Source of the DNA: a virus
Taxonomy: Duplodnaviria > Caudoviricetes
IMG/VR virus record: IMGVR_UViG_3300005937_000003
Span: 17,131 to 81,130 of that record
Reading direction: 5' to 3' (one strand)
Length of the DNA: 64,000 bases
Below are positions 1 to 64,000 of the stretch, in pieces. The stretch's first letter is position 1; every line of letters begins with the position of its first letter. Both the position numbers and the translations under genes were made by a program. The notes under the pieces were generated by a model. That model had not been told where the DNA came from, made no database searches, and was given only the letters and a program-made list of their open reading frames with translations.

Positions 1-553
1 CGGCGGCCGCCTGCAGGCGCTCCTGCTGGGCCTTCTGGCGCTCAGCGATGGACTCGGCCGACTCCATACGTGCCTGCTGCTCGGCCTCGACCGCGTCGCG
101 CTCGACCTGGGCGGCCTCGGGCGAGTTGGGGTCCATCGGCATCTCGGGCGCGACGCCCGTAAGCTCCTCCTGCTGGATGGCGCCCTCGGCGGTGCCGCGA
201 ATGAGTTGCTCGTCGCCAGGTCGCGGTAACGGGGCGGGCGCGGCGATCTCCAGCCTGGGTGCCGCGAGCGACTCCCACGGCGGTGCCGCAGGCTCGGCCT
301 GCGCGACAGTCGGATCGGCCGCCAGCCGCAGCGCTGCCCCGATGGGCGTGTTGTTGGCGCCCTCAGCGTAGTTGCTCAGGCTGCCCTGCGGCAGGGTCGG
401 GGTGTGCGGAAGCTCGGCGGGCGCAAGCTGCGGCTGCTCGGCCGCCTGCTGGCCACTGCTGGCGGGCCTGGCCGCGACGCTGGTGCGACGCGATACCTGG
501 CCGCTGGTGGTCGCGGTGCTACCGCCCTCGGGCGGGGAGGTGGTGTCGCTCAT
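1..553 (-). CDS. Hypothetical protein downstream of the major capsid gene; runs off the window edge (3' partial)
   Basis: ATG at 553 with AAGGAGG RBS; open frame to base 1 (MSDTTSPPEGG...SAESIAERQKAQQERLQAAA); absent from the track because there is no stop. Confidence 0.75.
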   Translation of the reverse strand, partial: MSDTTSPPEGGSTATTSGQVSRRTSVAARPASSGQQAAEQPQLAPAELPHTPTLPQGSLSNYAEGANNTPIGAALRLAADPTVAQAEPAAPPWESLAAPRLEIAAPAPLPRPGDEQLIRGTAEGAIQQEELTGVAPEMPMDPNSPEAAQVERDAVEAEQQARMESAESIAERQKAQQERLQAAA

Positions 554-563
554 GTGTGCCTCC

Positions 564-1655
564 TTACGGCAGCGTGACTTCTTCGACGCAGTTGGGCGGC
601 GAGATGAAGACGCCGCGCCTGGCACGGGCCACGATCTGCTGCTGGATCAGGCGGCTCAGGTCGCCCACGCCCGCGTCGGTGCGCAGGTCGTGCTTGACCA
701 GTTCGATCAGGTACGTGCTCGTGTCCACGAGGTAGGCCTTGTTGGTGGCCACGCCCGGGTAGGTGTACTTGCGCGCCCCGACGGTGATCGAATAGCCGTC
801 GTAGAAGACCAGCGTGTCGATGCCCGCCAGCGCGGGGTACTCGGTGCCGCTGACCACGAAGCGCTGCAGCGCCTCCTCGATGTCCCAGCGCCTGGACGAG
901 TGTGCCAGCAGGACGTTCGGGGAGCGACCCAGGCCCGTGTCGGTGGCGGTGTCAGACCCCGCGTGGATGAGCGCCGCCTTGAGCGTGTTGCGCATCTTCT
1001 CGCGGAAGGTGGCGCCAGTCGTGTCGGCGGGCGTCTGGTTCTTGGCCGCGTACGCGTAGCTGATGATCGGGTACAGGTGGATGTGGTTCAGCAGCGCGTT
1101 GTAGGCGCGCCCGATGGCCTCGTTGAGTTGCGAGATCTCCCACGTCTTGTCGTACTCGACAACGTCCTCGGTGTACTCGAAGCCAGCCGCGTAGGTGAGC
1201 AGCGGGACGGTCTGGCGCGGCGTGAGGGTGCGCGTGCCGAAGCGGACCTCGCCGCCCTCCATATGCTGCAGGAAGACCACGCTGGCGCGGGCCATGATGG
1301 CGCCCACATCGACGTTCTCGGTCAGGTTGGCGTCGGTGATGGTGCGCGTGTAGACCGCTGGGTACAGCAGGGGCACCTGCTCGCGTCCCAGGTTGAGATC
1401 GACCACGGTCTTGGTGATGAACTGCGCCAGGTTGGCGGGCGTGGCGATGATCTCACCAGCGGCGGGGCGCGCCTGAAGCATGTTCAGGTAGTCGCGCATC
1501 GGGCGATTGAGTTCGTAGGTGTCCATCTCGCCCGCCGCCACGCGGATCGGCACGTTGAACGGCTGATCCCAGATGGTGGCCTGGGCGGTGTACTCGTGGG
1601 TGCCCTGGCGCCGCTCGGCGCGCAGGCTGGCGGTGTCAACGATACGGACTGGCAT
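564..1655 (-). CDS. Major capsid protein (HK97 fold likely)
   Basis: 363 aa; follows protease and DUF2190-like genes; GGEVRFGT and YAAGFEYTEDVVEYD segments are typical of capsid proteins; AGAGGAG RBS. Confidence 0.85.
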   Translation of the reverse strand: MPVRIVDTASLRAERRQGTHEYTAQATIWDQPFNVPIRVAAGEMDTYELNRPMRDYLNMLQARPAAGEIIATPANLAQFITKTVVDLNLGREQVPLLYPAVYTRTITDANLTENVDVGAIMARASVVFLQHMEGGEVRFGTRTLTPRQTVPLLTYAAGFEYTEDVVEYDKTWEISQLNEAIGRAYNALLNHIHLYPIISYAYAAKNQTPADTTGATFREKMRNTLKAALIHAGSDTATDTGLGRSPNVLLAHSSRRWDIEEALQRFVVSGTEYPALAGIDTLVFYDGYSITVGARKYTYPGVATNKAYLVDTSTYLIELVKHDLRTDAGVGDLSRLIQQQIVARARRGVFISPPNCVEEVTLP

Positions 1656-1668
1656 CTGCTAACTCCTC

Positions 1669-2043
1669 TCAGGCCCGCTGGTCGAGCAAGAAGATGCCAA
1701 TCACGTTGTCGGCGTTCTTGGCGATGTTGCACTTGGCGACGGGGCCGATCACGGCGCCCGCCACGGCCGCCACCGTGAACAGCTTGGTCGTGGTGTTGAA
1801 GTTCACGAGATCCCCGACGTTGAACGCCTCGGCCACCGTGATCTGGTCGGTGTCGTAAAAGGCGCGCTCGATGTTGATGGCGATGACGGCTGCACCTGTC
1901 GCGACGGGCTTGTCATCGAACTCAGCCAGGCCGAAGAACTTGTCGAGGTAGACGAACTCGCCCTGCGCGACCACGGTGCCGCCAGGCACGGTGACGTCAA
2001 CGCTGTTGCCATCGGCCATCTTGTGGCCATTGGTGTTTGCCAT
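1669..2043 (-). CDS. Capsid decoration/cement protein (DUF2190-like)
   Basis: 124 aa beta-rich (GNSVDVTVPGGTVVAQGEFVYLDKFFGLA); sits between protease and capsid genes. Confidence 0.75.
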   Translation of the reverse strand: MANTNGHKMADGNSVDVTVPGGTVVAQGEFVYLDKFFGLAEFDDKPVATGAAVIAINIERAFYDTDQITVAEAFNVGDLVNFNTTTKLFTVAAVAGAVIGPVAKCNIAKNADNVIGIFLLDQRA

Positions 2044-2061
2044 GCGTTCCTCCTTCCCTGG

Positions 2062-3402
2062 CTAGATGCTCTTGCGGCGAACGGGCAAGCCCACAGGCTC
2101 GCTGCTCGCGCCGTTCATCTCGCCCGCTGACCCGTTGGACGTCGAGCGGATGACCACTGTGCTGAGGCCCGCGTCGAGGATCGGCTTGATCTCGGGCGCG
2201 CCCTTGACCTTGGTGATGGCAGCCTTGATGGCGGCCTCGTCGGCGCCGACCTGCAGTTCGCCCAGCGCGGCGCTGGTGACCAGCGGCCTGGCCACGGCGG
2301 GCACGGCCATCTCGCCTCGGGCGACGATGTTCTCGACCTGGGCGCGCAGCGCCTGGACGGCGGTCGTCTGGACGGTCGTCTGAAGCTCGGCCACACGCGC
2401 CTGGACGGCGGCACCGTTGGCGTCGGCTGGCAGGCCCAGGCTGGCACGCATCTCGCCAATAGCCTTCTCGGAGGCCTGGAGGCGCTGCCACTGAGTGTCG
2501 TCCACCAACGGCGCCAGGGCAGCCAGGTTGAGGCCCATGCCGCCCAGGAGGTCTTGTGGGCGATGGGCCTTGGCCATCTCACCTGCGGCCACGTGGGCCA
2601 ACGTCGCCTGGTCGAGTGCCTCGGCCACCCCGCGACGGTCGCTGGCGATCAGGCCAGGCAGCACGTCGCTGGCGCGCCAGTTCATACCCTGGATGACCTG
2701 GCTGGCCGTCGCGCCCTGCTCGCGCAGGTTGTCAATGGACTCTCGTACTGTCGGCATACCTGATGCCCTCCCGTCGGGGTGAATGTCGTCGTGGTCTGGC
2801 GTCTCGGATGGCTCGAAGGGTGCGCCGCCGATGGCATCCATCTCGCCCCAGGCGACCACGCGGGCCGAGTTCATGCCCGCTCGGTCGAGCGGCGCCCAGT
2901 CGATGCCCAGCGGTTCGAGATCGACCACGTGCGTCTCGCCGTTGACCCGTGACAGGACGGGCCTGGAGAAGATCGACGGCTGGGTGATGCGCCTGGCCCG
3001 AATCCAGCGCTTCAGGTCGGGCGCGGTCTTGTCGATCAGGCCCCTGAAATAGGCCTTGTCGTCCTTCCACATGGCGCCGATCCAGTGCGTCGCGGGGTCC
3101 ACGAACTGGTTGCCCAGATCCTCGTCGCGCTGGTGGCCCTTGACGCCCGCCAACGTCTTGGTCTGGACGCGCTCGACCATCTTCTGGAGCGCCTGCGGGG
3201 TGTAGTGCCAGCCACGCGTGCTCTTGCCTGGCGCGACCTCGATGGCCACCTCCATCGGGTCGTCGTCGCCCTTGAGCAGGTGCTGGCGGTCGTCCTCACT
3301 GAAGCTCGCGCTGAGCGGGATGTCGCTGGCTGCCATCTCGCCCAGGACGCCACCCAGGACGTGGATCGGCCCGGGGCGTGCCTGGAACTCGGCGGTGCCC
3401 AC
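2062..3402 (-). CDS. Prohead protease-scaffold fusion
   Basis: N-terminal protease-like region (GHQRDE...HWIGA...SIF...IDWAPLDRAGM), helical C-terminal half; directly upstream of decoration and capsid genes. Confidence 0.75.
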   Translation of the reverse strand: MGTAEFQARPGPIHVLGGVLGEMAASDIPLSASFSEDDRQHLLKGDDDPMEVAIEVAPGKSTRGWHYTPQALQKMVERVQTKTLAGVKGHQRDEDLGNQFVDPATHWIGAMWKDDKAYFRGLIDKTAPDLKRWIRARRITQPSIFSRPVLSRVNGETHVVDLEPLGIDWAPLDRAGMNSARVVAWGEMDAIGGAPFEPSETPDHDDIHPDGRASGMPTVRESIDNLREQGATASQVIQGMNWRASDVLPGLIASDRRGVAEALDQATLAHVAAGEMAKAHRPQDLLGGMGLNLAALAPLVDDTQWQRLQASEKAIGEMRASLGLPADANGAAVQARVAELQTTVQTTAVQALRAQVENIVARGEMAVPAVARPLVTSAALGELQVGADEAAIKAAITKVKGAPEIKPILDAGLSTVVIRSTSNGSAGEMNGASSEPVGLPVRRKSI

Positions 3403-3404
3403 GA

Positions 3405-3593
3405 CTAGCGGGCAGGCTTGACGATGTCGCCCACGATGTTGGTCTTCTTGGGCTGGCTGTAGTCGAGGCTGGGCGAACTGTACTTGGGGATCTGAGTGTT
3501 CAGGTCGCCCTTGGGCGCGGCCTCGGAGAAGCCGCTGTTGACCTTGACCCAGTTGCCCTTGGACCCCGTCTTGACGATGTAGCCACTGGCCAT
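3405..3593 (-). CDS. Hypothetical protein (62 aa)
   Basis: Track ORF, AAGGAGG RBS, tightly packed in the operon. Confidence 0.65.
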   Translation of the reverse strand: MASGYIVKTGSKGNWVKVNSGFSEAAPKGDLNTQIPKYSSPSLDYSQPKKTNIVGDIVKPAR

Positions 3594-3602
3594 ACGTCCT
3601 CC

Positions 3603-3848
3603 TTACTTCACGACGCGGTAGCTGGCGCTCGGCGGCGTGGGGGCTGGCCGCACGATGCCCGGGCCGTTGCTGCGCTCGGGCGTCTCGTTGGGCACCACGC
3701 TGTTTGGCCCGATCTGGCGCCTGGTGGAGCGCGGCCCGATGGTCGAGGCCACGGCAGGCGGGACGATCTTGGGCGCGAATCGACCATTGGCCGACCTCAT
3801 CTGGACACCCCGACGGTTGACAATCACGGTATTCCCTGACACAGGCAT
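3603..3848 (-). CDS. Hypothetical basic protein (81 aa)
   Basis: Start re-picked at ATG 3848 (MPVSGNTV) after GGAGG. Confidence 0.6.
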   Translation of the reverse strand: MPVSGNTVIVNRRGVQMRSANGRFAPKIVPPAVASTIGPRSTRRQIGPNSVVPNETPERSNGPGIVRPAPTPPSASYRVVK

Positions 3849-3918
3849 CGGCCTCCCAGTCACGGGGCTGTAGCGTAGCACGGCGGCCTGGCCCCGCAAG
3901 TCACACGGCGGGGTAGGG

Positions 3919-4254
3919 CTACGGCTCCTTGCGCAAGGCCATCGCCCGCCACTCGGCCTCGGTCGTCTGCAGGCGTGCCACCTCGCCCTGCAAGCGTTCG
4001 GTGGCCAACGTGTGGCGGTCCTCGGCGCGGTCCATCTCCTGGCGGTGCCGCTCCTCGATGCGCGCAAGCTCCAGCGTGTGCTGGTGCTCGACCTGCTCGG
4101 CGGTGTGGCGTAGCTCGGCCACGTGCTCGTCGTAGGTCCGCGCCAGGCGCCTGATCAGGTAGCCGATCACCCCGACCAGCGCGCTCAGGAGTGTGCCGAT
4201 GCCGATCAGGGTGCTGCCTCCCAGCACGAAGATCGGTTCGCTGCCCTCGGGCAT
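3919..4254 (-). CDS. Membrane protein with one TM helix and a coiled coil (holin-like)
   Basis: LIGIGTLLSALVGVIGYLI followed by a charged coiled coil; TGATG overlap with the upstream gene. Confidence 0.6.
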   Translation of the reverse strand: MPEGSEPIFVLGGSTLIGIGTLLSALVGVIGYLIRRLARTYDEHVAELRHTAEQVEHQHTLELARIEERHRQEMDRAEDRHTLATERLQGEVARLQTTEAEWRAMALRKEP

Positions 4255-5279
4255 CAGCGTTTCGGGGTAACGGTCTTCTTCACCTGGCCAGGTGGCTCGT
4301 GGTCCTTGGGCGGCTTGTCGTCTTTGGGCGGCTTCTTCTCGGGCGTGGGCGGATGCGGTGGGTGGGTCGGCACCACGGTCGGTCGCTGCGTCGGCGGCAC
4401 GGGCGTCGCGGTCGGTGGACGCGGGGTCGCGGTGACCGTGGGCGGCACGGGGGTACTCGTTGGAGTGACAGGCGTGCTCGTCGGCGTGGCCGTCTCGGTC
4501 GGCGGCGGGGCAGGCGGCGAGGTGGGCTGTGACAGGCTAGCTGTCGCGGTCGGCGCGGCCGTCTCGGTGGCAGGCGGTGCACTCGGGGCGCTGACGTCTC
4601 CACCTGCTGACGGTTGCGTCGCCGTGGCTACAGCGGTTGGCTCGACGGTGGCGATCTGCTGCTCGGCGGTCGGCGTCGGCAGGACGCTCTGGGAGGCCGC
4701 TGGCGTGGGCGTCGCGCTCGCAGGACGCATCGGTGCCGCGAGCGGGGCGGACGTGGCTGGCGGGGCTGCCAGCGTGCCCGCAGGCGCCGCTGGCGATTCT
4801 TGCGGAAGCTGGGTCGGGGCGGACACGTCTGGCAGTGTCGCAGGTGGCGTGGGGGTCGGTGTGTCAATGGCTGGTGCGGCACGGGGTGGCGGTGCCAGGG
4901 TCGGCGGGACGGCCGTGCTGCGCGGTGGCGGCGAGGTGTAGTTGAGCGGTTCGGCGGTCGGCGTCGGCTCACGCGGCGCAGGCGTCGGCCCCAGCACGAA
5001 CTGCTCGACTGCTTGGACGGCCTGCTCGACCAGTTCGGGCACGCCCGGGCCGTCGTGCATGGTGACGATCACGTCGTTGGTCGGCGCGGGCGTCGGCGTC
5101 GGCAGCGGCGTGGGCGTCGGCACCTCCTCGGCCTGCGCGACGGGCACAGCCAGCGGTGCCAGGGTTTGCAGCGGCGTGGCGGTGAGTGCCAGCAGCAGCG
5201 CCGTCAGCAGTGCGCCGACCAGGCCGCCGCCGCCCGCCCAGGCGCATAGCTCGCCGTAGTCGTTCAGCCAGGCGCGCAC
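4254..5279 (-). CDS. Membrane-anchored Pro/Thr/Ala-rich protein
   Basis: N-terminal hydrophobic helix then PTPTP/PTATP low complexity; the track start (5306) lies inside a terminator, so GTG 5279 is preferred. Confidence 0.65.
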   Translation of the reverse strand: MRAWLNDYGELCAWAGGGGLVGALLTALLLALTATPLQTLAPLAVPVAQAEEVPTPTPLPTPTPAPTNDVIVTMHDGPGVPELVEQAVQAVEQFVLGPTPAPREPTPTAEPLNYTSPPPRSTAVPPTLAPPPRAAPAIDTPTPTPPATLPDVSAPTQLPQESPAAPAGTLAAPPATSAPLAAPMRPASATPTPAASQSVLPTPTAEQQIATVEPTAVATATQPSAGGDVSAPSAPPATETAAPTATASLSQPTSPPAPPPTETATPTSTPVTPTSTPVPPTVTATPRPPTATPVPPTQRPTVVPTHPPHPPTPEKKPPKDDKPPKDHEPPGQVKKTVTPKR

Positions 5280-5295
5280 GGCGCCAGCATGGCAC

Positions 5296-5325
5296 AAAAA
5301 GGCCACCTCTGGGCGGGGAGGTGGC
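5296..5325 (-). terminator. Intrinsic terminator
   Basis: GCCACCTC/GAGGTGGC stem followed by CTTTTT on the minus strand. Confidence 0.75.
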
Positions 5326-5540
5326 AGACCCGATGATGTTCAGTTGTCCATACGCGGCCAGGCGCGGCTCGGCAGGTTTCCCCGCGCCTGGTCTACTTGA
5401 CCCTCACCCCGAGACTCGAAGTCTCGAATTGCCGACTCAGATGTGGCTGATCAGCGCCGCCACGAGCTTGCATGTCCGCACTCTAGCGCCGCCTGCCAGA
5501 CGGCTCGGCGCGTAAATTGCTTTACGTTTTCTCAGGGAGC
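5326..5540 (-). ncRNA. Candidate structured non-coding RNA
   Basis: No convincing ORF; hairpins CGTAAA-GCAA-TTTACG, GAGAC-TTCGA-GTCTC, GGTC-AAGTA-GACC and CCAGGCGCGG/CCGCGCCTGG enclosing GG-GAAA-CC; ends at a terminator. Confidence 0.45.
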
Positions 5541-5647
5541 GCTGGCGGTGTCGTAGGGCCTGCCAGGTGAAGGCGAGATCTCCGACTCGACCTCCACCGT
5601 GTGCCTCGGAGTCGGCCTGGCCAGGACACGCCCGCCACCCCTCCCCG

Positions 5648-5740
5648 TTAGCCCTTCCAGCGTGCCCAGATCTGCCAGGCGACGAACGCGACGGCCAGCA
5701 CGCCGAAGACGATCCAGCCGATGGTGTCGGCGGTGCTCAT
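5648..5740 (-). CDS. 30-aa membrane peptide
   Basis: MSTADTIGWIVFGVLAVAFVAWQIWARWKG; ATGA overlap with the upstream gene. Confidence 0.6.
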   Translation of the reverse strand: MSTADTIGWIVFGVLAVAFVAWQIWARWKG

Positions 5741-5904
5741 CGCAGGCGGTAGCGGCGCCTGTGGCGGGCGCACTCCTCGCACGGCTGCACCTGATAGCCG
5801 CCGAAGTCGCTGACCACGAGCCACTCGCCGCACATCTGGCAGTGCTTCCTGGCGCGCAGCCCGCACTGGATCTCGTACACGCGCTCCTGCTCGCAGAAGG
5901 TCAA
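5737..5904 (-). CDS. Small Cys-rich (Zn-finger-like) protein
   Basis: TTG start overlapping the upstream TGA; CQMC and CEEC motifs. Confidence 0.55.
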   Translation of the reverse strand: MTFCEQERVYEIQCGLRARKHCQMCGEWLVVSDFGGYQVQPCEECARHRRRYRLR

Positions 5905-6092
5905 TGCAGCCCGAGTCCCAGATCCAGTTCGAGATCGGCATCTAGCCGCACGAACGTGATCTCGACCTGCGGGTTGCGGCCCGATTCCAGCGTCCACACC
6001 AGGCGGCGTACGTGGCTGGTCAGATCCTCGCCCGCCTCGTTCTCGATGCGCGTGCCCGCCGACGTACCGTCAGAGATTATCTTCAGTCGCAC
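5901..6092 (-). CDS. Hypothetical protein (63 aa)
   Basis: Track ORF with protein-like composition. Confidence 0.6.
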   Translation of the reverse strand: MRLKIISDGTSAGTRIENEAGEDLTSHVRRLVWTLESGRNPQVEITFVRLDADLELDLGLGLH

Positions 6093-6096
6093 CCGT

Positions 6097-6116
6097 TGTC
6101 ACCTTAGCAGGTGACA
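6097..6116. promoter_or_regulatory. Perfect copy of the 20-bp dyad operator
   Basis: TGTCACC-TTAGCA-GGTGACA, 4 nt upstream of the 6092 start. Confidence 0.7.
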
Positions 6117-6119
6117 GGC

Positions 6120-6293
6120 TCAGATGCGGATGGCGCCGACGAGCACGAGCACGAGCAGGATCACGACGAGCAGCCCGACCAGGCCGAAGCCAGGCCCGTA
6201 GTAGGCACTGCTGCCGTAGCTGCCCCGACCACCGAAGTAGCCGAAGACCAGCAGGATCAGCAGCACGATCAGGATGATGCCCAGCAGGCTCAC
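6120..6293 (-). CDS. DUF3309-like small membrane protein
   Basis: GTG start; SLLGIILIVLLILLVFGYFGGRGSYGSSAYYGPGFGLVGLLVVILLVLVLVGAIRI; not in the track (<60 aa). Confidence 0.7.
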   Translation of the reverse strand: MSLLGIILIVLLILLVFGYFGGRGSYGSSAYYGPGFGLVGLLVVILLVLVLVGAIRI

Positions 6294-6302
6294 GTCTTGA
6301 TC

Positions 6303-6377
6303 TTACCCGTCGCAGTGGTGCGGCATGCCCTCGACGTACTGCTCGCCGCACTTGCGGCACTTCAGGATGCGTGGCAT
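6303..6377 (-). CDS. 24-aa Cys/His peptide
   Basis: MPRILKCRKCGEQYVEGMPHHCDG after GAAGGGA. Confidence 0.4.
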   Translation of the reverse strand: MPRILKCRKCGEQYVEGMPHHCDG

Positions 6378-6382
6378 TCCCT

Positions 6383-7000
6383 TCACCATAACCCAAGGAT
6401 GCGGCGGCAGGTTGGCCACGCGCCCCACCCCTGGACGGCCTGGCCGCGTATGGCGACCTGTATCTGGGCCTCACGGGACGCCAGGTGCGGCGCGGGCGCG
6501 TGAGCGAGGCCGCCGTAGCGCGCCCAGAAGGTGGCGTCCATCTGCAGCCCGCCCTTGTACTTGGGGTTCCTGGCGTTGGCCCAGTTGCCGCCCGCCTCGC
6601 AGACGGCCAGGCGGTCCCACACGCCGTATGGCACGCCAGGTGCGGAGGTACTGGCGGCCCGCTGCTCGGCAGGCGGTTCCACGGCCCACGTTCGCCACCC
6701 ATCGGTGAACGTGGGTGCCTTGCCTGGCTTCCACACGGCCAGGCCTGTGGATGTGCGCTGTACGACGTCCTCATCGTCGCCTGCGCGTTCGGGTTCGACG
6801 GCGTGGCCCATGATCGAGCCGATCTGGCCGTGCAGCTTGGCGAAGCCGTTGTCGAACCAGAACTCCTCGCGTGGCTCTGCTGTGTCTGGGGCGGGTGCGA
6901 CGCCGCTGATGCCATCCCCGGGCACCAGTTCCTGGGCGTCGGCTGCTGTAGCGAACGAAGCGGCCAGCAGAGCAGCAGCCGCCGTGATTCTTACGAGCAT
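6383..7000 (-). CDS. Secreted Rpf-like (resuscitation-promoting factor) transglycosylase
   Basis: Signal peptide (MLVRITAAAALLAASFATAADA); C-terminal WDRLAVCEAGGNW...YKGGLQM...ASREAQIQVA...QGWGAWPTC matches the Rpf domain, including the catalytic Glu and paired Cys. Confidence 0.85.
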   Translation of the reverse strand: MLVRITAAAALLAASFATAADAQELVPGDGISGVAPAPDTAEPREEFWFDNGFAKLHGQIGSIMGHAVEPERAGDDEDVVQRTSTGLAVWKPGKAPTFTDGWRTWAVEPPAEQRAASTSAPGVPYGVWDRLAVCEAGGNWANARNPKYKGGLQMDATFWARYGGLAHAPAPHLASREAQIQVAIRGQAVQGWGAWPTCRRILGLW

Positions 7001-7032
7001 CCAGCGCTTGTACCCGACCTGGCCTGGACGCC

Positions 7033-7074
7033 GCGACGGCCCGTGCAAGTTACGTGAACTTGTCGGGCCGTCGC
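7033..7074. promoter_or_regulatory. Long hairpin upstream of the Rpf-like gene
   Basis: GCGACGGCCCG/CGGGCCGTCGC 11-bp stem extended by CAAGTT/AACTTG. Confidence 0.5.
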
Positions 7075-7205
7075 ATTGCTGTCACAAAAGCACGATCCTG
7101 CGCGCACAACACCTTGGCCCCTGGCTCGCCCTCAAAGGTGCGCGCAACCTCAGACGAGCGGTGGCCAGGCGGGGCGCTGGCGTGCTCAGTGATAGCGCTC
7201 GGAGT

Positions 7206-7520
7206 CTAGCGCGCCGTCTGCAGGCTGGCCAGCGCGGCGTCGAGCGCGGCCTTGACGGTCGGCGCGATCAGCATCTCGGGCGTGCTGCGCTGGGACATCT
7301 GATGCTGGCCGCCCTGCTCGGCCCAGTAGGTCCACATATCGTCGGCGTGGAAGCCGTTACGCGCCGCGTTGTCGAGTTGCGCCTGCAATGCGTCCTGCTC
7401 GGCCTTGAACGCGGGCAGGCTGGCCAGGTAGATGAAGCGCCCGTCGTAGACCCACACGACGCCTGGCAGGTAGCCCTGCTCGCTGGCGAAGCTCTCGCGC
7501 ATGACCTTGTAAACGGGCAC
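7206..7520 (-). CDS. Hypothetical protein (candidate immunity protein)
   Basis: 104 aa; second small gene after the MuF protein. Confidence 0.6.
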   Translation of the reverse strand: MPVYKVMRESFASEQGYLPGVVWVYDGRFIYLASLPAFKAEQDALQAQLDNAARNGFHADDMWTYWAEQGGQHQMSQRSTPEMLIAPTVKAALDAALASLQTAR

Positions 7521-7530
7521 GGTGACGGGA

Positions 7531-7929
7531 TTATGCCATGTCCTCAGTTCGACGGATGTACTGGACCAGTGGCCCGTAGACCACCCAGCCAGGCCCCTCG
7601 TAGAGCGGTCCGACGCCGCCTGCGCGGATGATCCCGACGTACTCGGCCATCTGGTCGATGTCGCGCTGGTCGTACAGGCCGAAGATCTCGACCACGCGGT
7701 CGTCGGGGTCGCGCACCAGCACCTCGCCGTCGTCGCCGTAGGCGATGTGGGCGATCTCGATGCCGTTGCCGCGCTCCTCGTTGCCCACGCTGTACCAGCC
7801 CATGACGTTGTCCACGAAGCGCACGCCCAGGATCGGCTGCGGGTCGGTGTCCAGCCCGTCTGGGAAGTGCACCTGGGCGGTCGCCCCGCCGCGCACCAGT
7901 TCCTCGATCCGCTCGCGCTCGCCCGCCAT
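7531..7929 (-). CDS. Hypothetical acidic protein (candidate immunity protein)
   Basis: ATG 7929 overlaps the MuF stop (TGATG); MAGERERIEELVRGG..., 132 aa. Confidence 0.65.
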   Translation of the reverse strand: MAGERERIEELVRGGATAQVHFPDGLDTDPQPILGVRFVDNVMGWYSVGNEERGNGIEIAHIAYGDDGEVLVRDPDDRVVEIFGLYDQRDIDQMAEYVGIIRAGGVGPLYEGPGWVVYGPLVQYIRRTEDMA

Positions 7930-10900
7930 CAGTGCATGATCACCACGATGTCCTCGACGCTCTTGCCTCGGATCTGCGAGATGCCGCGATCCTTCAGCTT
8001 CTTGATGATGCGCGTGCGCTCGGCGGCCGACCCCGCGTTGATCTGCTTGACGTATTCGAGCATCGGGAAGCCGTTCTTGACCACCAGTTCGTTCAGGTAG
8101 TTCGTCTCGGCCTGCTTCCACTGCTGGACGGTGGACAGGCGGTCGCGCTTGTTCGACGGGTCGGAGCGGCCGAAGTTGTCCGACTTGTACTGGATGTTGT
8201 CGGTGCGCAGCATCAGGTCGGTGTCGAAGATGAAGTGCGGCTTGCCCGCGTAGTCGGCGCGGAAGAAGTGGCTGGGGTTCTGGATGCGCAGGAACAGGTA
8301 GCTCGCGCCGCCCGTGCCCATGTCGGTCGCGGACGAGTCGCCATCGGCCTTGCGATACACCCCGTTGCGCACGCGCTCCTCGGTGTTCATGAGTTGCCCG
8401 TTGGTGCCCAGGATGATGTCGAGGAAGCCCTCGGCGCCGTGCTTGCTGCGGTGACTCAGGCCCCAGCCTGGCATGGCCTTGTCGATGTCGGCCTTGGTCA
8501 CGTCGAAGCGCGTGAAGAAGCCGTGGCCGCCCGCCTCGCTGGCGTGCAGGGCGCCCTCGGGGCGGTACATCGGGTCAAACTGCGGCTCAGGCTTGTAGCT
8601 CGGCAGCTTGGTCACGTCGCTGATGTTCAGCTTGGTGTTCCAGTAGGCGTGGTGGACGGCGATCTGGTCGCGTACGGGCATGCCTGGCGCGATCTTGTTG
8701 GTGACCTGGCTGCGGTAGGTCGGGTCGTCCTCCAGCTTGCTCGCGTGCGCCTGGTGGTGCAGGTACAGCAGTTCGATGTCGTCCCGCGTGGCCACGCCAT
8801 CGTCCAGGCCCAGTGCCTCGATCTTGTCGATGGCGGACTGCAGCATGGCGGGTGAGCCGTCGAAGTTCTCCACGAGGAACTCCAGGCGGCCCTGCTTCGA
8901 GTAGCGGTTGCCGCCCATGTTGTGGGGGATGTACTTGGCGGTGATGCCTGGCGCGATCTGGATGGTGTGCTCGCCCGCGCCCTCGTGGCCGTAGGTCGAG
9001 CCACGCGCCATCGTGCCGTCCCACACCAGGCGGTGCCCGACGGGCTTGACGTTCAGGCCGTACGGCTGCTCGGTCTTGGCCTGGAACTTGTTGGGCGGCG
9101 GCGGGGCGGGCGCGGCCGTCGCGCTCGGCGGCGGTGGCGGGATGTACTCCCCGAAGGTGGCCTGGTGGACGGCGGTCGAGGTGGTCCAGTAGTGGGTGAT
9201 CTGGGCGTTGATCTTGTCCAGCGGCTGGGTGGCAAGCTCGTGCACGCTCCAGCCCGAGATCGTTTCGAGGATGGCCGTGTAGTGCGCGGCCTTGCCCGCG
9301 TCGAGGTTGCCCGCCTCGATCTGCTTGGCCAGGTTGACAATCGGCATCATCTTGGGTGTCTCGATGATCTGGTTGTAATACTGGGTGCCTGGCTTCATGT
9401 GCGCCGCGACGTGCTTGATGCCCGGGATGAGGGCGTTCCAGAGCGGGTCGGCGGGCGCGTAGCTGGCGGCGGTGGACGAGGCGGCGTAGTTGCTGATGCC
9501 CTCCAGCTTGGCCAGTAGCTTGGGTTCGGCGTGCGCTCGCACCTTGCCGCGCAGCAGCAGCGCCTGGCCGTCGCCCGTCTTGTCCACCGTGTAGGCCAGC
9601 ATCGAGCCGTCCTCGATGTCGGTGCCCGCCACGCGGACGCTATGGCCAGCCCAGCCTGTACGGGCGACAGTGTCCACCAACGGCTGGGCGATGGGCGTGA
9701 ACTGGTTGGCGGTGACGGTCGCCGCAGGCGGCGCGGGTGGCGGCTTGAGCGCCTGCGTCGCGCTCGGCAGGGGCTTGCCCGCCTTGGTGTCGGCGTCGTC
9801 GTACAGCTTCTTGACGTCGGCGCGGATGTTGTGTTTGCGCTCGATAAGCTGGTCGTAGATAACCTCGGGCGTGGCCACGAAGCCCACGCGGGCGGCGTGC
9901 TCGGCGTACGGCCTGACGGCCTCCTTGAAGACGGCGTCGTCCAACGCCTCGATCTTGTCCACCAGGGCGTCCACGGCCTTGCGGTCGAGGTCGAATCTGC
10001 CCTGGATGTAGCCCTCGAACAGCGGCCTGTAGACCACCCCGTCGGGATTCGGCTCGTATGTCCAGTGCAGCTTGTCCTTGCCCAGGAACTTGAACGCCTG
10101 GCCCTTGTCGATGGCCAGCACGTTGCCCTGCGGGTCGAGCAGCAGCGCGCCGTTGTTGGAGTCGTGCTGGCTGATCAGCCAGTCGATGATCATGTGCTCC
10201 TGAATCTGGGCACGCTGCTGGGGCGTCAGGCTCGCCAGGGTGTTCATCTTGACCGTGCCCGAGATCTGGTGGAACTGCTGCAGCGAGCCGTCCTGGCCGC
10301 CGACGCGGGTCACGTGCATCTCGGGCGTGGCGTAGCCGAGTAGCTCCATGACGTTGTAGCCCGCCTTCTCGGCATTGGCCGCGTTGGGGTCGGGCTTGAA
10401 CATCCACGTGCTGCCGTCGGGCGCCTCGTAGATGGTCTTGGCGTGGCCGCCGCCCACGTTCTGCGGCTTGACCTTGAACTGGCCGACGTTCGGCACGGGC
10501 GGCGGTGGCTTGAGGCCAGTCGGCATCTGCGGCTGCTGCTGCGTCGGGGCTGGCTGAGTGGTGACCACGGGCACGCTCGGCGCCGCTGCGGGTGTGACGC
10601 CTGGCGGCGTGACCAGGGTGACCTTGCCTGGCGACTTGGTGAACTTGTTGGGCACGCCTGGGATGGGGCTGACGGGCTTCAGCGCGACCACGTTCTTGCC
10701 CGCGTTGTAGGAGGTGACGGTGGCCGTCACGAGCGTGCCCTGGTAGTCGGTGGTGACCACCGCGCCCTTGTCGGTGACCTTCAGCGTAGGGGCCGTGGGC
10801 GGTGGTGGCGGCTGCGCGGCGGGCGGCGCCACAGGTGGTGGTGGGGTGTAGGGCGTGGGCGCCTTGAAGTCGCTGAGCACGTGCAGCGGCACGCTGAATT

Positions 10901-13900
10901 GCGCCCCGTCGGGTAGCTCGATCTTCCAGCTTGTGGCGCTCGTCGGCTCGATCAGCTTGATCGTTTCGATGCCACTGTAGAGCGCCGTCCCGCCTGGCTC
11001 GGGACCAGCGCTGGGGGTCAGTGTGGCGTGGGCGGGCGGCGTCACGGCCATCGGCGCGCCAGGCGGCAGCAGTTCGCTCTTGTAGAAGTACAACTGGTTG
11101 CCCGCGTGCGACCCCGTCTTCATCTCGACGGTCATCTCGTCTTGCGCGCTCTTGCCGACAGGGTCGGTCAGCAGGACGGCCTCGTGGCCGTGCCACGACT
11201 TGCCTGGCATGTTGACCACCACCGTGTCGCCCACCTTGAGGTGGCTGATGCTGCCTGGCCGTGGCGCGGTTGGCCCTGGCACGTTGGTCTGCACGGGCGG
11301 GGTGGTGACGGTCGGCGCGGGCGCAGCACCTGGCGGCTGGATGGCGTCCACGTACTTGGGGTTCTTGGTGAAGGTGGCCTTCTTGGCGCCCGTGATCGGC
11401 ACGTCGGGCTTGATGGTCACCACCTGCTTGCCCGGGTTCCACGAGGTGACGGTGCCCGTGACCAGATTGCCCTGGTACATCGTGCTGACCTTGGTGCCCT
11501 TCTGGGTGACGTCGATGACCGTCCCAGGCGGCGGTTGCAGCGGTACGGGCGGTGGCGTGGGCGCATGGACCACGCTCGCGCCTGGTGCCTTGAGCGTGCT
11601 CAGCGGCCAGAAGTCGGTCGTGCCTGCGGCAGGCCCCGTCTGGTAGACCACCGTGAGCGGCGTGGTCGGTGAGGCGCCAGGCTTGGACTCTTTGATAATG
11701 ACCGTCTGGCCGTGCATCGGGTCGCCAGGCACGTCGAGCACGGCCGTCGTGCCTTGAATCGGCGTCACCTGCTGCGGCGCGGGGCCTGGGGCGGTCGTCA
11801 ACGCTAGCTCGGACAGCTTGAAGAAGCCCTCGTAGCCTGCCTCGGCGCCCGTCTTGAACATGACCTTGACGGTGGTGTCAGGTCCAGCACCTGGCTTGTC
11901 CTGCTCGATGGTGACCGTCTCGCCATCGAGCGGGTGGCCTGGCTTGGCGATCTGCGCGACGGTGCCCTTGACCGCTTGCGGCTGGCCTGGCGGCGCGGGC
12001 GCGGCCTTGGGCGGCGGCATGTAGCCCGCGTGCGTCGCGCCTGGCAGGCCGATCTCGTCCAGATAGGCGTGCACCTTGCTGCCATCGGCCAGCAGGATGT
12101 CCACGTAGGCGCTGCCCGTCTTGCCCAGGACGTCGGCCTGGAGCACGCCTGTAGCGCCCGCATCAGGCCCCTTGAGGATGACCACCTCCTCGCCTGCGGT
12201 GAGTTGGTGCAGCGGCGTCTGGGTGTGCTGCACGGTGCCTGGCGGCACGTCGAGATACTTCTTGGCGACGAAGTAGGCGTCGTTATCGTTCTGGGCGTCG
12301 GCCAGCGTCTTGTAGACGGGGATCTGGCTGTCGGGGTCGAGCGTCCAGGCGGGCGTCTCGCCCAGGTACACATCCTGGCCGTACAGCGGGAAGCTCGTGT
12401 CGGTGATCTGCACCTTGTCGCCAGGCGCCAGGTCGTCCAGCTTGGCGAGGCCACGTGTGCCTGCGCTGGCGGCGACCTGGGCGTTGGGGTCGATGAACAG
12501 GTTCTTGGCCAGCGCGTCATGCCCGCCGCTCGGCAACAGGATCGGCACAGGCTCATTCGGCCCGTAGTTGTTCGGGTCGTCGGCCAGGACGTACTTCTCG
12601 CCGTGCAGGATGCTGCCTGGCTTGTAGACCTGCACCTCGTCGCCAAACTTCAGGTGGTCGATGCCGCCCGGGGTGGGCACAGGTGGCCCGACGGGCTGCG
12701 GCGCGGCAGCCAGCGGCTTGATCTGGCCGACGTTGACCTCGGCCGTCGAGTAGTAGTGCAGGCTGCCGTCCGCGAGTTGGATCTGGTAGATGCCCATTGC
12801 CGAGATCTGGACCACCTTGCCCTGCTGGCCGTGCACGCTCGGGTACAGCGGCGTGTCGATCTGGACGTTGTCACCGATCTTGATCGGGGTGGTCGCGGGC
12901 GGCGGCACGTAGCTCGGCGTGGGCGGTGGTGCGGGCGGCGCAAGCGTGGGATTGGTGGCCGAGACGTCCCACTTCTGGTAGCTCGGCGCGAACGCGTGCG
13001 AGCCGTCCATCAACTGCACCGTCCAGTCGTCAATGATCTTGGCGACGGGCGCCCCGTGGTGCGGGTTGCCTGGCTTGTCGATGAACCCGATTGGCTGCGG
13101 CGTGGTCGGCGCAGGCGCAGGCGCGACCTGAGCGGGCGCCTTGAAGTTGGTCAGTTCGCTGGGTGGGAAGTCGAGCGTCATGCCGCTCGGGAACTTGACC
13201 TCGATCAGGCCGTTGGGCTTGACGGCCACGATCTCCAGGGTGTCGATGCCTGGCGTCTTGAGCACCAGTTCGGCCGTGCCACCGACCTGCGGCCCGACCA
13301 CGGGCACGCTCGTGGCGGTGGGCGTGATCACCTCCAGCTTGAACTGGCTGGTGGCGGGCAGGTCGAGCGCCAGCGCCTGGCCCTGAATGTTGACGCCGAT
13401 GGTGGCCGTGCCGTCGGGCGCGATCTTGGTGATGGTGCCCACCTGGCCATCGAGCACGGGCTGCTCGGGCGTGTGGAACTTGACGTTGATGCCCGCCACG
13501 AGCGTCCCGGGCGGGTGCGACGGCGGCGTGGCTTCGAGGTTCTGGGGCACGACGTTGTTCTCGCTGCCGTCTTCCCACTTGACGTGCACCGTGCTCGCGG
13601 TGGCGATGCCCATGACCGTGCCGACCTTGCCCTTGTGCTGGCCGACCTTGGCCCAGATGACCTGCCCGACGCCGATGCCGCCCAGGCTGGGCAGGGGCGC
13701 CGACTGTAGCTGGACGGCCTCGATGAACTCCTTCCACTGGCTGCCATCGGGGAACAGCACCTCGACGGCCAGGGCGCCCTGCATGGTGGTGTGCCCCGTC
13801 ACGGTGCCTTCCAGGCCCTTCTCGGGGCCATCGGTGACGGTGACCTTGTCGCCCACCTTGTAGACGGGCGGCGCCACAGCGTTGGCGCTCAGGTGCTCCA

Positions 13901-15794
13901 TCGCGATCAGCAGGTCGTCGGCCATGTTGCGCAGGTGCAGGCCCTTGGCGTGCTTCCAGGCGCCTGGCTTCATGATCTGCACGACCGACTCGGCCAGCAT
14001 CTCGTGCCAGTCGTCGGCGGCGTAGACGCTCGGCAGGCCCAGCCCGATGCCGTCGTTCAGGTCGTTGAAGACCTGCTCCCACTGGTTGGCCTGGCCGTGC
14101 GTCATCAGCCGCTCCAGGGTGTGCGCAAGCTCGTGCACGATCAGCCACTTCTCGGTGACCGTGCCCGTCTGGGGATCGGCGGCCACGTACATCGGCTGCC
14201 CGCCCGCGCCCGTCTGGCTGGCGTTCTGCTCGATGAACTTGAGCACCTGGGCGCGCTCGGCCAGGTTGATGCGGAAGTAGCTGCCGATGGCCTGGGCGTA
14301 CACCTGCTGGTTGGTCGAGAGGCCTGGCGCGAACTCCAGGCGGACCTCCTGGCCGAACTTGTAGTGGTGCCCCGTCTTGGGGTCCACGAAGGGCGTGCCG
14401 ATGGCGATGCCGACCTGCTCGTAGGCGTCGAGCGCCTCGCTCACGGCCTGCAGCGCGTCGGCGGTGCCCTGGTCGTGCGGCACCTGGGGATCGACGTCCA
14501 CGTTCACGCCGCGCTGCGCCAGGGCGTGCAGGTGCAGGTCGATCTGCTCCTGGGGCGTCGGGCCGATCTGGGTCAGCGGCGCCGCCACGGTGGGCGCGCC
14601 CGTGTAGGGCTGGATCTTGGACGGCGCCCGCCAGACCTTGATCGAAGCCATGCCCTGGCCAGGGTCGATGATCAGCGTCAGGACACCCTTGCTGGCGTGC
14701 TCGCCGTTGACGGTGGCGATGACCTGCTGACCCTTGACGTCGATCAGCACCTTCTGGCCCTTGGCGTAGCCGCCCATCAGCGGGCCTGTGCCGAAGGCCT
14801 GGATGGCGCCCTCGACGCTGGAGATCTCGATGTCGAGCAGCGGCTTCAGGTCGTTCTGGTAGTAGGCCTCCAGATGCGGCTGCGAGTGCGGGTCGGCCAG
14901 CCAGCTATCAAGCTCGGCCAGCACGTCGTCCAGCTTCTTGTGGACGGGGATGGCCGTGCAGAAGCAGTGCGGGTGCGGCTTGAGCGGTTCGGTGCCCTTG
15001 GGGAAGAAGCCGATGGCGGCGTAGTCGTCGCAGATGTCCTTCTCGTGGCCCAGGCCCTCCGCGATGTGCCAGCGGATGCCCAGGTAGCTCGGCGTGGCCG
15101 CGTGCGACGAGATGGTGCCCTCGTGGAAGGCGTTCTGCATCTCGGTCCTGGCCACGCGCATGGCGGGCATGCTGGTGTCCTTGGGCACGCGCAGGCGCTT
15201 GGCCGTGGCCTCCTTGTAGGGCACGTTGGTGCCTGGCTGCAGGTACTGCTCGATCTGGCGAGCGACCTGCACGGGCGGCTGGCCCGCGATGATGGCCGTC
15301 TGGACCACGCTCTGGGTCGCCTGGCGCCACTGCTGGTTGGACTTCCAGATGCGGTCGCTGAGCTTGATGCCGTCCTTGCCCGTGCGCGTGATGAAGGCGC
15401 CCGCCGCACGCTGGTTGATGCCCCTGACGTGGGCGTCGATGGCCTCGGGGCCGAAGACCGACCCGTAGGCGTCGGACACCTTGGCCTTGAGCACGCTGTC
15501 GGCCGAGTCATGGAAGCTGGCGTAGATGCCCGCGTGCATCGCGTCGATCACGCGCTGGTCGAGCGTGGTCGCGTAGTCACCGATGATGGTCTGCAGGTTG
15601 GACAGGTTCCAGGCGGTGCTGGGCGCCGTGGGCGGCGCGGCCGCGACCCGCGACCCCACGCTCGTGGCGGCCTGCTGGTAGGCGTTCTTGACCTGCGCCT
15701 GGGTCAGCCCCGACTTCTGCGCCCACGCCTCGCGGGCGTCCACCAGCGACTGGCGGTAGATCTGACTGTTACTCGGCTGGGGGTTGCTCGGCAT
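7929..15794 (-). CDS. Giant MuF (SPP1 gp7-like head morphogenesis) polyvalent protein: MuF, metallopeptidase, SH3/KOW-like array, kinase-like and ART-like domains
   Basis: RVARTEM...ICDD...PHPHCFC MuF motifs; HELAH at 14121-14135 with SVYAADDWHEMLAE; about 16 GDxV..G..G.V modules; WMFKP...DWLISQHD...IDKG kinase-like; C-terminal LSHRS...GGASYLFLR...NELVV. Confidence 0.85.
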   Translation of the reverse strand: MPSNPQPSNSQIYRQSLVDAREAWAQKSGLTQAQVKNAYQQAATSVGSRVAAAPPTAPSTAWNLSNLQTIIGDYATTLDQRVIDAMHAGIYASFHDSADSVLKAKVSDAYGSVFGPEAIDAHVRGINQRAAGAFITRTGKDGIKLSDRIWKSNQQWRQATQSVVQTAIIAGQPPVQVARQIEQYLQPGTNVPYKEATAKRLRVPKDTSMPAMRVARTEMQNAFHEGTISSHAATPSYLGIRWHIAEGLGHEKDICDDYAAIGFFPKGTEPLKPHPHCFCTAIPVHKKLDDVLAELDSWLADPHSQPHLEAYYQNDLKPLLDIEISSVEGAIQAFGTGPLMGGYAKGQKVLIDVKGQQVIATVNGEHASKGVLTLIIDPGQGMASIKVWRAPSKIQPYTGAPTVAAPLTQIGPTPQEQIDLHLHALAQRGVNVDVDPQVPHDQGTADALQAVSEALDAYEQVGIAIGTPFVDPKTGHHYKFGQEVRLEFAPGLSTNQQVYAQAIGSYFRINLAERAQVLKFIEQNASQTGAGGQPMYVAADPQTGTVTEKWLIVHELAHTLERLMTHGQANQWEQVFNDLNDGIGLGLPSVYAADDWHEMLAESVVQIMKPGAWKHAKGLHLRNMADDLLIAMEHLSANAVAPPVYKVGDKVTVTDGPEKGLEGTVTGHTTMQGALAVEVLFPDGSQWKEFIEAVQLQSAPLPSLGGIGVGQVIWAKVGQHKGKVGTVMGIATASTVHVKWEDGSENNVVPQNLEATPPSHPPGTLVAGINVKFHTPEQPVLDGQVGTITKIAPDGTATIGVNIQGQALALDLPATSQFKLEVITPTATSVPVVGPQVGGTAELVLKTPGIDTLEIVAVKPNGLIEVKFPSGMTLDFPPSELTNFKAPAQVAPAPAPTTPQPIGFIDKPGNPHHGAPVAKIIDDWTVQLMDGSHAFAPSYQKWDVSATNPTLAPPAPPPTPSYVPPPATTPIKIGDNVQIDTPLYPSVHGQQGKVVQISAMGIYQIQLADGSLHYYSTAEVNVGQIKPLAAAPQPVGPPVPTPGGIDHLKFGDEVQVYKPGSILHGEKYVLADDPNNYGPNEPVPILLPSGGHDALAKNLFIDPNAQVAASAGTRGLAKLDDLAPGDKVQITDTSFPLYGQDVYLGETPAWTLDPDSQIPVYKTLADAQNDNDAYFVAKKYLDVPPGTVQHTQTPLHQLTAGEEVVILKGPDAGATGVLQADVLGKTGSAYVDILLADGSKVHAYLDEIGLPGATHAGYMPPPKAAPAPPGQPQAVKGTVAQIAKPGHPLDGETVTIEQDKPGAGPDTTVKVMFKTGAEAGYEGFFKLSELALTTAPGPAPQQVTPIQGTTAVLDVPGDPMHGQTVIIKESKPGASPTTPLTVVYQTGPAAGTTDFWPLSTLKAPGASVVHAPTPPPVPLQPPPGTVIDVTQKGTKVSTMYQGNLVTGTVTSWNPGKQVVTIKPDVPITGAKKATFTKNPKYVDAIQPPGAAPAPTVTTPPVQTNVPGPTAPRPGSISHLKVGDTVVVNMPGKSWHGHEAVLLTDPVGKSAQDEMTVEMKTGSHAGNQLYFYKSELLPPGAPMAVTPPAHATLTPSAGPEPGGTALYSGIETIKLIEPTSATSWKIELPDGAQFSVPLHVLSDFKAPTPYTPPPPVAPPAAQPPPPPTAPTLKVTDKGAVVTTDYQGTLVTATVTSYNAGKNVVALKPVSPIPGVPNKFTKSPGKVTLVTPPGVTPAAAPSVPVVTTQPAPTQQQPQMPTGLKPPPPVPNVGQFKVKPQNVGGGHAKTIYEAPDGSTWMFKPDPNAANAEKAGYNVMELLGYATPEMHVTRVGGQDGSLQQFHQISGTVKMNTLASLTPQQRAQIQEHMIIDWLISQHDSNNGALLLDPQGNVLAIDKGQAFKFLGKDKLHWTYEPNPDGVVYRPLFEGYIQGRFDLDRKAVDALVDKIEALDDAVFKEAVRPYAEHAARVGFVATPEVIYDQLIERKHNIRADVKKLYDDADTKAGKPLPSATQALKPPPAPPAATVTANQFTPIAQPLVDTVARTGWAGHSVRVAGTDIEDGSMLAYTVDKTGDGQALLLRGKVRAHAEPKLLAKLEGISNYAASSTAASYAPADPLWNALIPGIKHVAAHMKPGTQYYNQIIETPKMMPIVNLAKQIEAGNLDAGKAAHYTAILETISGWSVHELATQPLDKINAQITHYWTTSTAVHQATFGEYIPPPPPSATAAPAPPPPNKFQAKTEQPYGLNVKPVGHRLVWDGTMARGSTYGHEGAGEHTIQIAPGITAKYIPHNMGGNRYSKQGRLEFLVENFDGSPAMLQSAIDKIEALGLDDGVATRDDIELLYLHHQAHASKLEDDPTYRSQVTNKIAPGMPVRDQIAVHHAYWNTKLNISDVTKLPSYKPEPQFDPMYRPEGALHASEAGGHGFFTRFDVTKADIDKAMPGWGLSHRSKHGAEGFLDIILGTNGQLMNTEERVRNGVYRKADGDSSATDMGTGGASYLFLRIQNPSHFFRADYAGKPHFIFDTDLMLRTDNIQYKSDNFGRSDPSNKRDRLSTVQQWKQAETNYLNELVVKNGFPMLEYVKQINAGSAAERTRIIKKLKDRGISQIRGKSVEDIVVIMH

Positions 15795-16491
15795 CGGGTG
15801 GATGCGTGCCCGACGTGAAGGTCTGGCTGTTGGGCAAGCCCGTCCAGTGCGCCACGGCGGTGCCTGCGGCCGTCGCGGGCACCAGCGCCTGGCGCTCGCG
15901 CTCGGCCTGAGCGCGCTGCTCGGCCTCGAACTGCTGACGCTCCTGGGCGGTCAGGTTGCTCTTGGCCGTGCGCACGTCGGCGGGCGCGCTGGTCCACGGC
16001 GGCATCGGTAGCTGGCTGGCGATGACGTTGGCCAGGTGGTCGGCGGTGATCTCGATCTGGCGCCTGAAGGCGCGGATGAACAGCGTGTGCGCCTGGTCGG
16101 CCAGGGCGCCCTTCAGGTCGTGCTCGACCATCTGCAGGTTGGCATCCAGCAGCACGTGCGATAGCTCGTGCGCCATGTGCAGGCGGGCGTCCTGGGGATC
16201 GGAGTCGAAGATCTCGTTGTCGAAGCGGAAGCTGGCGAAGACCCGCCCGTCGATGATGTTGACCTGGGCGTGGGCGTCCGTGTCTGGCCCTTCGTGCCAC
16301 AGCCGCAGCGTCCAATGCTGCAACAGCATCTGGTCGGCGCACGTGCGCAGCCAGGCGCCCAGCCACTCGCGCTGCTGGCCCGTGTAGTAGCTCTCGGCAT
16401 CGTTCAGCGGCCCCGTCGTGGCGCGGTTGTCGAGGTACTCGGTGGGCTTGGCCTGGCCAGGCCGCATCTCGTCGTAACACGTGATCGGCAC
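15769..16491 (-). CDS. HExxH metallopeptidase-like protein
   Basis: LHMAHELSHVLL motif; GTG start 6 nt after a TACACT -10 box. Confidence 0.65.
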   Translation of the reverse strand: MPITCYDEMRPGQAKPTEYLDNRATTGPLNDAESYYTGQQREWLGAWLRTCADQMLLQHWTLRLWHEGPDTDAHAQVNIIDGRVFASFRFDNEIFDSDPQDARLHMAHELSHVLLDANLQMVEHDLKGALADQAHTLFIRAFRRQIEITADHLANVIASQLPMPPWTSAPADVRTAKSNLTAQERQQFEAEQRAQAERERQALVPATAAGTAVAHWTGLPNSQTFTSGTHPPDAEQPPAE

Positions 16492-16691
16492 GCGTGCAGT
16501 GTATGCTCACCAGTGACGCCGCGCTGCCACCCACGGGGGACTCTGCTGCTGGACCACGTGGTGTGCTGACACCCACACGCTCGGTGGTCGGTGCGTCGCT
16601 TGCCCCGCATGGGGCGTCAGGACACGCGACCTGGCGCCCCGGGGCGTCAATCTCAGCGTAAGTTGATGATGACCCGTTATAGTCGGCGGCC

Positions 16692-16838
16692 ATGCCCCGC
16701 CAGGCCCAGGCGGTGGTCGAATACGGGTTGCTGATTGCGACCATCGCGTTGCTGGTGTTGTTGGGGGCCAACGCATTCGGCACTGCTCTTTCCGCGTGGT
16801 TCGATGCGCTACTGCTGCGCATCCTCGCGACGGTTTAG
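16692..16838 (+). CDS. Flp-family (type IVb/Tad) pilin-like protein, 48 aa
   Basis: MPRQAQAVVEYGLLIATIALLVLLGANAFGTALSAWFDALLLRILATV; EY at +5/+6 and a hydrophobic helix; TATAGT 8 nt upstream; not in the track. Confidence 0.8.
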   Translation: MPRQAQAVVEYGLLIATIALLVLLGANAFGTALSAWFDALLLRILATV

Positions 16839-16847
16839 CCGACATGC

Positions 16848-16874
16848 AAAAGCCTCACCCTTTTGGGGTGAGGC
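16848..16874 (-). terminator. Intrinsic terminator after tRNA-Cys; also closes the convergent pilin gene
   Basis: GCCTCACCC/GGGTGAGGC stem plus TTTT on the minus strand. Confidence 0.8.
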
Positions 16875-16879
16875 CGAGA

Positions 16880-16953
16880 TGGACGGCGCGACGGGAGTCG
16901 AACCCGTTTAGTCAGTTTTGCAGACTGATCCCTGGCCGTTCGGGCACGCGCTG
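16880..16953 (-). tRNA. tRNA-Cys (GCA), CCA encoded
   Basis: 74 nt; anticodon arm TCAGT-CTGCAAA-ACTGA; T arm ACGGG-TTCGACT-CCCGT; U73 discriminator and CCA; one acceptor mismatch (A2.C71). Confidence 0.92.
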
Positions 16954-16958
16954 AGGGT

Positions 16959-17153
16959 CTACTTCTTGGGCTTGTGGCAGGCGCACTGGCAGCGGAAGTT
17001 GCGCCCCACGCGGCGGTCCTCCCAGCCTGTGCATTCGGCGTGTAGGTCGCGCAGACGGCGGTGGCGGGCCACGCCAGGCTCGGAGTCAACGATCTCGACC
17101 ACCTGGCCACGCTCGCACAGAATGCTGATGCGCAGCTTGCTGTAGCGGGCCAT
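16959..17153 (-). CDS. Small Cys/His-rich basic protein
   Basis: ATG overlaps the Nudix stop; ends CQCACHKPKK. Confidence 0.55.
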   Translation of the reverse strand: MARYSKLRISILCERGQVVEIVDSEPGVARHRRLRDLHAECTGWEDRRVGRNFRCQCACHKPKK

Positions 17154-17686
17154 CAGTAGCTCTGCGCCTTGATCCAGCGGTTGACGCGGTTGGCCACCGC
17201 GTGGGTGACGGCGTTGCAACCGTGCGGCAGGCGGTCGGCGTCCCACCAGGCCAGTGGGTACTTCTCGTCGCCGTTGGTCACGGGGATCTCGCCCGCCCAG
17301 TCGGTGATCAGGAAGGGGTGGAAGGTGCGCCCGTTGGCGTCTTGGAAGCTGCCCAGGTCGTGCACCTCGGCCGCGAACAGCCCCAGTTCCTCGTACAGTT
17401 CGCGCAGCGCGGCGTGCTTGCCGTCCTCGCCCTTGTCCACGCGGCCTGAGCCGAAGCACCACTGGTTGATGGGCGGCCACGGTGGCAGGCGGAACTCCAT
17501 CAGCACGCGGCCCGTCTCGGGATCGAGCAACACGTAGATGGCGACCTCGGTCTTATTCTCGTAGTGGTCGGCGGCCGCCGACATGCCCTTGTACTTCAGG
17601 ACACCGTCGTCGGGCTTGCTCGCGCCGTTGGCGATCTCGGACAGGCCAGGCAGACTGGCGAAGTCGGAGGCGGTTGGCTGGGTCAT
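17153..17686 (-). CDS. Nudix hydrolase
   Basis: Full Nudix box GRVDKGEDGKHAALRELYEELGL. Confidence 0.9.
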   Translation of the reverse strand: MTQPTASDFASLPGLSEIANGASKPDDGVLKYKGMSAAADHYENKTEVAIYVLLDPETGRVLMEFRLPPWPPINQWCFGSGRVDKGEDGKHAALRELYEELGLFAAEVHDLGSFQDANGRTFHPFLITDWAGEIPVTNGDEKYPLAWWDADRLPHGCNAVTHAVANRVNRWIKAQSY

Positions 17687-17853
17687 GACTGGACATCCTT
17701 GATGGCGAAGCCCTCGGGCCAGCGCTGGTGGCCAGGGCAGTTGGTGGCGGTGCAATTCCAGGCGGCGCACTTGATGCACACGGTGCTGGCAGTCGAGGCC
17801 TGCTCGCGAAGCGGCAGGTGGCCGCACAGGTGGCGGACCTCGGTGGTGTTCAT
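17683..17853 (-). CDS. Small Cys-rich protein, leaderless
   Basis: ATG 7 nt after the GATAAT of promoter A; CIKC/CTATNC. Confidence 0.55.
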   Translation of the reverse strand: MNTTEVRHLCGHLPLREQASTASTVCIKCAAWNCTATNCPGHQRWPEGFAIKDVQS

Positions 17854-17860
17854 GCTCCGC

Positions 17861-17939
17861 ATTATCGCCCCGTCGCGCCTATCCGTCAACCGATTCGGTG
17901 ACAGATTGTGTTAGATGTTTGTAAACGTTGTGGGTGACA
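17861..17939 (-). promoter_or_regulatory. Promoter A with tandem dyad operators
   Basis: TTGACG-N17-GATAAT; dyads at 17884-17903 and 17920-17939. Confidence 0.75.
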
Positions 17940-17942
17940 GAC

Positions 17943-18317
17943 TCAATTGCTGCGCTCGGCTAGCCGCTCTAGCTCGGCCTTGAAGTGCGCCAGTTCCTCG
18001 TCGGAGGCGTTTTCAAGGTGGTGCAGGACCAGTTCGGTCCTAGCCTCGGGCAGCGCTCGCAGGATCTCGTCCAGCTTGAGGTGGACGGCCGCGTTATCCC
18101 TGAGTTGCGTGTTCTGGATGATGAACACCAGCAGGAAGGTCAGCACGGTCGTGCCCGTGTTGATCACCAGTTGCCAGGTGTCCGAGAAGCCGAACAGCGG
18201 CCCGCTGACGGCCCACACCAGGCACGCCAAGACGCTCAGGATGAAGGCGAGCGGATGGCCCGTCCAGACGCCGATCAGCGTCGCGAAGCGGGCGAAGCGC
18301 TCGCCCCAGGCGCTCAC
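17943..18317 (-). CDS. Low-affinity iron permease family (Fet4-like) protein
   Basis: FSDTWQLVINTGTTVLTFLLVFIIQNTQxRDxxAVHLKLDEILRA signature. Confidence 0.88.
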   Translation of the reverse strand: MSAWGERFARFATLIGVWTGHPLAFILSVLACLVWAVSGPLFGFSDTWQLVINTGTTVLTFLLVFIIQNTQLRDNAAVHLKLDEILRALPEARTELVLHHLENASDEELAHFKAELERLAERSN

Positions 18318-18318
18318 C

Positions 18319-18486
18319 TCACAGCAGGCGTGCTAGGGCAAGCCCGCCGAACATGGCGCACAGCTTGGGGTCCATCTGGTTGGTCAGCCACAGCACCACC
18401 GCCGCGATCAGCACGACGATGGCGATCAGGGTGCCGATGGCGCCGCCATATGGCGCGGTCCACAGCACACGTCGTTCTACAGCCAC
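18319..18486 (-). CDS. Small membrane protein
   Basis: GTG after GGAGGTGGGAG; two hydrophobic segments. Confidence 0.6.
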   Translation of the reverse strand: MAVERRVLWTAPYGGAIGTLIAIVVLIAAVVLWLTNQMDPKLCAMFGGLALARLL

Positions 18487-18502
18487 GTACTCCCACCTCC
18501 CT

Positions 18503-20053
18503 TCACGCCGCGAACGGCGGGACACCCGATTGTTCCTCCTCGCCCTCCTCGGTCGTCACGTCCTGGCCGCCCAGCGGTAGCCCGCCGCCCTGCACGCGCT
18601 CCAGCCAGGCCAGGCTACTCAGCACGCGACGGCGCTCGTCCTCGGTGCCCTCGCTGAGCCAGGGCAGGATGGTCGGCACGAAGTCGCGCAGGAACTCGTT
18701 GGCGCCGTCCAGGCTCACCAGGCCCGCCTGGGTGCCCACCTGAAACGCCTGGAACAGCGTCAGGATGGTCTGCGCCACCGCCTGCTCGTCCTTGGCCGCG
18801 ATCTCGGGCCACGACGGCTCGACCTCGTAGGTCAGCAGCGCGGGCATGTCGAAGCCAGGCGCCTTGGCAGCCATCGCCAGGAACATCTCGTGCGTCTCGA
18901 CGTACGGGTCGGTGGTCATCAGCCGCTTACGCTCGATGGTCTTGACGAACGGTCCCATCTGGCTGTCCACGCTCGCCTTGCTGGAGGCGACGGCCGTGCC
19001 CAGCACGAACTCGGGGATCTGCGCGCTCTGGACGATGCAGTAGAACAGGTACTCCAGCAGGATGCCCACGCCCGCCGTGCCAGGCTCGGCGGTGATGTAG
19101 TTGGCGTCCTCACCCTCGGTCAGCAGGAAGATCTCGTGCCCCTGGAAGTTGACGGGCTGACCTGGCTTCCAGCCCGCGAAGTTGTCGGCCAGGAAGCGGT
19201 TGACGTCCTTGAGGGTGAACTTCACTTTCGGCTTGGCGAACAGGCGGATGCCCTGATTGCCGACCATCATGGTGTCGTGGTACGCCCGCAGCAGCGGCTC
19301 CAGCGGTTCGAGGTCGCTCACACCGAATAGCTGGTTCTCCTCGGGTTCGTTCTTGAAGTGCACGACGGGGATGAAGCCCCAAGGGTTCGGCACCTCGTCG
19401 CCTGGATAGCGCTGGCGGATGTCGGCGGGGGCGCGCTCGTCGGCCTTGAGTTGGTACGTCGCGTCGGTCAGCGTCTCGGTGATCACGTAGCTCGGCTGGG
19501 TGTTCGAGTCGGGCCTGTTGGTCGGGTACACGGGGTGGGTGATGATGAGCGCGTCCCACTCGCCCGTGATGGGGTCGAGGACGGGCGTGCACCACTCGGG
19601 ATGCTCCAGGCGGATGTCGAAGCGCTTCTGCTTGCTGAAGCGGTCGTCCACGTAGTCCAGGCGCAGGAAGACGTCGCCGTCGCGCAGCGTATTGCGGTTG
19701 ACGGTCAGGAAGGTCGAGACGAACTTCTGGTCGAACTCGTTCAGCGCCTCGTCGGCCTCGGGCACCTCGGCCTTGCTCTTGAAGTGCGGCACGCCCACGT
19801 AGCCCGCCGTGAAGTTGATGATCGGCCTGGCGAAGTGCGCGCCCAGCTTGTACTGCGGGATCTGGTTGCGGTACAGCTTGCGCGCCCGCCCGTAGTCCAC
19901 CCGTGAGGTGTCGAAGTTGGACTCGCGGTTGGGCCACCAGCCCGTGCCCGTGATCGAGGCGCCGTCCTGGCGCAGCGGGGCGTACGGATCGGTTTCCCCG
20001 TAGGCGATGCGATTCATCGCTCTGGCCAGCGCTCGTGTCAACGGGTTGGGCAT
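18503..20053 (-). CDS. Portal protein (SPP1 gp6-like)
   Basis: 516 aa directly after TerL; GDVFLRL, WGFIPVVHFKNEP and FGVSDLEPL motifs. Confidence 0.88.
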   Translation of the reverse strand: MPNPLTRALARAMNRIAYGETDPYAPLRQDGASITGTGWWPNRESNFDTSRVDYGRARKLYRNQIPQYKLGAHFARPIINFTAGYVGVPHFKSKAEVPEADEALNEFDQKFVSTFLTVNRNTLRDGDVFLRLDYVDDRFSKQKRFDIRLEHPEWCTPVLDPITGEWDALIITHPVYPTNRPDSNTQPSYVITETLTDATYQLKADERAPADIRQRYPGDEVPNPWGFIPVVHFKNEPEENQLFGVSDLEPLEPLLRAYHDTMMVGNQGIRLFAKPKVKFTLKDVNRFLADNFAGWKPGQPVNFQGHEIFLLTEGEDANYITAEPGTAGVGILLEYLFYCIVQSAQIPEFVLGTAVASSKASVDSQMGPFVKTIERKRLMTTDPYVETHEMFLAMAAKAPGFDMPALLTYEVEPSWPEIAAKDEQAVAQTILTLFQAFQVGTQAGLVSLDGANEFLRDFVPTILPWLSEGTEDERRRVLSSLAWLERVQGGGLPLGGQDVTTEEGEEEQSGVPPFAA

Positions 20054-20074
20054 GGGCGGCTCCTCGGCGCCAGT

Positions 20075-21478
20075 CTACGCGAAGCTGCCCGATACGACCG
20101 CCTCGATGGCCTCACGGCTGCCTGGCGATACCATTGCCCGCAGCGGCCACGATGCCAGCGCGAGTGCAGTCACGGTGTCGTCGTGTCCGCCATCTGGGTG
20201 GTCCACGCGGCTCGACTGGCCATGCTTGACGCGGCGCAGGGCGCGCAATTCGTCGCGCAGCCTGGTGAAGCCCGCAGGTAGCTCGAACTTGCGGTTCTGC
20301 AGCAGCACCTGCAGGTTGGAGAGCAGCGCGTTGCGCGACGTCTGCGAGAAGACGTACGGCTCGGCGCCGACGATCTGCTCGGCCACGCCCTTCTCGGTCG
20401 TCGCGTCGATCAACACGCGGGCGTTGTTGAACTCGGCGCGCAGGGTGTTGACGTCGTCCACCACGCTGCCCTCGCCCGTGTAGGGCTTGCCCCTGTAGTA
20501 CAGCCAGCGGGCGATGCGCACGGGCCAGTAGGTGACGTTGAGCACGACGATGGCGGTGTAGTCCTGCACCTGAGCCAGGTCCACGCCGATGACGTAACGG
20601 TGGCCGTTGCCCGCCTCTAGCTCGGGCGGGTAGTCCTCATCGAACAGGTCGGCCAGCAGCGACCAGGCGAAGACCTGCTCGTCGTCGTCCACGAACTGGG
20701 CCAGGTATTCCACCAGCCAGACGTACTCGGGCACCTCCAGCTTGATGCGCTCGATCTCCTCACGCGGCACGGCCAGGTTGTCGAAGACCGTCGCGTGGAT
20801 CGTGCGGTAGTAGCCCGACGGCTCGCTGTAGATGCGCCCGCTGCCGTCCACCAGCACGCGGTTGTCGCCGTTGGCCAGGTTGTGCAGCGTCTGGAAGTAG
20901 TTCTGGCCGTTGGGTGTCGATTCGAGCTTGATGGCCCCGCCTCGGTCCAGCACCATCGCTCGGATGACCTCGTTGTAGACCTTGTCCTTGATGAAGGCGG
21001 CCTCGGTGACGCACACGCCGTTGGCGCCCTTGCCGCGCAGGTACACCCCGTCGCGAGCCGTTGACCTGGCGTGTAGCTCAGAACCCGTCACCAGCTTCAC
21101 GCTCGGGAAGGGGCTGCGCTTGATCGGCCCGTCGAGCAGCGCCTCCATCATGCCGTTAGGGTGCTGGGCGGCCTGCTCGATCTCGTTGAAGTACAGGCTC
21201 GCCTGGTCGAGGCTCGGGCCTGTGACGTACCACGTGTGGTTGGCGTGGGTGGCCAGCGAGTGGACGGCGTCCACCGTCGTCGTCAGGGTCTTGCCCGACC
21301 GCCGTCCCGCCACCTTGGTCGAGATGGTGCCGCCGATGTTGACCGCGTCCACCTGCCACGGCGACGTCCGCAGATCCTTGCCGAAGAAGACCTTGGCGAA
21401 CTCGCACTTGTCGTGGCGGCAGCGCTGGACCACCTGGGCCAGGCGGGCCATCTGCTCGTGGCGCAGCAGCACGGCCAT
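20075..21478 (-). CDS. terL: Terminase large subunit
   Basis: Walker A VAGRRSGKT; ESTPNG; nuclease GVDLAQVQDYT and HDDTVTALALA. Confidence 0.93.
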   Translation of the reverse strand: MAVLLRHEQMARLAQVVQRCRHDKCEFAKVFFGKDLRTSPWQVDAVNIGGTISTKVAGRRSGKTLTTTVDAVHSLATHANHTWYVTGPSLDQASLYFNEIEQAAQHPNGMMEALLDGPIKRSPFPSVKLVTGSELHARSTARDGVYLRGKGANGVCVTEAAFIKDKVYNEVIRAMVLDRGGAIKLESTPNGQNYFQTLHNLANGDNRVLVDGSGRIYSEPSGYYRTIHATVFDNLAVPREEIERIKLEVPEYVWLVEYLAQFVDDDEQVFAWSLLADLFDEDYPPELEAGNGHRYVIGVDLAQVQDYTAIVVLNVTYWPVRIARWLYYRGKPYTGEGSVVDDVNTLRAEFNNARVLIDATTEKGVAEQIVGAEPYVFSQTSRNALLSNLQVLLQNRKFELPAGFTRLRDELRALRRVKHGQSSRVDHPDGGHDDTVTALALASWPLRAMVSPGSREAIEAVVSGSFA

Positions 21479-21570
21479 CAGTGGCGCGTCAGGATGAACA
21501 GGACCGTGCCCAGCATCATGCCGAAGACGAACAACGCCAGGACGGCGTTGATGGCGCGGTCACGGCTCAC
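21478..21570 (-). CDS. 30-aa membrane peptide
   Basis: GTG SRDRAINAVLALFVFGMMLGTVLFILTRH; overlaps both neighbours (GTGA, TGATG). Confidence 0.55.
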   Translation of the reverse strand: MSRDRAINAVLALFVFGMMLGTVLFILTRH

Positions 21571-21758
21571 CTGCCCAGCAGGCGGCGGATGGCGTAGATC
21601 AGGCCCGCCCAGAAGCCGACGCCGATGAGGACGGCGGACGTCATGCCGCGCATACGCAGCACGAAGTCGGGCGAGGATCGGTCGAGGAAGTCGGGGTCGT
21701 CAGGGTACTCGGGATAGTCAGGCGGCGCGGACACCTGGCCGTCGAGATCTATGGGCAC
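21567..21758 (-). CDS. Small membrane protein
   Basis: Acidic N-terminus, C-terminal TM helix. Confidence 0.55.
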   Translation of the reverse strand: MPIDLDGQVSAPPDYPEYPDDPDFLDRSSPDFVLRMRGMTSAVLIGVGFWAGLIYAIRRLLGR

Positions 21759-22156
21759 GGTTGGACCTCACTGGACGAGGCTGCCCCAGGACGGCGCAGG
21801 ACACGTCTACGGGGGCGCTGAGACGATTGTGGGCGCGTGGCCGACGCGATGGCCAGCCTGACGCTGGCGATGTCTCTGGGGTCTGCGGCGTGGCCAAACG
21901 GCGCATCGTTGGTGTTGTGGGGCGCCGCCACCAGCGGCTCGGCCAGCAGGCGCCAGGCGGTAGACGGCTCGACGCCCGTCTGGGTGAAGTCGATACCGCA
22001 CGAGTCGCACACCATCGGTTCGCCACCCTTGAGCGGGCTGCCGTCGAGATGCTCGCAGCGGGCGGCCATGACCACCTCGTTGACACCAGGCAGGTCGCCC
22101 ACGACCACGAAGGCGGTGCCGTGACACTGCTTGCAGATCACGGCCCAGCGCTGCAT
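21749..22156 (-). CDS. Zn-finger-like protein
   Basis: CKQC and CDSC motifs. Confidence 0.55.
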   Translation of the reverse strand: MQRWAVICKQCHGTAFVVVGDLPGVNEVVMAARCEHLDGSPLKGGEPMVCDSCGIDFTQTGVEPSTAWRLLAEPLVAAPHNTNDAPFGHAADPRDIASVRLAIASATRPQSSQRPRRRVLRRPGAASSSEVQPCP

Positions 22157-22159
22157 GGC

Positions 22160-22363
22160 TCACTCGTCAGGCAGCACAGGGACGAGCGGGTTCCACTGCT
22201 CGGTGACCACCAGGGTGTTGCCCACGGCGGCCTTCTCGATCTTGAGTAGCTTGCCGCAGTCGCACAGCACCGTCGTCGTCTCGCCAGGCATCAGCGCGGC
22301 GCTGTGGTGACGATGGCACGTCGGGCACTGGGCGGACGGGTAAGGCGGTGCCTCCTCGGTCAT
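22160..22363 (-). CDS. Zn-ribbon protein, leaderless
   Basis: CPTC...CDCG; TATCGT 8 nt upstream of the ATG. Confidence 0.6.
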   Translation of the reverse strand: MTEEAPPYPSAQCPTCHRHHSAALMPGETTTVLCDCGKLLKIEKAAVGNTLVVTEQWNPLVPVLPDE

Positions 22364-22382
22364 GGCGCCCTACGATAGCAGC

Positions 22383-22484
22383 ATGTTGGCCCAGGTTGTC
22401 GGCGCGATTTACCCCGCCACGATGCTGCTGCTGTTTATCGGGTTCGCGCTGTATTGCCTCTGGATGTCCTGGCGGGGCAACTAG
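22383..22484 (+). CDS. 33-aa counter-oriented membrane peptide, leaderless
   Basis: MLAQVVGAIYPATMLLLFIGFALYCLWMSWRGN; TACGAT 6 nt upstream. Confidence 0.55.
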   Translation: MLAQVVGAIYPATMLLLFIGFALYCLWMSWRGN

Positions 22485-22672
22485 CTGGGCAGTTCGGGCT
22501 GGATCTCGGCGGGATGTAGCTCGGCGTCCTGCTTGACCAGCGCGACCAGTTCGACGCGGCACCGCTCCAGCAGGTCGTAGTCGTCGTCGTCCTCGTCCAC
22601 GATGTCGGCCAGGTACTCCAGCCAGGCCAGCAGCGCCTGGACCTGCGCGGCGTCGAGTTGCCAGTTGATCAT
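22481..22672 (-). CDS. Small acidic protein
   Basis: MINWQLDAAQVQALLAWLEYL...; ATGA overlap. Confidence 0.55.
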   Translation of the reverse strand: MINWQLDAAQVQALLAWLEYLADIVDEDDDDYDLLERCRVELVALVKQDAELHPAEIQPELPS

Positions 22673-22872
22673 GCCCGTGCTCGCGGATGCCACGCGACTG
22701 GCCACCACCAGTCGGTGTAGCCGCGCCACGGCAGCCACACCTGGCTCCAGGCGTCGGCATCGAGTGCCACCAGCAGGCTGCCCAGCGGCGTGTGCACGTA
22801 CAGGCGATTGGGCGGGCTTGGGTCGATGCTGCGGCACTCGGCGTCGCGGGCGCAGTTGTGCACGCGAATCAC
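22669..22872 (-). CDS. Hypothetical protein
   Basis: GTGA overlap with the TerS-like stop. Confidence 0.45.
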   Translation of the reverse strand: MIRVHNCARDAECRSIDPSPPNRLYVHTPLGSLLVALDADAWSQVWLPWRGYTDWWWPVAWHPRARA

Positions 22873-23678
22873 AGCGCGTCCAGCGCCTCGGCGGCGGCGG
22901 GCAAGGCCATCGGCTCGGGCAGATCCTCGCCCAGCAGCAGCGTCCGCAGCGCGCTCGGCAGGTCGCGCCCCTCGGCGTCGGTGAGCGCCTTCTTTTCGAC
23001 CACCAGGCCCTGCAGCCGCGCCTGGTTCATGATGGCCGTGTTGACCGCCTGCAGCACCTGACCCGCCACGCGACGGTACTGCGCGGCGCCCTTGTCGTCG
23101 TGGTGCACACGTTTGAAGGTCGGGTGCGGTTCGATGCACGAGAAGACTTCCCCGTAGGTCACCCCGGGCTGCCCCAGCGGATCGTTCAGCGACATCTCGG
23201 CGGGCCGATGCTCCTGGCGCCCCGTGCACATCACCCGAACGGGCATGTTGAACAACACCGCCTGGGTGTAGGCCTCGTCCTGGCGCAGTAGCTCCAGGCC
23301 GTTGCGGATGACGCCGTCGAGCTTGCGGATGGCCTCGGCGCGCAGTTGGTCCTGAGTGCGGGCGACGCGCAGCAGCCACAGTTCGTTCAGGCGTGCCCAG
23401 TCCTCGATGACCGTCACGTGGTCCCAGCCCAGCGCCCTGGCCGTCTCATAGGCGCTCATGCCCGCCAGGCGATGCTGCTCGACCACCTCCAGGCGACGCA
23501 TCACCCGAACGTCCTGAGTCCAGTGATTGTTCGCGGGACGATAGTCACGGGGTGGCGTATGGCCGTTGACAATCGCTTCGACGTACGGATCGGGCGTGCC
23601 CCTGCGCCGCTTGGCGTTGCGCCTGGCATCGGCGGGCCAGCGCTTGGGCGTGCCGTCGGGATTCTTACCGCGAACCAA
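22869..23678 (-). CDS. Terminase small subunit-like HTH protein
   Basis: HTH-like GMSAYETARALGWDHVTVIEDW; C-terminal AIMNQARLQGLVVEKKALTDAEG; upstream of TerL. Confidence 0.6.
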   Translation of the reverse strand: MVRGKNPDGTPKRWPADARRNAKRRRGTPDPYVEAIVNGHTPPRDYRPANNHWTQDVRVMRRLEVVEQHRLAGMSAYETARALGWDHVTVIEDWARLNELWLLRVARTQDQLRAEAIRKLDGVIRNGLELLRQDEAYTQAVLFNMPVRVMCTGRQEHRPAEMSLNDPLGQPGVTYGEVFSCIEPHPTFKRVHHDDKGAAQYRRVAGQVLQAVNTAIMNQARLQGLVVEKKALTDAEGRDLPSALRTLLLGEDLPEPMALPAAAEALDAL

Positions 23679-23775
23679 TTTCGGCCAGCCCCGGGACGAT
23701 CAGGTGCATCTCCAGCAGCGACACCACGAGGATCACCAGCACGACGGCCAGCGTCCACGGCGGGTCATAGCTCAC
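23665..23775 (-). CDS. Small membrane peptide
   Basis: GTG SYDPPWTLAVVLVILVVSLLEMHLIVPGLAEIGSR. Confidence 0.45.
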   Translation of the reverse strand: MSYDPPWTLAVVLVILVVSLLEMHLIVPGLAEIGSR

Positions 23776-23993
23776 GATTCGCCATACAGTTCGTGCAAGG
23801 CCTGGGCGTTGGCGCTCTCCAGGGTATGCCCTTTGAGCGCGGCGTCCGCGATAGACCACGCCGTGAAGCTCGCCTGACACGCGTTGTGCTCGCACGTCTC
23901 GAACTCCGCGCACACCTTGCCACTGTGGTCCTTGATGCGCTGCAGCGCGGCCGTCAAGCGAGCGATCTCGGCGCGCTGGTCGGCGTACTTCAC
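23772..23993 (-). CDS. Hypothetical protein
   Basis: GTGA overlap; coiled coil then CxxFETCxHxxC. Confidence 0.5.
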   Translation of the reverse strand: MKYADQRAEIARLTAALQRIKDHSGKVCAEFETCEHNACQASFTAWSIADAALKGHTLESANAQALHELYGES

Positions 23994-24220
23994 CCACGGT
24001 AGTCTGGCACAGGTGACGGGTCGGTGCGACGGCGGCCCCTCTGCCACTCGCGGCCCTGCGGGCAGGTGGCGTGGTGCGGCATCTCGGTCGGGACGCGCTT
24101 CTGCACGTCGAAGTCAAACGGCTGGCGGGCGCCCGATGGGTTGACCTTCCACCACACGGCGGCGCCGCAGCTTCTGCAGTAGTTCAGGTTGCCCAGTGGA
24201 CGGTCGTCGGTCATCGTCAT
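23990..24220 (-). CDS. Phage Zn-finger protein
   Basis: CRSCGAAVWW...HHATCP pattern common in phages; GGAGG RBS. Confidence 0.65.
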   Translation of the reverse strand: MTMTDDRPLGNLNYCRSCGAAVWWKVNPSGARQPFDFDVQKRVPTEMPHHATCPQGREWQRGRRRTDPSPVPDYRG

Positions 24221-24291
24221 CTGGTTCAGCCTCCAGTTCGTGGTACGGCCCGTTGCAGTGCACCAGGCATAGCTCGATCAGCGGGGTGCCT

Positions 24292-24615
24292 TCAGGCGTC
24301 CTGCCCGAAGATGCGCGTGTACTCGGCCGCCCACTCCTCGGTAGTGCGGTGGCGCGTCGGCTGGGGCGTCCCACCCCGCCAGTTGAGCGGGGCTTGCCCG
24401 GGGTTGTCCAGGGCCAGCTTCAGGTCGTCGGTGCGCTGGTGCAGCGCGTGCAGCCGTCGCACGGCCTCGACCAGCGCTGCGTGCAGGCCCATGCAGTCGC
24501 GCTCGGTGGCCGCCATGTTCGTGTGCAGCCTGGAGATCAGCACCTCCAAGTTCTCGGCCCGCCGCTTGAAGACGTTGCGCTCGTGGGCCATCTGCTGGAA
24601 GGTCGGCTCGGGCAT
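24292..24615 (-). CDS. Coiled-coil hypothetical protein
   Basis: TGATG overlap with the MazG-like gene. Confidence 0.55.
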   Translation of the reverse strand: MPEPTFQQMAHERNVFKRRAENLEVLISRLHTNMAATERDCMGLHAALVEAVRRLHALHQRTDDLKLALDNPGQAPLNWRGGTPQPTRHRTTEEWAAEYTRIFGQDA

Positions 24616-24956
24616 CAGAAGTCGTCGGCGTCGATGGCCACGATCCAGGCGCACGCCATCGCCGCGACCTGCACCAGTTCCTTGCGTAGCTCGTCCTGGC
24701 GCGTGAAGGCGCCCTTCTCCTGCTCGTAGCGCGCATCGTAAGTCAGCAGATGCGCCACCTCACCCAGTTCCTCCATCAGGATTGGCAGCCACTCGTCGTT
24801 GGTCCAGTGCGCGTCCTCGCGGCTGTTGCCCACGGCGCCGTGCTTCAGGTGGGCGCGAATGCGCTCCTTGTGGACGTCCACGTAGGGCTGCCAGGCCGTC
24901 GCGGGGATCTCGGCCTCACTGGGCACCGTGCGGCCCTTGGCATGCGTTCTCGGCAT
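24615..24956 (-). CDS. MazG-like nucleotide pyrophosphohydrolase
   Basis: ILMEELGEVA...ELRKELVQVAAMA all-alpha NTP-PPase motifs. Confidence 0.82.
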   Translation of the reverse strand: MPRTHAKGRTVPSEAEIPATAWQPYVDVHKERIRAHLKHGAVGNSREDAHWTNDEWLPILMEELGEVAHLLTYDARYEQEKGAFTRQDELRKELVQVAAMACAWIVAIDADDF

Positions 24957-24964
24957 GCCCCCAT

Positions 24965-24984
24965 TGTCACCGATCTGGGTTACG
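24965..24984. promoter_or_regulatory. Dyad operator overlapping the -10 of the MazG-like gene
   Basis: TGTCACC-GATCTG-GGTTACG; GACAAT 6 nt before the ATG on the minus strand. Confidence 0.55.
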
Positions 24985-24993
24985 CTGGCAAGG

Positions 24994-25221
24994 TCACCTC
25001 AGCGGTGGTGGCGGGCCACCCAGTTCCACGAAGAATTGCAGCGTCCTGATGCACTCCAGGCACAGCGTGATCAGGCGGCCGTCCTCCCCGTAGCCATGCC
25101 CGACGCTGGGTTCCCACCAGGCGCGGATGTCGTGCTCCAGGGGCGACCCGTTGCGCAGGTTGCAGCAGAAACACACGTCGGTGTCGATGACAGGCCGATC
25201 CTCGGCCTTGAGTCTGAGCAT
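24994..25221 (-). CDS. Cys-rich hypothetical protein
   Basis: GGAGG RBS; CFCC and CLEC. Confidence 0.55.
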   Translation of the reverse strand: MLRLKAEDRPVIDTDVCFCCNLRNGSPLEHDIRAWWEPSVGHGYGEDGRLITLCLECIRTLQFFVELGGPPPPLR

Positions 25222-25256
25222 GTGCACCTCCCTGAGTGCGGTCAGTTCGGGGCCTC

Positions 25257-25445
25257 TTAGCGTCGGTGGTTACGGATGAATCTCGCCGCGCACACCCAGC
25301 CCAGGATCAGCGGCCCGACGCTCAACATCACCAGCCAGTCCGCAGGCTGTGGGTCTTCCCGCCCGTCCTCGGCGTACTGCGCCCCCAGCAGGCCGAAGCT
25401 CATGCCCCAGTAGGCGGCCAGCGCGATTGGCCACCAGGGGTCCAC
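25257..25445 (-). CDS. Small membrane protein
   Basis: Two hydrophobic helices. Confidence 0.55.
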   Translation of the reverse strand: MDPWWPIALAAYWGMSFGLLGAQYAEDGREDPQPADWLVMLSVGPLILGWVCAARFIRNHRR

Positions 25446-25461
25446 GCCCGCGCATGGTAGC

Positions 25462-25611
25462 TCAGCGCTTCTTGCGGCCGCCGCTCCTGTGACGCTTGCC
25501 GTGGGCCATCGAGTTCGAGATCTTGGCCGCCCGCGTCTTGGACATGCCCTTCTTGCGCAGCCCCTCGTAGACCTTGGGCCACAGGATCGAGTCGTACTTC
25601 TTGCCTGGCAT
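25462..25611 (-). CDS. 49-aa basic protein
   Basis: MPGKKYDSILWPKVYEGLRKKGMSKTRAAKISNS...; GGAGGA RBS; not in the track. Confidence 0.7.
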   Translation of the reverse strand: MPGKKYDSILWPKVYEGLRKKGMSKTRAAKISNSMAHGKRHRSGGRKKR

Positions 25612-25620
25612 CGGTCCTCC

Positions 25621-25896
25621 TCACGCTGGCGCCTGGCTGGCCTGGAAGATGGCCTGGTTGGCGTTGCTCAGCGCGGGGATGAAGCATGCCGCGCACATCA
25701 CCTCTGGCACCAGGCCGTAGGCGTGCTCCAGCCACGTGCGACCCACCAGCGGCAGGCTCTTGAGGCCGCTAGAGGCCACCAGCGCGGCCCTGGAGACGTC
25801 TGGCGTCCCGCACGACTGACAGGTCGGCTTCGATGGTTCAGTGGCCTCCTGGGCCGCCTGTGAGGCCTCCTGGGGCACGGTTGCGTCCTCAGCCAT
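25621..25896 (-). CDS. Zn-finger-like protein
   Basis: CQSC and CAAC. Confidence 0.55.
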   Translation of the reverse strand: MAEDATVPQEASQAAQEATEPSKPTCQSCGTPDVSRAALVASSGLKSLPLVGRTWLEHAYGLVPEVMCAACFIPALSNANQAIFQASQAPA

Positions 25897-26044
25897 CAGG
25901 CATCTCCACGTGGATGCGGTGGCCACACACCAGGCAGTCGAAGATCTCGCACGTGCCGAAGTCGTGGTCCTCGTCCTTGACGTACTCGACGTCGCCGCCG
26001 CAGCGCGGGCAGTCCACCTCGGCGCCCGACCAGCACTTGGTCAC
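25889..26044 (-). CDS. Zn-ribbon protein
   Basis: CPRCGG...CLVCGH; GTGA overlap. Confidence 0.6.
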   Translation of the reverse strand: MTKCWSGAEVDCPRCGGDVEYVKDEDHDFGTCEIFDCLVCGHRIHVEMPDG

Positions 26045-26415
26045 CTGCGACGGCCGCGCAGGCGCATGATGCGCGAGTCGAAGCCCGCCTCCTCCAACGC
26101 CCGCGTCCTGGCCTCGACACGACTGCGGATGGCGCGGCCATCCTCGCACCAGCGGCCGCGTGGGCACAGCCTGCACTCCTGGCAGTGCGCCTGCCACCAC
26201 TGCATCGCCGTCTGCAGGCGGACCATCAGGCGGGCGCGCAGCCTGGCGCACTCGACGCATTGCCTGGTGCCCGTAACGGGATGGCGGCGCACGTTGGGGT
26301 TCGGCTCGCCGTCGATGTCGGTGCGCAGGTCGTGGCCGCGTACACACCGCTCCTTGTCGCTCTGCCAGTGGCTGCCGTCCAGGCGTTTGCCCGACGGGTT
26401 GGTGGCGACCGTCAC
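26041..26415 (-). CDS. Cys-rich phage protein
   Basis: CVRGH...GTRQCVEC motif plus CQECRLC. Confidence 0.6.
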   Translation of the reverse strand: MTVATNPSGKRLDGSHWQSDKERCVRGHDLRTDIDGEPNPNVRRHPVTGTRQCVECARLRARLMVRLQTAMQWWQAHCQECRLCPRGRWCEDGRAIRSRVEARTRALEEAGFDSRIMRLRGRRR

Positions 26416-27203
26416 ACCTGCACCTCCTCGTGCAGCGCGCCGTTGGCGGCCTGGTCCCACGCCAGCGCCTGCTGCGACAACTTGAAGTTGTACGTGCCGT
26501 CCACGACCACCTCGGGCAGCGGCAAGACCTCCTGCTGCAGGCGCTCGATGCTCAGGTCGAGGTAGCTCGGGTTGATGTCGGCGCCGACGAACGGGATGCC
26601 CAGCCGCTTGCACGCCAGGGCGGTGGTGCCGCTGCCCAGGAACGGGTCGTAAACCGTCCAGCCAGGCTTCCACACGTTGCCGATCAGCTTCAGCCAGAAG
26701 GGCAGGTATTTCGGGCAGGGATGGCGGTTGACCATCTGCCCCGTCGCGGTGCGCTGGCGCACGTCGGCGGCCTGACCGATGGGCGTCAGGATGACGTCCT
26801 GCTTGGGGTTGTTGGGCGGCTTGCCGTACAGCAGCACTGGCTCCCACACGTTGAACCACTGCCAGGCGGCGAACGGCTTCTTGGACTGGTTGGGCTTGAT
26901 CCACGGCACGATGCCCGTTGGCCACTCGATCCACGCCACCCACATCTCGAAGTTGACGAAGCCAGGCGTCAGCACCAGCGGCTGCGGCAGCACCTGAAAC
27001 CAGTCGTTGCACCAGTTCATGTACGCGTCGGTGGTGCGCTTGTCGTCCACCAGCGGGCCGTAGTCCATGCCCACGTTGTAGGGCGGATCGGTGACCGTGA
27101 TCACCTGGGCGGGCAGGTCTTCAGTGAGCGCCCGCGTGACGTCGAAGACGTCGCCGCAGTACAGCGTGATCTGGCTAGCCGTGTCGGTGTAATAGGGCTG
27201 CAA
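26412..27203 (-). CDS. DNA adenine/N4-cytosine methyltransferase (beta class)
   Basis: Motif IV DPPYN precedes motif I DPFLGSGTT. Confidence 0.9.
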   Translation of the reverse strand: MQPYYTDTASQITLYCGDVFDVTRALTEDLPAQVITVTDPPYNVGMDYGPLVDDKRTTDAYMNWCNDWFQVLPQPLVLTPGFVNFEMWVAWIEWPTGIVPWIKPNQSKKPFAAWQWFNVWEPVLLYGKPPNNPKQDVILTPIGQAADVRQRTATGQMVNRHPCPKYLPFWLKLIGNVWKPGWTVYDPFLGSGTTALACKRLGIPFVGADINPSYLDLSIERLQQEVLPLPEVVVDGTYNFKLSQQALAWDQAANGALHEEVQV

Positions 27204-27723
27204 GCGTCATTCCTCCCTGGCTCAGGCGCGCCCGCGTGGCTTGCCGCCCGCATTCCGCATCGCACCATACCTGCTGGTCGCTGACAGGCTGCCCGCTGGC
27301 CGTGAAGCCGCGCTTCAGGTCGGCCGCCGTCGGGTGCCCCTTCACGTGTCGAAAGTCGATCTCGCCCAGGCGCAGCAGCGACGTCACCATGCGCCGATAC
27401 CACTGCCAGGGCAGGTTCTTGGGCACCACCACCTGGCTGTCGGGCAAGCCCAAGTGGGCGCGCAGGTAGGCGAGACGGTCGAGCACGTTGCGCGAGTCAG
27501 TCAGCAGCGCCCCGCTCCAGCCGTTGGGCATCGCCTCCAGGGCCAGCATCGCCGCGCACCACTCCATCTGGTTGTTCGAGATCTGGCCGTCCGTTGCCAG
27601 GATGAAGCCGCCGTCCTCGATCACCCTCCAGCCCGTCTGGTCCGCCGCGCACCACGCCCACACGCCCGCCACTGGCGAGGGGTTGCGCTCCACCACGCCG
27701 CCGTCGCTGTACAGCGTCGTCAC
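27175..27723 (-). CDS. RNase H (type I)-like nuclease
   Basis: LYSDGG, NNQMEW, LTDSR, HVKGH, CDAEC catalytic pattern; start uncertain (27723 or 27777). Confidence 0.75.
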   Translation of the reverse strand: MTTLYSDGGVVERNPSPVAGVWAWCAADQTGWRVIEDGGFILATDGQISNNQMEWCAAMLALEAMPNGWSGALLTDSRNVLDRLAYLRAHLGLPDSQVVVPKNLPWQWYRRMVTSLLRLGEIDFRHVKGHPTAADLKRGFTASGQPVSDQQVWCDAECGRQATRARLSQGGMTLAALLHRHG

Positions 27724-27958
27724 CACCCTCGTACCAGCGCCCAAAAGCCCAGAAGAAGACGATGTGCTTACAGACATCGGTGCCCTGGCAACGATAGGCG
27801 TAGTTGGGGCAACTGCACCACGGCGGGTTCAGGTGCAGGTCCACCTGCCAGATGTTCTCGCCATCGGCCGCCGCGATGGCGAAGCGCTGCCCACCTAGCA
27901 CCCAGGTTCGTCGTGTCCCGAACATTTCGGTCGCTCGGGTGACCAGTGTCTGATCCAT
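27497..27958 (-). CDS. SWIM Zn-finger protein; C-terminal tail overlaps the RNase H gene
   Basis: WCSCPNY...CKHI. Confidence 0.65.
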   Translation of the reverse strand: MDQTLVTRATEMFGTRRTWVLGGQRFAIAAADGENIWQVDLHLNPPWCSCPNYAYRCQGTDVCKHIVFFWAFGRWYEGGDDAVQRRRRGGAQPLASGGRVGVVRGGPDGLEGDRGRRLHPGNGRPDLEQPDGVVRGDAGPGGDAQRLERGAAD

Positions 27959-27967
27959 GCCTGTGCT

Positions 27968-28195
27968 TCACAGCCGCCGCCCGTCCCAGCGCCGCATCGC
28001 CTCCATCACGCTGAGTTGATCGGGTACGCTGCCGCTCCACTCCCCCGTCGTGCCGTGTGCGGCGATCCGCACGAAGCACCAGTAGGCGAGCCAGCGCGGC
28101 ATGCGCCATGCCAGCCACATCGCGGCTCGCTCGCGGGCACGCCCCACGCGCTCCGTTTGAGCGTAGATCACGCGGCTGGCAAGCATCGGCGTCAT
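27968..28195 (-). CDS. Conserved phage hypothetical protein
   Basis: WLAWRMPRWLAYWCFVRIAAHGTTG pattern. Confidence 0.6.
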   Translation of the reverse strand: MTPMLASRVIYAQTERVGRARERAAMWLAWRMPRWLAYWCFVRIAAHGTTGEWSGSVPDQLSVMEAMRRWDGRRL

Positions 28196-28229
28196 GCGGC
28201 GCCATCATGGAGCTTGGCGGGCATGCGCG

Positions 28230-28493
28230 TCAAGCGGGCGAGTCGTAGCAGTTGCAGGGATGCGTCTGACCGCCCTGGCAGTGGCACTTGTGCGGCTCGC
28301 CCTCGGCGGTGCAGATCTGACCGTGGCCGACGCGCAGCTTGGGTGAGTCGTCGTAGCGCTCGCGGTGGGTGTTGCTGGCGACGTCCACGCTGCCGCACAG
28401 GACGCATGGCTCGCCCCAGCGGCCAGGTGCGCCGCACTTGCCGCAGCGCGTCCGCCAGGTGGCACGCGGGTAGGTCGGCTGGGTCTTGGTCAT
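28230..28493 (-). CDS. Cys-rich protein
   Basis: CGKC, CVLC and CHC motifs. Confidence 0.55.
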   Translation of the reverse strand: MTKTQPTYPRATWRTRCGKCGAPGRWGEPCVLCGSVDVASNTHRERYDDSPKLRVGHGQICTAEGEPHKCHCQGGQTHPCNCYDSPA

Positions 28494-28684
28494 GACGCCA
28501 CCGCCCTCTTGGCGTTCAGGCGGGCGACGCCAGCGGCGACCAGGCGCTCCAGTTGCTGGTCGCTCAGGTACACCTCGACGCGGTGGCCGTCGCCTTCAAC
28601 GATGAGCATGTTGCCGCGCTGGCCGAAGCGGTGCGGGGCGAGGCGCACGCTGCGCTCGCGGTTCATGGGGATGCTGACGAGCAT
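28490..28684 (-). CDS. Hypothetical protein
   Basis: Track ORF; AAGGAG RBS. Confidence 0.55.
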   Translation of the reverse strand: MLVSIPMNRERSVRLAPHRFGQRGNMLIVEGDGHRVEVYLSDQQLERLVAAGVARLNAKRAVAS

Positions 28685-28711
28685 TGGTTCTCTCCTTGCT
28701 GCGTAGATGTG

Positions 28712-29173
28712 TCAGGGACGGTCGGGTGTAAACGGGATGAATTGCGGGTCGTGGATGCAGCACGGCTGCGGCGGCATCTGGGGTGTGATCGGGCGGATCT
28801 CGCGTAGCTGGCTCCTGTACAGCGGCAGGAAGCGGTGGTAATCGCACATCGCCAGGGTCTGGGTCTGCATCTCGTCGCGCTCGTGGACGGGCAGGCCTGG
28901 CGCGAGCACGATGCACGTCCAGTCGGCCCACACGAACAGGTAGCCAGAGGCGTGCGCCTGGCCAGCGGCCCCACCGCTCAGGGTCGGGTGGACTACCTCG
29001 ATCACGGCGCGGGCAATCGTCCAGCCCTGGCTCAGGCCGTGCAGGCCCAGGTGCACCCAGGCGTCGGCGGTGGCCACGCCCACCGCGACGCCATACAGCA
29101 GGCCAGGCGCGGGCGGCTTGGCGCGCTGCTCGGGGAAGATCGGCAGGCCCGTCTCGGAATCGACGCGAATCAT
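28712..29173 (-). CDS. Hypothetical protein
   Basis: Track ORF; ATGA overlap. Confidence 0.55.
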   Translation of the reverse strand: MIRVDSETGLPIFPEQRAKPPAPGLLYGVAVGVATADAWVHLGLHGLSQGWTIARAVIEVVHPTLSGGAAGQAHASGYLFVWADWTCIVLAPGLPVHERDEMQTQTLAMCDYHRFLPLYRSQLREIRPITPQMPPQPCCIHDPQFIPFTPDRP

Positions 29174-29412
29174 CGGCCCAGACCCTTGGCCCAGGTCATC
29201 ATCGTGGCGCCCTCCAGGCAGCGCAGGTGCAGCCGCGTGAAGGTCGCCTGGCGCGGCTTGCCCTTGCTATCGGGCGCGGTCACGATGCGCACGGTGATCG
29301 AGCACGCGGGGCAGCGCTCGCGCTCCACGATACGCAGGACCACGCCGTCGTGGGCGCGGTAGTCGAGCGCCTCCTCAAGCTCGGGCGCGCTGCTGGTGAA
29401 GCTGGCGGTCAT
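29170..29412 (-). CDS. Hypothetical protein
   Basis: Start re-picked at the ATGA overlap. Confidence 0.5.
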   Translation of the reverse strand: MTASFTSSAPELEEALDYRAHDGVVLRIVERERCPACSITVRIVTAPDSKGKPRQATFTRLHLRCLEGATMMTWAKGLGR

Positions 29413-29606
29413 CGCCTGGCCACGTCGGTCAGCGGGTTGGCCAGCGGCGTGGGCGCCGTGTAGCGCGGCCCGTACGGCCCGTCGCCCAGCAGCACGGTGT
29501 GTCCCTCCTCGACGCCCGTGAGCGCGATTCTGATCGAGGCGACTTCCATCTCGTGCGCGGCCAGTTGCTCGCGCAGTTGCTCGGGTGACACGTACTGCCA
29601 TCTCAT
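29409..29606 (-). CDS. Hypothetical protein
   Basis: MRWQYVSPEQLREQ; ATGA overlap. Confidence 0.55.
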   Translation of the reverse strand: MRWQYVSPEQLREQLAAHEMEVASIRIALTGVEEGHTVLLGDGPYGPRYTAPTPLANPLTDVARR

Positions 29607-29836
29607 TCGGCACCCTCCAGGCGGCGCGTCGAGCGCTGGGCGCCAGGCTCGTTCCAGCCCAGCTTGCCCGTCCATGACGGCGCCTCGGCCGTCTCCTCGT
29701 TGGTCAGCTTGCGGTGGCCACGCTCGTGGCACATGCAGCCGATCATGCGCCCGCCTCGCGCAATCATCGGCTCACACTGGGCGTGCTCGTCGTGCCAGCA
29801 CGCGGTGCAGTGGCGCAGGTACTTCTCGACGGTCAT
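29603..29836 (-). CDS. Cys/His-rich protein
   Basis: CTACWHDEH...CMCH. Confidence 0.5.
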   Translation of the reverse strand: MTVEKYLRHCTACWHDEHAQCEPMIARGGRMIGCMCHERGHRKLTNEETAEAPSWTGKLGWNEPGAQRSTRRLEGAE

Positions 29837-30831
29837 CGGTCCACGACTCCCACGGTCTTCTTGGGCGGCAGGATCGGCAGGTCGGTGCGGTCGGCCAATT
29901 TCATGTACGGCAGGATCAGGCGGCGGATGGTGCCCGTGCGGCCCACGCCCGTGTGATAGCGCTGCCAGTAGCCGCCCGTGGCCAGGCCGACCATCCAGCG
30001 GTGACGATACTCGCGGTCGCTGGGCGCCTCGTCTGGCTCGTCCACGCTCAGGTACTCCTTGCGGCGTAGCTCGATGACGGTGATCTCGGGCGGTGGCTTG
30101 CGGCCCTCGCGCTGCGCCCTGCGGCGGACGGCACGGTCGGCTTGCTGCTTGCGGCGCACGGTCAGCAGTGGCTGGTTGACGAAGTCGAGCGCGGCCGCGA
30201 TGTAGCGCACCTGTAGCTCGGCGCGCTGGTCCATCAGCAGATCGTGGTCGTCGGCGCCGTAGCCCTCGCTGGGTGAGTTGCGGTTGACGCGCCGCAGGCG
30301 CTCGATGATGCCGCTCAGGCTCATGCCCTCCTGGGTGATGTGCAGCAGCCCTGGCTCGCCCGACGGGCGGTGCGACGTCGCCAGGAAGTTGCAGATGAAC
30401 ACCTCGCCGTCGTCCATCACCTGCCAGCCGAAGGCGACCACGTCCAGGCGGAAGTCGAGCGGCACGTCGGCGCGGCGGCGGCCGTTGTCGATGGCCTGCT
30501 GGATGGTCGTCTCGGGCGGCATGGGCAGCTTGAGCGGATGGGCGAAGTGCACGAAGCCGCACGTGGCGGGCAGGTCGGGGATCTTCAGTTCCCAGTCGGG
30601 CATGGTCGGCGCGCAGGCTTCGAGCACGCTGCACAGGTCCGAATCCCAGTAGAACGGCATCGCCGCTTCGAGGGCGATCTGCACGCGTCTGAGCGCGGGC
30701 TGGTACTCGGACACCGTGCCCTTGTACAGGCTGCTGGCCTGGCGCTGGTCGGTCGTGAAGCCCAACCGTCGCACGTGCTGCAGCATGCCCGCCTGGGCCT
30801 CGATGGCGAGGCTGTAGGTCGCTTGTTGCAT
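29833..30831 (-). CDS. Conserved phage hypothetical protein (332 aa)
   Basis: ATG 9 nt after the -10 of promoter B; C-terminal HRWMV...ILPYMK pattern. Confidence 0.7.
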   Translation of the reverse strand: MQQATYSLAIEAQAGMLQHVRRLGFTTDQRQASSLYKGTVSEYQPALRRVQIALEAAMPFYWDSDLCSVLEACAPTMPDWELKIPDLPATCGFVHFAHPLKLPMPPETTIQQAIDNGRRRADVPLDFRLDVVAFGWQVMDDGEVFICNFLATSHRPSGEPGLLHITQEGMSLSGIIERLRRVNRNSPSEGYGADDHDLLMDQRAELQVRYIAAALDFVNQPLLTVRRKQQADRAVRRRAQREGRKPPPEITVIELRRKEYLSVDEPDEAPSDREYRHRWMVGLATGGYWQRYHTGVGRTGTIRRLILPYMKLADRTDLPILPPKKTVGVVDR

Positions 30832-30840
30832 GGTGCGACC

Positions 30841-30883
30841 AATATAAGCGCCAAGCTCAGGTCTGTCAACCATTTCGGTGTCA
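30841..30883 (-). promoter_or_regulatory. Promoter B with dyad operator
   Basis: TTGACA-N17-TATATT; dyad 30864-30883. Confidence 0.8.
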
Positions 30884-31405
30884 GAGCCTGAGCACCTCCT
30901 CGATGGACCAGTCGGGCTGGACGAGCACGTCAGGCCAGGCGCCCGACTTGTCGTAGTGGACCAGCCGCTGGAGCACCAGATCGGGCCTGCCGAAGAAGTG
31001 GCGCGGCCGCAGCACGGCCACCTCCTGGCCCGCCTGAGCCAGCCACAGCGCGTGCTGCGCCTGGTCGGTGGTCAGCTTGCCCTTCTCGCTCTTGAGTTCG
31101 ATCCACAGCACGCCGCCATCGGCCTGCAGCGACGTCGGGATGCACACCCAGTCGAGCACGCCCCACGCGGCGCGGGCGGGCACCGCCTCGATGATGCCCT
31201 CGTGCTCGCGGCCCCAGGCCTCGCGGTGGCCCTGCTTGCGCACGTGCCAGGCGACCCAGCTTCCCAGCCGCAGGCGCTCCTTCAGGCGCTCCTGGGCGTC
31301 CGACTCGTGCCACGTCTTGGGGTTGGTTGGATCGAGCGGGACTTTCCTGTGCGCACGCTGACGGGGCGACTCCTCGATGGGGATGCCCGCCAGGTTGTAC
31401 CTCAC
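30881..31405 (-). CDS. VRR-NUC (PD-(D/E)xK) nuclease
   Basis: GVLDWV...LWIELKSEKGKLTTDQ. Confidence 0.85.
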   Translation of the reverse strand: MRYNLAGIPIEESPRQRAHRKVPLDPTNPKTWHESDAQERLKERLRLGSWVAWHVRKQGHREAWGREHEGIIEAVPARAAWGVLDWVCIPTSLQADGGVLWIELKSEKGKLTTDQAQHALWLAQAGQEVAVLRPRHFFGRPDLVLQRLVHYDKSGAWPDVLVQPDWSIEEVLRL

Positions 31406-31986
31406 GACAGACCCGCCTTCTTGCGCAGCCAGTTGTCGCGGGCAATGCTGCGCCAGGTGAAGGGCGCCTCCTTGGCGTCGATGTCGTGCCACTCGCCCGT
31501 GAACGGGTCGCACACCGCCAGGCGGCCCTTCTCGCCGCCGTAGCGCACGTCGAAGGCGAACTTCTGGCGCGGCGGCTCGTCGGTGCTGCACTGGACGGCC
31601 ATCATGTACGGCCTGCCCTTGACGCTCACGCCCTGGCCCTGCAGCTTGTTGGCCACCTCGTCCCAGACGGCCTTGCGCCTGGCGAAGCGGTCGGCGTCCC
31701 ACTCGGCGCGCTCGTCGGCGGGCCAGCGCGTGCGGGCATGCTCGATCAGGTCGAACAGCATCCACCACGAGACGCCCACGGCGCTGTTGGTCTGGCGGTC
31801 CTCATCCACGCCCAGCACGCCCAGGATGATGCTGGCGCCCCACAGGCAGCGCTCCCCGAAGGCGACGCGCTCGCGCTGCTCGGCCAGTGTCGGATTGTCG
31901 TCCGCGATGGCCAGAATCTTCTCCATCGGGCGGTCGAGTTGCTTCATGCACGCCTCGCGCATCTGGTCCTCGGTCAGCGTGGTCAT
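31402..31986 (-). CDS. Hypothetical protein
   Basis: 194 aa, coupled to dnaB. Confidence 0.65.
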   Translation of the reverse strand: MTTLTEDQMREACMKQLDRPMEKILAIADDNPTLAEQRERVAFGERCLWGASIILGVLGVDEDRQTNSAVGVSWWMLFDLIEHARTRWPADERAEWDADRFARRKAVWDEVANKLQGQGVSVKGRPYMMAVQCSTDEPPRQKFAFDVRYGGEKGRLAVCDPFTGEWHDIDAKEAPFTWRSIARDNWLRKKAGLS

Positions 31987-33503
31987 CAGAACGGCAGATC
32001 CTCAGTCTCGGGCGCGTGGGTGACGTGGCCATTGGTGGACGGCTTCTCGTCATCGGGCAGGATCGTGTGACGGCGGAAGGGCACCACGTTGCCCTGCGCG
32101 AGATCGGCGTAGCGCTCGCAATCGGGGCGCCAGGCGAGCGGGATGACCGACCCGCGACCACGCCCCGCCGCAAGGTCGCGGGCCTTCAGCACGGCCAGCG
32201 ACGCCGTTAGATCCTCGCTGTTAGGGTCGTGGTAATTGGCGCGGTCCAGCCCCAGCGCGATGTCGCAGTCCTGCTCAAGGTCACCCGACTCGCGCAAGTC
32301 ACTCAGGTCGGGCATCTTGTTCGAGCGGTTCATCACGCCGCGTGTAACCTGGGCGGGCGCCAGCACGGTGCATTCCAGCGACTCGGCCATGTCTTTGAGC
32401 GCGTGGCTCGCGACGCTCACGTTCTCGTAACGGTTGGCCCTCGGCCCCGCCTGGTCGCGCAGTAGCTGCACGTAGTCCACTACGATCAGCGCCAGCGGCT
32501 TGCCGATCTCGTCACTCCAGCGCTGCGCCTTGCGGCGGATCTGCTCGGTCGTCCGCGCCTTGGAGTCCCAGGCCAGCGGCATCTCCTGCATGCGCTCGAC
32601 GGCCTCCTTGACCCTGGCCTTCTCGGAGTCGCTGACGTTGCCTCGGGCAAGCTCGTGGCGCAGGACGCCCGTCATCATCGTGATCGAACGCTGGACGAGC
32701 TTGGGCACGCTCATCTCCAGGCTGGCGAAGAAGACGGCACCCTGCTGGTTGGCCACGTTCATCGCGATCTGTTGCGCCAAGATGCTCTTGCCGACGCTGG
32801 TGCGCGCCGCCAGGTAGATCAGGTCGCCTGGCTTGAGGCCCAGCAGCACGCGGTCCAGATCGGCCAGGCCCGTCCGCCAGCCCGCCATGTACTCGCCGCG
32901 TGTGGTGTCCCAGTTCTTGAGCCGCTCCTGCTCAGCCTCCAGTGCCTGCCAGGCGGCCGTCGCGGCGGCGGCGTTGCTGACGGGTTGATCCTCCGCGACG
33001 CGGGCGGCGAGCACGGCCATGCGCCGCATCATCTCGTCTATCAGGTCGTCAGGGTCTTTGTCGTCGCGCCAGGCAGCCTCGGCCAGTTTCTGGGTCAGCG
33101 AGATCAGCCCACGCTGCAGCGACTTGCGCAGCACGATCCTGGCGTAGTGCCCGATGAAGGCCGACGTCGGCGTGGCCAGGCTCAGTTCGCTCAGGTACAG
33201 CAGCCCTCCGCTCAGGTTGTAGGCGCCCTGGCGTTCGAGCATGTCGGCCAGCAGGTGGTAGTCGATAGGCGTGCCCTCGGCCTCCAGCGTCAGCGCGGCC
33301 TTCCAGATGGACTGGTGGCGCATCGAGTAGAAGTGTTTCGGTTCGAGCACGCCCGCCACCAGGCGGATGGCGTTCGGGTTCTTCAGCAGCGCACCCAGGA
33401 CGGCCTCCTCGGCCTGCTGGCTGTGTGGTGGCAAGGTCGAGTCGCGGTCCTCATCGAACGGCCCTCGATCATGGCCGTTGGTGCTGAAGTCGATGACTGT
33501 CAC
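31986..33503 (-). CDS. dnaB: Replicative DNA helicase
   Basis: PPHSQQAEEAVLG; Walker A AARTSVGKS; VVDYVQL; AQVTR; LSDLRESGDLEQDCD. Confidence 0.95.
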   Translation of the reverse strand: MTVIDFSTNGHDRGPFDEDRDSTLPPHSQQAEEAVLGALLKNPNAIRLVAGVLEPKHFYSMRHQSIWKAALTLEAEGTPIDYHLLADMLERQGAYNLSGGLLYLSELSLATPTSAFIGHYARIVLRKSLQRGLISLTQKLAEAAWRDDKDPDDLIDEMMRRMAVLAARVAEDQPVSNAAAATAAWQALEAEQERLKNWDTTRGEYMAGWRTGLADLDRVLLGLKPGDLIYLAARTSVGKSILAQQIAMNVANQQGAVFFASLEMSVPKLVQRSITMMTGVLRHELARGNVSDSEKARVKEAVERMQEMPLAWDSKARTTEQIRRKAQRWSDEIGKPLALIVVDYVQLLRDQAGPRANRYENVSVASHALKDMAESLECTVLAPAQVTRGVMNRSNKMPDLSDLRESGDLEQDCDIALGLDRANYHDPNSEDLTASLAVLKARDLAAGRGRGSVIPLAWRPDCERYADLAQGNVVPFRRHTILPDDEKPSTNGHVTHAPETEDLPF

Positions 33504-34408
33504 AGCTTGGTCCTGTCAACGAAGGGTTCGATGTCGCGAGCGTCCCGGGTGAACCACGGGGAGGGTTCGCTGACCAGCGGGTTGTGCGTCGGCTCGCCCT
33601 TGGCTTTGGCCAGGCGCGCCTCGGCGGCCTTGAGGTTGGTGTTGAAGATCTTGCGATCCTTGATGTCGCGCTGGACCCAGCCCATCGCGTAGCGGTACTC
33701 GGTCTTCCACTTGCGGGCGTTCTCGTGCTCCAGCGCCGAGTCGATCACGTCGTCTAGTGCCTGACGTGACGGGTAAAAGCTCTCGTACTTCTGGTGCAGG
33801 GTGGCGCGCTGCTCGTCGGTCAGCGGCTCAGTCTTTGGCTTGCGCGCCTTCCCGTCTTTAACTTCAACAACAACGTTGTCTTTAAGTACGGGACTTAACG
33901 CGTGCGCGTGCGCGTGCGGCGCGTCAGGTAGAGCCTGACTGTCAGGTAGAGCCTGACGTTGGGCGTCAGGTACAGCCTGACGTTTGAGGCGGCGCGGCGG
34001 GACAAGCCAGCGCATGCGCCAGTGAACCTCGCCGTCGATCACCTGGCGCTGCAACAAGCCCGCCTGGACGGCTTTAGCGAAGTGCTCCGACAGCGTCTGG
34101 CGCGTGATGCCCAGGCGCTTTGCCAGCGTGTACTGCGAGATCGACAGCGACTCGCCGTCGTCGTCCACGAAGTGGGTCATCGCCAGCAGCGTCAGCCTGA
34201 GCGCTGGGCTGAGATCGGTGTCGAACGTCAGGTCGCGGTGCAGGTGACCATAAACCGCCCCCGCCTGGCCTGCTCGAAGCGCCACCTCGCGCTCGTAGGC
34301 CTCTGGCCACACACTATCGGTTGTGGTGGCCTCATCTGTGACACCCAGATGTTGTGTCGTTACACCATTGGCGCTTGCAACGTGTTCGTCGCCGTGTAAA
34401 CTTGACAC
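33500..34408 (-). CDS. Replication initiator (winged HTH, lambda O-like position)
   Basis: SISQYTLAKRLGITRQTLSEHF HTH; GTG after AAAGGA; immediately upstream of dnaB; contains iterons. Confidence 0.75.
   Translation of the reverse strand: MSSLHGDEHVASANGVTTQHLGVTDEATTTDSVWPEAYEREVALRAGQAGAVYGHLHRDLTFDTDLSPALRLTLLAMTHFVDDDGESLSISQYTLAKRLGITRQTLSEHFAKAVQAGLLQRQVIDGEVHWRMRWLVPPRRLKRQAVPDAQRQALPDSQALPDAPHAHAHALSPVLKDNVVVEVKDGKARKPKTEPLTDEQRATLHQKYESFYPSRQALDDVIDSALEHENARKWKTEYRYAMGWVQRDIKDRKIFNTNLKAAEARLAKAKGEPTHNPLVSEPSPWFTRDARDIEPFVDRTKL
33856..33981. repeat. Putative replication origin: three 17-bp palindromic iterons plus an AT-rich tract
   Basis: GTCAGGTA(G/C)AGCCTGAC at 33923, 33941 and 33965; AT-rich 33856-33898. 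Confidence 0.75.
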
Positions 34409-34641
34409 GGTTCTTTCCTTTCAGAAGCCGTCACCCGACACTCTGGCTTGCAAGCGGAGGGGTGACGGTTTCTTGTTGTGTTGGGGATTCTCTCCTTGTG
34501 GGTGCGCTTACCCCTCCTTCCGTCGAGGCGCCCCGTCAGTAGCCTCCGACGCTGGCTGCGGGGGCCTCGGCGCCGACATCGGGAAGGGTGAAAGCACTCA
34601 GCCTACACCCCGCTGCCTGGCCTCAGTCCAGGCACTTGGCG

Positions 34642-35223
34642 TCACGATTCGGCCCCAGCGAAGAAGCGCACCCAATCCTCGTCGCCACGCCCAGCTTCCA
34701 TGTCCGCGTGCAGGTCGAGCGGCACCCCGTCGGGCGTCAGTGCGCGCAGCGGCACCTGGCTGCCCTTGATCGGCTCGACCTCGCCCAGGCGCTCCCACTT
34801 GAGGTGCTCCAGCAGCGTGCCCAGGCGGTTGCGGCCGCCGTGGCAGGCGGGACGGCCGCAGATGCACACGCCCCACCAGTTGTCGTGCCAGGACGTCCAC
34901 TCGATCAGCGCCGAGTCCCAGGACACCAGCTTCTCCTCCAGCAGCCTGTCGCGGAACTTCTCGCGCAGGATGTCGAGCATGACGTCATCCTTGACCTGCT
35001 CCCAGTCGGGCCTGAGCGTGAGCGCCCGCCCCATCGCCTTGGCCTTGCCCGGGCCTGGCGGATGCGGGAAGGCGAACGCCTGGCGGGCCTTGCGGTCGAG
35101 CGTCTTGGCGGATTGAAAGGCCGACTCGACGTCGGCGTACTTGAGGTTGTCCCACAGCAGCGGGGAGTGGGCGAAGTTGCTCGCCCACGAGGGAAACTCG
35201 GGACGGCGCACGGCGGTGGTCAT
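34642..35223 (-). CDS. NADAR (YbiA-like) family hydrolase
   Basis: SNF...ESAFQSAK...GRALTLRPDWEQVKDDVM...KF...HDNWWG...GRNRLG. Confidence 0.9.
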   Translation of the reverse strand: MTTAVRRPEFPSWASNFAHSPLLWDNLKYADVESAFQSAKTLDRKARQAFAFPHPPGPGKAKAMGRALTLRPDWEQVKDDVMLDILREKFRDRLLEEKLVSWDSALIEWTSWHDNWWGVCICGRPACHGGRNRLGTLLEHLKWERLGEVEPIKGSQVPLRALTPDGVPLDLHADMEAGRGDEDWVRFFAGAES

Positions 35224-35233
35224 GGCCGACCAG

Positions 35234-35253
35234 TGTAACCCAGTCGGGTGTCA
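35234..35253. promoter_or_regulatory. Dyad operator overlapping the -10 of the NADAR gene
   Basis: TGTAACC-CAGTCG-GGTGTCA; TACACT 8 nt before the ATG on the minus strand. Confidence 0.6.
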
Positions 35254-35264
35254 TGACGCACACC

Positions 35265-35843
35265 TTACTGGGTGTAGTTGAACCAGCCTGTGATGATCAG
35301 CTTCTGCTGGCTGGGTGAGACGATGCCCTGGTGCACGTGGGTGAAGTCGCTCGGCCAGATCAGCGTCCGCCCGCGCCTGGCCTGGACCAGCAGATCCTGA
35401 TGCACGAAGTAGGTGCCGCCGCCGTCCGTGACGTCGTTGAGATAGGTCATCCACACCAGCATGCGCGTGGTCACGCTGTACGTGTTGCGCTCGCAGTGCG
35501 GCTTCTTGAAGCCCCCGCCAGGCGCGTAGAACTGCAGGCGCGGTGACTCGGCCAGGCCGAACGGCCCGTGCTGCACCCCGTAGCGGTTCACGTAGTCGGC
35601 GGTGTGCCCGATGAGCAGGTCTAGGTAGCGATTGACGGCGTACTCCTCCCACATCGCACGCGGGATCTCGCTCAGCTTCAGGTCGTAGCTGTCCTTGACC
35701 TCGGTGTCCACGACGGGTTTGCCCAAGGCGCCGCCCACCTGGCCGCGTCGCACCAGCCCGCGCTGGTTGCAGGTAGCGAACAGGTCCACCAGGCGGTCAC
35801 ACGTCGCCAGTTCCGTCTCGTACTCGCGGATGAAGTCAGTCAC
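35265..35843 (-). CDS. 2OG-Fe(II) oxygenase
   Basis: HCE...YLNDVTDGGGTYF...HVHQG...KLIITGW. Confidence 0.85.
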   Translation of the reverse strand: MTDFIREYETELATCDRLVDLFATCNQRGLVRRGQVGGALGKPVVDTEVKDSYDLKLSEIPRAMWEEYAVNRYLDLLIGHTADYVNRYGVQHGPFGLAESPRLQFYAPGGGFKKPHCERNTYSVTTRMLVWMTYLNDVTDGGGTYFVHQDLLVQARRGRTLIWPSDFTHVHQGIVSPSQQKLIITGWFNYTQ

Positions 35844-36009
35844 GCCGCGCCGCGTCGAGCAGTTGTGTCAGCACCTCGTACAGGGCGCGGAACTCACGCT
35901 TGATCTCGGCCTGGCGGCGCGTCGTCGTCGCGGGGTCAGCTAGCTCGGCGTCGCGCTGCTCGACCCAGGCCCGCGTGGCCCAGATGGTCGCCTCCAGCAG
36001 CGTCGGCAT
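35836..36009 (-). CDS. Hypothetical protein
   Basis: TGATG overlap. Confidence 0.5.
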   Translation of the reverse strand: MPTLLEATIWATRAWVEQRDAELADPATTTRRQAEIKREFRALYEVLTQLLDAARRD

Positions 36010-36329
36010 CAGCCGAACTCGACCAGCGTCTCGTGCAGGCGAATCAGATGGCTCACCAGCGTCGCGTAGCCCTGGTCCTTGTGCTCGTCCAGGGCGCGGG
36101 CGGCGTCGCGGATCTTGCGCAGACGCTCGATCTCGGGCCAGGCGTCCTCGGTCAGCTTCTTCTGCCACTGGTCGCACTCGGCCTGCAGGTCCGCGATCTG
36201 GATGTCGCGACGGTCGATGGCGTCCGCCCGCCCGTCGGCCAGTTCGCGCAGCTTGTCGCGCTCGCCCTCGGTGTGCCGCAGCAGGCCTTCGAGTTCGTAC
36301 TTGGTCAGCTTGCTCAGCACGGGCCTCAC
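36009..36329 (-). CDS. Coiled-coil protein
   Basis: GTGA overlap; heptad-like composition. Confidence 0.55.
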   Translation of the reverse strand: MRPVLSKLTKYELEGLLRHTEGERDKLRELADGRADAIDRRDIQIADLQAECDQWQKKLTEDAWPEIERLRKIRDAARALDEHKDQGYATLVSHLIRLHETLVEFG

Positions 36330-36568
36330 CGCCGCGTCTCCTCCAGCACCGTGATGGCCTCGCGCCGCAGGTCGGACAGCGGGCCGTCGCGCAGGCCGCC
36401 GACGTCGCGGTCTAGCTGGTCCAGCAGTCGCAGCAGGACGCTGCGCACGCGCTCGTGGTCGGCCTGGCGCGGGTCGCCCATGCCCGCTGCGTCGATCTGG
36501 GCCTGCAGGTGCGCGGCGGCGCCTGCCACACGCTGCGCCCAGCCCGCGAACGTGTCGTCGCCGCTCAT
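36326..36568 (-). CDS. Hypothetical protein
   Basis: ATGA overlap. Confidence 0.55.
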   Translation of the reverse strand: MSGDDTFAGWAQRVAGAAAHLQAQIDAAGMGDPRQADHERVRSVLLRLLDQLDRDVGGLRDGPLSDLRREAITVLEETRR

Positions 36569-37014
36569 CCCACCCTGGCGTGGCCGTACACGAGCGAGCG
36601 GTAGACGGGCACGCGCCTGGCGTGGGCGTTCGGCCTGGTCGAGGCGATGGTGCGCTCGGTGCGCTTGATGATCTTGCGGCGCACGCCCTCCATCCACAGC
36701 CCGCCGATGACGTTCGGGTGCGCCTCGGCAGGCAGCGGCGGCAGCACCTCCCACAGGTCGTCGGTGGTGATCTCCTCGTGCTCGCGGGCAAGCTGGTACA
36801 GCAGCGTGAAGGCGACCGTGCGCCAGTTCTCGGGCGTGTTGTCCCAGGCCTGCTGGATGCCCTCGTCGCGGCGCTCGTGGCCATTCTTGGCGGGCAGCTT
36901 GACGTGTGGCGGCGGCTTGGTCACCTCGACCACCTGGCGGTCTTCTGGCCACAGGTCGGGGAACAGCGGCTCGGCCATCCAGCGCGCCGTCGTGCCAAGG
37001 GGTTGGTCGGCCAT
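36565..37014 (-). CDS. Conserved phage hypothetical protein
   Basis: GAGGAGG RBS; EITTDDLW...STRPNAHARRVPVYRS. Confidence 0.65.
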   Translation of the reverse strand: MADQPLGTTARWMAEPLFPDLWPEDRQVVEVTKPPPHVKLPAKNGHERRDEGIQQAWDNTPENWRTVAFTLLYQLAREHEEITTDDLWEVLPPLPAEAHPNVIGGLWMEGVRRKIIKRTERTIASTRPNAHARRVPVYRSLVYGHARVG

Positions 37015-37024
37015 CAGATCCTCC

Positions 37025-37774
37025 TCACCCCGCGACTCCCTGGCTGCGCTCATACTCGACGCCCTTGCGGAAGCAGTCTATGCACAGGACGCTGCTGAAG
37101 CGACGGGTGGAGATCGTGCGCAACTTGGCGATGGTCCACGTCTGGCCAGGCTTGCCGTCTTTCGGGGGGAAGCTGACGGCTGCCAGGGGCTGGCCGCACT
37201 CCATACACTTGGGAGGTCTGGCGGTCGGTTGGTCTGGCGCCTGTGCGGGAGGCGTCTGCGGGGCCGCTGTGCCGCCAGGCAGCGCGGCTGGCCTGGGAGC
37301 CGTCCCGTTGGCCTTGGACGCGCCTGCGCGCCCTGTGCGGCCGTTCTGGGTGGCCTGTGGCGGCACGCCCTCGTGCCAGGTGGCGTGGCTGACCATCAGG
37401 TACAGGCCGACGCCCAGCAGCGAGGCGCACTTCTTCATCGCGTCGGTGGCCGCACCCTTGTGGTCGTCGGCCAGGTTGGTCGGCGGCCCGCCGTTCTTGG
37501 GGCGCTTGATCTTCTGGCCGCCGAACTGTTGACGGGTGATCCACTGGCCGCCGACCCAGGCGCGAAGCTCGCCCAGCGCGACCACCTCGTCCGCCTCGGC
37601 GTCCACGTGGAACTGGACCACGCTGTACATCCACTGCCCGACGCCCAGCACGTGGTTCAGGCGCTTGGCGACCTGCTCGCCCGAGAGGAACGGGCCGAAC
37701 ACCCCGTCAGCGGTGTAGTAGCCCTCGAATGGGGCGGCCAGGTCGTCGTACAGCGCCTTCTCATCCGCGTCCAC
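37025..37774 (-). CDS. Rad52/Rad22-family single-strand annealing protein (Sak-like)
   Basis: VAKRLNHVLGVGQW...KGAATDAMKKCASLLGVGLYL; C-terminal Zn finger CMEC/CIDC. Confidence 0.85.
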   Translation of the reverse strand: MDADEKALYDDLAAPFEGYYTADGVFGPFLSGEQVAKRLNHVLGVGQWMYSVVQFHVDAEADEVVALGELRAWVGGQWITRQQFGGQKIKRPKNGGPPTNLADDHKGAATDAMKKCASLLGVGLYLMVSHATWHEGVPPQATQNGRTGRAGASKANGTAPRPAALPGGTAAPQTPPAQAPDQPTARPPKCMECGQPLAAVSFPPKDGKPGQTWTIAKLRTISTRRFSSVLCIDCFRKGVEYERSQGVAG

Positions 37775-38006
37775 GCGCCACCTCCTGCTCGCTGGCGACG
37801 GTGGCCAGCATCTCGGCCACGACCTTCTGCACGATCAGGCTGTCCAGCGCCTGGTCCTGCGGGTCCAAGATGGCCCACTTCGAGCGGTGGCGGTCCACGT
37901 CGCGGTGCTGCTCCTGCATCGCGGTGAACCAGGCGTGCCACAGCGCCCGCGCCGCATCCTCGGTGCGCGACCAGGCAATCAGCGCGTCCATCTCAAGCGT
38001 CGGCAT
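37761..38006 (-). CDS. Hypothetical protein
   Basis: Track ORF; GGAGG RBS. Confidence 0.55.
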   Translation of the reverse strand: MPTLEMDALIAWSRTEDAARALWHAWFTAMQEQHRDVDRHRSKWAILDPQDQALDSLIVQKVVAEMLATVASEQEVARGRG

Positions 38007-38565
38007 CGCTGACCTCCACGCCCTCGACGCCGCTGTCGGCCACCTGGCGCAGCTTCTCGATCATGACGTCCATCTCGTCGGCGGTCGGCTTCTCACCGTT
38101 GCCGCCCGTGGCGGGCACGCTCTTGCGACGGCGGCCTGGCCCCGCCTGGATGTCCCTGTACTCGGGCGTGGGCTGCTCGTCCCAGCCAGGGTGCTTGGCG
38201 TCCATCTCGTTCAGGTCGCCCAGGTCCATCGGCTCAGGCCCAGGCTCGGTGGGCACCTCCTCGCGGGCGACGATGCCACGGTCCAGTGCCACCTGGCCGA
38301 TGCTGGCCAGCCACTTCAGGCGCTCGTACTCGGCCTCGGGCACGCCCACCAGGCCCGTCTGCCGCTCGAACTCAGCGCGTGCGCGCTCGCCCGCGACGCT
38401 CAGGTCGTCGTCGTACGCGTGCACCTCGACCTGACGCACCCCGCTCGCCAGGTTGGTGATCTTGACGCCAGGCTGCTCGCGGCGCGCACGAGCGGCCAGC
38501 GTCCTCTCGACCGTGCGCATCAGGCGCTCGGCCTTCCCCGTCAGGGGCTGCTTCTCGTCAGTCAT
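37993..38565 (-). CDS. Hypothetical protein
   Basis: Track ORF, 190 aa. Confidence 0.6.
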   Translation of the reverse strand: MTDEKQPLTGKAERLMRTVERTLAARARREQPGVKITNLASGVRQVEVHAYDDDLSVAGERARAEFERQTGLVGVPEAEYERLKWLASIGQVALDRGIVAREEVPTEPGPEPMDLGDLNEMDAKHPGWDEQPTPEYRDIQAGPGRRRKSVPATGGNGEKPTADEMDVMIEKLRQVADSGVEGVEVSDADA

Positions 38566-38644
38566 CTCGCTGTTATGCTCCTACGGCTGCACTGGGTGGG
38601 AACGTGCCGCGCTTGGTGCCCCCGCCCAGTGTGGTCTTGCCACT

Positions 38645-38971
38645 TCAGGCCGTGGCGGCCGCCAGTTCGCGATGGCGCAGGCGCTCCTCCGCAAGCGTGC
38701 GGTCGCGGCTGCCGACGCTCTTGTGGCGTGGTTCGATGGTGCCCGCAGGCACCCCCAATAGCCGCTCGCACCTGGCCCACAGGCCAGGCTGGGGCGGACG
38801 GTACAGCGGATTGGTCGGGTTCAGCCGCATGCGGTACAGGTAGTTGCGACTGATGCCCAGTTGCTCGGGCAGCCACTCGGTCTGCCTGCCCTGCTGCATC
38901 AAAATCTCCTCCAGTCGGCGCCCTTGAGGCGACCAATCGGCTGGCGGCGGGGAAACTCGTGATCGTGGCAT
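38645..38971 (-). CDS. HTH (Cro/XRE-like) transcriptional regulator, leaderless
   Basis: RLEEILMQQGRQTEWLPEQLGISRNYLYRM; TACTAT 7 nt before the ATG. Confidence 0.7.
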   Translation of the reverse strand: MPRSRVSPPPADWSPQGRRLEEILMQQGRQTEWLPEQLGISRNYLYRMRLNPTNPLYRPPQPGLWARCERLLGVPAGTIEPRHKSVGSRDRTLAEERLRHRELAAATA

Positions 38972-38980
38972 ACGCCGAAT

Positions 38981-39000
38981 AGTAACCGATCAGGGTGACA
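38981..39000. promoter_or_regulatory. Dyad operator overlapping the promoter of the HTH gene
   Basis: AGTAACC-GATCAG-GGTGACA. Confidence 0.65.
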
Positions 39001-39019
39001 ATTCCTACTTTTGTACACG

Positions 39020-39048
39020 AAAAAGCCCCGACCCGTAGGGATCGGGGC
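39020..39048 (-). terminator. Intrinsic terminator
   Basis: GCCCCGATCC-CTAC-GGGTCGGGGC followed by TTTTT. Confidence 0.8.
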
Positions 39049-39073
39049 GCGCTTTTCGTTAGTTTTCTGCGGG

Positions 39074-39319
39074 TTACGGCTGCATGAGCGCCTTGCGCAG
39101 CGCCTTGCGGATGGCCTGGCTCGCGCCCGCCATGTCGTCCAGCGCCTGCAGGTAGCCGTCCTCGTAGCCCGCCGCGTAGTCCAGGCGCGACGTCTTGTTG
39201 TCGCCGCGCTTGGTGTTGGAGGCGACGTAGGCAGCCTCGATCTTGGCGGGCAGATGCGCTGCCCTGCGCGTGCGGACCTGGCCGTTACTCGTCGGCGTCG
39301 GTGCCGTTGCCGTTGTCAT
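39074..39319 (-). CDS. Hypothetical protein
   Basis: GAGGAGGG RBS. Confidence 0.6.
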   Translation of the reverse strand: MTTATAPTPTSNGQVRTRRAAHLPAKIEAAYVASNTKRGDNKTSRLDYAAGYEDGYLQALDDMAGASQAIRKALRKALMQP

Positions 39320-40259
39320 TGGTTCCCTCCTCATCGAGCCAGCCTGTGACGTCGGTCCAGCGGTTGGCCACCTCGGCCAGGCGGCGCCTGTGCTCCTTCT
39401 CCTCCTCGGTCGCCTCGTTCCACACAGCGTCGTCGCGCAGCGCCTCGACCTCGCCCGTGATCAGCGTGACGAGCACGGTCGGGTCGAGCGCGTCCAGTTC
39501 CCACGAGTCGGTCTGCCCCGTCGCCGCGACGTACTCCCCGTAGCGCGAGTCGGTCTGCTTGGCGGGGTTGGGCGGCGGCGCGTACTGGGCGATCTGCGGC
39601 GGGTTGAGCGCGATGCGCTTGAAGTGCAGCTTCGAGTAGTCCTTGCCCACGTGGCGGCGTACGTACTGCTGCAGGCGGCCGCCGTTGTCGTCGGTCATGT
39701 TCAGGCCCGACGGGTCGTGGTCGCCCAGGTGCAGGACGGTCACCTCCTTGCCGTCCTTGATGTAGCGCACCAGGCGCTGGCTGGCCTGCCAGATCTCGCT
39801 GCTGGAGACGTAGCCGCGACATGCGAAGTGCGGGATATCCACCGCGTCGGCGGCCTGCTGGACGATGCCCGACAGGGCCTCCTTCTCGACCCACACCTCG
39901 ACCACGTGGTCGGCCTCGGCCCACTTGTCCAGGCGGAACTGCTTGGCCACGGCGTCGAGGATCTCCTCGGGATCGGCCCAGTGCGGCAGCGCCTGCAGGT
40001 TGCGCGTGCGGTCCACGAGGTAGTCCCAGTCCATGTAGCCGTTCTCGCGGGCCTTGACGCACACGCGGCCCAGCAGGTCGTAGTTCTCCTGCTTGTTGGC
40101 CAGCAGGCCGCGAGCGACGAACTGGTAGTACAACTGGCGCAGCGTCAGGTCGTAGCCCTGCGCCAGGTACTGGGCGCAGATGGCGTTGGCCTCGTTGATG
40201 ATGGCCTCGTACTTGGCGTTGGGCACCCAGCCCGACTGCTCGTAGTCGATCAGCGGCAT
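39285..40259 (-). CDS. Toprim nuclease of TopoVI-A/Spo11/JetD type
   Basis: LTLRQLYY winged helix; VEVWVEKEAL; LHLGDHDPSG; WELDAL. Confidence 0.75.
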   Translation of the reverse strand: MPLIDYEQSGWVPNAKYEAIINEANAICAQYLAQGYDLTLRQLYYQFVARGLLANKQENYDLLGRVCVKARENGYMDWDYLVDRTRNLQALPHWADPEEILDAVAKQFRLDKWAEADHVVEVWVEKEALSGIVQQAADAVDIPHFACRGYVSSSEIWQASQRLVRYIKDGKEVTVLHLGDHDPSGLNMTDDNGGRLQQYVRRHVGKDYSKLHFKRIALNPPQIAQYAPPPNPAKQTDSRYGEYVAATGQTDSWELDALDPTVLVTLITGEVEALRDDAVWNEATEEEKEHRRRLAEVANRWTDVTGWLDEEGTNDNGNGTDADE

Positions 40260-40582
40260 CAGCGCTCTCCCCGCAGCCAGGCCTCGGCCTCGTCGGCCAC
40301 GACCGTCTTGGTGTTGATGGCGGCGCGTAGTTCGACGTACTTGGCGGCCCGCTCGGCCTCGTCGGGGATGCTCGCGATGCCCTGCAGCACCCTGGCGGGC
40401 GCGCTGGTGATGCCCAGTTCCCAGGCCACCTGGCTGCGCTTGTAGCCGTCGATCAGGTTGCCTTCCTCGTCCACGAGGATGGCGCCGAGACTGTCGTCCC
40501 AGCCGTTGGTGCGCATGTGGCGCGTCAGGTCGTCGTGCTGCTCACGCGACATAGTCGGATACGGTTCGGGTGACCACTTCAC
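40259..40582 (-). CDS. Short ParB/Srx-like domain protein
   Basis: GAILVDEEGNLIDGYKRSQVAWELG; GTG after GGAGGG. Confidence 0.7.
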   Translation of the reverse strand: MKWSPEPYPTMSREQHDDLTRHMRTNGWDDSLGAILVDEEGNLIDGYKRSQVAWELGITSAPARVLQGIASIPDEAERAAKYVELRAAINTKTVVADEAEAWLRGER

Positions 40583-40640
40583 GCGGTTCTTCCCCTCCTT
40601 TTGGGCTTGCCCAACGCATCTCGGTGGGCATGCCCCAGAT

Positions 40641-40660
40641 AGTACACGATCTGGGTGACA
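40641..40660. promoter_or_regulatory. Dyad operator overlapping a TACTAT -10 box
   Basis: AGTACAC-GATCTG-GGTGACA. Confidence 0.55.
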
Positions 40661-40708
40661 TTGCAACACCCAATTCGGGCAGGCCCGCGTCGCGGTCCGC
40701 AGCCGCAG

Positions 40709-41638
40709 CTACTTGAGCTTGGGGAAGGCCTCCTCGCGGCCGTCGCGCCACCTGATGGTCTTGACGCGCTCGCCCGCCCGCCAGAAGTTCCAGGCCTTGA
40801 TGATCCAGGCCGCCACGCGCTCCTGCTGGGCGACGGTCATGCTGCGCGAGGCAAGCAGCAGCAGTTGGTTGCGCAAGATCAGCAGCGGGCTGTCGGCGGG
40901 CAGGTTCGAGCCACGCGACACACCACGCTGGAACTCCTCGGCACTGTCGTAGCTCAGGCGCGACATGCGCAGCAGGATGGCCGCCCACAGGGCGCCCCCG
41001 CCCGCCACGCTCTGGCGACTCATGTAGGTGGCCCACTCCAGCGGCGCACTCAGATCGGTGTACGTCGTGCGCATGGCGTGCTCGATCTCCAGCGGGCCGT
41101 ACTGGCGCTTCCTGATGGGCATCGACCAGGGGTCATCGGACTGCTCCCAGTTCAGCAGCAGGCGCATCGCGTGCGGCCGCAGCTTGGGATAGTCCCAGCC
41201 CTTGATGGCCATCACGTCGGAGCGCGAGCGGCTGCGGCCCGTGTCGATAGCGCCCACGGCCTCGTTGGGCAGGCCAAAGGCGAAGTACAGGTCGGTCGCC
41301 TTGTCGCGAATGACCACGCCCGTCAGGCGGTGCTGGCCATTCAGCAGCCAGCCCTCCTCCGAGAATTGGAGCGGGTCACGCGTGTCCCACCATTGCCCCA
41401 GGTCCATGCGCCTGGCGAGTTCCTGCGCCCAGGTCTTACTCAGCGGACGGTTCTCACGCGTCCGCGTGAGCCAGGCGGCGGCCATCTCGGGCGTGACCGT
41501 GATACGCACGACTCCCTCGGTCGGGTAGCCGTCGATGGGGAACTGGCCCCACGTGTCCTCAGCGGGCACACTGGCGCGAATGCGCCCAGCGGCCGATGGT
41601 TGCACCTGGCCCTGGCCAGGCATAGGTTGGGATTGCAT
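40709..41638 (-). CDS. ParB-like (DGQHR-type) protein
   Basis: NRPLS...LQFSEEGWLLNGQHRL...IDTGRSRS. Confidence 0.75.
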   Translation of the reverse strand: MQSQPMPGQGQVQPSAAGRIRASVPAEDTWGQFPIDGYPTEGVVRITVTPEMAAAWLTRTRENRPLSKTWAQELARRMDLGQWWDTRDPLQFSEEGWLLNGQHRLTGVVIRDKATDLYFAFGLPNEAVGAIDTGRSRSRSDVMAIKGWDYPKLRPHAMRLLLNWEQSDDPWSMPIRKRQYGPLEIEHAMRTTYTDLSAPLEWATYMSRQSVAGGGALWAAILLRMSRLSYDSAEEFQRGVSRGSNLPADSPLLILRNQLLLLASRSMTVAQQERVAAWIIKAWNFWRAGERVKTIRWRDGREEAFPKLK

Positions 41639-41701
41639 CAGAGGAAAAAGCCTCCTCGATGGCGGGATGTGGCCGCCTGGTACGCGGCCTGCCCGCAAGC
41701 G

Positions 41702-41726
41702 TACACCCCGGTCGCCCCGGGGTGTA
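41702..41726. other. 10-bp hairpin downstream of the DUF932 gene
   Basis: TACACCCCGG-TCGCC-CCGGGGTGTA; no U tract. Confidence 0.5.
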
Positions 41727-41742
41727 GCTTCCCACCCAACGA

Positions 41743-42876
41743 TTAGTTGCGTTGCTCGGTCAGCAGTGCGGTGATGTCGTGCTTAGGCATGGCCAGCAGG
41801 TTGCCGCCGATCTGCTGCATCTCGACGCTGCGGTCGTAGCTCTCGACGTCCTGCGCGGCCCGTGTGATCGAGTTGACCAGGCCCCACAGGTTCAGTTCGG
41901 CGCTCTCGATGAAGTGGCCCTGCGCCGCCTTGCCCTCCTCGTTGGTCAGGCGGAAGCGCTCGGTCACGTTCTTGATGACGTTCTCGACCTGGGTGCCCTT
42001 GATCGGCACCTCGGCCGCGTCTTGCGCCCGCTGGGCGATCTTGTCGAGGAACTCGTCGGACATGGCGTGCACCATCAGGTCGCGCATCTCCATGATGGTC
42101 AGTTCGTTGCGCGCCTTCTGGGTGTCGGTCTGCCACACGATGCCCGCGTCGCCGTTGTTGCGCCCGCCCACGTGAAACCGTCGCTGGGCGTACTCGGTGA
42201 TGACCAGGCCGTTCGAGCACACCTGGCGGAAGACCAGCGGCTGGACGCTGAAGCTGCCCAGGCCGACCTCGCTGTTGGTGATGACCACACCGCGCTGGAG
42301 GATGTCGTCCACCTTGGCGTGGGTGCCCGCCTTGATGACCTTGGGCTTCGAGGTGTCCACCAGTTGCAAGTACATGCGCTGGTCGGTCACCTGCAGGCTC
42401 GACTGGTCCCAGTTGACGGCGGGCAGCTTCTGGATGACGGGCAGCAAGCGCACGAGGATCTCAAGGTTATCCATCTGGCGGTAGCGGTCGCTCAGGAAGC
42501 CCCGCGTCTCACCGAACAGCGTGCGCACCAGGCGCGTGTCGTCGGCGCACGAGCGCAGCAGGCCGTTGACCAGCGTGTCGTACAGCGCCAGGCTGGGGTC
42601 GTTGGGGTCGCGGATGGTGTCGGTGTTGCGCAGCACGTGGTCGTAGAAGGCCTTGGGGATGCCCAGGTAGCTGGCGATCTGGCCGTGCGCGATGGGGTTG
42701 ATGGGCAGCGGCTGAAGCTCGTCGCCTCGGCTGTCCTCCACCTCGCGCAGCACCAGGCTGGTGTGCCCGTTGGTCTGCACGTCAAGCAACTTGACAGGCG
42801 CCAGGTAGTCGGCCTTGGCGTTGTCACGCTTCTGGACTTCGGTCGCGAAGTCGGTCAATGTGAGTCCCTGTTTCAC
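41743..42876 (-). CDS. DUF932 domain protein
   Basis: RGFLSDRY...NSEVGLGSFSVQPLVFRQVCSNGLV...WGLVNSITR. Confidence 0.8.
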   Translation of the reverse strand: MKQGLTLTDFATEVQKRDNAKADYLAPVKLLDVQTNGHTSLVLREVEDSRGDELQPLPINPIAHGQIASYLGIPKAFYDHVLRNTDTIRDPNDPSLALYDTLVNGLLRSCADDTRLVRTLFGETRGFLSDRYRQMDNLEILVRLLPVIQKLPAVNWDQSSLQVTDQRMYLQLVDTSKPKVIKAGTHAKVDDILQRGVVITNSEVGLGSFSVQPLVFRQVCSNGLVITEYAQRRFHVGGRNNGDAGIVWQTDTQKARNELTIMEMRDLMVHAMSDEFLDKIAQRAQDAAEVPIKGTQVENVIKNVTERFRLTNEEGKAAQGHFIESAELNLWGLVNSITRAAQDVESYDRSVEMQQIGGNLLAMPKHDITALLTEQRN

Positions 42877-42901
42877 AGGTGGTTCCTTCCTGTGCGGCCC
42901 C

Positions 42902-43654
42902 TTAGCCGCAGACTAGCGCCCCGTCGGGGGCGACGCGATGAGTATAGCTTGGCGCACGTCCTGACGTCAACCGATTCGGAGACACGTCTTCCAGCAGCGC
43001 GACGGGGCGAGGGACCAAGATGGCCCTCGCTCGCTCTGCATCAGCCTCGGTCAGGCCCGCCGTCGCATCGGTCTGCACCAGATACGGCAGCAGGCTGCCC
43101 ATGCGGTCGTGGTCATCGAGGATGACGAACGTCTCGACGCGCTCGCCCAGGTAGTCGAGCACCGCCTGGATCTCGATGCCGCGCTCGCGGGCGTCCCATT
43201 CGGGCGTCTCGCCCAGCCACGGCGTGCGGCCGATCAGGCGGCCGTGGAAGCCCGCGCTGGCCAGGTCGGATCTCAGCGCCTCGACGCCGATCCAGCGCCA
43301 CCAGCTTGACACCACGAGCACGGCGCCCGTGTCGCGGGCAAGCCTGTCCAGGCGCTCGACCAGCGGTCGCAGCAGGTTGTAGGCGCCAGCGCGGTGCTGG
43401 TTGAGCACGCCGTCGAAGTCGCAGAAGATGACGCGCAGGCCGTGGCCCTCGGCGCCGTCCAGGCGCACCTGGCGGTCGCACGTGCGGGTCGGGATGGTGC
43501 GCACGAAGGCCTGCTGCTGGGCCTGCTTGCGGGCGCGCTTCGCGGTCTTCTTGAGACGGCGGCGCTCCTTCTTGCTGAGTGCCTGCGGCGCCACGTCGGC
43601 CCAGTCGCTGAAGCTCGGCTGCCAGGTGACACCCAGGTCGTGGTCGTACTTCAC
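42902..43654 (-). CDS. HAD phosphatase (HAD_SAK_2, RNA-repair-like)
   Basis: IFCDFDGVLN, VVSSWWR, RGIEI, FVILDD, GLT. Confidence 0.85.
   Translation of the reverse strand: MKYDHDLGVTWQPSFSDWADVAPQALSKKERRRLKKTAKRARKQAQQQAFVRTIPTRTCDRQVRLDGAEGHGLRVIFCDFDGVLNQHRAGAYNLLRPLVERLDRLARDTGAVLVVSSWWRWIGVEALRSDLASAGFHGRLIGRTPWLGETPEWDARERGIEIQAVLDYLGERVETFVILDDHDRMGSLLPYLVQTDATAGLTEADAERARAILVPRPVALLEDVSPNRLTSGRAPSYTHRVAPDGALVCG
42941..42984 (-). promoter_or_regulatory. Promoter C with dyad operator
   Basis: TTGACG-N18-TATACT; dyad 42965-42984; lies inside the 3' end of the HAD gene. Confidence 0.65.
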
Positions 43655-43887
43655 ACCTGGCCTCGCAGCGCGATCTGGCGGTCGGCGTTGAGCTTGGCGT
43701 TGGCAAGCGTGCTGGCGCCGACGCCCGTGTTGATGCCGTCGGGTGTGTAGAGCACCCAGGCGTCGTAAGCCTTGACGCTCACGTGTCGGAAGGGCTTGCT
43801 CTGGCCGCTGCCTTTCGAGTGTTGGCGGCGGATGGTCCAGCCATCGCGGACGTAGGTGCCGCTGGCGGTTCGGGTCCACAGATTCAT
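43651..43887 (-). CDS. Hypothetical early protein
   Basis: ATG 9 nt after the -10 of promoter D. Confidence 0.65.
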   Translation of the reverse strand: MNLWTRTASGTYVRDGWTIRRQHSKGSGQSKPFRHVSVKAYDAWVLYTPDGINTGVGASTLANAKLNADRQIALRGQV

Positions 43888-43896
43888 GGTGCGTTG

Positions 43897-43939
43897 AATA
43901 TACGCGCCAAGCTCAGCGGTGTCAACAATTTCGGTGACA
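43897..43939 (-). promoter_or_regulatory. Promoter D with dyad operator
   Basis: TTGACA-N17-TATATT; dyad 43920-43939. Confidence 0.82.
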
Positions 43940-44061
43940 CGACGGGGCGACTGTCACGAGATTGTTATGGGCAAAGAGAAACGCCTGGCTGAGGCCCCTG
44001 ATGAACCTCTGGCAGCCAGGCGCTCTCGTGCCTTATGGAGGGCACGCCCACAATACGCGGG

Positions 44062-44970
44062 CTAGCCGATCTCCGCAAGCATCGCGGGCAGCGTGTCGGT
44101 GTAGTGCTTGGCGCCCTTGGCGTCCTGATGCGCGAACACCGCGTCGCCCTTGTGGATGCGGCACTCAATCAGCCGCCCGTCGGCCAGGCGCACCGCGTAG
44201 TGGTACTCGGCCAGCCAGTCGATCACGCCGCCTGCGGGCGTCTGCTTGCTGAGCTTGTCGGACCACTCGTTCCACACGGCCTCCTCCTCGTCGCTGCCCT
44301 CCAGCGAGGTGGTGACCTGGGCGGGCGTGATCGTGCCCGGGATGCCCGCCGCCTTGAGATCCTCGGTCGTCTCGAAGCGCTCGTCGGCCACCACCTCCAC
44401 CTTGGGCGCCTTGGGCGCCTTGGGCGTGCTGGGCGCGACGGCCACGGTCTTGAGCTTCTTGCCCTTCTTGAGCGCCTGCTTGCGTAGGGCGTTCTTGCCG
44501 TAGCGCTGCTCGAAGATGGTCCTGCAGTTGTCGCAGAACGTCCACGGGCGGTTACGCGCTCGCCAGGCGGGGGCGAAGGTCTTCGAGTACAGGTCGGCCT
44601 CGTGCGTCTCGCACCTGGCCAGCCAGGCCACGTCGCTTACCTCGGGCGGCGCCTGGATGGTGTTGTCGGGATGGTCAAGGTTGTAGATGCTGGTCAGCGA
44701 ATGGACCTTGCGGTTCACGCTGCGCATCGGGCAGGCCACACCAGGCGTCCACGTGTGTGTCGTCAGGCTCGCCTCGTGGGCCTCGGCCAGCGCACCGATG
44801 GGCACGCCAGCGCTCACGGCCTTGGCCAGGCTGACCACGTCACTCGGGTCGATGACCATGCCTGCCGCTTCGGGATGCTGCTCGTTGATGTCGAAGTCGT
44901 CTTCGGGGCTGATCTGCTGGGCGTCGATATCGCCAGCCAGCGTCGGCTCGTCGTCGTTGGTGATCGTCAT
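44062..44970 (-). CDS. Hypothetical early protein
   Basis: ATG after the GGAGGG hairpin leader; CDNC motif. Confidence 0.7.
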   Translation of the reverse strand: MTITNDDEPTLAGDIDAQQISPEDDFDINEQHPEAAGMVIDPSDVVSLAKAVSAGVPIGALAEAHEASLTTHTWTPGVACPMRSVNRKVHSLTSIYNLDHPDNTIQAPPEVSDVAWLARCETHEADLYSKTFAPAWRARNRPWTFCDNCRTIFEQRYGKNALRKQALKKGKKLKTVAVAPSTPKAPKAPKVEVVADERFETTEDLKAAGIPGTITPAQVTTSLEGSDEEEAVWNEWSDKLSKQTPAGGVIDWLAEYHYAVRLADGRLIECRIHKGDAVFAHQDAKGAKHYTDTLPAMLAEIG

Positions 44971-45005
44971 GAGAGTGTCCAGGCCCTCCATCGGCCAGTC
45001 ACGAG

Positions 45006-45049
45006 AAGATACACCCCGTCATCTGCGCTTGTCAACCAATTCGGTGTCA
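45006..45049 (-). promoter_or_regulatory. Promoter E with dyad operator
   Basis: TTGACA-N18-TATCTT; dyad 45030-45049. Confidence 0.75.
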
Positions 45050-45077
45050 CAAGCGTGTAACGGGGCGACCTCGGTTG

Positions 45078-45839
45078 CTAGTTGTCCATGCCCGTCAGGT
45101 CGCGCATGACGTTGATGGACGGGGCCACCCTGTTGAAGTAGGCGCGGCGCTGGGCGGGCGACATGCGGCTGACGTCCTCGGCGCTGACATCCTTGGGGTC
45201 CACCGTGAAGGCCTCGCCCGTCTCCTCGCTGATGATCGTGGTGGGCACGAAGCCGCGCTTGTCGTTGCTGATCATGAGCGTCGCGTCGCCCTGGTGGCGC
45301 ATGCCCGTCCACAGCTTCGAGACGGTCATCGCGCCCGCCTTCTGCTGCTCCAGGGTCTGGCGCCAGATGGTCGTGCCCGCCAGCGTGTCGGTGATGCTGA
45401 CCCACTCCAGCCAGGGCACGGTGCGCTCGACCACGTACCACTCCTGGCGGGCGCGCTCCAGCGCCGCCGCATCGGCCTCGGGCTTGGTGCCGACGCGGGC
45501 CGCCAGGCTGTGCTGCTCGTCGCCAGAAGCGGCCAGCGCCGTCATCCACAGGTCGGTGCTGCCCTGCGCCCTGGCCCAGTCGTACCACGGCTGGACGGCG
45601 TTCTCCTCGGCGTCGATGGCGACCTCGAACAGGATGCGCGTCTTGTCCACGAAGGCCCACTCGTCGCGCATCCTGGCCCAACCCTGGCCAGTGCGCGGGC
45701 TGGTCGTCAGCCACACCACGTCGGGACCAGCGTGGGGCTGTCGGGGATCGAGGCTGACGTTGGATTCGGTCGTCTTCAGGTAGCCCGCAGCCATGATGGC
45801 GGGCAGGTGATACAGGCTGGTCAGATGATAGAGCTTCAC
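45078..45839 (-). CDS. Putative ADP-ribosyltransferase-fold protein
   Basis: LYHLTSLYHLPAIMAAGYL...VVWLTT...EWYV, resembling the H-x-T / L..I...GL / late Glu pattern of DarT/PARP-like ARTs. Confidence 0.55.
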   Translation of the reverse strand: MKLYHLTSLYHLPAIMAAGYLKTTESNVSLDPRQPHAGPDVVWLTTSPRTGQGWARMRDEWAFVDKTRILFEVAIDAEENAVQPWYDWARAQGSTDLWMTALAASGDEQHSLAARVGTKPEADAAALERARQEWYVVERTVPWLEWVSITDTLAGTTIWRQTLEQQKAGAMTVSKLWTGMRHQGDATLMISNDKRGFVPTTIISEETGEAFTVDPKDVSAEDVSRMSPAQRRAYFNRVAPSINVMRDLTGMDN

Positions 45840-46015
45840 GCCCCGCCTCCAGGCAGGCGACGCCACGAGCCGTAGACCCGCAGCGCCGCGATTGCAGTAA
45901 CCAGGCCAGCCAGCAGCGCGGCGGGGATGACCCCGAACGCTGCTGTCAGGCCGAACACGCCCACCCCGAGAAGGGTGATGATGCCGAACAGGGTGAGTTG
46001 CAGGGAGCGGTTCAT
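45836..46015 (-). CDS. Small membrane protein (59 aa)
   Basis: MNRSLQLTLFGIITLLGVGVFGLTAAFGVIPAALLAGLV...; overlaps both neighbours; not in the track. Confidence 0.6.
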   Translation of the reverse strand: MNRSLQLTLFGIITLLGVGVFGLTAAFGVIPAALLAGLVTAIAALRVYGSWRRLPGGGA

Positions 46016-47109
46016 GACCGCTCCTCGCGCACCAGGCTGATGATCTCGGCGCCCTCGGGCGTCTGCGCCAGCGCCGCCTGGGCGGCGTCGATGTAGCTCG
46101 CGGCCTGGACGCGCATGTGCACCTCGGTGCGCACCGTCACGTGCCAGGTGTGCCCGCCAGGCGTGCCGTACATCTTGGCCGCGATGGCACCAGCGACAGG
46201 ATCTCCCACAGGCGCAGGCTCGGGCGTGGGTTCGGCCACGATGGCCTCTGGGGCCTCTACGGGCGCCCTGGCAGCCTCTACGCTCGCCTCGATGGCTGCC
46301 AGGGCCTCCTGCGCGGCCAGGGCCTCCTGGCGCTTCTTGTGGTAGTAGGCGCGAGACTTGGCGCGCTTCTCCTCGTCGGTCATCTTGGGGATGCCGTGCC
46401 TGGCCATGATGGCCACCAGCACCGTGGACTTGACGTGGTAGTCGCGCAGGACGTCTTGGAAGCTGCCCGCCCGGGCGCGCATCAGTTCAACGATCTCGTC
46501 TTCCTGCGGGTGCAGCGGCCCATCGGGGATCGGCTCGCTCGGCACGGGCACACCCTCCTCCACGACTGGGACGGCGGCGGGCAAGACCGCTTCGATCTCG
46601 GCCTGCTCGCGCTTGGCTCGCGCCTCGGCATCCTTCTGGCGCACCGTCTCGTACGGCACGCCGAACTTCTCGATGATCTGCGCCAGGACGCGGCCCTGGA
46701 CGTGGTAGTCGCGCTGGACGTCGTGAAACTTGGCGCCATCGCGGATGGCCTGCGCAATCGCCTCCTCCTCGGCGTGCAGGCGCCCGCTGGCAGCCAGGCT
46801 GGCCTGGTCGGCCAGCACTTGATCAACTGCGGTAGTCACGGGATCGGGGGTTCCTTCCTTTCCGTTCTGTGTTGCGCGCATCCAATCGCGCTTGGTGTTG
46901 GGGCGGTAGTTGCGAAGAAACTCGGCGTAGTCCAGGCGGTTCTTGAGGCCTCCCTTGCGGTGACGCGGACCCGTGCCCGCGCCCTCGCGAATGGTTCGGT
47001 AGTAGACGGCGGTCGGGGTGACGCGACGCACCTCGACCAGCGCGCCTGGGTGGTTGCCGCGCACACTCACCCACTGAGTGGACGGTACGACTCGTAGGCC
47101 TTCTGACAT
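46012..47109 (-). CDS. Hypothetical protein with two internal HTH-like repeats
   Basis: FHDVQRDYHVQGRVLAQII and FQDVLRDYHVKSTVLVAIM repeated. Confidence 0.65.
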   Translation of the reverse strand: MSEGLRVVPSTQWVSVRGNHPGALVEVRRVTPTAVYYRTIREGAGTGPRHRKGGLKNRLDYAEFLRNYRPNTKRDWMRATQNGKEGTPDPVTTAVDQVLADQASLAASGRLHAEEEAIAQAIRDGAKFHDVQRDYHVQGRVLAQIIEKFGVPYETVRQKDAEARAKREQAEIEAVLPAAVPVVEEGVPVPSEPIPDGPLHPQEDEIVELMRARAGSFQDVLRDYHVKSTVLVAIMARHGIPKMTDEEKRAKSRAYYHKKRQEALAAQEALAAIEASVEAARAPVEAPEAIVAEPTPEPAPVGDPVAGAIAAKMYGTPGGHTWHVTVRTEVHMRVQAASYIDAAQAALAQTPEGAEIISLVREERS

Positions 47110-47141
47110 GCTGCTGGCTCAATCCTTGGGACGGCGGCGGG

Positions 47142-47402
47142 TCACCAGACCCGCTCGCCTGCCTTCCAGCCTGCGACCTGCAGGCCGCCGCGCTGCGCCA
47201 GGTCCACCACCGCGTACATCGCCAGGCCCGTGAGGGCCATCGGGCGGCGCGGCGCGAACGTGACGTCAGCCCAGACCATCTGGGTGCTGCTGCTGTCCGT
47301 CTCGTGCTCCTGCCAGCGGTACAGCGCCACCTGGCGGTGCTCGTCGCTGATCTCGATGGTGTCGGCCATGACGATCAGCGAGGCGGGCGAGATGGTGGCC
47401 AT
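47142..47402 (-). CDS. Hypothetical protein
   Basis: TGATG overlap. Confidence 0.55.
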   Translation of the reverse strand: MATISPASLIVMADTIEISDEHRQVALYRWQEHETDSSSTQMVWADVTFAPRRPMALTGLAMYAVVDLAQRGGLQVAGWKAGERVW

Positions 47403-47935
47403 CAGGCCACCCCCGCCAGCAGGTGCTTGAGCACGTCGAGCGCTCGCAGCGCCTCGTCGCGGCCGAGAGGCGCGCCCGGGTAGGCGGTGTTGTAGTCGTC
47501 GGTGGCGATGACCTTGGCCAGCGCGTACACCAGCTTCTCGCGTGGCAGCCCGCTGTCGAGCGCTGCGTTGAGCTTGGCCACCATGTCGGTGACCGCCACG
47601 GCCTGGTCGATCTTCTGCTGGCCAGCCAGGCTGGCGCGCTTGCGGTTTAGTGCCGCCTCGACGTCGGCCTCGGTGACGCCCGCGTCGAACTGGTAGCTGT
47701 CTACGCTGCTCGAACCCATGACGGGCACCTCGCGGCCGTCCATCGCATCCTCCGCGAAGGCCAGCGCCTCGACGTAGTCGGTGGCGAAGTCGCCCGTGTT
47801 GAACGTGCGCGCCTGGCGGCCCTGCGAGCCGTACTCGACGTCGAGCTTGACGCCGCTGTAGCTGGCCCTGGTGAAGGCCTGGTCCAGGCCCTCGGTGTAC
47901 GCGACGCTCATGTAGAAGTAGGTCGGTTGGTTCAC
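47402..47935 (-). CDS. Hypothetical early protein
   Basis: GTG after the GGAGGG hairpin leader of promoter F. Confidence 0.65.
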   Translation of the reverse strand: MNQPTYFYMSVAYTEGLDQAFTRASYSGVKLDVEYGSQGRQARTFNTGDFATDYVEALAFAEDAMDGREVPVMGSSSVDSYQFDAGVTEADVEAALNRKRASLAGQQKIDQAVAVTDMVAKLNAALDSGLPREKLVYALAKVIATDDYNTAYPGAPLGRDEALRALDVLKHLLAGVA

Positions 47936-47965
47936 GATCTCGGCCCTCCATCGGCCGACAGGATG

Positions 47966-48008
47966 AATATACGCGCCAAGCTCCCCGTTGTCAACATATT
48001 CGGTGACA
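47966..48008 (-). promoter_or_regulatory. Promoter F with dyad operator
   Basis: TTGACA-N17-TATATT; dyad 47989-48008. Confidence 0.82.
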
Positions 48009-48031
48009 TTGGTGGCCATCAAAAGTAGCCC

Positions 48032-48655
48032 TTACAAAACTGTGACGGGGCGCCTGGCGCGCTTGACGGTGAGCGACACTGGCGGGAGTCCCTGCTGGTG
48101 CCGCAGCCAGACCTGCAGCGCCTGGGTGAGCGTGACGGCCTCGATGACCACGCTGGTGGTGAGGGTGCCGTCCTGGCCGTGGGCCTCGATGCGCCACAGC
48201 TTCTTGGGGGCGGGCAGCGGCTGCAGGTCGCGCAGTTTGAGCGGCGGGCCGACCTTCACGCGCTTGGCGGCGTAGCAGGTCCGCAGCAGCGTCTGAGGGG
48301 CCTCGCCCATGACGTGCCCGACCAGTTCGAGCATGCGCCTGGCGAAGTCCGCGCCGTGCGCCTCCTCGCTCGACGGCCCCAGCGCGTGGGCTAGCTCGTG
48401 GCAGATGGTGATCTCGTTCCTGGCCCACTTGGGCAGCGTGATCCAGCCGTTGGACGAACCTGCCGCCTTCGAGCGCCCGCGCCCGTCGCGTACCTCGATC
48501 TTGCGGTTGCCGAATCGGCGCCGCGTCCAGGCCTCGGCCAGCAGGTGGTCCACGAACGCCTGGACGGCGGGCACGCCCTCGAACTTTGCGCCGTCGCTGA
48601 GCGCCGCCTCGGCTGCGTAGACCTTCGAGCGCTGCGCGTCGCGAGGACGGCTCAC
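48032..48655 (-). CDS. HExxH metallohydrolase (Rv0185/TIGR04338-like)
   Basis: RDAQRSKVYAAE...ICHELAH...HGADF. Confidence 0.78.
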   Translation of the reverse strand: MSRPRDAQRSKVYAAEAALSDGAKFEGVPAVQAFVDHLLAEAWTRRRFGNRKIEVRDGRGRSKAAGSSNGWITLPKWARNEITICHELAHALGPSSEEAHGADFARRMLELVGHVMGEAPQTLLRTCYAAKRVKVGPPLKLRDLQPLPAPKKLWRIEAHGQDGTLTTSVVIEAVTLTQALQVWLRHQQGLPPVSLTVKRARRPVTVL

Positions 48656-49113
48656 GGCTCGATCCTCACGAACGTGCCGCCCGCCTCGTGCCACCGTCCG
48701 TCATCGGCATCCCAGATCCTGTGCAGGACGAGCGCCTCGTCGTACCAGTAATCCACGAGCGTGCCCGACTGGATGCGGTGTGTCATCTGCGCCGCCGCGA
48801 CGATCTCGGCTTCTGCAAGCGCGGCGTTCTCCTCGGGTGTTGGTTCTGGCCGCAGCGGGCCGCTGAGGATGATCGTCGGCGCGCCAGATAGCGTCGGCGC
48901 ACCTGGGTTCGTGCGCGGCTGAGCCAGGATTGCTGCCAACGCCGCGTCGGCTTTGGCCTTCTCAGCGGCTGCCACGGCGGCCTTCTCAGCGTCGTGGCGG
49001 GCCAGGATCTCGGCCATCGTCTCGGCGCGAGCGGGCTGTGGCGCCACCAGCGCTACGGCCGCAGCGGCGCCAGTCACGGCGGCCGCCAGGCGGATCGTTT
49101 GAAGTAGCTTCAT
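48652..49113 (-). CDS. Secreted or lipoprotein-like hypothetical protein
   Basis: Signal peptide MKLLQTIRLAAAVTGAAAAVALVAPQPARA; AAGGAG RBS. Confidence 0.6.
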   Translation of the reverse strand: MKLLQTIRLAAAVTGAAAAVALVAPQPARAETMAEILARHDAEKAAVAAAEKAKADAALAAILAQPRTNPGAPTLSGAPTIILSGPLRPEPTPEENAALAEAEIVAAAQMTHRIQSGTLVDYWYDEALVLHRIWDADDGRWHEAGGTFVRIEP

Positions 49114-49253
49114 CGGTTCTTCTCCTTGGGTTGCTGGCGGATCGAGCGACCCGCCGAGTAGTGCGAGTTGCACATCGTCCAGCCGCGCCTGGCTGGGCGC
49201 GGGCACTGGCCGTCCGCGAAGCGCGGATGCTTGAAGTCGCAGCGGCGGGACAT
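49110..49253 (-). CDS. Small Cys/His protein
   Basis: MSRRCDFKH...QCPRPA...MCNSH; overlaps both neighbours. Confidence 0.5.
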   Translation of the reverse strand: MSRRCDFKHPRFADGQCPRPARRGWTMCNSHYSAGRSIRQQPKEKNR

Positions 49254-50344
49254 CAGTTGCCCGCCGCGACGTCGTTAGCCAGGTCGGCCGCAGCCGCCAG
49301 GTCGTCGGCCCAGTCGCTGGCCTGGATGGGGCGCAGGACCAGGCCCGCGCCCGTGATGACCGCACCGTCCGTGTCGTGCTGCAGGTCGTAGTCGGCCTTG
49401 ATGGCCTGGGCGGCCACGGGGGCCGCCTGGAAGGCCTTCAGCGCGTTCTTGGCGGCTCGGAAGGCCTCCCAGGCCTCGTCCTCGTCCTCCTCGCTGGCGG
49501 CTGCGAAAGCGGCCTTGGCGGCGTTGACGGCGGCGATCAGGTCGTCCTCGGTCGGGCCAGCAGGCGCCGCAGGCGTCTCGACCACCTCGGGGGTGGGGGC
49601 CTCAGCGAGGCCCTCCTTGGCCAGCAGCACCTTGGCGGGTACTGCCTTGGCGCCCCACGGCAGGTCGTGCTTCTTGGCGCACGTCGGGCCGTAGCCGACC
49701 GTCAAGCTCTCGACCGTGTCGAGTTCCAGGCCGCAGAAGCCGCACTCGCCGCCCTCCATCGCGTAGGCGAGGATGTAGACGAGGTCGTCGTCGGCGTTCT
49801 GGAGCGTCTCCAGGGCGTCCAGCACGCGGTGGGCGAGGATCGTGTTGACCTTCTTGAAGATGTTGACCGTGCCCTGCGGGTCGGCCTTGCCAACCGTCGT
49901 CCAGCCCTCGGCCGTCCGCGTCGAGATCTTGCGCGTGCCCTTGGGGGCGTCGGTCCACATCGTAGGGATCGAGAGGCGAACGGCGATGCTCGTGCCGTCA
50001 GCGGCCACCACGCGGAAGCGGGCCGTGCGCACCTGGCTGATGTTGGCGCCAGCGACTGGCAGCGTCTCGGCCTTGGGCGCCGCAGGCTTGGCCTCGGCGC
50101 GGACCACGTTCAGGACACCCTTGGCCTGGCCGACGCTCAGGCCCTTCTTCGAGCCAGCGCGGACCTTCATGTCGGCCATGAAGTTGATGGCCCAGTGGCC
50201 AGCCTTGGGCGCGACCCAGCTTAGTGCGACTGTGCGAGCGGCGGACTCCAGGCTCGGAGTGAGATCCTCGATCTCGAACTTGCGGCCAGCGATCTGATTG
50301 TCAACGATGAAGGCCTCGGCGGCCTGGCGGTCAATGAATTGCAT
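49253..50344 (-). CDS. DUF6011-like Zn-finger protein, leaderless
   Basis: CGFCGLELDTVESLTVGYGPTCAK; ATG 6 nt after the -10 of promoter G. Confidence 0.75.
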   Translation of the reverse strand: MQFIDRQAAEAFIVDNQIAGRKFEIEDLTPSLESAARTVALSWVAPKAGHWAINFMADMKVRAGSKKGLSVGQAKGVLNVVRAEAKPAAPKAETLPVAGANISQVRTARFRVVAADGTSIAVRLSIPTMWTDAPKGTRKISTRTAEGWTTVGKADPQGTVNIFKKVNTILAHRVLDALETLQNADDDLVYILAYAMEGGECGFCGLELDTVESLTVGYGPTCAKKHDLPWGAKAVPAKVLLAKEGLAEAPTPEVVETPAAPAGPTEDDLIAAVNAAKAAFAAASEEDEDEAWEAFRAAKNALKAFQAAPVAAQAIKADYDLQHDTDGAVITGAGLVLRPIQASDWADDLAAAADLANDVAAGN

Positions 50345-50350
50345 GGGATG

Positions 50351-50429
50351 AATATATGCGCCAAGCGTATTGTTGTCAACCTTTTCGGTGACAGGGAGTG
50401 TTAGATCTTTGTAAACGTTCACGGTGACA
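50351..50429 (-). promoter_or_regulatory. Promoter G with tandem dyad operators
   Basis: TTGACA-N17-TATATT; dyads 50374-50393 and 50410-50429. Confidence 0.82.
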
Positions 50430-50431
50430 GC

Positions 50432-51250
50432 CTAGCGCTGCCAGTAGGGGGTCGAGGCCGTCTTGCGGATCTGCCGTGCAGGCGGCGTCCACGAGCGGAT
50501 CGTGTCGCGACGCGGGCGGCCATACAACTGGTCGAGGAACTGACGCCTGGCCATCGTGCGGCCCGTGCGTTCCCAGCGGTTGGCGTAGTCCTCCTCGCGC
50601 TGCTGGGTGCTGCACCACGTCGAGCAGAAGCGGTCGCCGTGCACCAGCACCTGGCCACACCAGATGCAGTTCCAGGCGGGCAGGCGACGGCCGACCTCGA
50701 AGGTGAAGTCCTCCTCGGCCATCGCGTCGGCCTGCTCCTCGGCGTCGAGCGCGGCGCGCATCGCCTTGGTGCCCTTGGCGCTTTTGATGACGGTGCCGTC
50801 GGGCCGCGTGTACGTGACGGGCGTGGCGCCCAGTTCGAGCAGCCGTTCGGTGCGCGTTTTGACACCAGTTTCTGGCGTTTTTGGTATTGACGGCGCGGCC
50901 AGCGGGCCTGTAGGCAGCGGCAGCGGCTCGATGATCTCGTCCGCGACGGGGCGGCCAGGCTTGCCAGGCGTCCTGGGCGGCAGCGGCCCTTGCGGCAGAC
51001 GCGGGCGACGGCCTCGACCGCGCTTGCGGCCTTGCCCGACGAGCCAGGCGCGGCAGTCGTCGCAGCCCGCCTCGGCCATGATCTGGTAGCTCGTGGCAGC
51101 CGTCGTGGACCAGTACCACTCGGCGCCGCACGCCGTGAGCGCCCGCCCCGACGGCCACATGGTGTCGGTCGGCAGCCACACGTGCCAGCGGCCCCAGCGG
51201 TCGTCGGTGACCCACACGGGCACCTTGGGCTGGCGTGGCAAGCCCGTCAT
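50432..51250 (-). CDS. Hypothetical protein with Cys motifs
   Basis: GAGGAGG RBS; CDDC, CIWC...CSTWC. Confidence 0.6.
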   Translation of the reverse strand: MTGLPRQPKVPVWVTDDRWGRWHVWLPTDTMWPSGRALTACGAEWYWSTTAATSYQIMAEAGCDDCRAWLVGQGRKRGRGRRPRLPQGPLPPRTPGKPGRPVADEIIEPLPLPTGPLAAPSIPKTPETGVKTRTERLLELGATPVTYTRPDGTVIKSAKGTKAMRAALDAEEQADAMAEEDFTFEVGRRLPAWNCIWCGQVLVHGDRFCSTWCSTQQREEDYANRWERTGRTMARRQFLDQLYGRPRRDTIRSWTPPARQIRKTASTPYWQR

Positions 51251-51278
51251 GATGTGCAGCACGCTGTCCACGACGCTG

Positions 51279-51692
51279 TCAGCGACGGAGTCCACGGCCA
51301 CCATCCTCCTCGATCTGCTGGCGCCCCAGGCGAGCGTCCTCCTGTGTCCAGGCGCGCCCGTAGCGCTTCTGGCGGCACGACAGCGCGGCCAGCACGACCA
51401 TGTCGGTGGTCTGCAGCACGAAGTCCTGATCGGTGGGGCTGAGCGCGTTCCAGGCCAGGTCGAAGTCGCGCTTGAGCGCCTCGCGACGGCGGGCCAGGAT
51501 CGGCTGCTGGGTGTCGGCCAGCACATCGTGCTTGCAGCGCGAGCACAGGCCCCACTCCTCGTCGTCGGCGTAATGGTGCGGCTCGTCACCGACCACCACC
51601 GTGAAGTGGTTGGTCCTGATCACCCAGGTCAGGTCGGTGCCAAGCTCGCACAGGTCGCAGGCAAGTCCAGTTCTCACGGTTCTCTCCTTCAC
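51279..51692 (-). CDS. Zn-finger-like protein
   Basis: CDLC and CSRC; GTGA overlap. Confidence 0.6.
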   Translation of the reverse strand: MKERTVRTGLACDLCELGTDLTWVIRTNHFTVVVGDEPHHYADDEEWGLCSRCKHDVLADTQQPILARRREALKRDFDLAWNALSPTDQDFVLQTTDMVVLAALSCRQKRYGRAWTQEDARLGRQQIEEDGGRGLRR

Positions 51693-52456
51693 AGCCACGC
51701 CAGCATCTGGCGGCCGATGTACTGGCAGTACGCGGGCGGGATGGCCTCGGCCAGTTCGTGGCGGTTCTTGGCCCACGGCATGCCCATCGCGAAGCGCCAG
51801 GCGTTCAGGCTCGAATTGCCCTTGGCGTTGTCGCCGCCGTGGCCCGCCACGGTGATGTAGTCGCCACCTCGGATGGTGCCCGTGTGCGACTGGTGCTTGA
51901 GCGGGCTGACCATCTCGCCCACCTCGAAGGTGCGGTGGCGCAGCAGCGGTAGGCCGAACTGGGTGCCGCACAGGGTGATCGGCCGCTGGACGGGCAAGAC
52001 CATCTGCTCGGGCGTGCCGTCGAACTCGCGACCCAGGTCGGTGCCGTAGGTGTTGACCACCAGCAGCGGGTGGCGGTAGTCGCGCTCGGCGCGTGGCACG
52101 TTCTCCATGACCAGCGGCATGCCGTACTCGGAGCAGATCTCGCGAGCGACGGGGATCAGGTCGGTGCGATACCAGTCCTCGGCCTTGGCCACCTTGGCCC
52201 AGGTCGGCGTGGCGATGCTGTAGCCCTGGCACGGGAAGCTGGCGTGCACCGCGTCGAACTCGTGGATGTGCTCGGCCAGGTACTCGATGGCGTCGGCCTG
52301 CACGAAGGTGGTGCCGCCGTAGTTCGGCTGGGGCTTGAGATCGACGCCCACGACGTCCCAGCCAGCGCGCATGTAGCCGACTGAGGCGCCGCCGACGCCG
52401 CAGCACAGATCGAGCAGGCGCGGCCTGGTGCTGAAGTCGTAGGTGACTTGATTCAT
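51689..52456 (-). CDS. DNA cytosine-C5 methyltransferase (short phage type)
   Basis: LDLCCGVGG (motif I), SFPCQ (IV), MENV (VI), CGTQFGL..RHR (VIII). Confidence 0.85.
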   Translation of the reverse strand: MNQVTYDFSTRPRLLDLCCGVGGASVGYMRAGWDVVGVDLKPQPNYGGTTFVQADAIEYLAEHIHEFDAVHASFPCQGYSIATPTWAKVAKAEDWYRTDLIPVAREICSEYGMPLVMENVPRAERDYRHPLLVVNTYGTDLGREFDGTPEQMVLPVQRPITLCGTQFGLPLLRHRTFEVGEMVSPLKHQSHTGTIRGGDYITVAGHGGDNAKGNSSLNAWRFAMGMPWAKNRHELAEAIPPAYCQYIGRQMLAWL

Positions 52457-52465
52457 GGTGCCAAC

Positions 52466-52508
52466 AATATATGCGCCAAGCGTATTGTTGTCAACTATTT
52501 CGGTGACA
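52466..52508 (-). promoter_or_regulatory. Promoter H with dyad operator
   Basis: TTGACA-N17-TATATT; dyad 52489-52508; 30 bp identical to promoter G. Confidence 0.82.
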
Positions 52509-52623
52509 AGGTGGGCGTCACAATCGCGTAACGCGGCACACGTCCTGCGGCCACAGATGTGTAGGTCTGCACCTGCCCAGGCGGGAGCACGCCTACTAGC
52601 CTGACACCCTGGAGGGACGCCCC

Positions 52624-52833
52624 ATGACCACGTTTGCTGATCTGCGCAAGACCAGCCCACAGATTCAGGACCAGTACCAGCGGTTCGTGACCCAGCAGAA
52701 CGGCGGGCGCAGCCAGCCCGACTGGAATGCCTTCCGCCAGTACCAGAAGTCACAGGGTCAGCCCGATCCTGGCGCCGACGAGCCGACCGACCTGCAGCAG
52801 ATCCACCAGCAGGCGTCGAGCAGCCAGCGCTAA
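52624..52833 (+). CDS. Counter-oriented Gln-rich protein (69 aa)
   Basis: GGAGGG RBS; fills an otherwise empty gap; followed by a terminator hairpin. Confidence 0.7.
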   Translation: MTTFADLRKTSPQIQDQYQRFVTQQNGGRSQPDWNAFRQYQKSQGQPDPGADEPTDLQQIHQQASSSQR

Positions 52834-52834
52834 C

Positions 52835-52858
52835 AAAAAAGGCCCCCGTCGGGGGCCT
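52835..52858 (-). terminator. Terminator between convergent genes
   Basis: AGGCCCCC-GTC-GGGGGCCT; six T on the minus strand. Confidence 0.75.
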
Positions 52859-53042
52859 ACTCGACGCACTTCCATGTGCGCTGATCTTCGCCTGGTGGGA
52901 GCCAGGTTTTATAGCTCGGGCCGCTGCACTTGACCTGGCACGTCAGGTTGCCGAAGCCGTCGAGCAGGGTGCCGCAGGCCCCGCACGCCTCGCGGTGCAT
53001 GTGGCCAGGCTGGCCGTGGATGCGGCACCAGTCGCGCTTCAC
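52857..53042 (-). CDS. Cys-rich small protein
   Basis: CRIHG, CGAC; GTGA overlap. Confidence 0.55.
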   Translation of the reverse strand: MKRDWCRIHGQPGHMHREACGACGTLLDGFGNLTCQVKCSGPSYKTWLPPGEDQRTWKCVE

Positions 53043-53314
53043 GCCGTGCCCCCGTCGTTCGAGCCACCGATGATGTGGCCCGCCGTGTCGGCGCGCCCGA
53101 TCTTCCACAGCACGTAGGTGATGCCGTCAAGCTCGCGGCTGGACCAGGCGGGGCCGTGGTCGCAGATGGCGTTCTTGCCATTCGGGCAGAAGCCGCGCTG
53201 GTGCTTGCGGCCGATGCTGGTGAGTTGCTCACCGATCAGCATGCGCAGGCGGGCGCGACGCTGCTGCGGGTCCATCGGCGCCAGGCGCACGCCCAGGTAG
53301 CTGGTGGGGGTCAT
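53039..53314 (-). CDS. Hypothetical protein
   Basis: ATGA overlap. Confidence 0.55.
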   Translation of the reverse strand: MTPTSYLGVRLAPMDPQQRRARLRMLIGEQLTSIGRKHQRGFCPNGKNAICDHGPAWSSRELDGITYVLWKIGRADTAGHIIGGSNDGGTA

Positions 53315-53532
53315 CGCCGTACCTCGGCCTGCGCCGCCTCGATGGTGCGCAGCACGATTGTCGCGTAGTGGTCCATCGCCGCAGCCGAGTCGTGGCGCTT
53401 GATCGACTTCTGCAGCCGCACCAGCACCTGGCTCACATCGGGCTTGCCGCAGACGTCGCAGTACAGCACGCCAGAGGCGTCCATGAAGCCCTCGGAGCCG
53501 CACTCGCCATTGCAGATGTTCTCGAATCCCAT
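53311..53532 (-). CDS. Zn-finger small protein
   Basis: CNGEC...CDVC; GGAGGG hairpin leader. Confidence 0.65.
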   Translation of the reverse strand: MGFENICNGECGSEGFMDASGVLYCDVCGKPDVSQVLVRLQKSIKRHDSAAAMDHYATIVLRTIEAAQAEVRR

Positions 53533-53562
53533 GCTGAAGGCCCTCCATCGGCCGACGCATGG

Positions 53563-53606
53563 AATATACGCGTCAAGCTACCCTGCTGTCAACCTTTTCG
53601 GTGACA
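53563..53606 (-). promoter_or_regulatory. Promoter I with dyad operator; first promoter of the early region
   Basis: TTGACA-N18-TATATT; dyad 53587-53606. Confidence 0.8.
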
Positions 53607-53622
53607 ACGGGGCATCACAATC

Positions 53623-53727
53623 CTACTTCTTCTTGCCGCCCTTGGAGGCCTGCTTGCCGCCGCCCTTGCTGCCGTAGGGCTTGGCCTTCTTGCCGCCGAA
53701 GTTCGCCAGTCCCTTCTTCTTGGCCAT
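53623..53727 (-). CDS. 34-aa Lys/Gly-rich peptide
   Basis: MAKKKGLANFGGKKAKPYGSKGGGKQASKGGKK; TAGATG coupling. Confidence 0.55.
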   Translation of the reverse strand: MAKKKGLANFGGKKAKPYGSKGGGKQASKGGKKK

Positions 53728-53802
53728 CTACTTCTTCTTCCCCTTCTTGTTCTCCTTCAGACGCTTGTCCTTGGGAGTACCTGGGTTCGGTTTGCCGCCC
53801 AC
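53728..53802 (-). CDS. 24-aa Lys-rich peptide
   Basis: GTG GGKPNPGTPKDKRLKENKKGKKK after GGAGGTGAGG. Confidence 0.55.
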   Translation of the reverse strand: MGGKPNPGTPKDKRLKENKKGKKK

Positions 53803-53816
53803 GTCCTCACCTCCTC

Positions 53817-54383
53817 TCAGAGTGCGCCCGTGATCATGACGCAATTCCAGCCGCCCCACGTGTCCCACTCGTACGGGTCCATCTGTTGCCCCACGCCCTT
53901 CCAGTTCGGGGCGGGGTTGGCCAGGCCGAAGACCTCGCCATCGGTGCCGCGCACGCCCGTCCAGTGATACCAACGCCCGCCGCCCATCTGGCCGATGGTG
54001 TGCTCCAGCACGTAGTTCATGGTCGCCCAGGTCGGGTAGGCCAGGCGATGCACGCGGAAGCCGTACGCCTCGAAGACGGTCTGCAGATCCTGGCCGTTGG
54101 CGTAGGCCAGGCCGTAGTCGGGGCTGACCGCGCTGTAGCCGCACAGCCGTCGCAGTTCGTTCACGCCGTCCCACTCGTCCCACTTGCCGCCGCTCGGCGC
54201 GGGCACGCCCAGCGCGTTCATGACCCACGCCAGGCTCGCGCACGAGCACGTCCACGAGGCCTGCTGGATGACGGCTGGCTCGTTGCGGTTGAACGTGACT
54301 GGGGGATCGTCGGGGCGCGGGACGTCCCACTCGGGCGGCATCCACTCCTTGGGCGGGCAGTAGAGCGCCGCGACGGCGGTCAC
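53817..54383 (-). CDS. C39-like (papain-fold) peptidase; endolysin candidate
   Basis: QQASWTCSCAS...YHWT...LANPA gives a Cys-His-Asn triad with oxyanion Gln. Confidence 0.72.
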   Translation of the reverse strand: MTAVAALYCPPKEWMPPEWDVPRPDDPPVTFNRNEPAVIQQASWTCSCASLAWVMNALGVPAPSGGKWDEWDGVNELRRLCGYSAVSPDYGLAYANGQDLQTVFEAYGFRVHRLAYPTWATMNYVLEHTIGQMGGGRWYHWTGVRGTDGEVFGLANPAPNWKGVGQQMDPYEWDTWGGWNCVMITGAL

Positions 54384-54601
54384 ACCAGCCTCGCGCCGTC
54401 CACGGGGTTCCAGGCAATGACTGCACCCGACGAGAAGGGCTGTTGCACCTCGGTGTCGGTCACGGGCACCTCGGGCGAGAGCGGTACGCCCAGGTACTGA
54501 CCCGCCTCGCGGTAGCTGCGCCACAGCTTGTAGATGGCGCCCTCTGGGTTCAGGTCGCCGCCACCCGCCGATGCCCAGATGATGTGATCGACCATGCTCA
54601 T
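54380..54601 (-). CDS. Stand-alone LGFP-like cell-wall repeat protein (73 aa)
   Basis: AIYKLW...YLGVPLSPE...QPFSSGAVIAW. Confidence 0.65.
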   Translation of the reverse strand: MSMVDHIIWASAGGGDLNPEGAIYKLWRSYREAGQYLGVPLSPEVPVTDTEVQQPFSSGAVIAWNPVDGARLV

Positions 54602-54999
54602 GGCGACGTCTCGGCGTCCAGCGGGACGGCTGGGTCCATCGGCGGCGAGGGCGCCACCTCGCCGTTGGTCGTCGGCGCCTGGAAGGGTGCGAACGCACCT
54701 GGCAGCGACTGGCCTGGCTGGAGCACCTGCGCGTCGTCGGCGCTGATGATGGTCAGCGTCCGCTCGTTGACGTCGATCTTGACCGTGTACTCCTTGGGCA
54801 GCGTCTTGTCGTTGGCGTCGCTGATGGCGCCCAGCGCCTCGTCTAGTGACTTGCGCGCCTGCGCGACCATGCCCTGCGCCGCCTCGGCCGCCGCCTTGGC
54901 CGTCTGGTCGGCCGCCTGGAGCGCGGCCACGGTGATCTGGACGCGGCGCAGCGAGCGCTCGCTGACGGTGAGGGTGTATGCCTGATCCTGCTGCTGCAT
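54598..54999 (-). CDS. Tail-fibre-associated (chaperone-like) protein
   Basis: GGAGG RBS; coiled coil; directly after the fibre gene. Confidence 0.55.
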   Translation of the reverse strand: MQQQDQAYTLTVSERSLRRVQITVAALQAADQTAKAAAEAAQGMVAQARKSLDEALGAISDANDKTLPKEYTVKIDVNERTLTIISADDAQVLQPGQSLPGAFAPFQAPTTNGEVAPSPPMDPAVPLDAETSP

Positions 55000-55007
55000 C
55001 GAGCCTC

Positions 55008-56558
55008 CTAGCCTGGATACCCGTCGGTTGGGATGAATGCGCAATAGCCCTGCAGGTCGCCGCCGCTGGTGTAGCTCCAGCGCCCGCGAATCCTAACGCG
55101 TGTCCCAGCGCCCCACAGCACTGGCCCGTAGAACGTGCCGACCCACCCGTCGCCCATGTTGTGAAACGGTGACCCAACCATGAAGCTGCGGATGCCGACC
55201 AGCGACGAACCATTGACCAGAATCATCGTTTCAGGCGGCCACTGGCTGCCGCCACCCCAGTCGGGACGGCTGTACTCGCCGCCCTTGGTCATGCCCGCCA
55301 CACAGTAGTAGCCCGACCAACTGACGGTGACCTCGTTGCTGTAGTTGTAGCCGCTGCCGTCCTGCCCGCCTTCGACACCAAAACCCCAATACCTCAGACC
55401 TGGGGGGCCAACTGCACTCGCAGGCCAGTAGCGCAGGTAGTTGTCGCCGCTCATGCCCACCACATAGGTCGGCTTGCCGCCCTGGACGTTGGACGTCATG
55501 TTGATGTAGTTGGCCATGATGTAGCCGTTCGGGTCGCGCTGGACCACGTAGCTGCCCGCCACGGCGCTGCTGACGAGGAAGTCGCGCACGTCGTAGCAAT
55601 AGGCGCCACCGTCGCCGCGCTGGAAGAAGCGCCCGCTGGCGATGCCATTGCCGCCAACCGACATCGCCCAGCCCGGGTCGTAGCCGCCCGACACCATGCG
55701 CCCCGACGTCATCACACCGTCCACGGTGACGTTGCCCGTGAACCGCCCGTAGCTGGTGTAGATGCCGTTGCCGTACGGCATATAGAGTGCCCCGAGATCA
55801 CCCCGCCACTGGATGTAGACCGCATTGCTGCCCTCGAAGTTGATGCGTCCGCCGTAGGCGTTGAGGGTGCTGCTGGCGGTGAGCGCGCCCGCGACGGTGA
55901 GCGTGCTCGACATCGTGACCGCGCCCGTCTGGACGCTGGTGCCGTTGACCTGCAGGGTCGAGAGGCTGGCGCCGCCAGAGGCGTGCAGGCGCCCCGGGGT
56001 GACCTGCAGCGCGTTGATCTGGACCAGCCGCTCGCCTGGCGTGTTGGGATCGTCGCCCGTGCCTGCCTCGATGCGGGCGTTGGTGCGGTTGAAGCGGATC
56101 TGGCCCTGGTTGTTGATGCGGTTCGTCTCCACGCCGCCCACCGCCACGCCCAGCACGTCGGCCGACGCGCTGAAGACGCCCGTGTCGGGGTCGCCCTGGA
56201 AGCTGTAGCTCGGCAGCGCGGCCGTCCCAGCGCCCGCCAGCAGCCGCGTCGTGGTCAGCGACCCACCGCTGATGTTCAGCACGCCGCCCGCCTGCATGCT
56301 CATCGAGCCGCTCGGCCATGTCAGCACGCCATCGGCAGTGATCGAGAAGCGCGGCGTGGCGTCGCCCGTTACTTGCACGCGCAGCGCTGGGTCGGTCGCC
56401 GCGCCGCGCTGGATGGTCTGCGCGTTGCTGAAAGTGTTGGCCAGGCCCACGTGCGCGGCGCTGGCGTCCACGGCGTCGAAGTTGTTGTCGAGGACTTGGA
56501 AGTCCACCACCTCGTTGCCCAGAATGTCGTCCAACTGGAAGCGCGGGCTGAGGGCCAT
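55008..56558 (-). CDS. Tail fibre/spike
   Basis: N-terminal VLDNNFDAVD anchor; PSYSFQGDPDTGVF fibre repeat; Gly/aromatic C-terminus. Confidence 0.8.
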   Translation of the reverse strand: MALSPRFQLDDILGNEVVDFQVLDNNFDAVDASAAHVGLANTFSNAQTIQRGAATDPALRVQVTGDATPRFSITADGVLTWPSGSMSMQAGGVLNISGGSLTTTRLLAGAGTAALPSYSFQGDPDTGVFSASADVLGVAVGGVETNRINNQGQIRFNRTNARIEAGTGDDPNTPGERLVQINALQVTPGRLHASGGASLSTLQVNGTSVQTGAVTMSSTLTVAGALTASSTLNAYGGRINFEGSNAVYIQWRGDLGALYMPYGNGIYTSYGRFTGNVTVDGVMTSGRMVSGGYDPGWAMSVGGNGIASGRFFQRGDGGAYCYDVRDFLVSSAVAGSYVVQRDPNGYIMANYINMTSNVQGGKPTYVVGMSGDNYLRYWPASAVGPPGLRYWGFGVEGGQDGSGYNYSNEVTVSWSGYYCVAGMTKGGEYSRPDWGGGSQWPPETMILVNGSSLVGIRSFMVGSPFHNMGDGWVGTFYGPVLWGAGTRVRIRGRWSYTSGGDLQGYCAFIPTDGYPG

Positions 56559-56572
56559 GCTGCTGCTCTCCT

Positions 56573-57199
56573 TTACGGCAGATCGGTGGGCGACATCGTG
56601 CGAAGCTGCGCCCAAGTGATGTTGGCGGTCTTGAGTTCTTGCCAGGTGACGGCGGCGTCCATGACCTCCTGCCACAGCATGAAGCTGTACTCGTACTCGA
56701 TCAGCGCGCTGGCGCGGACGAGATGCTCCAGGGTGGCCTGCATGTCGCTGATGTTGGTCGGTACGCCTCGGATGTCGCTGAAGCGCACGATCAGCCGACG
56801 TCCTCGGAAGTCCTCGACGGGCTGGACGTTGCCCAGGTTGTAGGCGTTGGCCACCAGACGGATGACGAACGGCGTGCCCTGGCGGTAGCTGCGCATCTTG
56901 GCCACGATGCGGTCGGCGCGCTCGGCCTCGCTCAGTTCGCCCGTGTACGGCAGGCCGAGTTCAAGCTCCCAGTAGTCGAGGCCCCAGGTGCTGGTGCGCA
57001 CGAACAGTTGCGCGATCACCTCGGTGGTCAGGCCCAGGTAGGTGTCGAGTTCGTCGCCGTAGGTATCCATCAGCCGTGTCAGCACGGGCGAGCGCCTGAT
57101 AAACCACGGCTGCATCGACTGCATGTCGCGCCCGACGGCCGCCGTGATCGGCCACTCGGACATGCCGCTCTGCTTGGGTGCGTCGGGGTTGTAGGTCAT
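56573..57199 (-). CDS. Baseplate wedge protein (DUF2313/YmfQ-like)
   Basis: QLFVRTSTWGLDYWELELGL...ERADRIVAKMR. Confidence 0.85.
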   Translation of the reverse strand: MTYNPDAPKQSGMSEWPITAAVGRDMQSMQPWFIRRSPVLTRLMDTYGDELDTYLGLTTEVIAQLFVRTSTWGLDYWELELGLPYTGELSEAERADRIVAKMRSYRQGTPFVIRLVANAYNLGNVQPVEDFRGRRLIVRFSDIRGVPTNISDMQATLEHLVRASALIEYEYSFMLWQEVMDAAVTWQELKTANITWAQLRTMSPTDLP

Positions 57200-57200
57200 C

Positions 57201-58844
57201 TCAGATCTGGGTGAGCGTGTAGACGCCAGGCACGGCCACCTCGCGCTTGGCGACGCTGATGTTGCTGGTCGCCCCGTTGACGCGGAGCGTGGCGGGGTCA
57301 TAGTAGTCCACGCCCGCGTTGTCCTGAATGGCCGCCCCGACCTCACCGTAGATGACGTCGTTGGCCACGCTGCCCGCCGACTCGGCGTTGGCCAGCGCCA
57401 CCTGGCGCAAGTAGCGGTCGATGCTCAGGCTGACCGACTGCTGCACCCCGCCGTCGCCTGCCCACACGTAGCCCGCCTCGATGTGGATCGACACGGTGAC
57501 GTCGATGGGCCGCCCCACGGCGGGCTTGACGCGCACCTCATCGAGGATCGGCGCCAGGCCCTCGCGGTCGAAGGCCGAGAAGAACGAGTGGTAGGTCATC
57601 GAGTCGATGTAGATGGTCGTGGTGGTGTCGGTCCGCCTGCGGACGATGCTCAGGCGCAGCGTGTCGGTGCCGTTCCAGTAGAAGGGCACCGCGTAGTAGG
57701 CCCACTCCAGCGACATCTGGTTGGCCCTGAAGCTCGCGGTAGCCGTGCCCACCGCAAGGTCGGCGCTGGCCTGCGCGATCACGCCCTGCGTCACGTTGAA
57801 GACCTGCAGGTCCATCAGCGCCGTCGAGCCAGCCGTGGCGCTCACCTGGGCGCGCACGCGGGCTTGCCAGTTGCCTGCCTGGATCAGCGTCGAGGCCACG
57901 CCGCCGCCCTCCTGGCGAAGCTCGCCATCGGCGGCTGGCTGGTAGGCCATCGAGATCACCGTGCCCAGCGCGCCAGGCCTGCCCGTGACGCCCGTGGTGA
58001 CGCCGTTGCTGCTGAAGACGGTCAGGTCGGTGTCCTCGGAGATCACCTCGCGGCCAGGCGCGATGTAGGCCTGCACGGCGTCGCACAGCGCGGTGCTGGC
58101 GGGCAGCATGGCCAGGTCCACGATGTACAGGTCCACGGTGCCTGGCGGGCCAGCGTCAGGCTCACCTGGCCGCAGCGTGATGGCGCCGCCGACGCCTGGT
58201 ACGTCCCTGGCCCACTTGCGGTACTGGGCGGGGTTCGAGCCGTTGGGCGGGTCGCGAACGAACTCCAGAATGCGGTCGCGGTACAGGTCGTCGTTCTCGA
58301 CGTCCACACCACCCGTGAAGGGTTCGAGGTTGGCGACCCTGGTGCGCGAGATCGGCACTTCGAGTAGCTGGATGGCGCCCGCTGGGACGTTGCTGCCGAC
58401 GCCCACGTCGATGGCCGTCGCGGCCACGTCGATCTCGCCTGCGGCGGGGATGACCGTCGCGTGGTCGGTGCGGAAGCGGCGCGTGGCAGGCCCCAGCGTG
58501 GTGACCACCGTGTTAGCGGGGATGACCGTCGTCTCGGGGCCGATGAAGCGGACGATGCCCGTGGCCACGTCGCCCGCCAGGCGGTAGATGCCGCGCTCGT
58601 CGCCCAGCGCGTCGATGTCGGCGCCCGTGGCCACCTCGCCAGGCGGGCCGACCAGGCGGTTGCGCCACAGCATCGCCTCAAGCTGGCGGTACACCTCGGC
58701 CAGTTCGATGCTGACGGGCGCCAGCGCCATGTTCATCGGTGACGGCGGTGAGGTGTCGATGCCCGTCATGGCGTCGTTGGCCTTCATGCGCGCCAGGATG
58801 ACGTCGGCGTTCTGGTTGAGTTCGAGGTCAGGCGGGAAGGTCAT
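57201..58844 (-). CDS. Baseplate J/gp47 family protein with an inserted domain
   Basis: IDALGDERGIYRLAGDVATG...GSNVPAG...FTGGVDVENDDLYRDRI...YRKWARDVPGVG. Confidence 0.9.
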   Translation of the reverse strand: MTFPPDLELNQNADVILARMKANDAMTGIDTSPPSPMNMALAPVSIELAEVYRQLEAMLWRNRLVGPPGEVATGADIDALGDERGIYRLAGDVATGIVRFIGPETTVIPANTVVTTLGPATRRFRTDHATVIPAAGEIDVAATAIDVGVGSNVPAGAIQLLEVPISRTRVANLEPFTGGVDVENDDLYRDRILEFVRDPPNGSNPAQYRKWARDVPGVGGAITLRPGEPDAGPPGTVDLYIVDLAMLPASTALCDAVQAYIAPGREVISEDTDLTVFSSNGVTTGVTGRPGALGTVISMAYQPAADGELRQEGGGVASTLIQAGNWQARVRAQVSATAGSTALMDLQVFNVTQGVIAQASADLAVGTATASFRANQMSLEWAYYAVPFYWNGTDTLRLSIVRRRTDTTTTIYIDSMTYHSFFSAFDREGLAPILDEVRVKPAVGRPIDVTVSIHIEAGYVWAGDGGVQQSVSLSIDRYLRQVALANAESAGSVANDVIYGEVGAAIQDNAGVDYYDPATLRVNGATSNISVAKREVAVPGVYTLTQI

Positions 58845-58853
58845 CGGCGTCTC

Positions 58854-59333
58854 CTAGTAGGTGATCGACAGGTGCATGCCGCGCAGGCCCATCTCGGCGC
58901 TCGGGATCGGCGTGAAGCTCACGGTGACCTGATCCCCGAACCACTCGAAGCCGAAGTGCTGGACGTCGATGGTGCGGCCCTGTGTGCAGCGCGTCCAGGC
59001 GTAGATCAGCCCGCGTCGGATGTCCGCCTCGACCTCGGCGTGGGTGTCGCGCAGCATGGCCCTGGAGATGTCCCAGCCGAACCACAGCGGGAATACAGGG
59101 TGCGCGCCGCGCTGGGTCAGGCTCGCGACGATGCCGTCCTGCGCCCAGCCCTGCGCCCGCGAGGCGATGCCGATGCTGCCCAGCGCGTCGATGTTCCAGT
59201 CGGGGCCGTTGGTCGTGTTCCAGTCGATCTTGACGGTCGGCAGGAAGGCACGCGGGGTGAACGGCGTGTTCAGGTTGGTGCCAGGCGGCGGCGGGTTGGG
59301 GATCGTCGGGAACAGCGGGATGGTCATGCTCAT
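58854..59333 (-). CDS. Baseplate protein (DUF2634/gp25-like)
   Basis: 159 aa upstream of J; TQRGAHPVFPLWFG, EADIRRGL, FEWFGDQVTVSF. Confidence 0.7.
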   Translation of the reverse strand: MSMTIPLFPTIPNPPPPGTNLNTPFTPRAFLPTVKIDWNTTNGPDWNIDALGSIGIASRAQGWAQDGIVASLTQRGAHPVFPLWFGWDISRAMLRDTHAEVEADIRRGLIYAWTRCTQGRTIDVQHFGFEWFGDQVTVSFTPIPSAEMGLRGMHLSITY

Positions 59334-61183
59334 GGCAGCGCGCCCTCCTCCTCGGCCATGCGGCCTGGTGTCGTGATCTCGCTCGGGTACGGGTCGAGGA
59401 CGAAGTGGTCGTCGGTCTGCGTGGGTGTGCCGCCCGTCTCCCAGATGACCTCATGCAGGCCAGGCACGGGCGGAAACACGAACTGCGCGCCGTGGTACTC
59501 CCACAGCACGTGCTGCAGGCCCAGGTAGACGCCGATGGCGCCGCTGGTCGAGGCCGCGCCCTGTGCCGACGCGGACAGCGGCCGCCGCCTGGTGGTCTGG
59601 CCAGCAGCGGTGGCCTTGCCCGCCGCAGGGCTGAGCGGCGTGATGGTGCGCTTGCGGCCAAGGATGGCGGTGATCAGCGTCGAGCCTGCCGCGCTGGCCG
59701 TCAGGCGCCGCACTCGCGTCAGCACCGCGTTGGCCACGGCGACGCCCGCCAGGACACCGCCCAGCGGCCGCGACAGACCCACCTGGCCAGCCGCCGTGGC
59801 CTTGCCCGCCGCCAGGACGAGGCCGAAGTAGCGGATGCGCGTGAGCACCTCGTTGACGGTCGAGACGCCCGCGCTGGCGCCCAGCAGCCGCCGCCTGGCG
59901 CTCAGCACCTCGTTGACCGTGCTCGTGCCGCTCGATGGCGTGGTGCCCAGGATCAGGCGCCTGTTGCCGACGATGCCGCTCGCGCTGGCACTGCCCGTGC
60001 TGATAGCCCCCAGTGGACGTCGCCTGGTCGTGGAACCGCTGGCAGTGGAGGCGGCTGCCGATGCGCCGACCAGGCGACGAATCCGCGTGGGGGTGGCCGC
60101 TGCCGTCGCCGCGCCTGGGCTGGAGGCAAGCAGGCTGCGGCGGGCAGTGACCTGCCCACTGATGGTAGCGCGGCCAACGGCCAGCCCCGACATGGCCATG
60201 CGGCCGTAGGCGGTGGCGCGGCCCGCGCTGGAGCCGCTCAGCGTCCGACGTGCGGTGAGCGCGGCCACTGCCACCGCGACGCCTGTGCTGGCAGCGACGA
60301 GCGGCCTGCGCCGCGTGGGCGCACCTGCCGCGACGGCGAAGGCCACAGAAACGCCGCTGAGAGGCCGTCTGCGCCCCACCAGCGCGCTGGCCGACCCAGT
60401 GCCCACCGCGACGCCTGCAAGCGGCTTGACGCGCTGCAGCGAACCTGTGGCGGTGCTTGTGCCCGCGCTGGCCCCAGCCAGCATGCGGTAGGCGCTGTCG
60501 TCGCCTGTGACGGTCGAGGTGGCCGCCGACCAGCCCGAGAGCGACCGCTTGCGCTGCAGCGTGACGGCGACCGTGGCCACGCCAGCCGCTGACGTGGTGG
60601 GCTTGATGGCCCGCCTGGCCCTGACACCGACGCCCGAGATGGTCGCCCTGCCTGCGCTTGCGCCTGACAATGTCAGGATCGTCAGCAGGATGTTCCAGTT
60701 GTCCCACTGGGTCGTGCCTGGCGCGGCGTTCGCGGCGTAGGTGCCCGTCGAAGCGTAGGTGCGCAGCGAGGTGACCGCGAACGGTGTGCTGCGCATGAAC
60801 AGCACGTCGAAGTTGACGCCGTCCTGGCTGTACTCCCAGACCACCAGACCCTGCGCCTCGAAGGTCAGCTTCATGGCGCGCACGGGCGGCGTGCTCGGCC
60901 AGGGGATGTTGGTCGTGTTGACGATGGCGCCCGCCACCTGGCACTCGGCGTACAGCGTGCCGTCGCGGAAGCCGATGGTCACGCCGTTGTTGGCGTCCAC
61001 CTCCTCGCGCAGGAAGCACTGGCTGCCCGCCGTCCCAGCAGGCGTCTGCGGGATGGCCATCTGGACAGCGCGGCCCGTCAGGTCGTAGCGGTTGGCCGAG
61101 TAGACGCCGACGTAGCTGCCAGCGACGCTGGCCTCGCCGCTCTGGTTGAGCTTGCCGCCCGTCTCGACCTGGGTGCCTGGCAT
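59330..61183 (-). CDS. Tail protein: lectin-like N-terminus plus about 19 repeats of 20 aa
   Basis: YDLTG beta-sandwich segment, then L-x-G-x-S-x-G-x-A-T...R-x-R repeats. Confidence 0.75.
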   Translation of the reverse strand: MPGTQVETGGKLNQSGEASVAGSYVGVYSANRYDLTGRAVQMAIPQTPAGTAGSQCFLREEVDANNGVTIGFRDGTLYAECQVAGAIVNTTNIPWPSTPPVRAMKLTFEAQGLVVWEYSQDGVNFDVLFMRSTPFAVTSLRTYASTGTYAANAAPGTTQWDNWNILLTILTLSGASAGRATISGVGVRARRAIKPTTSAAGVATVAVTLQRKRSLSGWSAATSTVTGDDSAYRMLAGASAGTSTATGSLQRVKPLAGVAVGTGSASALVGRRRPLSGVSVAFAVAAGAPTRRRPLVAASTGVAVAVAALTARRTLSGSSAGRATAYGRMAMSGLAVGRATISGQVTARRSLLASSPGAATAAATPTRIRRLVGASAAASTASGSTTRRRPLGAISTGSASASGIVGNRRLILGTTPSSGTSTVNEVLSARRRLLGASAGVSTVNEVLTRIRYFGLVLAAGKATAAGQVGLSRPLGGVLAGVAVANAVLTRVRRLTASAAGSTLITAILGRKRTITPLSPAAGKATAAGQTTRRRPLSASAQGAASTSGAIGVYLGLQHVLWEYHGAQFVFPPVPGLHEVIWETGGTPTQTDDHFVLDPYPSEITTPGRMAEEEGALP

Positions 61184-61184
61184 C

Positions 61185-62690
61185 TCAGATCGGGTCCAGC
61201 CAGAAGCCGCGACACGAGATGTAGCGGTCGTGCGCCCAGTTGTTGCCCACCGCCGTCGCGTTCCAGTCCCAGGCGGGCACCAGCAGGCGGTACTGGATGC
61301 TCATCGAGCCGTTCCAGTAGAAGTCGAAGTGGAAGCCCTGGCCCTGATACCACGACTTGGCCTGGAAGCTGGTGGGGATGCTGTAGACGGCCACGTACTT
61401 CTCGCCGCCCGCGATCAGCGTCTGGTCGGTGCGCGTGGTGTCGCACACGTCGTTGCGATAGGCGTAGATGTACGGGTTGGTGTACGCGTTGGAGTCGATG
61501 GCCACACACGGCGTGACGCGGTAGTTCCTCGCCCCGTAGCCGAACTTCTGAATCGTCGGAGTAAAGTTGATGTTGACCTCGATGGGCGGCCCCTGCGCGG
61601 TGTAGTTCGAGCCTGGGATCTGGCGGTAGTAGCCCTGTGGCTTGGGCAGCCACTGGCTGATGTTGTAGCCATAGCCGCCGAAGGCCGCCGTGTTGACCAC
61701 CGCGTCGAAGATCGTCGGGTCTTGCCACTCGACCCACCAGCCCGCGAACCAGATCGGGTTCGACTGCAGCGAGCGGAAGCGAATCTGCGTCGAGCCGACG
61801 TTCTCGGAGCCGTTCCACCAGCGCTCCAGCACAGGCCACACGCCGCCCGCAGGCGACAGTGCTGCCGCCGACGTCCAGTCGGTCTGGGCGGCGTAGCCCG
61901 CGCTGTAGGTGTTCGGGTCGCTGTCGCTGTAGTAGGTCTTGCTGGTGATGACGCTGCCGTTCCACTGGTCGATGGACCCCATCGTGAGATGCCCAGTGAT
62001 GCCCGTCCCGATACGCAGGACGGGGCGGAAGCGGTAGCTGCCCGCGCCGTTGAACAGCATGCTCGACAGCGGGTAGCCCACCTCCTGGCCGTTGGACGTC
62101 AGCTTCCACGTGTAGGCCTCGCGCAGGTCGCGGGTGGGCGTGCCCGCGTAGCTGACGATGGGCACCTCGCCCACGCTGCGGTTGGCAGGTAGGGTTGGCT
62201 GGGCTGGCTCGTCCACCCACATGCCGTACAGGTACAGACGAAAGGCGCTGGCCGACGAGTCGGTGCGCTGGATCTCGTAGCCGAAGTTGCTGCCCGTCTC
62301 CTGGCGGAACATCACTTCAGGCACGCCTGCCACGGGGGCGCTGGTGTTGAGCGACACCTGCGATTGCAGGAAGCTGGTGTACGTCTCGCCCACGCCCAGA
62401 CCATTGCGGTCGTAGGCGCGGATGTTGCCGACCACCGTCGCGGCGCCCGCATTGCCCTCCCAGCACGGCCGTACGCGGTAGATCTTGCCCGCCTGGCAGT
62501 AGCCCATCGGGTTGATCGGAAGCTCGGCCTTCGAGGCGCTGGACGCCGCTGGCAGGATGTTGACCGCGTTCCATCTGCTGTTGTCGTAGGCGGCCGCGCC
62601 ACTCAAGATGGCGCTCAGCCTGGTGTAGCTGCCCGTCACCTGGGGCGTGACCTCGGCCTCCTCGGGCCGCATCAGCACGGCGTCGATCAC
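61185..62690 (-). CDS. Structural protein of three tandem beta-sandwich domains (501 aa)
   Basis: GTG overlaps the upstream TGA, with GGGAG RBS; YRVRPC/YRFRPV/YRVTPC and GMWVD/GWWVE/GFWLD recur three times. Confidence 0.7.
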   Translation of the reverse strand: MIDAVLMRPEEAEVTPQVTGSYTRLSAILSGAAAYDNSRWNAVNILPAASSASKAELPINPMGYCQAGKIYRVRPCWEGNAGAATVVGNIRAYDRNGLGVGETYTSFLQSQVSLNTSAPVAGVPEVMFRQETGSNFGYEIQRTDSSASAFRLYLYGMWVDEPAQPTLPANRSVGEVPIVSYAGTPTRDLREAYTWKLTSNGQEVGYPLSSMLFNGAGSYRFRPVLRIGTGITGHLTMGSIDQWNGSVITSKTYYSDSDPNTYSAGYAAQTDWTSAAALSPAGGVWPVLERWWNGSENVGSTQIRFRSLQSNPIWFAGWWVEWQDPTIFDAVVNTAAFGGYGYNISQWLPKPQGYYRQIPGSNYTAQGPPIEVNINFTPTIQKFGYGARNYRVTPCVAIDSNAYTNPYIYAYRNDVCDTTRTDQTLIAGGEKYVAVYSIPTSFQAKSWYQGQGFHFDFYWNGSMSIQYRLLVPAWDWNATAVGNNWAHDRYISCRGFWLDPI

Positions 62691-64000
62691 GGGCGGACTC
62701 CCCACGGTCGGTTGGATTGCTCCTCGGTCAGGCCAGTCGCGTACACGATCCACTTGTCGGGCGTGATCACGCCGTCCTCGAAGTCGTCGGTGAAGGCGCC
62801 CAGCGTGGGCGGCTTGGGTGAGCGAGCGTTGGCCACTGCCCCGCCCGCCGCTGCACCCACGAGATCCACCTTCCACGTGGTGCCCAGACCCTTGGCATAG
62901 TGCTCGTTGATCTCGGTGGTGGTCAGCGCTCGGTTGTAGGCGGCCACGTCATCGAGGTAACCCGCACGGTAATAGTTGCTCGGTGAGCCGCTGGGCCTGA
63001 AGCCGAAGTTGATCGGGTAGTTCGAGCCGATGGCGAAGCCCGCGCCTGGCGCGTAGTCGCCGCCGCGCTGGACGCCGTTGATGTAGCAGCGCATCACCCC
63101 GCCGCCTGGCTGGCGCGACACAACCACGTGATTCCACACGTTCGCCACGAGGAAGTCGCCCGAGTTGATGCCGCCAGGTGCGGGTGCGCCCGCACCTGCG
63201 TTGATCCAGACGTTGGCCGCCGTGCCCCACTGCCAGATATGCAGGCCCCAGTTGGTGGCGTCGCCATACTCGATGATCGGGCCTGTCGCCAGCGTGGTCT
63301 GATAGACCCACATCTCCCAGGTCCACGGGCCAGTGCCGAAGTTCAGATCGACGGCGATGACCGACGCGGTGATCTTGGCCGTCGTGCCGTTGTAGTAGAC
63401 GGCGTGGCTGGACGCGCTGCCAACGCCGCCCACGTTGTAGGTCATGTTCGTCTCAAGCAGCGTGTGTCCGCGCCCCGTCGCGTCCATCGCGTTGCCCACC
63501 ACCTCCTCGTCCAGGCGCCAGTAGGCGACCAGGCCTGGTGTACGGTCCACCGCCGCGCTGTAGTTGTCGCGCACCTTGCGGCCAATGCGGTAGTGGCTCT
63601 GGATGGTCGCGTCCGCGAGGTTGGTGTTGTAGATGGCCACCTCGTCAATCTGCCCATCGACGGTGAAGGCGCTGGCGGTGTTGCGGCCGATCTGGAACAT
63701 GGCCCCCGTTGGGTTGTTGATCGTGCCGTAGGCGCCCGTGCGCCCGCAGTCCTCGCCGTCGATCATGACCAGGCCTGAGCCGCCCGAGTGGTAGACGCCC
63801 ACCACGTGGTGCCAAACGCCCGTCTGCATCAGGCGCTTGGGTGCGGTCTGGATCACGTTCCACGTGTTGCTGTAGACGAAGAACTGCACGGAACCGTCCG
63901 CAGCGCACTCAAGGGTGAAGCCGCCGACATTCGAGGCGTCGCGGCGGTTCACCAGGCTGAAGCCATTCCCCCAGGCATCCGCCTTGACCCAGGCCTCCAC
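62687..64000 (-). CDS. LamG/concanavalin-like tail protein (5' partial)
   Basis: Two Laminin_G_3-type domains: WHHVVGVY...IDEVAIY and LVAYWRLDE...WNHVVV...LDDVAAYNRAL. Confidence 0.88.
   Translation of the reverse strand: MEAWVKADAWGNGFSLVNRRDASNVGGFTLECAADGSVQFFVYSNTWNVIQTAPKRLMQTGVWHHVVGVYHSGGSGLVMIDGEDCGRTGAYGTINNPTGAMFQIGRNTASAFTVDGQIDEVAIYNTNLADATIQSHYRIGRKVRDNYSAAVDRTPGLVAYWRLDEEVVGNAMDATGRGHTLLETNMTYNVGGVGSASSHAVYYNGTTAKITASVIAVDLNFGTGPWTWEMWVYQTTLATGPIIEYGDATNWGLHIWQWGTAANVWINAGAGAPAPGGINSGDFLVANVWNHVVVSRQPGGGVMRCYINGVQRGGDYAPGAGFAIGSNYPINFGFRPSGSPSNYYRAGYLDDVAAYNRALTTTEINEHYAKGLGTTWKVDLVGAAAGGAVANARSPKPPTLGAFTDDFEDGVITPDKWIVYATGLTEEQSNRPWGVRP

Follow-up and report, generated by a model that had tools for sequence, protein, structure and literature searches.

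A putative Flp-family pilin gene in a mobile, apparently leaderless cassette of an uncultured phage with a probable Chloroflexota host

The window analysed here, a stretch of 64,000 nucleotides, is the last 64 kb of an 81,130-bp IMG/VR record that is rated complete by CheckV. The G+C content of the window is 66-70%, and nearly every credible gene in it is carried by the minus strand; the long antisense ORFs are the usual artefacts of high-GC DNA. In order along the minus strand, the region of interest comprises the large terminase (20075-21559), the portal (18503-20074), TM62, a small membrane protein of 68 aa encoded just after the portal gene (18319-18525), a low-affinity iron-permease-like membrane protein (17943-18317; PF04120, E 9e-41; PHROG 3485, 'moron'), a NUDIX hydrolase (17153-17827), a tRNA-Cys (GCA) gene (16880-16953) that is the only Rfam match in the region, a 240-aa protein (15769-16491), and a 2621-aa MuF-type giant (7929-15794). 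Between the tRNA-Cys gene, which is convergent with it and bounds its cassette, and the 240-aa gene sits a plus-strand ORF of 48 aa (16692-16838, stop codon included) with the features of an Flp/Fap-family pilin. Neither a tyrosine or serine recombinase nor an integrase was found in the phage record. An A24 peptidase, a T2SSE ATPase, TadE, and a second Flp were likewise searched for in the whole 81-kb record and none was found, which bears out the earlier statement, made from the letters of the window, that no other Tad genes accompany this ORF. Searches of 50,697 cultured phage records, by megablast with the region and by tblastn with the 48-aa protein, returned no matches, although the low-complexity filter may hide hydrophobic peptides of this kind. 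The portal matches only Firmicutes phage portals among cultured phages, at 33-36% identity, and gives no clue to the host. A portal-based search identified sister phages with a portal identity of 79-89%. The 240-aa neighbour has no relatives on viral contigs by the pattern method.

Two features of the surroundings are of side interest. The iron-permease-like gene (17943-18317, minus strand), located between TM62 and the NUDIX gene, is also present in the relative L010 (859-1227) and absent in L006-L009, and with the NUDIX and tRNA-Cys genes it forms an island of morons that separates the portal from the MuF giant. The intergenic region that precedes the 240-aa gene (16492-16640 of the window) is kept in the relatives L006, L009, and L010 in an alignment of the syntenic regions. 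Here TACACT (16498-16503, minus strand) is part of an invariant AGCATACACTG and lies 6 nt ahead of the GTG start; it is probably another leaderless promoter, facing away from that of the Flp gene.

The sequence-only reading had described a 48-aa ORF with the Flp pattern and a transmembrane helix, and this was confirmed at 16692-16838 on the plus strand, opposite to the flanking genes. Its codon-position GC (0.63/0.43/0.82) resembles that of the real genes of the phage genome (0.64/0.46/0.9), and none of the other five frames across the stretch fits a coding-type profile. An in-frame TAG (16680-16682), four codons upstream of the start, limits the leader to 5 residues. Four residues separate Ala5 from Glu-Tyr, which places this alanine at -1 of the X4-Glu-Tyr Flp motif (MPRQA, followed by QAVVEY), and the features of a class III signal peptide are present, namely an Arg in the leader, Ala at -1, Glu at +5, and Tyr at +6. 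The leader codons would therefore span 16692-16706 (plus strand), with cleavage predicted after Ala5 from the register of the motif against relatives with Gly or Ala at -1, and the predicted mature pilin (16707-16835, plus strand) would have 43 aa, including Gln1, Glu5, Tyr6, a hydrophobic helix, and an FG...WF motif, in keeping with the modal mature length of the family (42-45 aa).

Family membership is supported by several lines of evidence. In an HMM search against Flp_Fap (PF04964), which had been suggested as a check, the ORF did match (E 4.7e-6), but the score of 26.7 bits falls under the curated gathering cut-off of 32.2 bits and the match covers model positions 11-41 only, because the protein has almost no leader and the corresponding part of the model is left unmatched. 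PHROGs and NCBIfam returned no family for it. A profile built from the phage copies retrieves 3706 family matches among 1.84 billion representatives. It also matches two Tad pilins of solved structure, 8u1k and 8u2b (both at about 1e-5), in such a way that Glu5 and Tyr6 are in register, and the mature part aligns to the helix of 8u1k. Across seven phage copies, the invariant columns are Q+1, V, E+5, Y+6, G, FG, and WF, a conservation that would be unexpected in a simple membrane helix. In every pair of homologues compared, pS exceeds pN, with omega values of about 0.1-0.5, and the gene is under purifying selection. Given how short the ORF is, its sub-threshold Pfam score, and a leader truncated by an upstream stop, it might be no functional gene at all, being instead an ORF that arose by chance or the decaying remnant of an flp captured from the host. 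This is highly improbable in view of the coding-type codon-position GC and of intact homologues in at least six related phage contigs, which keep the conserved motifs, the excess of pS over pN, and a promoter box at fixed spacing. We are confident that the ORF is a real Flp-family gene.

The promoter box is TATAGT (16678-16683, plus strand), a -10 box of the leaderless type located 8 nt before the ATG. It is the sole occurrence of TATA[AG]T in the 64-kb window, both strands counted, and with TANNNT found at a frequency of 0.1% per position, the chance of meeting one 6-9 nt before a given start is about 0.4%. In all four cassettes for which DNA is available (the window, L008, L009, and L091), TATA(G/T)T lies exactly 8 nt before an ATG or GTG, whereas the flanks further upstream are unrelated, and the promoter box therefore moves with the Flp gene. 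The layout of a -10 box, 6-9 nt, and a start codon recurs at other genes of the phage, four of which have a full TTGACA-N17-TATATT promoter. No -35 hexamer was found for the Flp gene, and a sigma-70 consensus scan detected no two-box promoter nearby. Downstream, a 10-bp GC-rich hairpin (16852-16874; -23 kcal/mol, z -3.5) is shared by the convergent Flp and tRNA-Cys genes; its U-tract is on the tRNA (minus) side only, so that it would terminate minus-strand transcription in the canonical way and offer the plus strand a hairpin only. The single 'terminator' called by a consensus scan lay inside the Flp ORF and was disregarded.

With its own -10 box and hairpin, and with a presence and position that vary among relatives, the Flp gene would qualify as an autonomous moron. 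Here the sequence-only reading has stood the comparison well, as the leaderless TATAGT box, the end at the tRNA terminator, and the independent status of the unit were all recovered, with the spacing kept in four cassettes and the qualification on the side of the U-tract. Phage morons as described previously (PMC3594210) are similarly independent units that have a promoter and a hairpin to themselves, occur in some related phages and not in others, and are opposed to the flanking late genes. The differences are that the Flp terminator is shared with a tRNA gene and has no U-tract on the Flp side, and that expression from a prophage cannot apply here if the phage is virulent.

Comparison with related phages points to a gene that is mobile and accessory within one phage lineage. 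In L008 and L009, Flp is co-directional with the late genes and sits between TM62 and the MuF gene, with a leader of 3 residues ending in Ala in the former and of 4 residues ending in Gly in the latter. At the syntenic site of L006, L007, and L010, the TM62 gene is present and Flp is absent. The inverted layout next to the 240-aa gene is common to the window and the contig of P0002; this is the closest protein (69% identity), with a 13-residue leader ending in Gly, on a short contig. In L091 and the 82.7-kb contig of P0080, Flp is found just upstream of a cro-like HTH gene, and the early genes of both are 74-89% identical to those at 36586-38899 of the window. The cassette thus occupies three positions, in both orientations, within one lineage of phages of about 80 kb. 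Outside this lineage, short-leader relatives occur in the phage-like contigs L087 and L122, along with replication genes (DNA polymerase A/UDG, PDDEXK, and AAA_24), and in temperate phages, where a tail fibre and a serine integrase are encoded as well (L003). A tree of the mature parts is poorly resolved, only 2 of its 154 branches being well supported; it places the lineage copies in a weakly supported group, rich in short leaders, apart from the Tad-locus pilins, and these copies may have diverged toward another role. The tree was also considered for distinguishing one capture from several, for which its resolution was too poor and no conclusion was drawn. As a separate observation, the cro-like HTH gene of L091 is 89% identical to window positions 38714-38899 and has a dyad-bearing promoter, corresponding to about 38972-39000 of the window, right in front of which the Flp cassette (388-501) ends, so that in L091 the pilin gene abuts the counterpart of the putative master-switch promoter described in the sequence-only reading.

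Cellular relatives were sought by a pattern scan covering one genome per prokaryotic species. Of 13 genomic relatives, the best ten belong to Chloroflexota MAGs (51-68% identity) and are followed by three from Actinomycetes MAGs; the top match is the Tad-locus pilin of a Chloroflexota MAG (locus L072), 68% identical over residues 5-44. In three Chloroflexota genomes, a short A24 (TadV-type) peptidase frame of 171-226 aa lies within a few hundred bases after flp, and TadE-like genes are also found near flp in Chloroflexota loci; these are bona fide Tad loci. The five Chloroflexota genomes searched (G001-G005) have 5-11 flp genes each, and these are of two kinds. The Tad-locus pilins have acidic leaders of 13-20 residues ending in Gly and a Thr-rich C-terminus, whereas the orphan flp genes are highly conserved, with short basic leaders mostly ending in Ala. 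Members of this orphan class are scattered away from Tad loci and usually have leaders of 8-12 residues (L101, L104, L106, L109, L110, L114, L115, L117, L118, and L121). Chromosomal flp genes also include L078, which lies beside clpP, clpX, and rmlD and combines a Tad-locus-like mature sequence with Ala at -1. Judged by pilin similarity alone, the host is probably a member of the Chloroflexota. The portal was not found in 401 Chloroflexota genomes, as expected for a phage that does not integrate. Tad pili are reported to be the sole pili of Chloroflexales and are candidates for a role in motility (PMC7332563). An flp gene convergent with a tRNA gene in the host chromosome (L077) was considered as a trace of co-capture of flp and tRNA and rejected, since the tRNA is a different one (tRNA-Arg) and the setting is ordinary chromosome.

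Set against cellular major pilins of the Flp family (PF04964; Caulobacter PilA, 8u1k; the 'Flp family type IVb pilin', 8u2b/8ucr; and Chloroflexota L072-L081), the phage protein is alike in mature length (43 aa versus 45 aa in the solved pilins), in the Gln/Ala+1...Glu+5-Tyr+6 pattern, in the hydrophobic N-terminal helix and FG...WF tail, and in the small residue at -1. It differs in that no tad genes surround it, in its basic leader of 5 residues versus acidic ones of 13-20 residues, in its score under the Pfam cut-off, and in the lack of the Thr-rich, exposed C-terminal end of the host pilins, a lack common to the phage copies of the lineage.

The alanine at the predicted cleavage site deserves particular attention, as it had been taken from the sequence as the mark of a poorly processed decoy. 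This claim did not survive comparison with the family. In the best 150 of the 3706 representatives, position -1 is occupied by Gly 88 times, by Ala 49 times, and by Ser 6 times. Leaders no longer than 10 residues are seen in 36 of them; within the same set, leaders with Ala at -1 tend toward a basic character and those with Gly toward an acidic one. Ala is likewise found at this position in chromosomal Chloroflexota flp genes (L078 and the orphan class) and in the sister phage L008. Long leaders of the Ala type are known from P0028 and P0044, on contigs too short to classify. Ala at -1 is therefore a normal state of this pilin group and a norm of the lineage rather than a defect. The argument for a decoy or poison pilin, in which Ala at -1 and the stub leader would lead to poor or no cleavage, jam the prepilin peptidase or the assembly platform, and turn host Tad pili off, can still draw on the contrast between the short basic leader and the acidic ones of Chloroflexota Tad-locus pilins, on a phage without a peptidase of its own, and on the fact that inhibition of assembly has been considered as an alternative for truncated phage PilA proteins (PMC12952977). 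Apart from the frequency of Ala in the family and in conserved chromosomal genes, it is countered by the alternation of Gly (L009, L091, and P0002) and Ala (the window and L008) cassettes within one lineage; as these are interchangeable, the -1 residue does not look like a functional switch. Prepilin peptidases are, moreover, reported to cleave after either Gly or Ala (PMC3244431). On balance, we regard a decoy as unlikely.

We know of no characterised Flp prepilin with a leader as short as 3-5 residues, and cleavage of the Flp prepilin is therefore a step that we infer.

Another alternative, which we consider improbable, is that the gene encodes a small membrane protein independent of pili, for example a holin/antiholin-like or injection-related module acting with TM62, for which an Flp-like helix would have been co-opted. 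Suggestive in this respect is that a TM62-family gene immediately precedes Flp in two phage groups that are not related to each other (L008/L009 and L002-L004), and the TM62 family was not found in the five Chloroflexota genomes. In L003 and L087, Flp is found among genes for small membrane proteins after the tail genes, which is where lysis genes are usually found. However, every relative has TM62 but only some have Flp, and the two genes are far apart here and in L091. Beside none of the Flp copies was a lysis enzyme identified; Pfam and PHROGs searches of the genes around Flp in L002-L004 and L087 returned a tail fibre, ParB, and a serine integrase, and no lysin or holin. Furthermore, the invariant Q+1/E+5/Y+6 and the Gly or Ala at -1 serve the pilin pathway and not a generic membrane helix. 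A functional link between TM62 and Flp is possible on the strength of their gene order.

The TM62 family itself consists of membrane proteins of 50-68 aa with a conserved tail resembling G-x-A-L-A-R-L-L and belongs to no Pfam or PHROG family. Its gene directly follows the portal in every relative (L006, 4100-4282; L007, 5014-5202; L008, 3519-3707; L009, 7559-7750; L010, 672-857) and directly precedes Flp in the unrelated temperate phages (L002, 4637-4789; L003, 4739-4897; L004, 3933-4088). Near Flp in other phages (L087, 4634-6261; L002, 5015-5470), a 372-aa membrane-anchored Pro/Thr-rich protein is encoded together with small one-TM proteins, in which the TM helix is followed by a conserved E-L-x-x-(E/D)-R-D-x-W-R motif; these clustered genes for membrane proteins, located where the tail module ends, are possibly a lysis region.

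The reading we prefer, with moderate confidence, is that the gene encodes a functional phage-borne Flp (type IVc/Tad) pilin, which would be processed by, and act through, the Tad system of the host. According to this proposal, a leaderless mRNA would be transcribed from a unit made up of the -10 box, the 8-nt spacer, the start codon, the ORF, and the hairpin, and the peptide would insert so that its basic MPRQ stub stays on the inner side of the host membrane. Cleavage after Ala5 by the TadV peptidase of the host would follow, and the 43-aa mature pilin would enter the host Tad assembly pathway, where it could co-polymerise with or replace the host pilin. The absence of a Thr-rich exposed end of the host type would change the pilus surface, and the outcome could be that competing phages which depend on the pilus find their receptor altered or blocked (superinfection exclusion). 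Judged by the analogous P-FimU and P-PilA, such exclusion is a likely candidate for the selected benefit, accounting for about one part in three of the weight within the host-Tad reading. Since the phage has no integrase, there would be no lysogen to protect, and exclusion would have to act during lytic infection. As a more speculative extension, which we put forward tentatively, a phage-type 'mini-Flp' clade (-10 box, 8 nt, leaderless start, leader of 3-7 residues, and pilin of about 43 aa) may circulate among several lineages of Chloroflexota phages; its members would have the shortest known bacterial class III signal peptides, still cut by the host TadV, and would re-surface or cap Tad pili to exclude rivals in lytic infection.

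To our knowledge, a role of phage pilus subunits in phage-versus-phage competition has been shown only recently, and so far for type IVa pili of Pseudomonas only. P-FimU and P-PilA, which are phage-encoded, become part of type IVa pili and exclude pilus-binding phages, and PilA-like genes are carried by virulent phages too (Sztanko et al., Cell Rep 2026, PMC12952977). As in the present case, these are phage-borne homologues of a host pilus subunit without the accompanying machinery, some carriers being virulent and some versions shortened. They differ in being type IVa components of Pseudomonas and Xylella with globular domains, whereas the protein described here is a 43-aa Tad Flp pilin known from sequence, with a probable Chloroflexota host. 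Expression from a prophage is also not supported here, in the light of the missing recombinase and of a portal not found in the 401 Chloroflexota genomes. Flp pilin genes have further been noted as accessory cargo in the Vibrio harveyi prophages phi345 and phiGANI1709, where they are only listed as a putative virulence factor (PMC12482185). These too are Flp-family pilin genes within tailed phage genomes, but the vibriophages are temperate, whereas here there is no integrase, the host phylum is another one, and the gene is part of a mobile leaderless cassette with a stub leader.

Phage-borne pilins are thus an already known kind, and Flp genes have already been noted in vibrio prophages; what is new is the probable Chloroflexota setting, the leaders of 3-7 residues, and the evidence, from comparison of relatives, that a cassette carrying its promoter relocates within one lineage. 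The theme of phage-borne pilus subunits thereby comes to include Tad/Flp pili as well as phages of a phylum that has been little studied, and the Flp gene serves as a host clue for an uncultured 81-kb phage. From a genomic point of view, it offers an example of a compact, mobile, apparently leaderless cassette whose promoter travels with the gene. The comparison also corrects an attractive but wrong inference, as Ala at the cleavage site is a norm of the lineage. Should leaders of 3-5 residues indeed be processed, they would define how short a leader TadV-type peptidases can still recognise.

A minor observation concerns cellular proteins in which Flp-type N-termini are fused to long C-terminal extensions (L082-L084 in Actinomycetes MAGs; L105 and L119 in Chloroflexota MAGs). 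The extension is a Cys-rich domain of about 90 aa, conserved in the three MAGs, in the Actinomycetes proteins, and a Pro/Thr-rich stalk of 100-200 aa in those of the Chloroflexota.

Follow-up and report, generated by a model that had tools for sequence, protein, structure and literature searches.

Nine near-identical repeats on the minus strand of an uncultured, high-GC phage (G000, an 81,130-bp record) are a real and conserved feature, in which a promoter of the sigma-70/sigma-A class is joined to a 20-bp dyad. Our main reading, to which we give a probability of about 0.55, is that these repeats are early promoters for the host sigma-A, shut off together by P0001, a small helix-turn-helix protein of the phage itself. 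The analysis provides a regulatory map (promoters, operator, candidate regulator and transcription units) for a phage lineage without a cultured member, and a testable case, beyond T4-like phages, of gene modules exchanged at repeated promoters. Moreover, the promoter-operator and its small regulator could be a compact switchable expression part for bacteria of the high-GC Gram-positive type.

Nine promoter repeats and their conservation

Searches of the window (the whole 64-kb stretch analysed) for TGWCWCCGAANNNGTTGACR, i.e. TG(T/A)C(A/T)CCGAA-N3-GTTGAC(A/G)-N17/18-TATAYT, gave nine matches, all on the minus strand and fitting the degenerate pattern without mismatch, against a chance expectation of 0.03; 0 of 100 shuffles reached nine. 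The matches start at 17884, 30864, 42965, 43920, 45030, 47989, 50374, 52489 and 53587, where an earlier note on this DNA had placed nine promoters. The other 17 kb of the record contain no match to this pattern, and a PWM scan found no weaker copies. Hexamers and spacers were also as that note had described them, including GATAAT as the -10 of promoter A; the spacer is N17 in promoters A, B, D, F, G and H and N18 in C, E and I. Seven of the nine promoters match the sigma-70/sigma-A consensus at 10–11 of 12 hexamer positions with 17–18 bp spacing, which places them in this promoter class, and promoters A (TTGACG/GATAAT) and B (TTGACA/TATATT) lie outside the range of that 12-position scan. All seven strict TTGACR-N17/18-TATAYT sites in the window have the upstream arm of the dyad. 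Start codons are found 6–9 nt 3' of the -10 at promoters A, B, D, G and H.

In the earlier description, the -35 hexamer was the right arm of the palindrome TGTCACC-N6-GGTGACA. The -35 indeed lies within this arm, but the arm reads GTTGACA and not GGTGACA, and hence the class-1 dyad (TGTCACC with GTTGACA) is imperfect, with 6 of 7 positions complementary.

The nine promoter-operators are all on the minus strand and precede varied genes, most of which have no family assigned. Promoter-operator A (17861–17903; dyad 17884–17903; -35 TTGACG, N17, -10 GATAAT) has a leaderless ATG 7 nt past the -10 and would drive a Nudix gene (17827–17153) and a tRNA-Cys. At B (30841–30883), the TGA stop of the upstream gene forms the first 3 nt of the left arm TGACACC, and a near-leaderless 332-aa gene lies downstream. 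C (42941–42984; TGTCTCC arm, TTGACG, N18, TATACT) is located within the 3' end of a HAD_SAK_2 gene, is orthologous in four genomes and would drive a DUF932 gene, and D (43897–43939) is followed by a leaderless 78-aa ORF (43887–43651) and then by the HAD_SAK_2 gene (43654–42902). E (45006–45049; TGACACC arm, N18, TATCTT) is the sole copy within a significant stem-loop (-34 kcal/mol, z -3.05), with a U-rich tract after it. F (47966–48008) heads a five-gene unit. G (50351–50393), with a leaderless ATG 6 nt past the -10, would drive a DUF6011 protein, and H (52466–52508) a C5 DNA methylase; the two share exactly 30 identical bp, GTTGACAACAATACGCTTGGCGCATATATT, as had been noted. I (53563–53606) is the first promoter past the tail-fibre genes, and a hairpin-SD leader comes next. 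The proposed division of 42.9–53.6 kb by seven copies into units of 1–5 genes was borne out, with unit D comprising two genes and not one.

Three related metagenomic phages (G001, G002 and G004) have the motif at orthologous positions. Over 23 sites in five genomes, the GTCACC arm is 80–99% conserved, as strongly as GTTGAC, and 16 of 17 near-consensus promoters in these genomes carry the upstream arm; the earlier note had made its proposal depend on such conservation. The genes that lie between promoters are not the same in G000, G001 and G002.

The dyad outside these promoters and a candidate regulator

About 16 copies of the dyad were found in G000, all of them symmetric and all but one in or just upstream of a promoter. 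Fourteen dyads are within two mismatches of the perfect palindrome, compared with 0.28 expected. The perfect form TGTCACC-N6-GGTGACA occurs once only, outside any promoter (6097–6116, minus strand) and 4 nt ahead of a conserved 63-aa gene that starts with GTG; this copy is retained in G001 and missing from G002 and G003. Promoters A and G each have a second, stand-alone dyad (O2, TGTCACC-N6-GTTTACA) exactly 36 bp upstream of the first (O1), at 17920–17939 and 50410–50429 on the minus strand, in agreement with the earlier note. No -10 follows the O2 of promoter A. The two O2 modules are duplicates with 29 of 36 positions identical, and this duplication is seen only in G000.

In a second class, the same 7-6-7 dyad lies over the -10 of four leaderless genes, again on the minus strand. 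TGTCACC-N6-GGTTACT (38981–39000) overlaps the -10 (TACTAT) of the 108-aa helix-turn-helix gene at 38645–38971, and is kept in 10 of 10 close homologue loci. TGTCACC-N6-GTGTACT (40641–40660) overlaps another TACTAT -10, TGACACC-N6-GGTTACA (35234–35253) overlaps the -10 before a leaderless 193-aa gene, and CGTAACC-N6-GGTGACA (24965–24984) lies ahead of a leaderless 113-aa gene, whose orthologue in G004 has a class-1 promoter instead. The regulon is thus broader than the early one of the earlier note, with five more dyads in another register.

The dyads are most likely a docking site for the phage's own small helix-turn-helix protein, and the product of the 108-aa gene, P0001 (38645–38971, minus strand), gives the single regulator postulated earlier a concrete candidate. 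Its gene is leaderless, with the dyad on its own promoter. The AF2 model of P0001 has a core pLDDT of ~90 and its top PDB fold matches are all XRE-type helix-turn-helix proteins (C.BclI, C.AhdI, SinR, CapH and Aca1; rmsd 1.8–2.6 Å), with C.BclI and C.AhdI at 1.8–1.9 Å; C.Esp1396I is also among the best structural matches. Sequence alone gave no significant match to Pfam (E 0.63), and 25 of 30 remote relatives detected by profile match Pfam HTH_31. P0001 is a member of a helix-turn-helix family that is rare (53 representatives in 1.84 billion proteins) and that Pfam does not directly recognise. Both the predicted five-helix XRE fold and the inverted repeat at its own promoter are features of XRE-type regulators. 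The gene stands alone, with a single dyad at its promoter, between unrelated ORFs and a strong intrinsic terminator (39025–39048, minus strand; 10-bp stem and T5) that insulates it from upstream transcription. Searches found no families for the genes neighbouring P0001, and many ORFans near it are without an assigned fold.

The link between P0001 and the dyad is purely one of association. The dyad stands at the leaderless P0001 promoter in the four phage genomes examined and in six metagenome loci, two of which are near-identical. Moreover, two P0001 homologues (40–48% identity) have perfect 7-6-7 palindromes at their promoters, TGTCAAT-N6-ATTGACA and AGTCAAG-N6-CTTGACG, in which the right arm is their own -35, and among homologues on unrelated contigs the half-site is altered where the recognition helix is altered.

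Proposed shared shut-off, its alternatives and possible cassette exchange

Promoter activity, the identity of the binding protein and the sign of regulation are what we infer in the following scheme. The nine repeats would be strong promoters for the host housekeeping sigma (TTGACA, 17–18 nt, TATATT), placed at the head of the non-structural transcription units in a phage that appears to have neither its own polymerase nor its own sigma. No match to phage sigma region 2 (Sigma70_r2) was found in the genome, nor to a T7-type polymerase (PF00940) in a search that had no positive control. Each class-1 promoter appears fused to an operator, TGTCACC-N6-G(T/G)TGACA, which is centred near -39.5 and therefore has the -35 hexamer as its promoter-proximal arm. 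In this arm, the T at position two may reconcile what sigma prefers (TTGACA) with the ideal half-site (GGTGACA). The class-2 dyads would sit near -19.5, over the -10, at four more promoters including that of P0001. A P0001 dimer most likely binds all these dyads and would compete with sigma region 4 at class-1 sites or region 2 at class-2 sites, and thus turn off the whole pre-late programme together and limit its own synthesis, a behaviour like that of Cro. Several features go against this shut-off: half-site centres are 13 bp apart, which is wider than for most XRE dimers; the O1–O2 distance of 36 bp is a non-integral number of helical turns; and repression of every promoter found leaves late-gene transcription to account for.

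Class II activators also classically sit near -39.5, where the dyad is centred, and the dyad protein could instead be an activator, or a dual activator-repressor, that touches sigma region 4 from about -40 at class-1 sites and represses only at class-2 sites. Lambda CI at OR2 would be one parallel for such a protein, and the controller (C) proteins encoded by restriction-modification systems another. C.BclI, C.AhdI and C.Esp1396I are among the best structural matches of P0001, and C proteins have leaderless genes and paired distal and proximal sites, the distal one activating (PMC2275141), which recalls the distal second dyads at promoters A and G. However, XRE folds are too alike for these matches to be specific, and class-1 promoters, being near consensus with optimal spacing, should need no activator. 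Binding at the proximal arm, itself the -35 hexamer, would also bring the protein into competition with sigma region 4 for the same bases, and activation seems unlikely to us. It is quite unlikely that a host factor, either a global regulator or a protein associated with RNA polymerase, reads the dyad in a promoter-operator that the phage copied from its host, with the P0001 gene as just one member of the regulon. Distant P0001 homologues on unrelated contigs have their own versions of the 7-6-7 palindrome, with half-sites that change with the recognition helix, and the exact 17-specified-base motif gave only single, scattered matches across 2.9 million viral contigs.

Most early ORFs are without family assignment, and another phage protein might bind the dyads, with P0001 as a mere target. 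Candidates would be a small ORF or a 365-aa ORF in which a motif weakly resembles sigma region 4; there are weak matches to Sigma70_r4 at 46612–46707 and to HTH_3 in the replication initiator. But the 365-aa ORF is missing from G001 and G002, which both retain the sites, an initiator-type protein is improbable as a global regulator, and only P0001 combines conservation in all relatives, a dyad at its own promoter and palindromes at its homologues, so that we hold such a binder to be very improbable. The symmetry might also reflect nucleic-acid structure and not a protein site, in the form of terminator/promoter hairpins of the PeSL (promoter-early stem-loop) type for insulation and recombination. 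The stable stem-loop with its U-rich tract around promoter E and the recombination junction at a repeat would agree with hairpins, which we nevertheless give hardly any weight: for eight of nine copies, folding is no more stable than that of shuffled sequence (z -1.3 to +1.3), the dyad alone gives a stem of only 5–6 bp, and stand-alone and -10-overlapping dyads suit an operator and not a terminator.

Under shut-off by P0001, the repeats may have a further role in gene exchange. The slot flanked by the 309-aa and HAD genes contains promoter D and the 78-aa ORF in G000, a dyad identical at 20 of 20 positions and a Nudix gene in G001, and nothing in G002; this is the kind of cassette polymorphism in relatives on which the earlier note had made its proposal depend. 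Homology between G000 and G001 switches exactly at the dyad/-35 (promoter D vs G001 6838), the one clean junction found. Elsewhere, indels are internal to units and not near the repeats, in a comparison limited to relatives only 65–85% identical in DNA. At unconstrained positions, promoters H, G, F and B of G000 are 0.8–0.9 identical to their closest paralogue in the same genome (promoter D in the case of B) vs 0.2–0.7 to orthologues, and promoter modules have been swapped at positions G and B. Homogenisation of copies within the genome, together with the junction at the dyad, supports a possible PeSL-like role in shuffling, although most copies lack the stem-loop of PeSLs. Because every unit begins with the same ~50-bp sequence, copies might recombine and move or replace promoter-led cassettes, leaving a new gene under the same control. 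Tentatively, the ~50-bp promoter-operator may be a portable regulatory cassette, in which homologous recombination between copies moves, replaces and duplicates gene units in the manner of PeSLs, and captured genes would join the same switch at once, the operator of the phage's own timing regulator being part of the repeat. If true, this would let accessory genes (for Nudix proteins, methylases and ADP-ribose enzymes) plug in to a poorly known lineage of phages of high-GC soil bacteria.

Comparison with known systems

PeSLs of T4-like phages are defined by a G/C stem-loop terminator and an AT-rich upstream region (PMC2839356, PMC4122927; Arbiol 2010, Comeau 2014). In both systems, a consensus sigma-70 early promoter recurs many times ahead of ORFans in a plastic region. 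Recombination between copies that moves or replaces promoter-led genes is known for PeSLs and probable for G000, where a junction falls exactly at a repeat; a few copies lie within the structural module. However, only one of nine copies in G000 (E) has a significant stem-loop, there is no AT-rich tract above the -35 but a GAAAWW dyad centre and then the GC-rich arm GTCACC, and the conserved extra element is a GC-rich, protein-type dyad. The definition of PeSLs includes neither operator nor regulator, and hosts and phage lineages are unrelated. The analogy drawn by the earlier note may apply to behaviour but not to membership, because only one of nine copies has a significant stem-loop.

The C1 repressor of phage P1 has 22 dispersed, asymmetric 17-bp operators (PMC8546580). 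As proposed for G000, one regulator serves many genome-wide sites at separate transcription units, but the sites in G000 are dyads, and P1 is temperate, with a plasmid prophage; searches of G000 gave no integrase, resolvase or ParB. Stoperators of Cluster A mycobacteriophages (L5 gp71) are 20–30 copies of a 13–14 bp site without dyad symmetry, bound by monomers, located mostly outside promoters, oriented with transcription and blocking elongation (PMC6550527). Both systems repeat one repressor site over the genome (about 16 times in G000), including the early lytic promoter. A stoperator system was rejected for G000, where sites are symmetric 20-bp dyads, all but one in or just upstream of promoters.

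C proteins of the C.AhdI type are small, lambda-repressor-like and autoregulated, with a leaderless gene and palindromic sites both at the -35 and further upstream (PMC2275141), and P0001 shares these features, autoregulation being putative. They act at one operon beside a restriction gene and activate a weak promoter, whereas G000 has about 14 units with promoters of consensus strength. A restriction-modification C protein was rejected for P0001, which has no adjacent nuclease partner and a single dyad at its promoter, where a C-protein gene would precede a co-transcribed restriction endonuclease and have two adjacent C-boxes. In phage lambda, Cro and CI are dimeric helix-turn-helix proteins that bind dyad operators over -35 or -10 boxes and are autoregulated, with two operator clusters at one immunity region. 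G000 has similar dyad operators overlapping promoter hexamers and a helix-turn-helix protein with putative autoregulation; it differs in a single operator type at every early unit, in two registers, with no visible lysogeny module. Phage control circuits of this sort are familiar, and promoter repeats with a built-in operator are one variant of them.

Promoter-operator repeats and their conservation

The promoter-operator repeats of this phage (G000) appear from their sequences to form a real and conserved regulon, which has a plausible candidate regulator and shows one clean recombination junction. A degenerate 20-mer had nine matches, all of them on the minus strand, with the dyads of promoters A to I starting exactly as claimed in the earlier note (17884, 30864, 42965, 43920, 45030, 47989, 50374, 52489 and 53587), against 0.03 matches expected by chance. 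A motif search over the full genome found no copy in the 17 kb that lie outside the window, which spans bases 17131-81130 of the 81,130-bp source record (IMG/VR; GC 67.7%, CheckV 100%), and a position-weight scan gave zero weaker copies. The 30 identical bp shared by G and H were recovered, as were the second dyads (O2) 36 bp upstream of A and G, which lie within a duplicated module. However, the promoter-proximal arm, described earlier as GGTGACA, is actually GTTGACA, and the dyad is complementary at 6/7 positions; the perfect TGTCACC-N6-GGTGACA occurs once, at 6097. After the dyad, every copy continues with TTGAC(A/G), a spacer of 17 or 18 nt and a TATATT-like hexamer. With the -10 box set at -12 to -7, this class 1 geometry puts the -35 box at -35 to -30, the left arm at -49 to -43 and the dyad centre at about -39.5.

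In promoters A, B, D, G and H, the start codon lies 6–9 nt past the -10 box, and hence their mRNAs would be leaderless or near-leaderless. Behind E, F and I, the Shine-Dalgarno sequence is held in an identical 15-nt hairpin downstream of the promoter. This hairpin (GGCC-GATGGAG-GGCC, whose loop carries the Shine-Dalgarno sequence; 44982-44996, 47942-47956 and 53539-53553, minus strand; 0 expected by chance) also stands in identical form behind promoters of the related metagenomic contigs G001 and G002, at times before a different orthologue, suggesting that promoter and leader travel as a single module. Folding against shuffled controls led us to reject the dyad as a hairpin or terminator for 8/9 copies, with a stem-loop that beats the controls enclosing promoter E only.

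Two other boxes accompany the promoters. A 9-bp box, GCTTGRCGC, abuts the -10 box on its upstream side in seven of the nine (30848, 42947, 43904, 47973, 50358, 52473 and 53570), is reversed (GCGCCAAGC) in promoter C as well as in its three orthologues, and has 14 copies in the window where 3.5 are expected; it could be the site of a second factor or merely reflect shared descent. A C-rich box, (C)GCCCCGT, precedes the dyad by 7–43 nt at C, D, E, F and I (43008, 43948, 45066, 48051 and 53613, minus strand) and at several G001 and G002 promoters, and its complement GACGGGGYG occupies the spacer in A and E. Pairing of GCCCCGT and ACGGGGC boxes into a stem around the promoter was found in promoter E only, and this arrangement was rejected as a general feature.

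Relatives were collected by protein searches (G001, 56.9 kb; G002, 70.2 kb; G004, 18.8 kb; and G003, structural only), and their early regions are collinear with that of G000 at 40–85% protein identity. The motif recurs in them at orthologous sites upstream of the methylase, DUF6011, 177-aa, 309-aa, DUF932 and 332-aa genes. Over 23 sites, the left-arm GTCACC is as conserved as the GTTGAC of the -35 box, in agreement with the conservation of the upstream arm proposed earlier, and the G immediately 5′ of TTGACA, which is dispensable for sigma, is >90% conserved. Moreover, the arm was present within two mismatches at 16 of 17 near-consensus promoters (five genomes, both strands), yet arms or dyads also occur without a promoter, at both O2 sites and at the 6097 palindrome. 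Coupling to promoters together with occurrence alone is the pattern expected of a protein-binding site, and we predict that the dyad is one.

When the early region was compared with cultured phages by megablast, zero matches were returned, and scanning 2.9 million viral contigs for the exact motif yielded 24 single matches that, beyond G001, are consistent with chance. The capsid protein is 57–60% identical to Alicyclobacillus prophage proteins and the Rpf-type lysin is actinobacterial in appearance; the probable host is left as no finer than high-GC Terrabacteria.

Genome layout and exchange of cassettes

Almost all genes lie on the minus strand. In reading direction, baseplate and tail-fibre genes (64000-53817) are followed by promoter I and a 10.7-kb stretch in which most ORFs have no assignment. 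Promoters I, H, G, F, E, D and C divide this stretch into units, and its assigned genes are a C5 methylase, DUF6011, HAD_SAK_2 and DUF932. Genes for recombination and replication (Erf-like, initiator and DnaB) come next, then promoter B with methyltransferase, large terminase and portal genes. Within the structural module, promoter A drives a Nudix gene and tRNA-Cys, and a 2621-aa MuF fusion, together with the capsid genes, ends the layout. PF02195 gives no support to neighbours previously called ‘ParB-like’. Neither a sigma region 2 nor a T7-type single-subunit polymerase was found in the genome, and thus the phage would rely on host RNA polymerase.

Some local features of this region are also recorded. 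A plus-strand, glutamine-rich ORF of 69 aa (52624-52833; GGAGGG ribosome site, coding-like GC3 of 0.84) sits between a 61-aa gene and promoter H, at a position where G002 lacks it, and adjoins a strong hairpin (52840-52858) predicted to terminate minus-strand transcripts. A 352-365-aa ORF (46012-47109, minus strand) has a weak sigma-70 region-4-like motif (E 0.0015) and forms, with the next 59-aa ORF, a G000-specific insertion within unit F.

Gene content inside units differs among relatives, and the cassette polymorphism exactly at the repeat that the earlier note anticipated is clearest in the slot flanked by the 309-aa and HAD genes. This slot holds promoter D and a leaderless 78-aa ORF in G000, a promoter with an identical 20-bp dyad and a Nudix gene in G001, and neither of these in G002. 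By frame-specific GC3, the long ‘325-aa’ ORF is two genes, the leaderless 78-aa ORF (43651-43887, minus strand) and a 250-aa HAD_SAK_2 gene (42902-43654, minus strand) whose GTG start at 43654 gives a 4-nt overlap. Upstream of the dyad G000 and G001 are alignable as orthologues, but directly past the -35 box they are not; from the dyad onward, the G001 promoter–Nudix unit instead aligns with the promoter A–Nudix unit of G000, located between portal and MuF. Hence, the repeat itself is the breakpoint. Among the relatives compared for indel junctions (65–85% DNA identity), this was the one clean junction at a repeat, and other indels fall inside units.

Promoter modules have been exchanged too. 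In G000 an H-type promoter precedes a leaderless DUF6011 gene, whereas in G001 this gene has the hairpin leader and an I/F-type promoter, and promoter B of G000 carries a D-type spacer, unlike its orthologues. At unconstrained positions, H, G, F and B have 0.8–0.9 identity to their closest G000 paralogue (D in the case of B), against 0.2–0.7 to orthologues. In addition, directly upstream of promoter A is a membrane-protein gene (17943-18317, minus strand) whose G004 counterpart (17754-18143, 75% identity) has a quite different location, so the portal–MuF accessory block is assembled from mobile pieces.

Further dyads and a candidate regulator

Further dyads were confirmed at 6097, 24965, 35234, 38981 and 40641. 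Four of these five overlap -10 boxes (TACTAT, TACACT or GACAAT; class 2), and three of the overlapping dyads are followed 6–8 nt downstream by the ATG of a leaderless gene. The ATG after dyad 40641 does not share the reading frame of the 107-aa gene downstream and may therefore begin only a short ORF or 5′ leader. A conserved 63-aa gene overlooked by GC3 gene calling (MRLKIISDGT...; 5901-6092, minus strand) starts 4 nt past the perfect palindrome at 6097, just downstream of a possible lysis cassette made up of the Rpf-type lysin and a small hydrophobic ORF.

A 108-aa gene (P0001; 38645-38971, minus strand), which follows a strong terminator, has dyad 38981 on its promoter. This promoter, TGTCA(C/A)C-N3-ATCGGTTACTAT-N7-ATG, is kept in the four phage genomes examined and at six additional metagenome loci, of which two are near-identical. 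Pfam and PHROGs scans of ~80 ORFs did not directly reveal a regulator, and a Pfam scan of P0001 alone gave no significant match. However, the P0001 model has a core pLDDT near 90, its best PDB matches are all XRE-type helix-turn-helix proteins (1.8–2.6 A), and 25 of 30 relatives from a profile search match HTH_31. Two homologues (40–48% identity) on unrelated short contigs each have at their own promoter a perfect 7-6-7 palindrome whose right arm is the -35 box: TGTCAAT-N6-ATTGACA, N17, TAGTAT, N6, ATG in one and AGTCAAG-N6-CTTGACG, N17, TAAGGT in the other. The outer core GTCA is kept, and the inner two bases change together with the recognition helix (SRNYLYRMR versus SANYLHRIL). These palindromes are the strongest available link between the P0001 family and the dyad type, and this link is associative.

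The close family members examined (alignment A1) share an alanine-rich C-terminal tail, mostly AATA (variants include VATA, AASA and ATPA), preceded by a disordered basic stretch; this tail may tag the proteins for degradation or for interaction. Their leaderless start is usually missed by gene callers, giving 84–87 aa annotated versus ~108. Downstream of promoter A, a 240-aa ORF (15769-16491, minus strand) shows weak similarity to IrrE/ImmA-type Peptidase_M78 that does not reach the cut-off (E 0.004). Since proteases of this type cut XRE repressors in other elements, this ORF may act on the candidate regulator.

Proposed mechanism and known systems

We propose that a dimeric regulator would occupy the -35 box in class 1 or the -10 box in class 2 and exclude sigma, shutting off the pre-late units jointly and keeping its own gene low. 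Repression seems more likely than activation, since the promoters are near consensus. A dual role like that of C proteins or lambda CI may also apply, with the class II-like dyad position and the distal O2 sites in its favour. A CI-type immunity reading was dropped because the genome, searched for integrase, resolvase and ParB_N, yielded no lysogeny module.

As a regulon, the system resembles the dispersed C1 operators of P1 and the stoperators of L5, although its sites, unlike theirs, are symmetric and promoter-bound. The analogy to the PeSLs of T4-like phages holds in behaviour, but of the features that define PeSLs, the AT-rich tract is lacking here and the stem-loop is lacking in all copies but promoter E. 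The candidate regulator is similar to restriction-modification C proteins in fold, leaderless gene and site placement, whereas its context differs.
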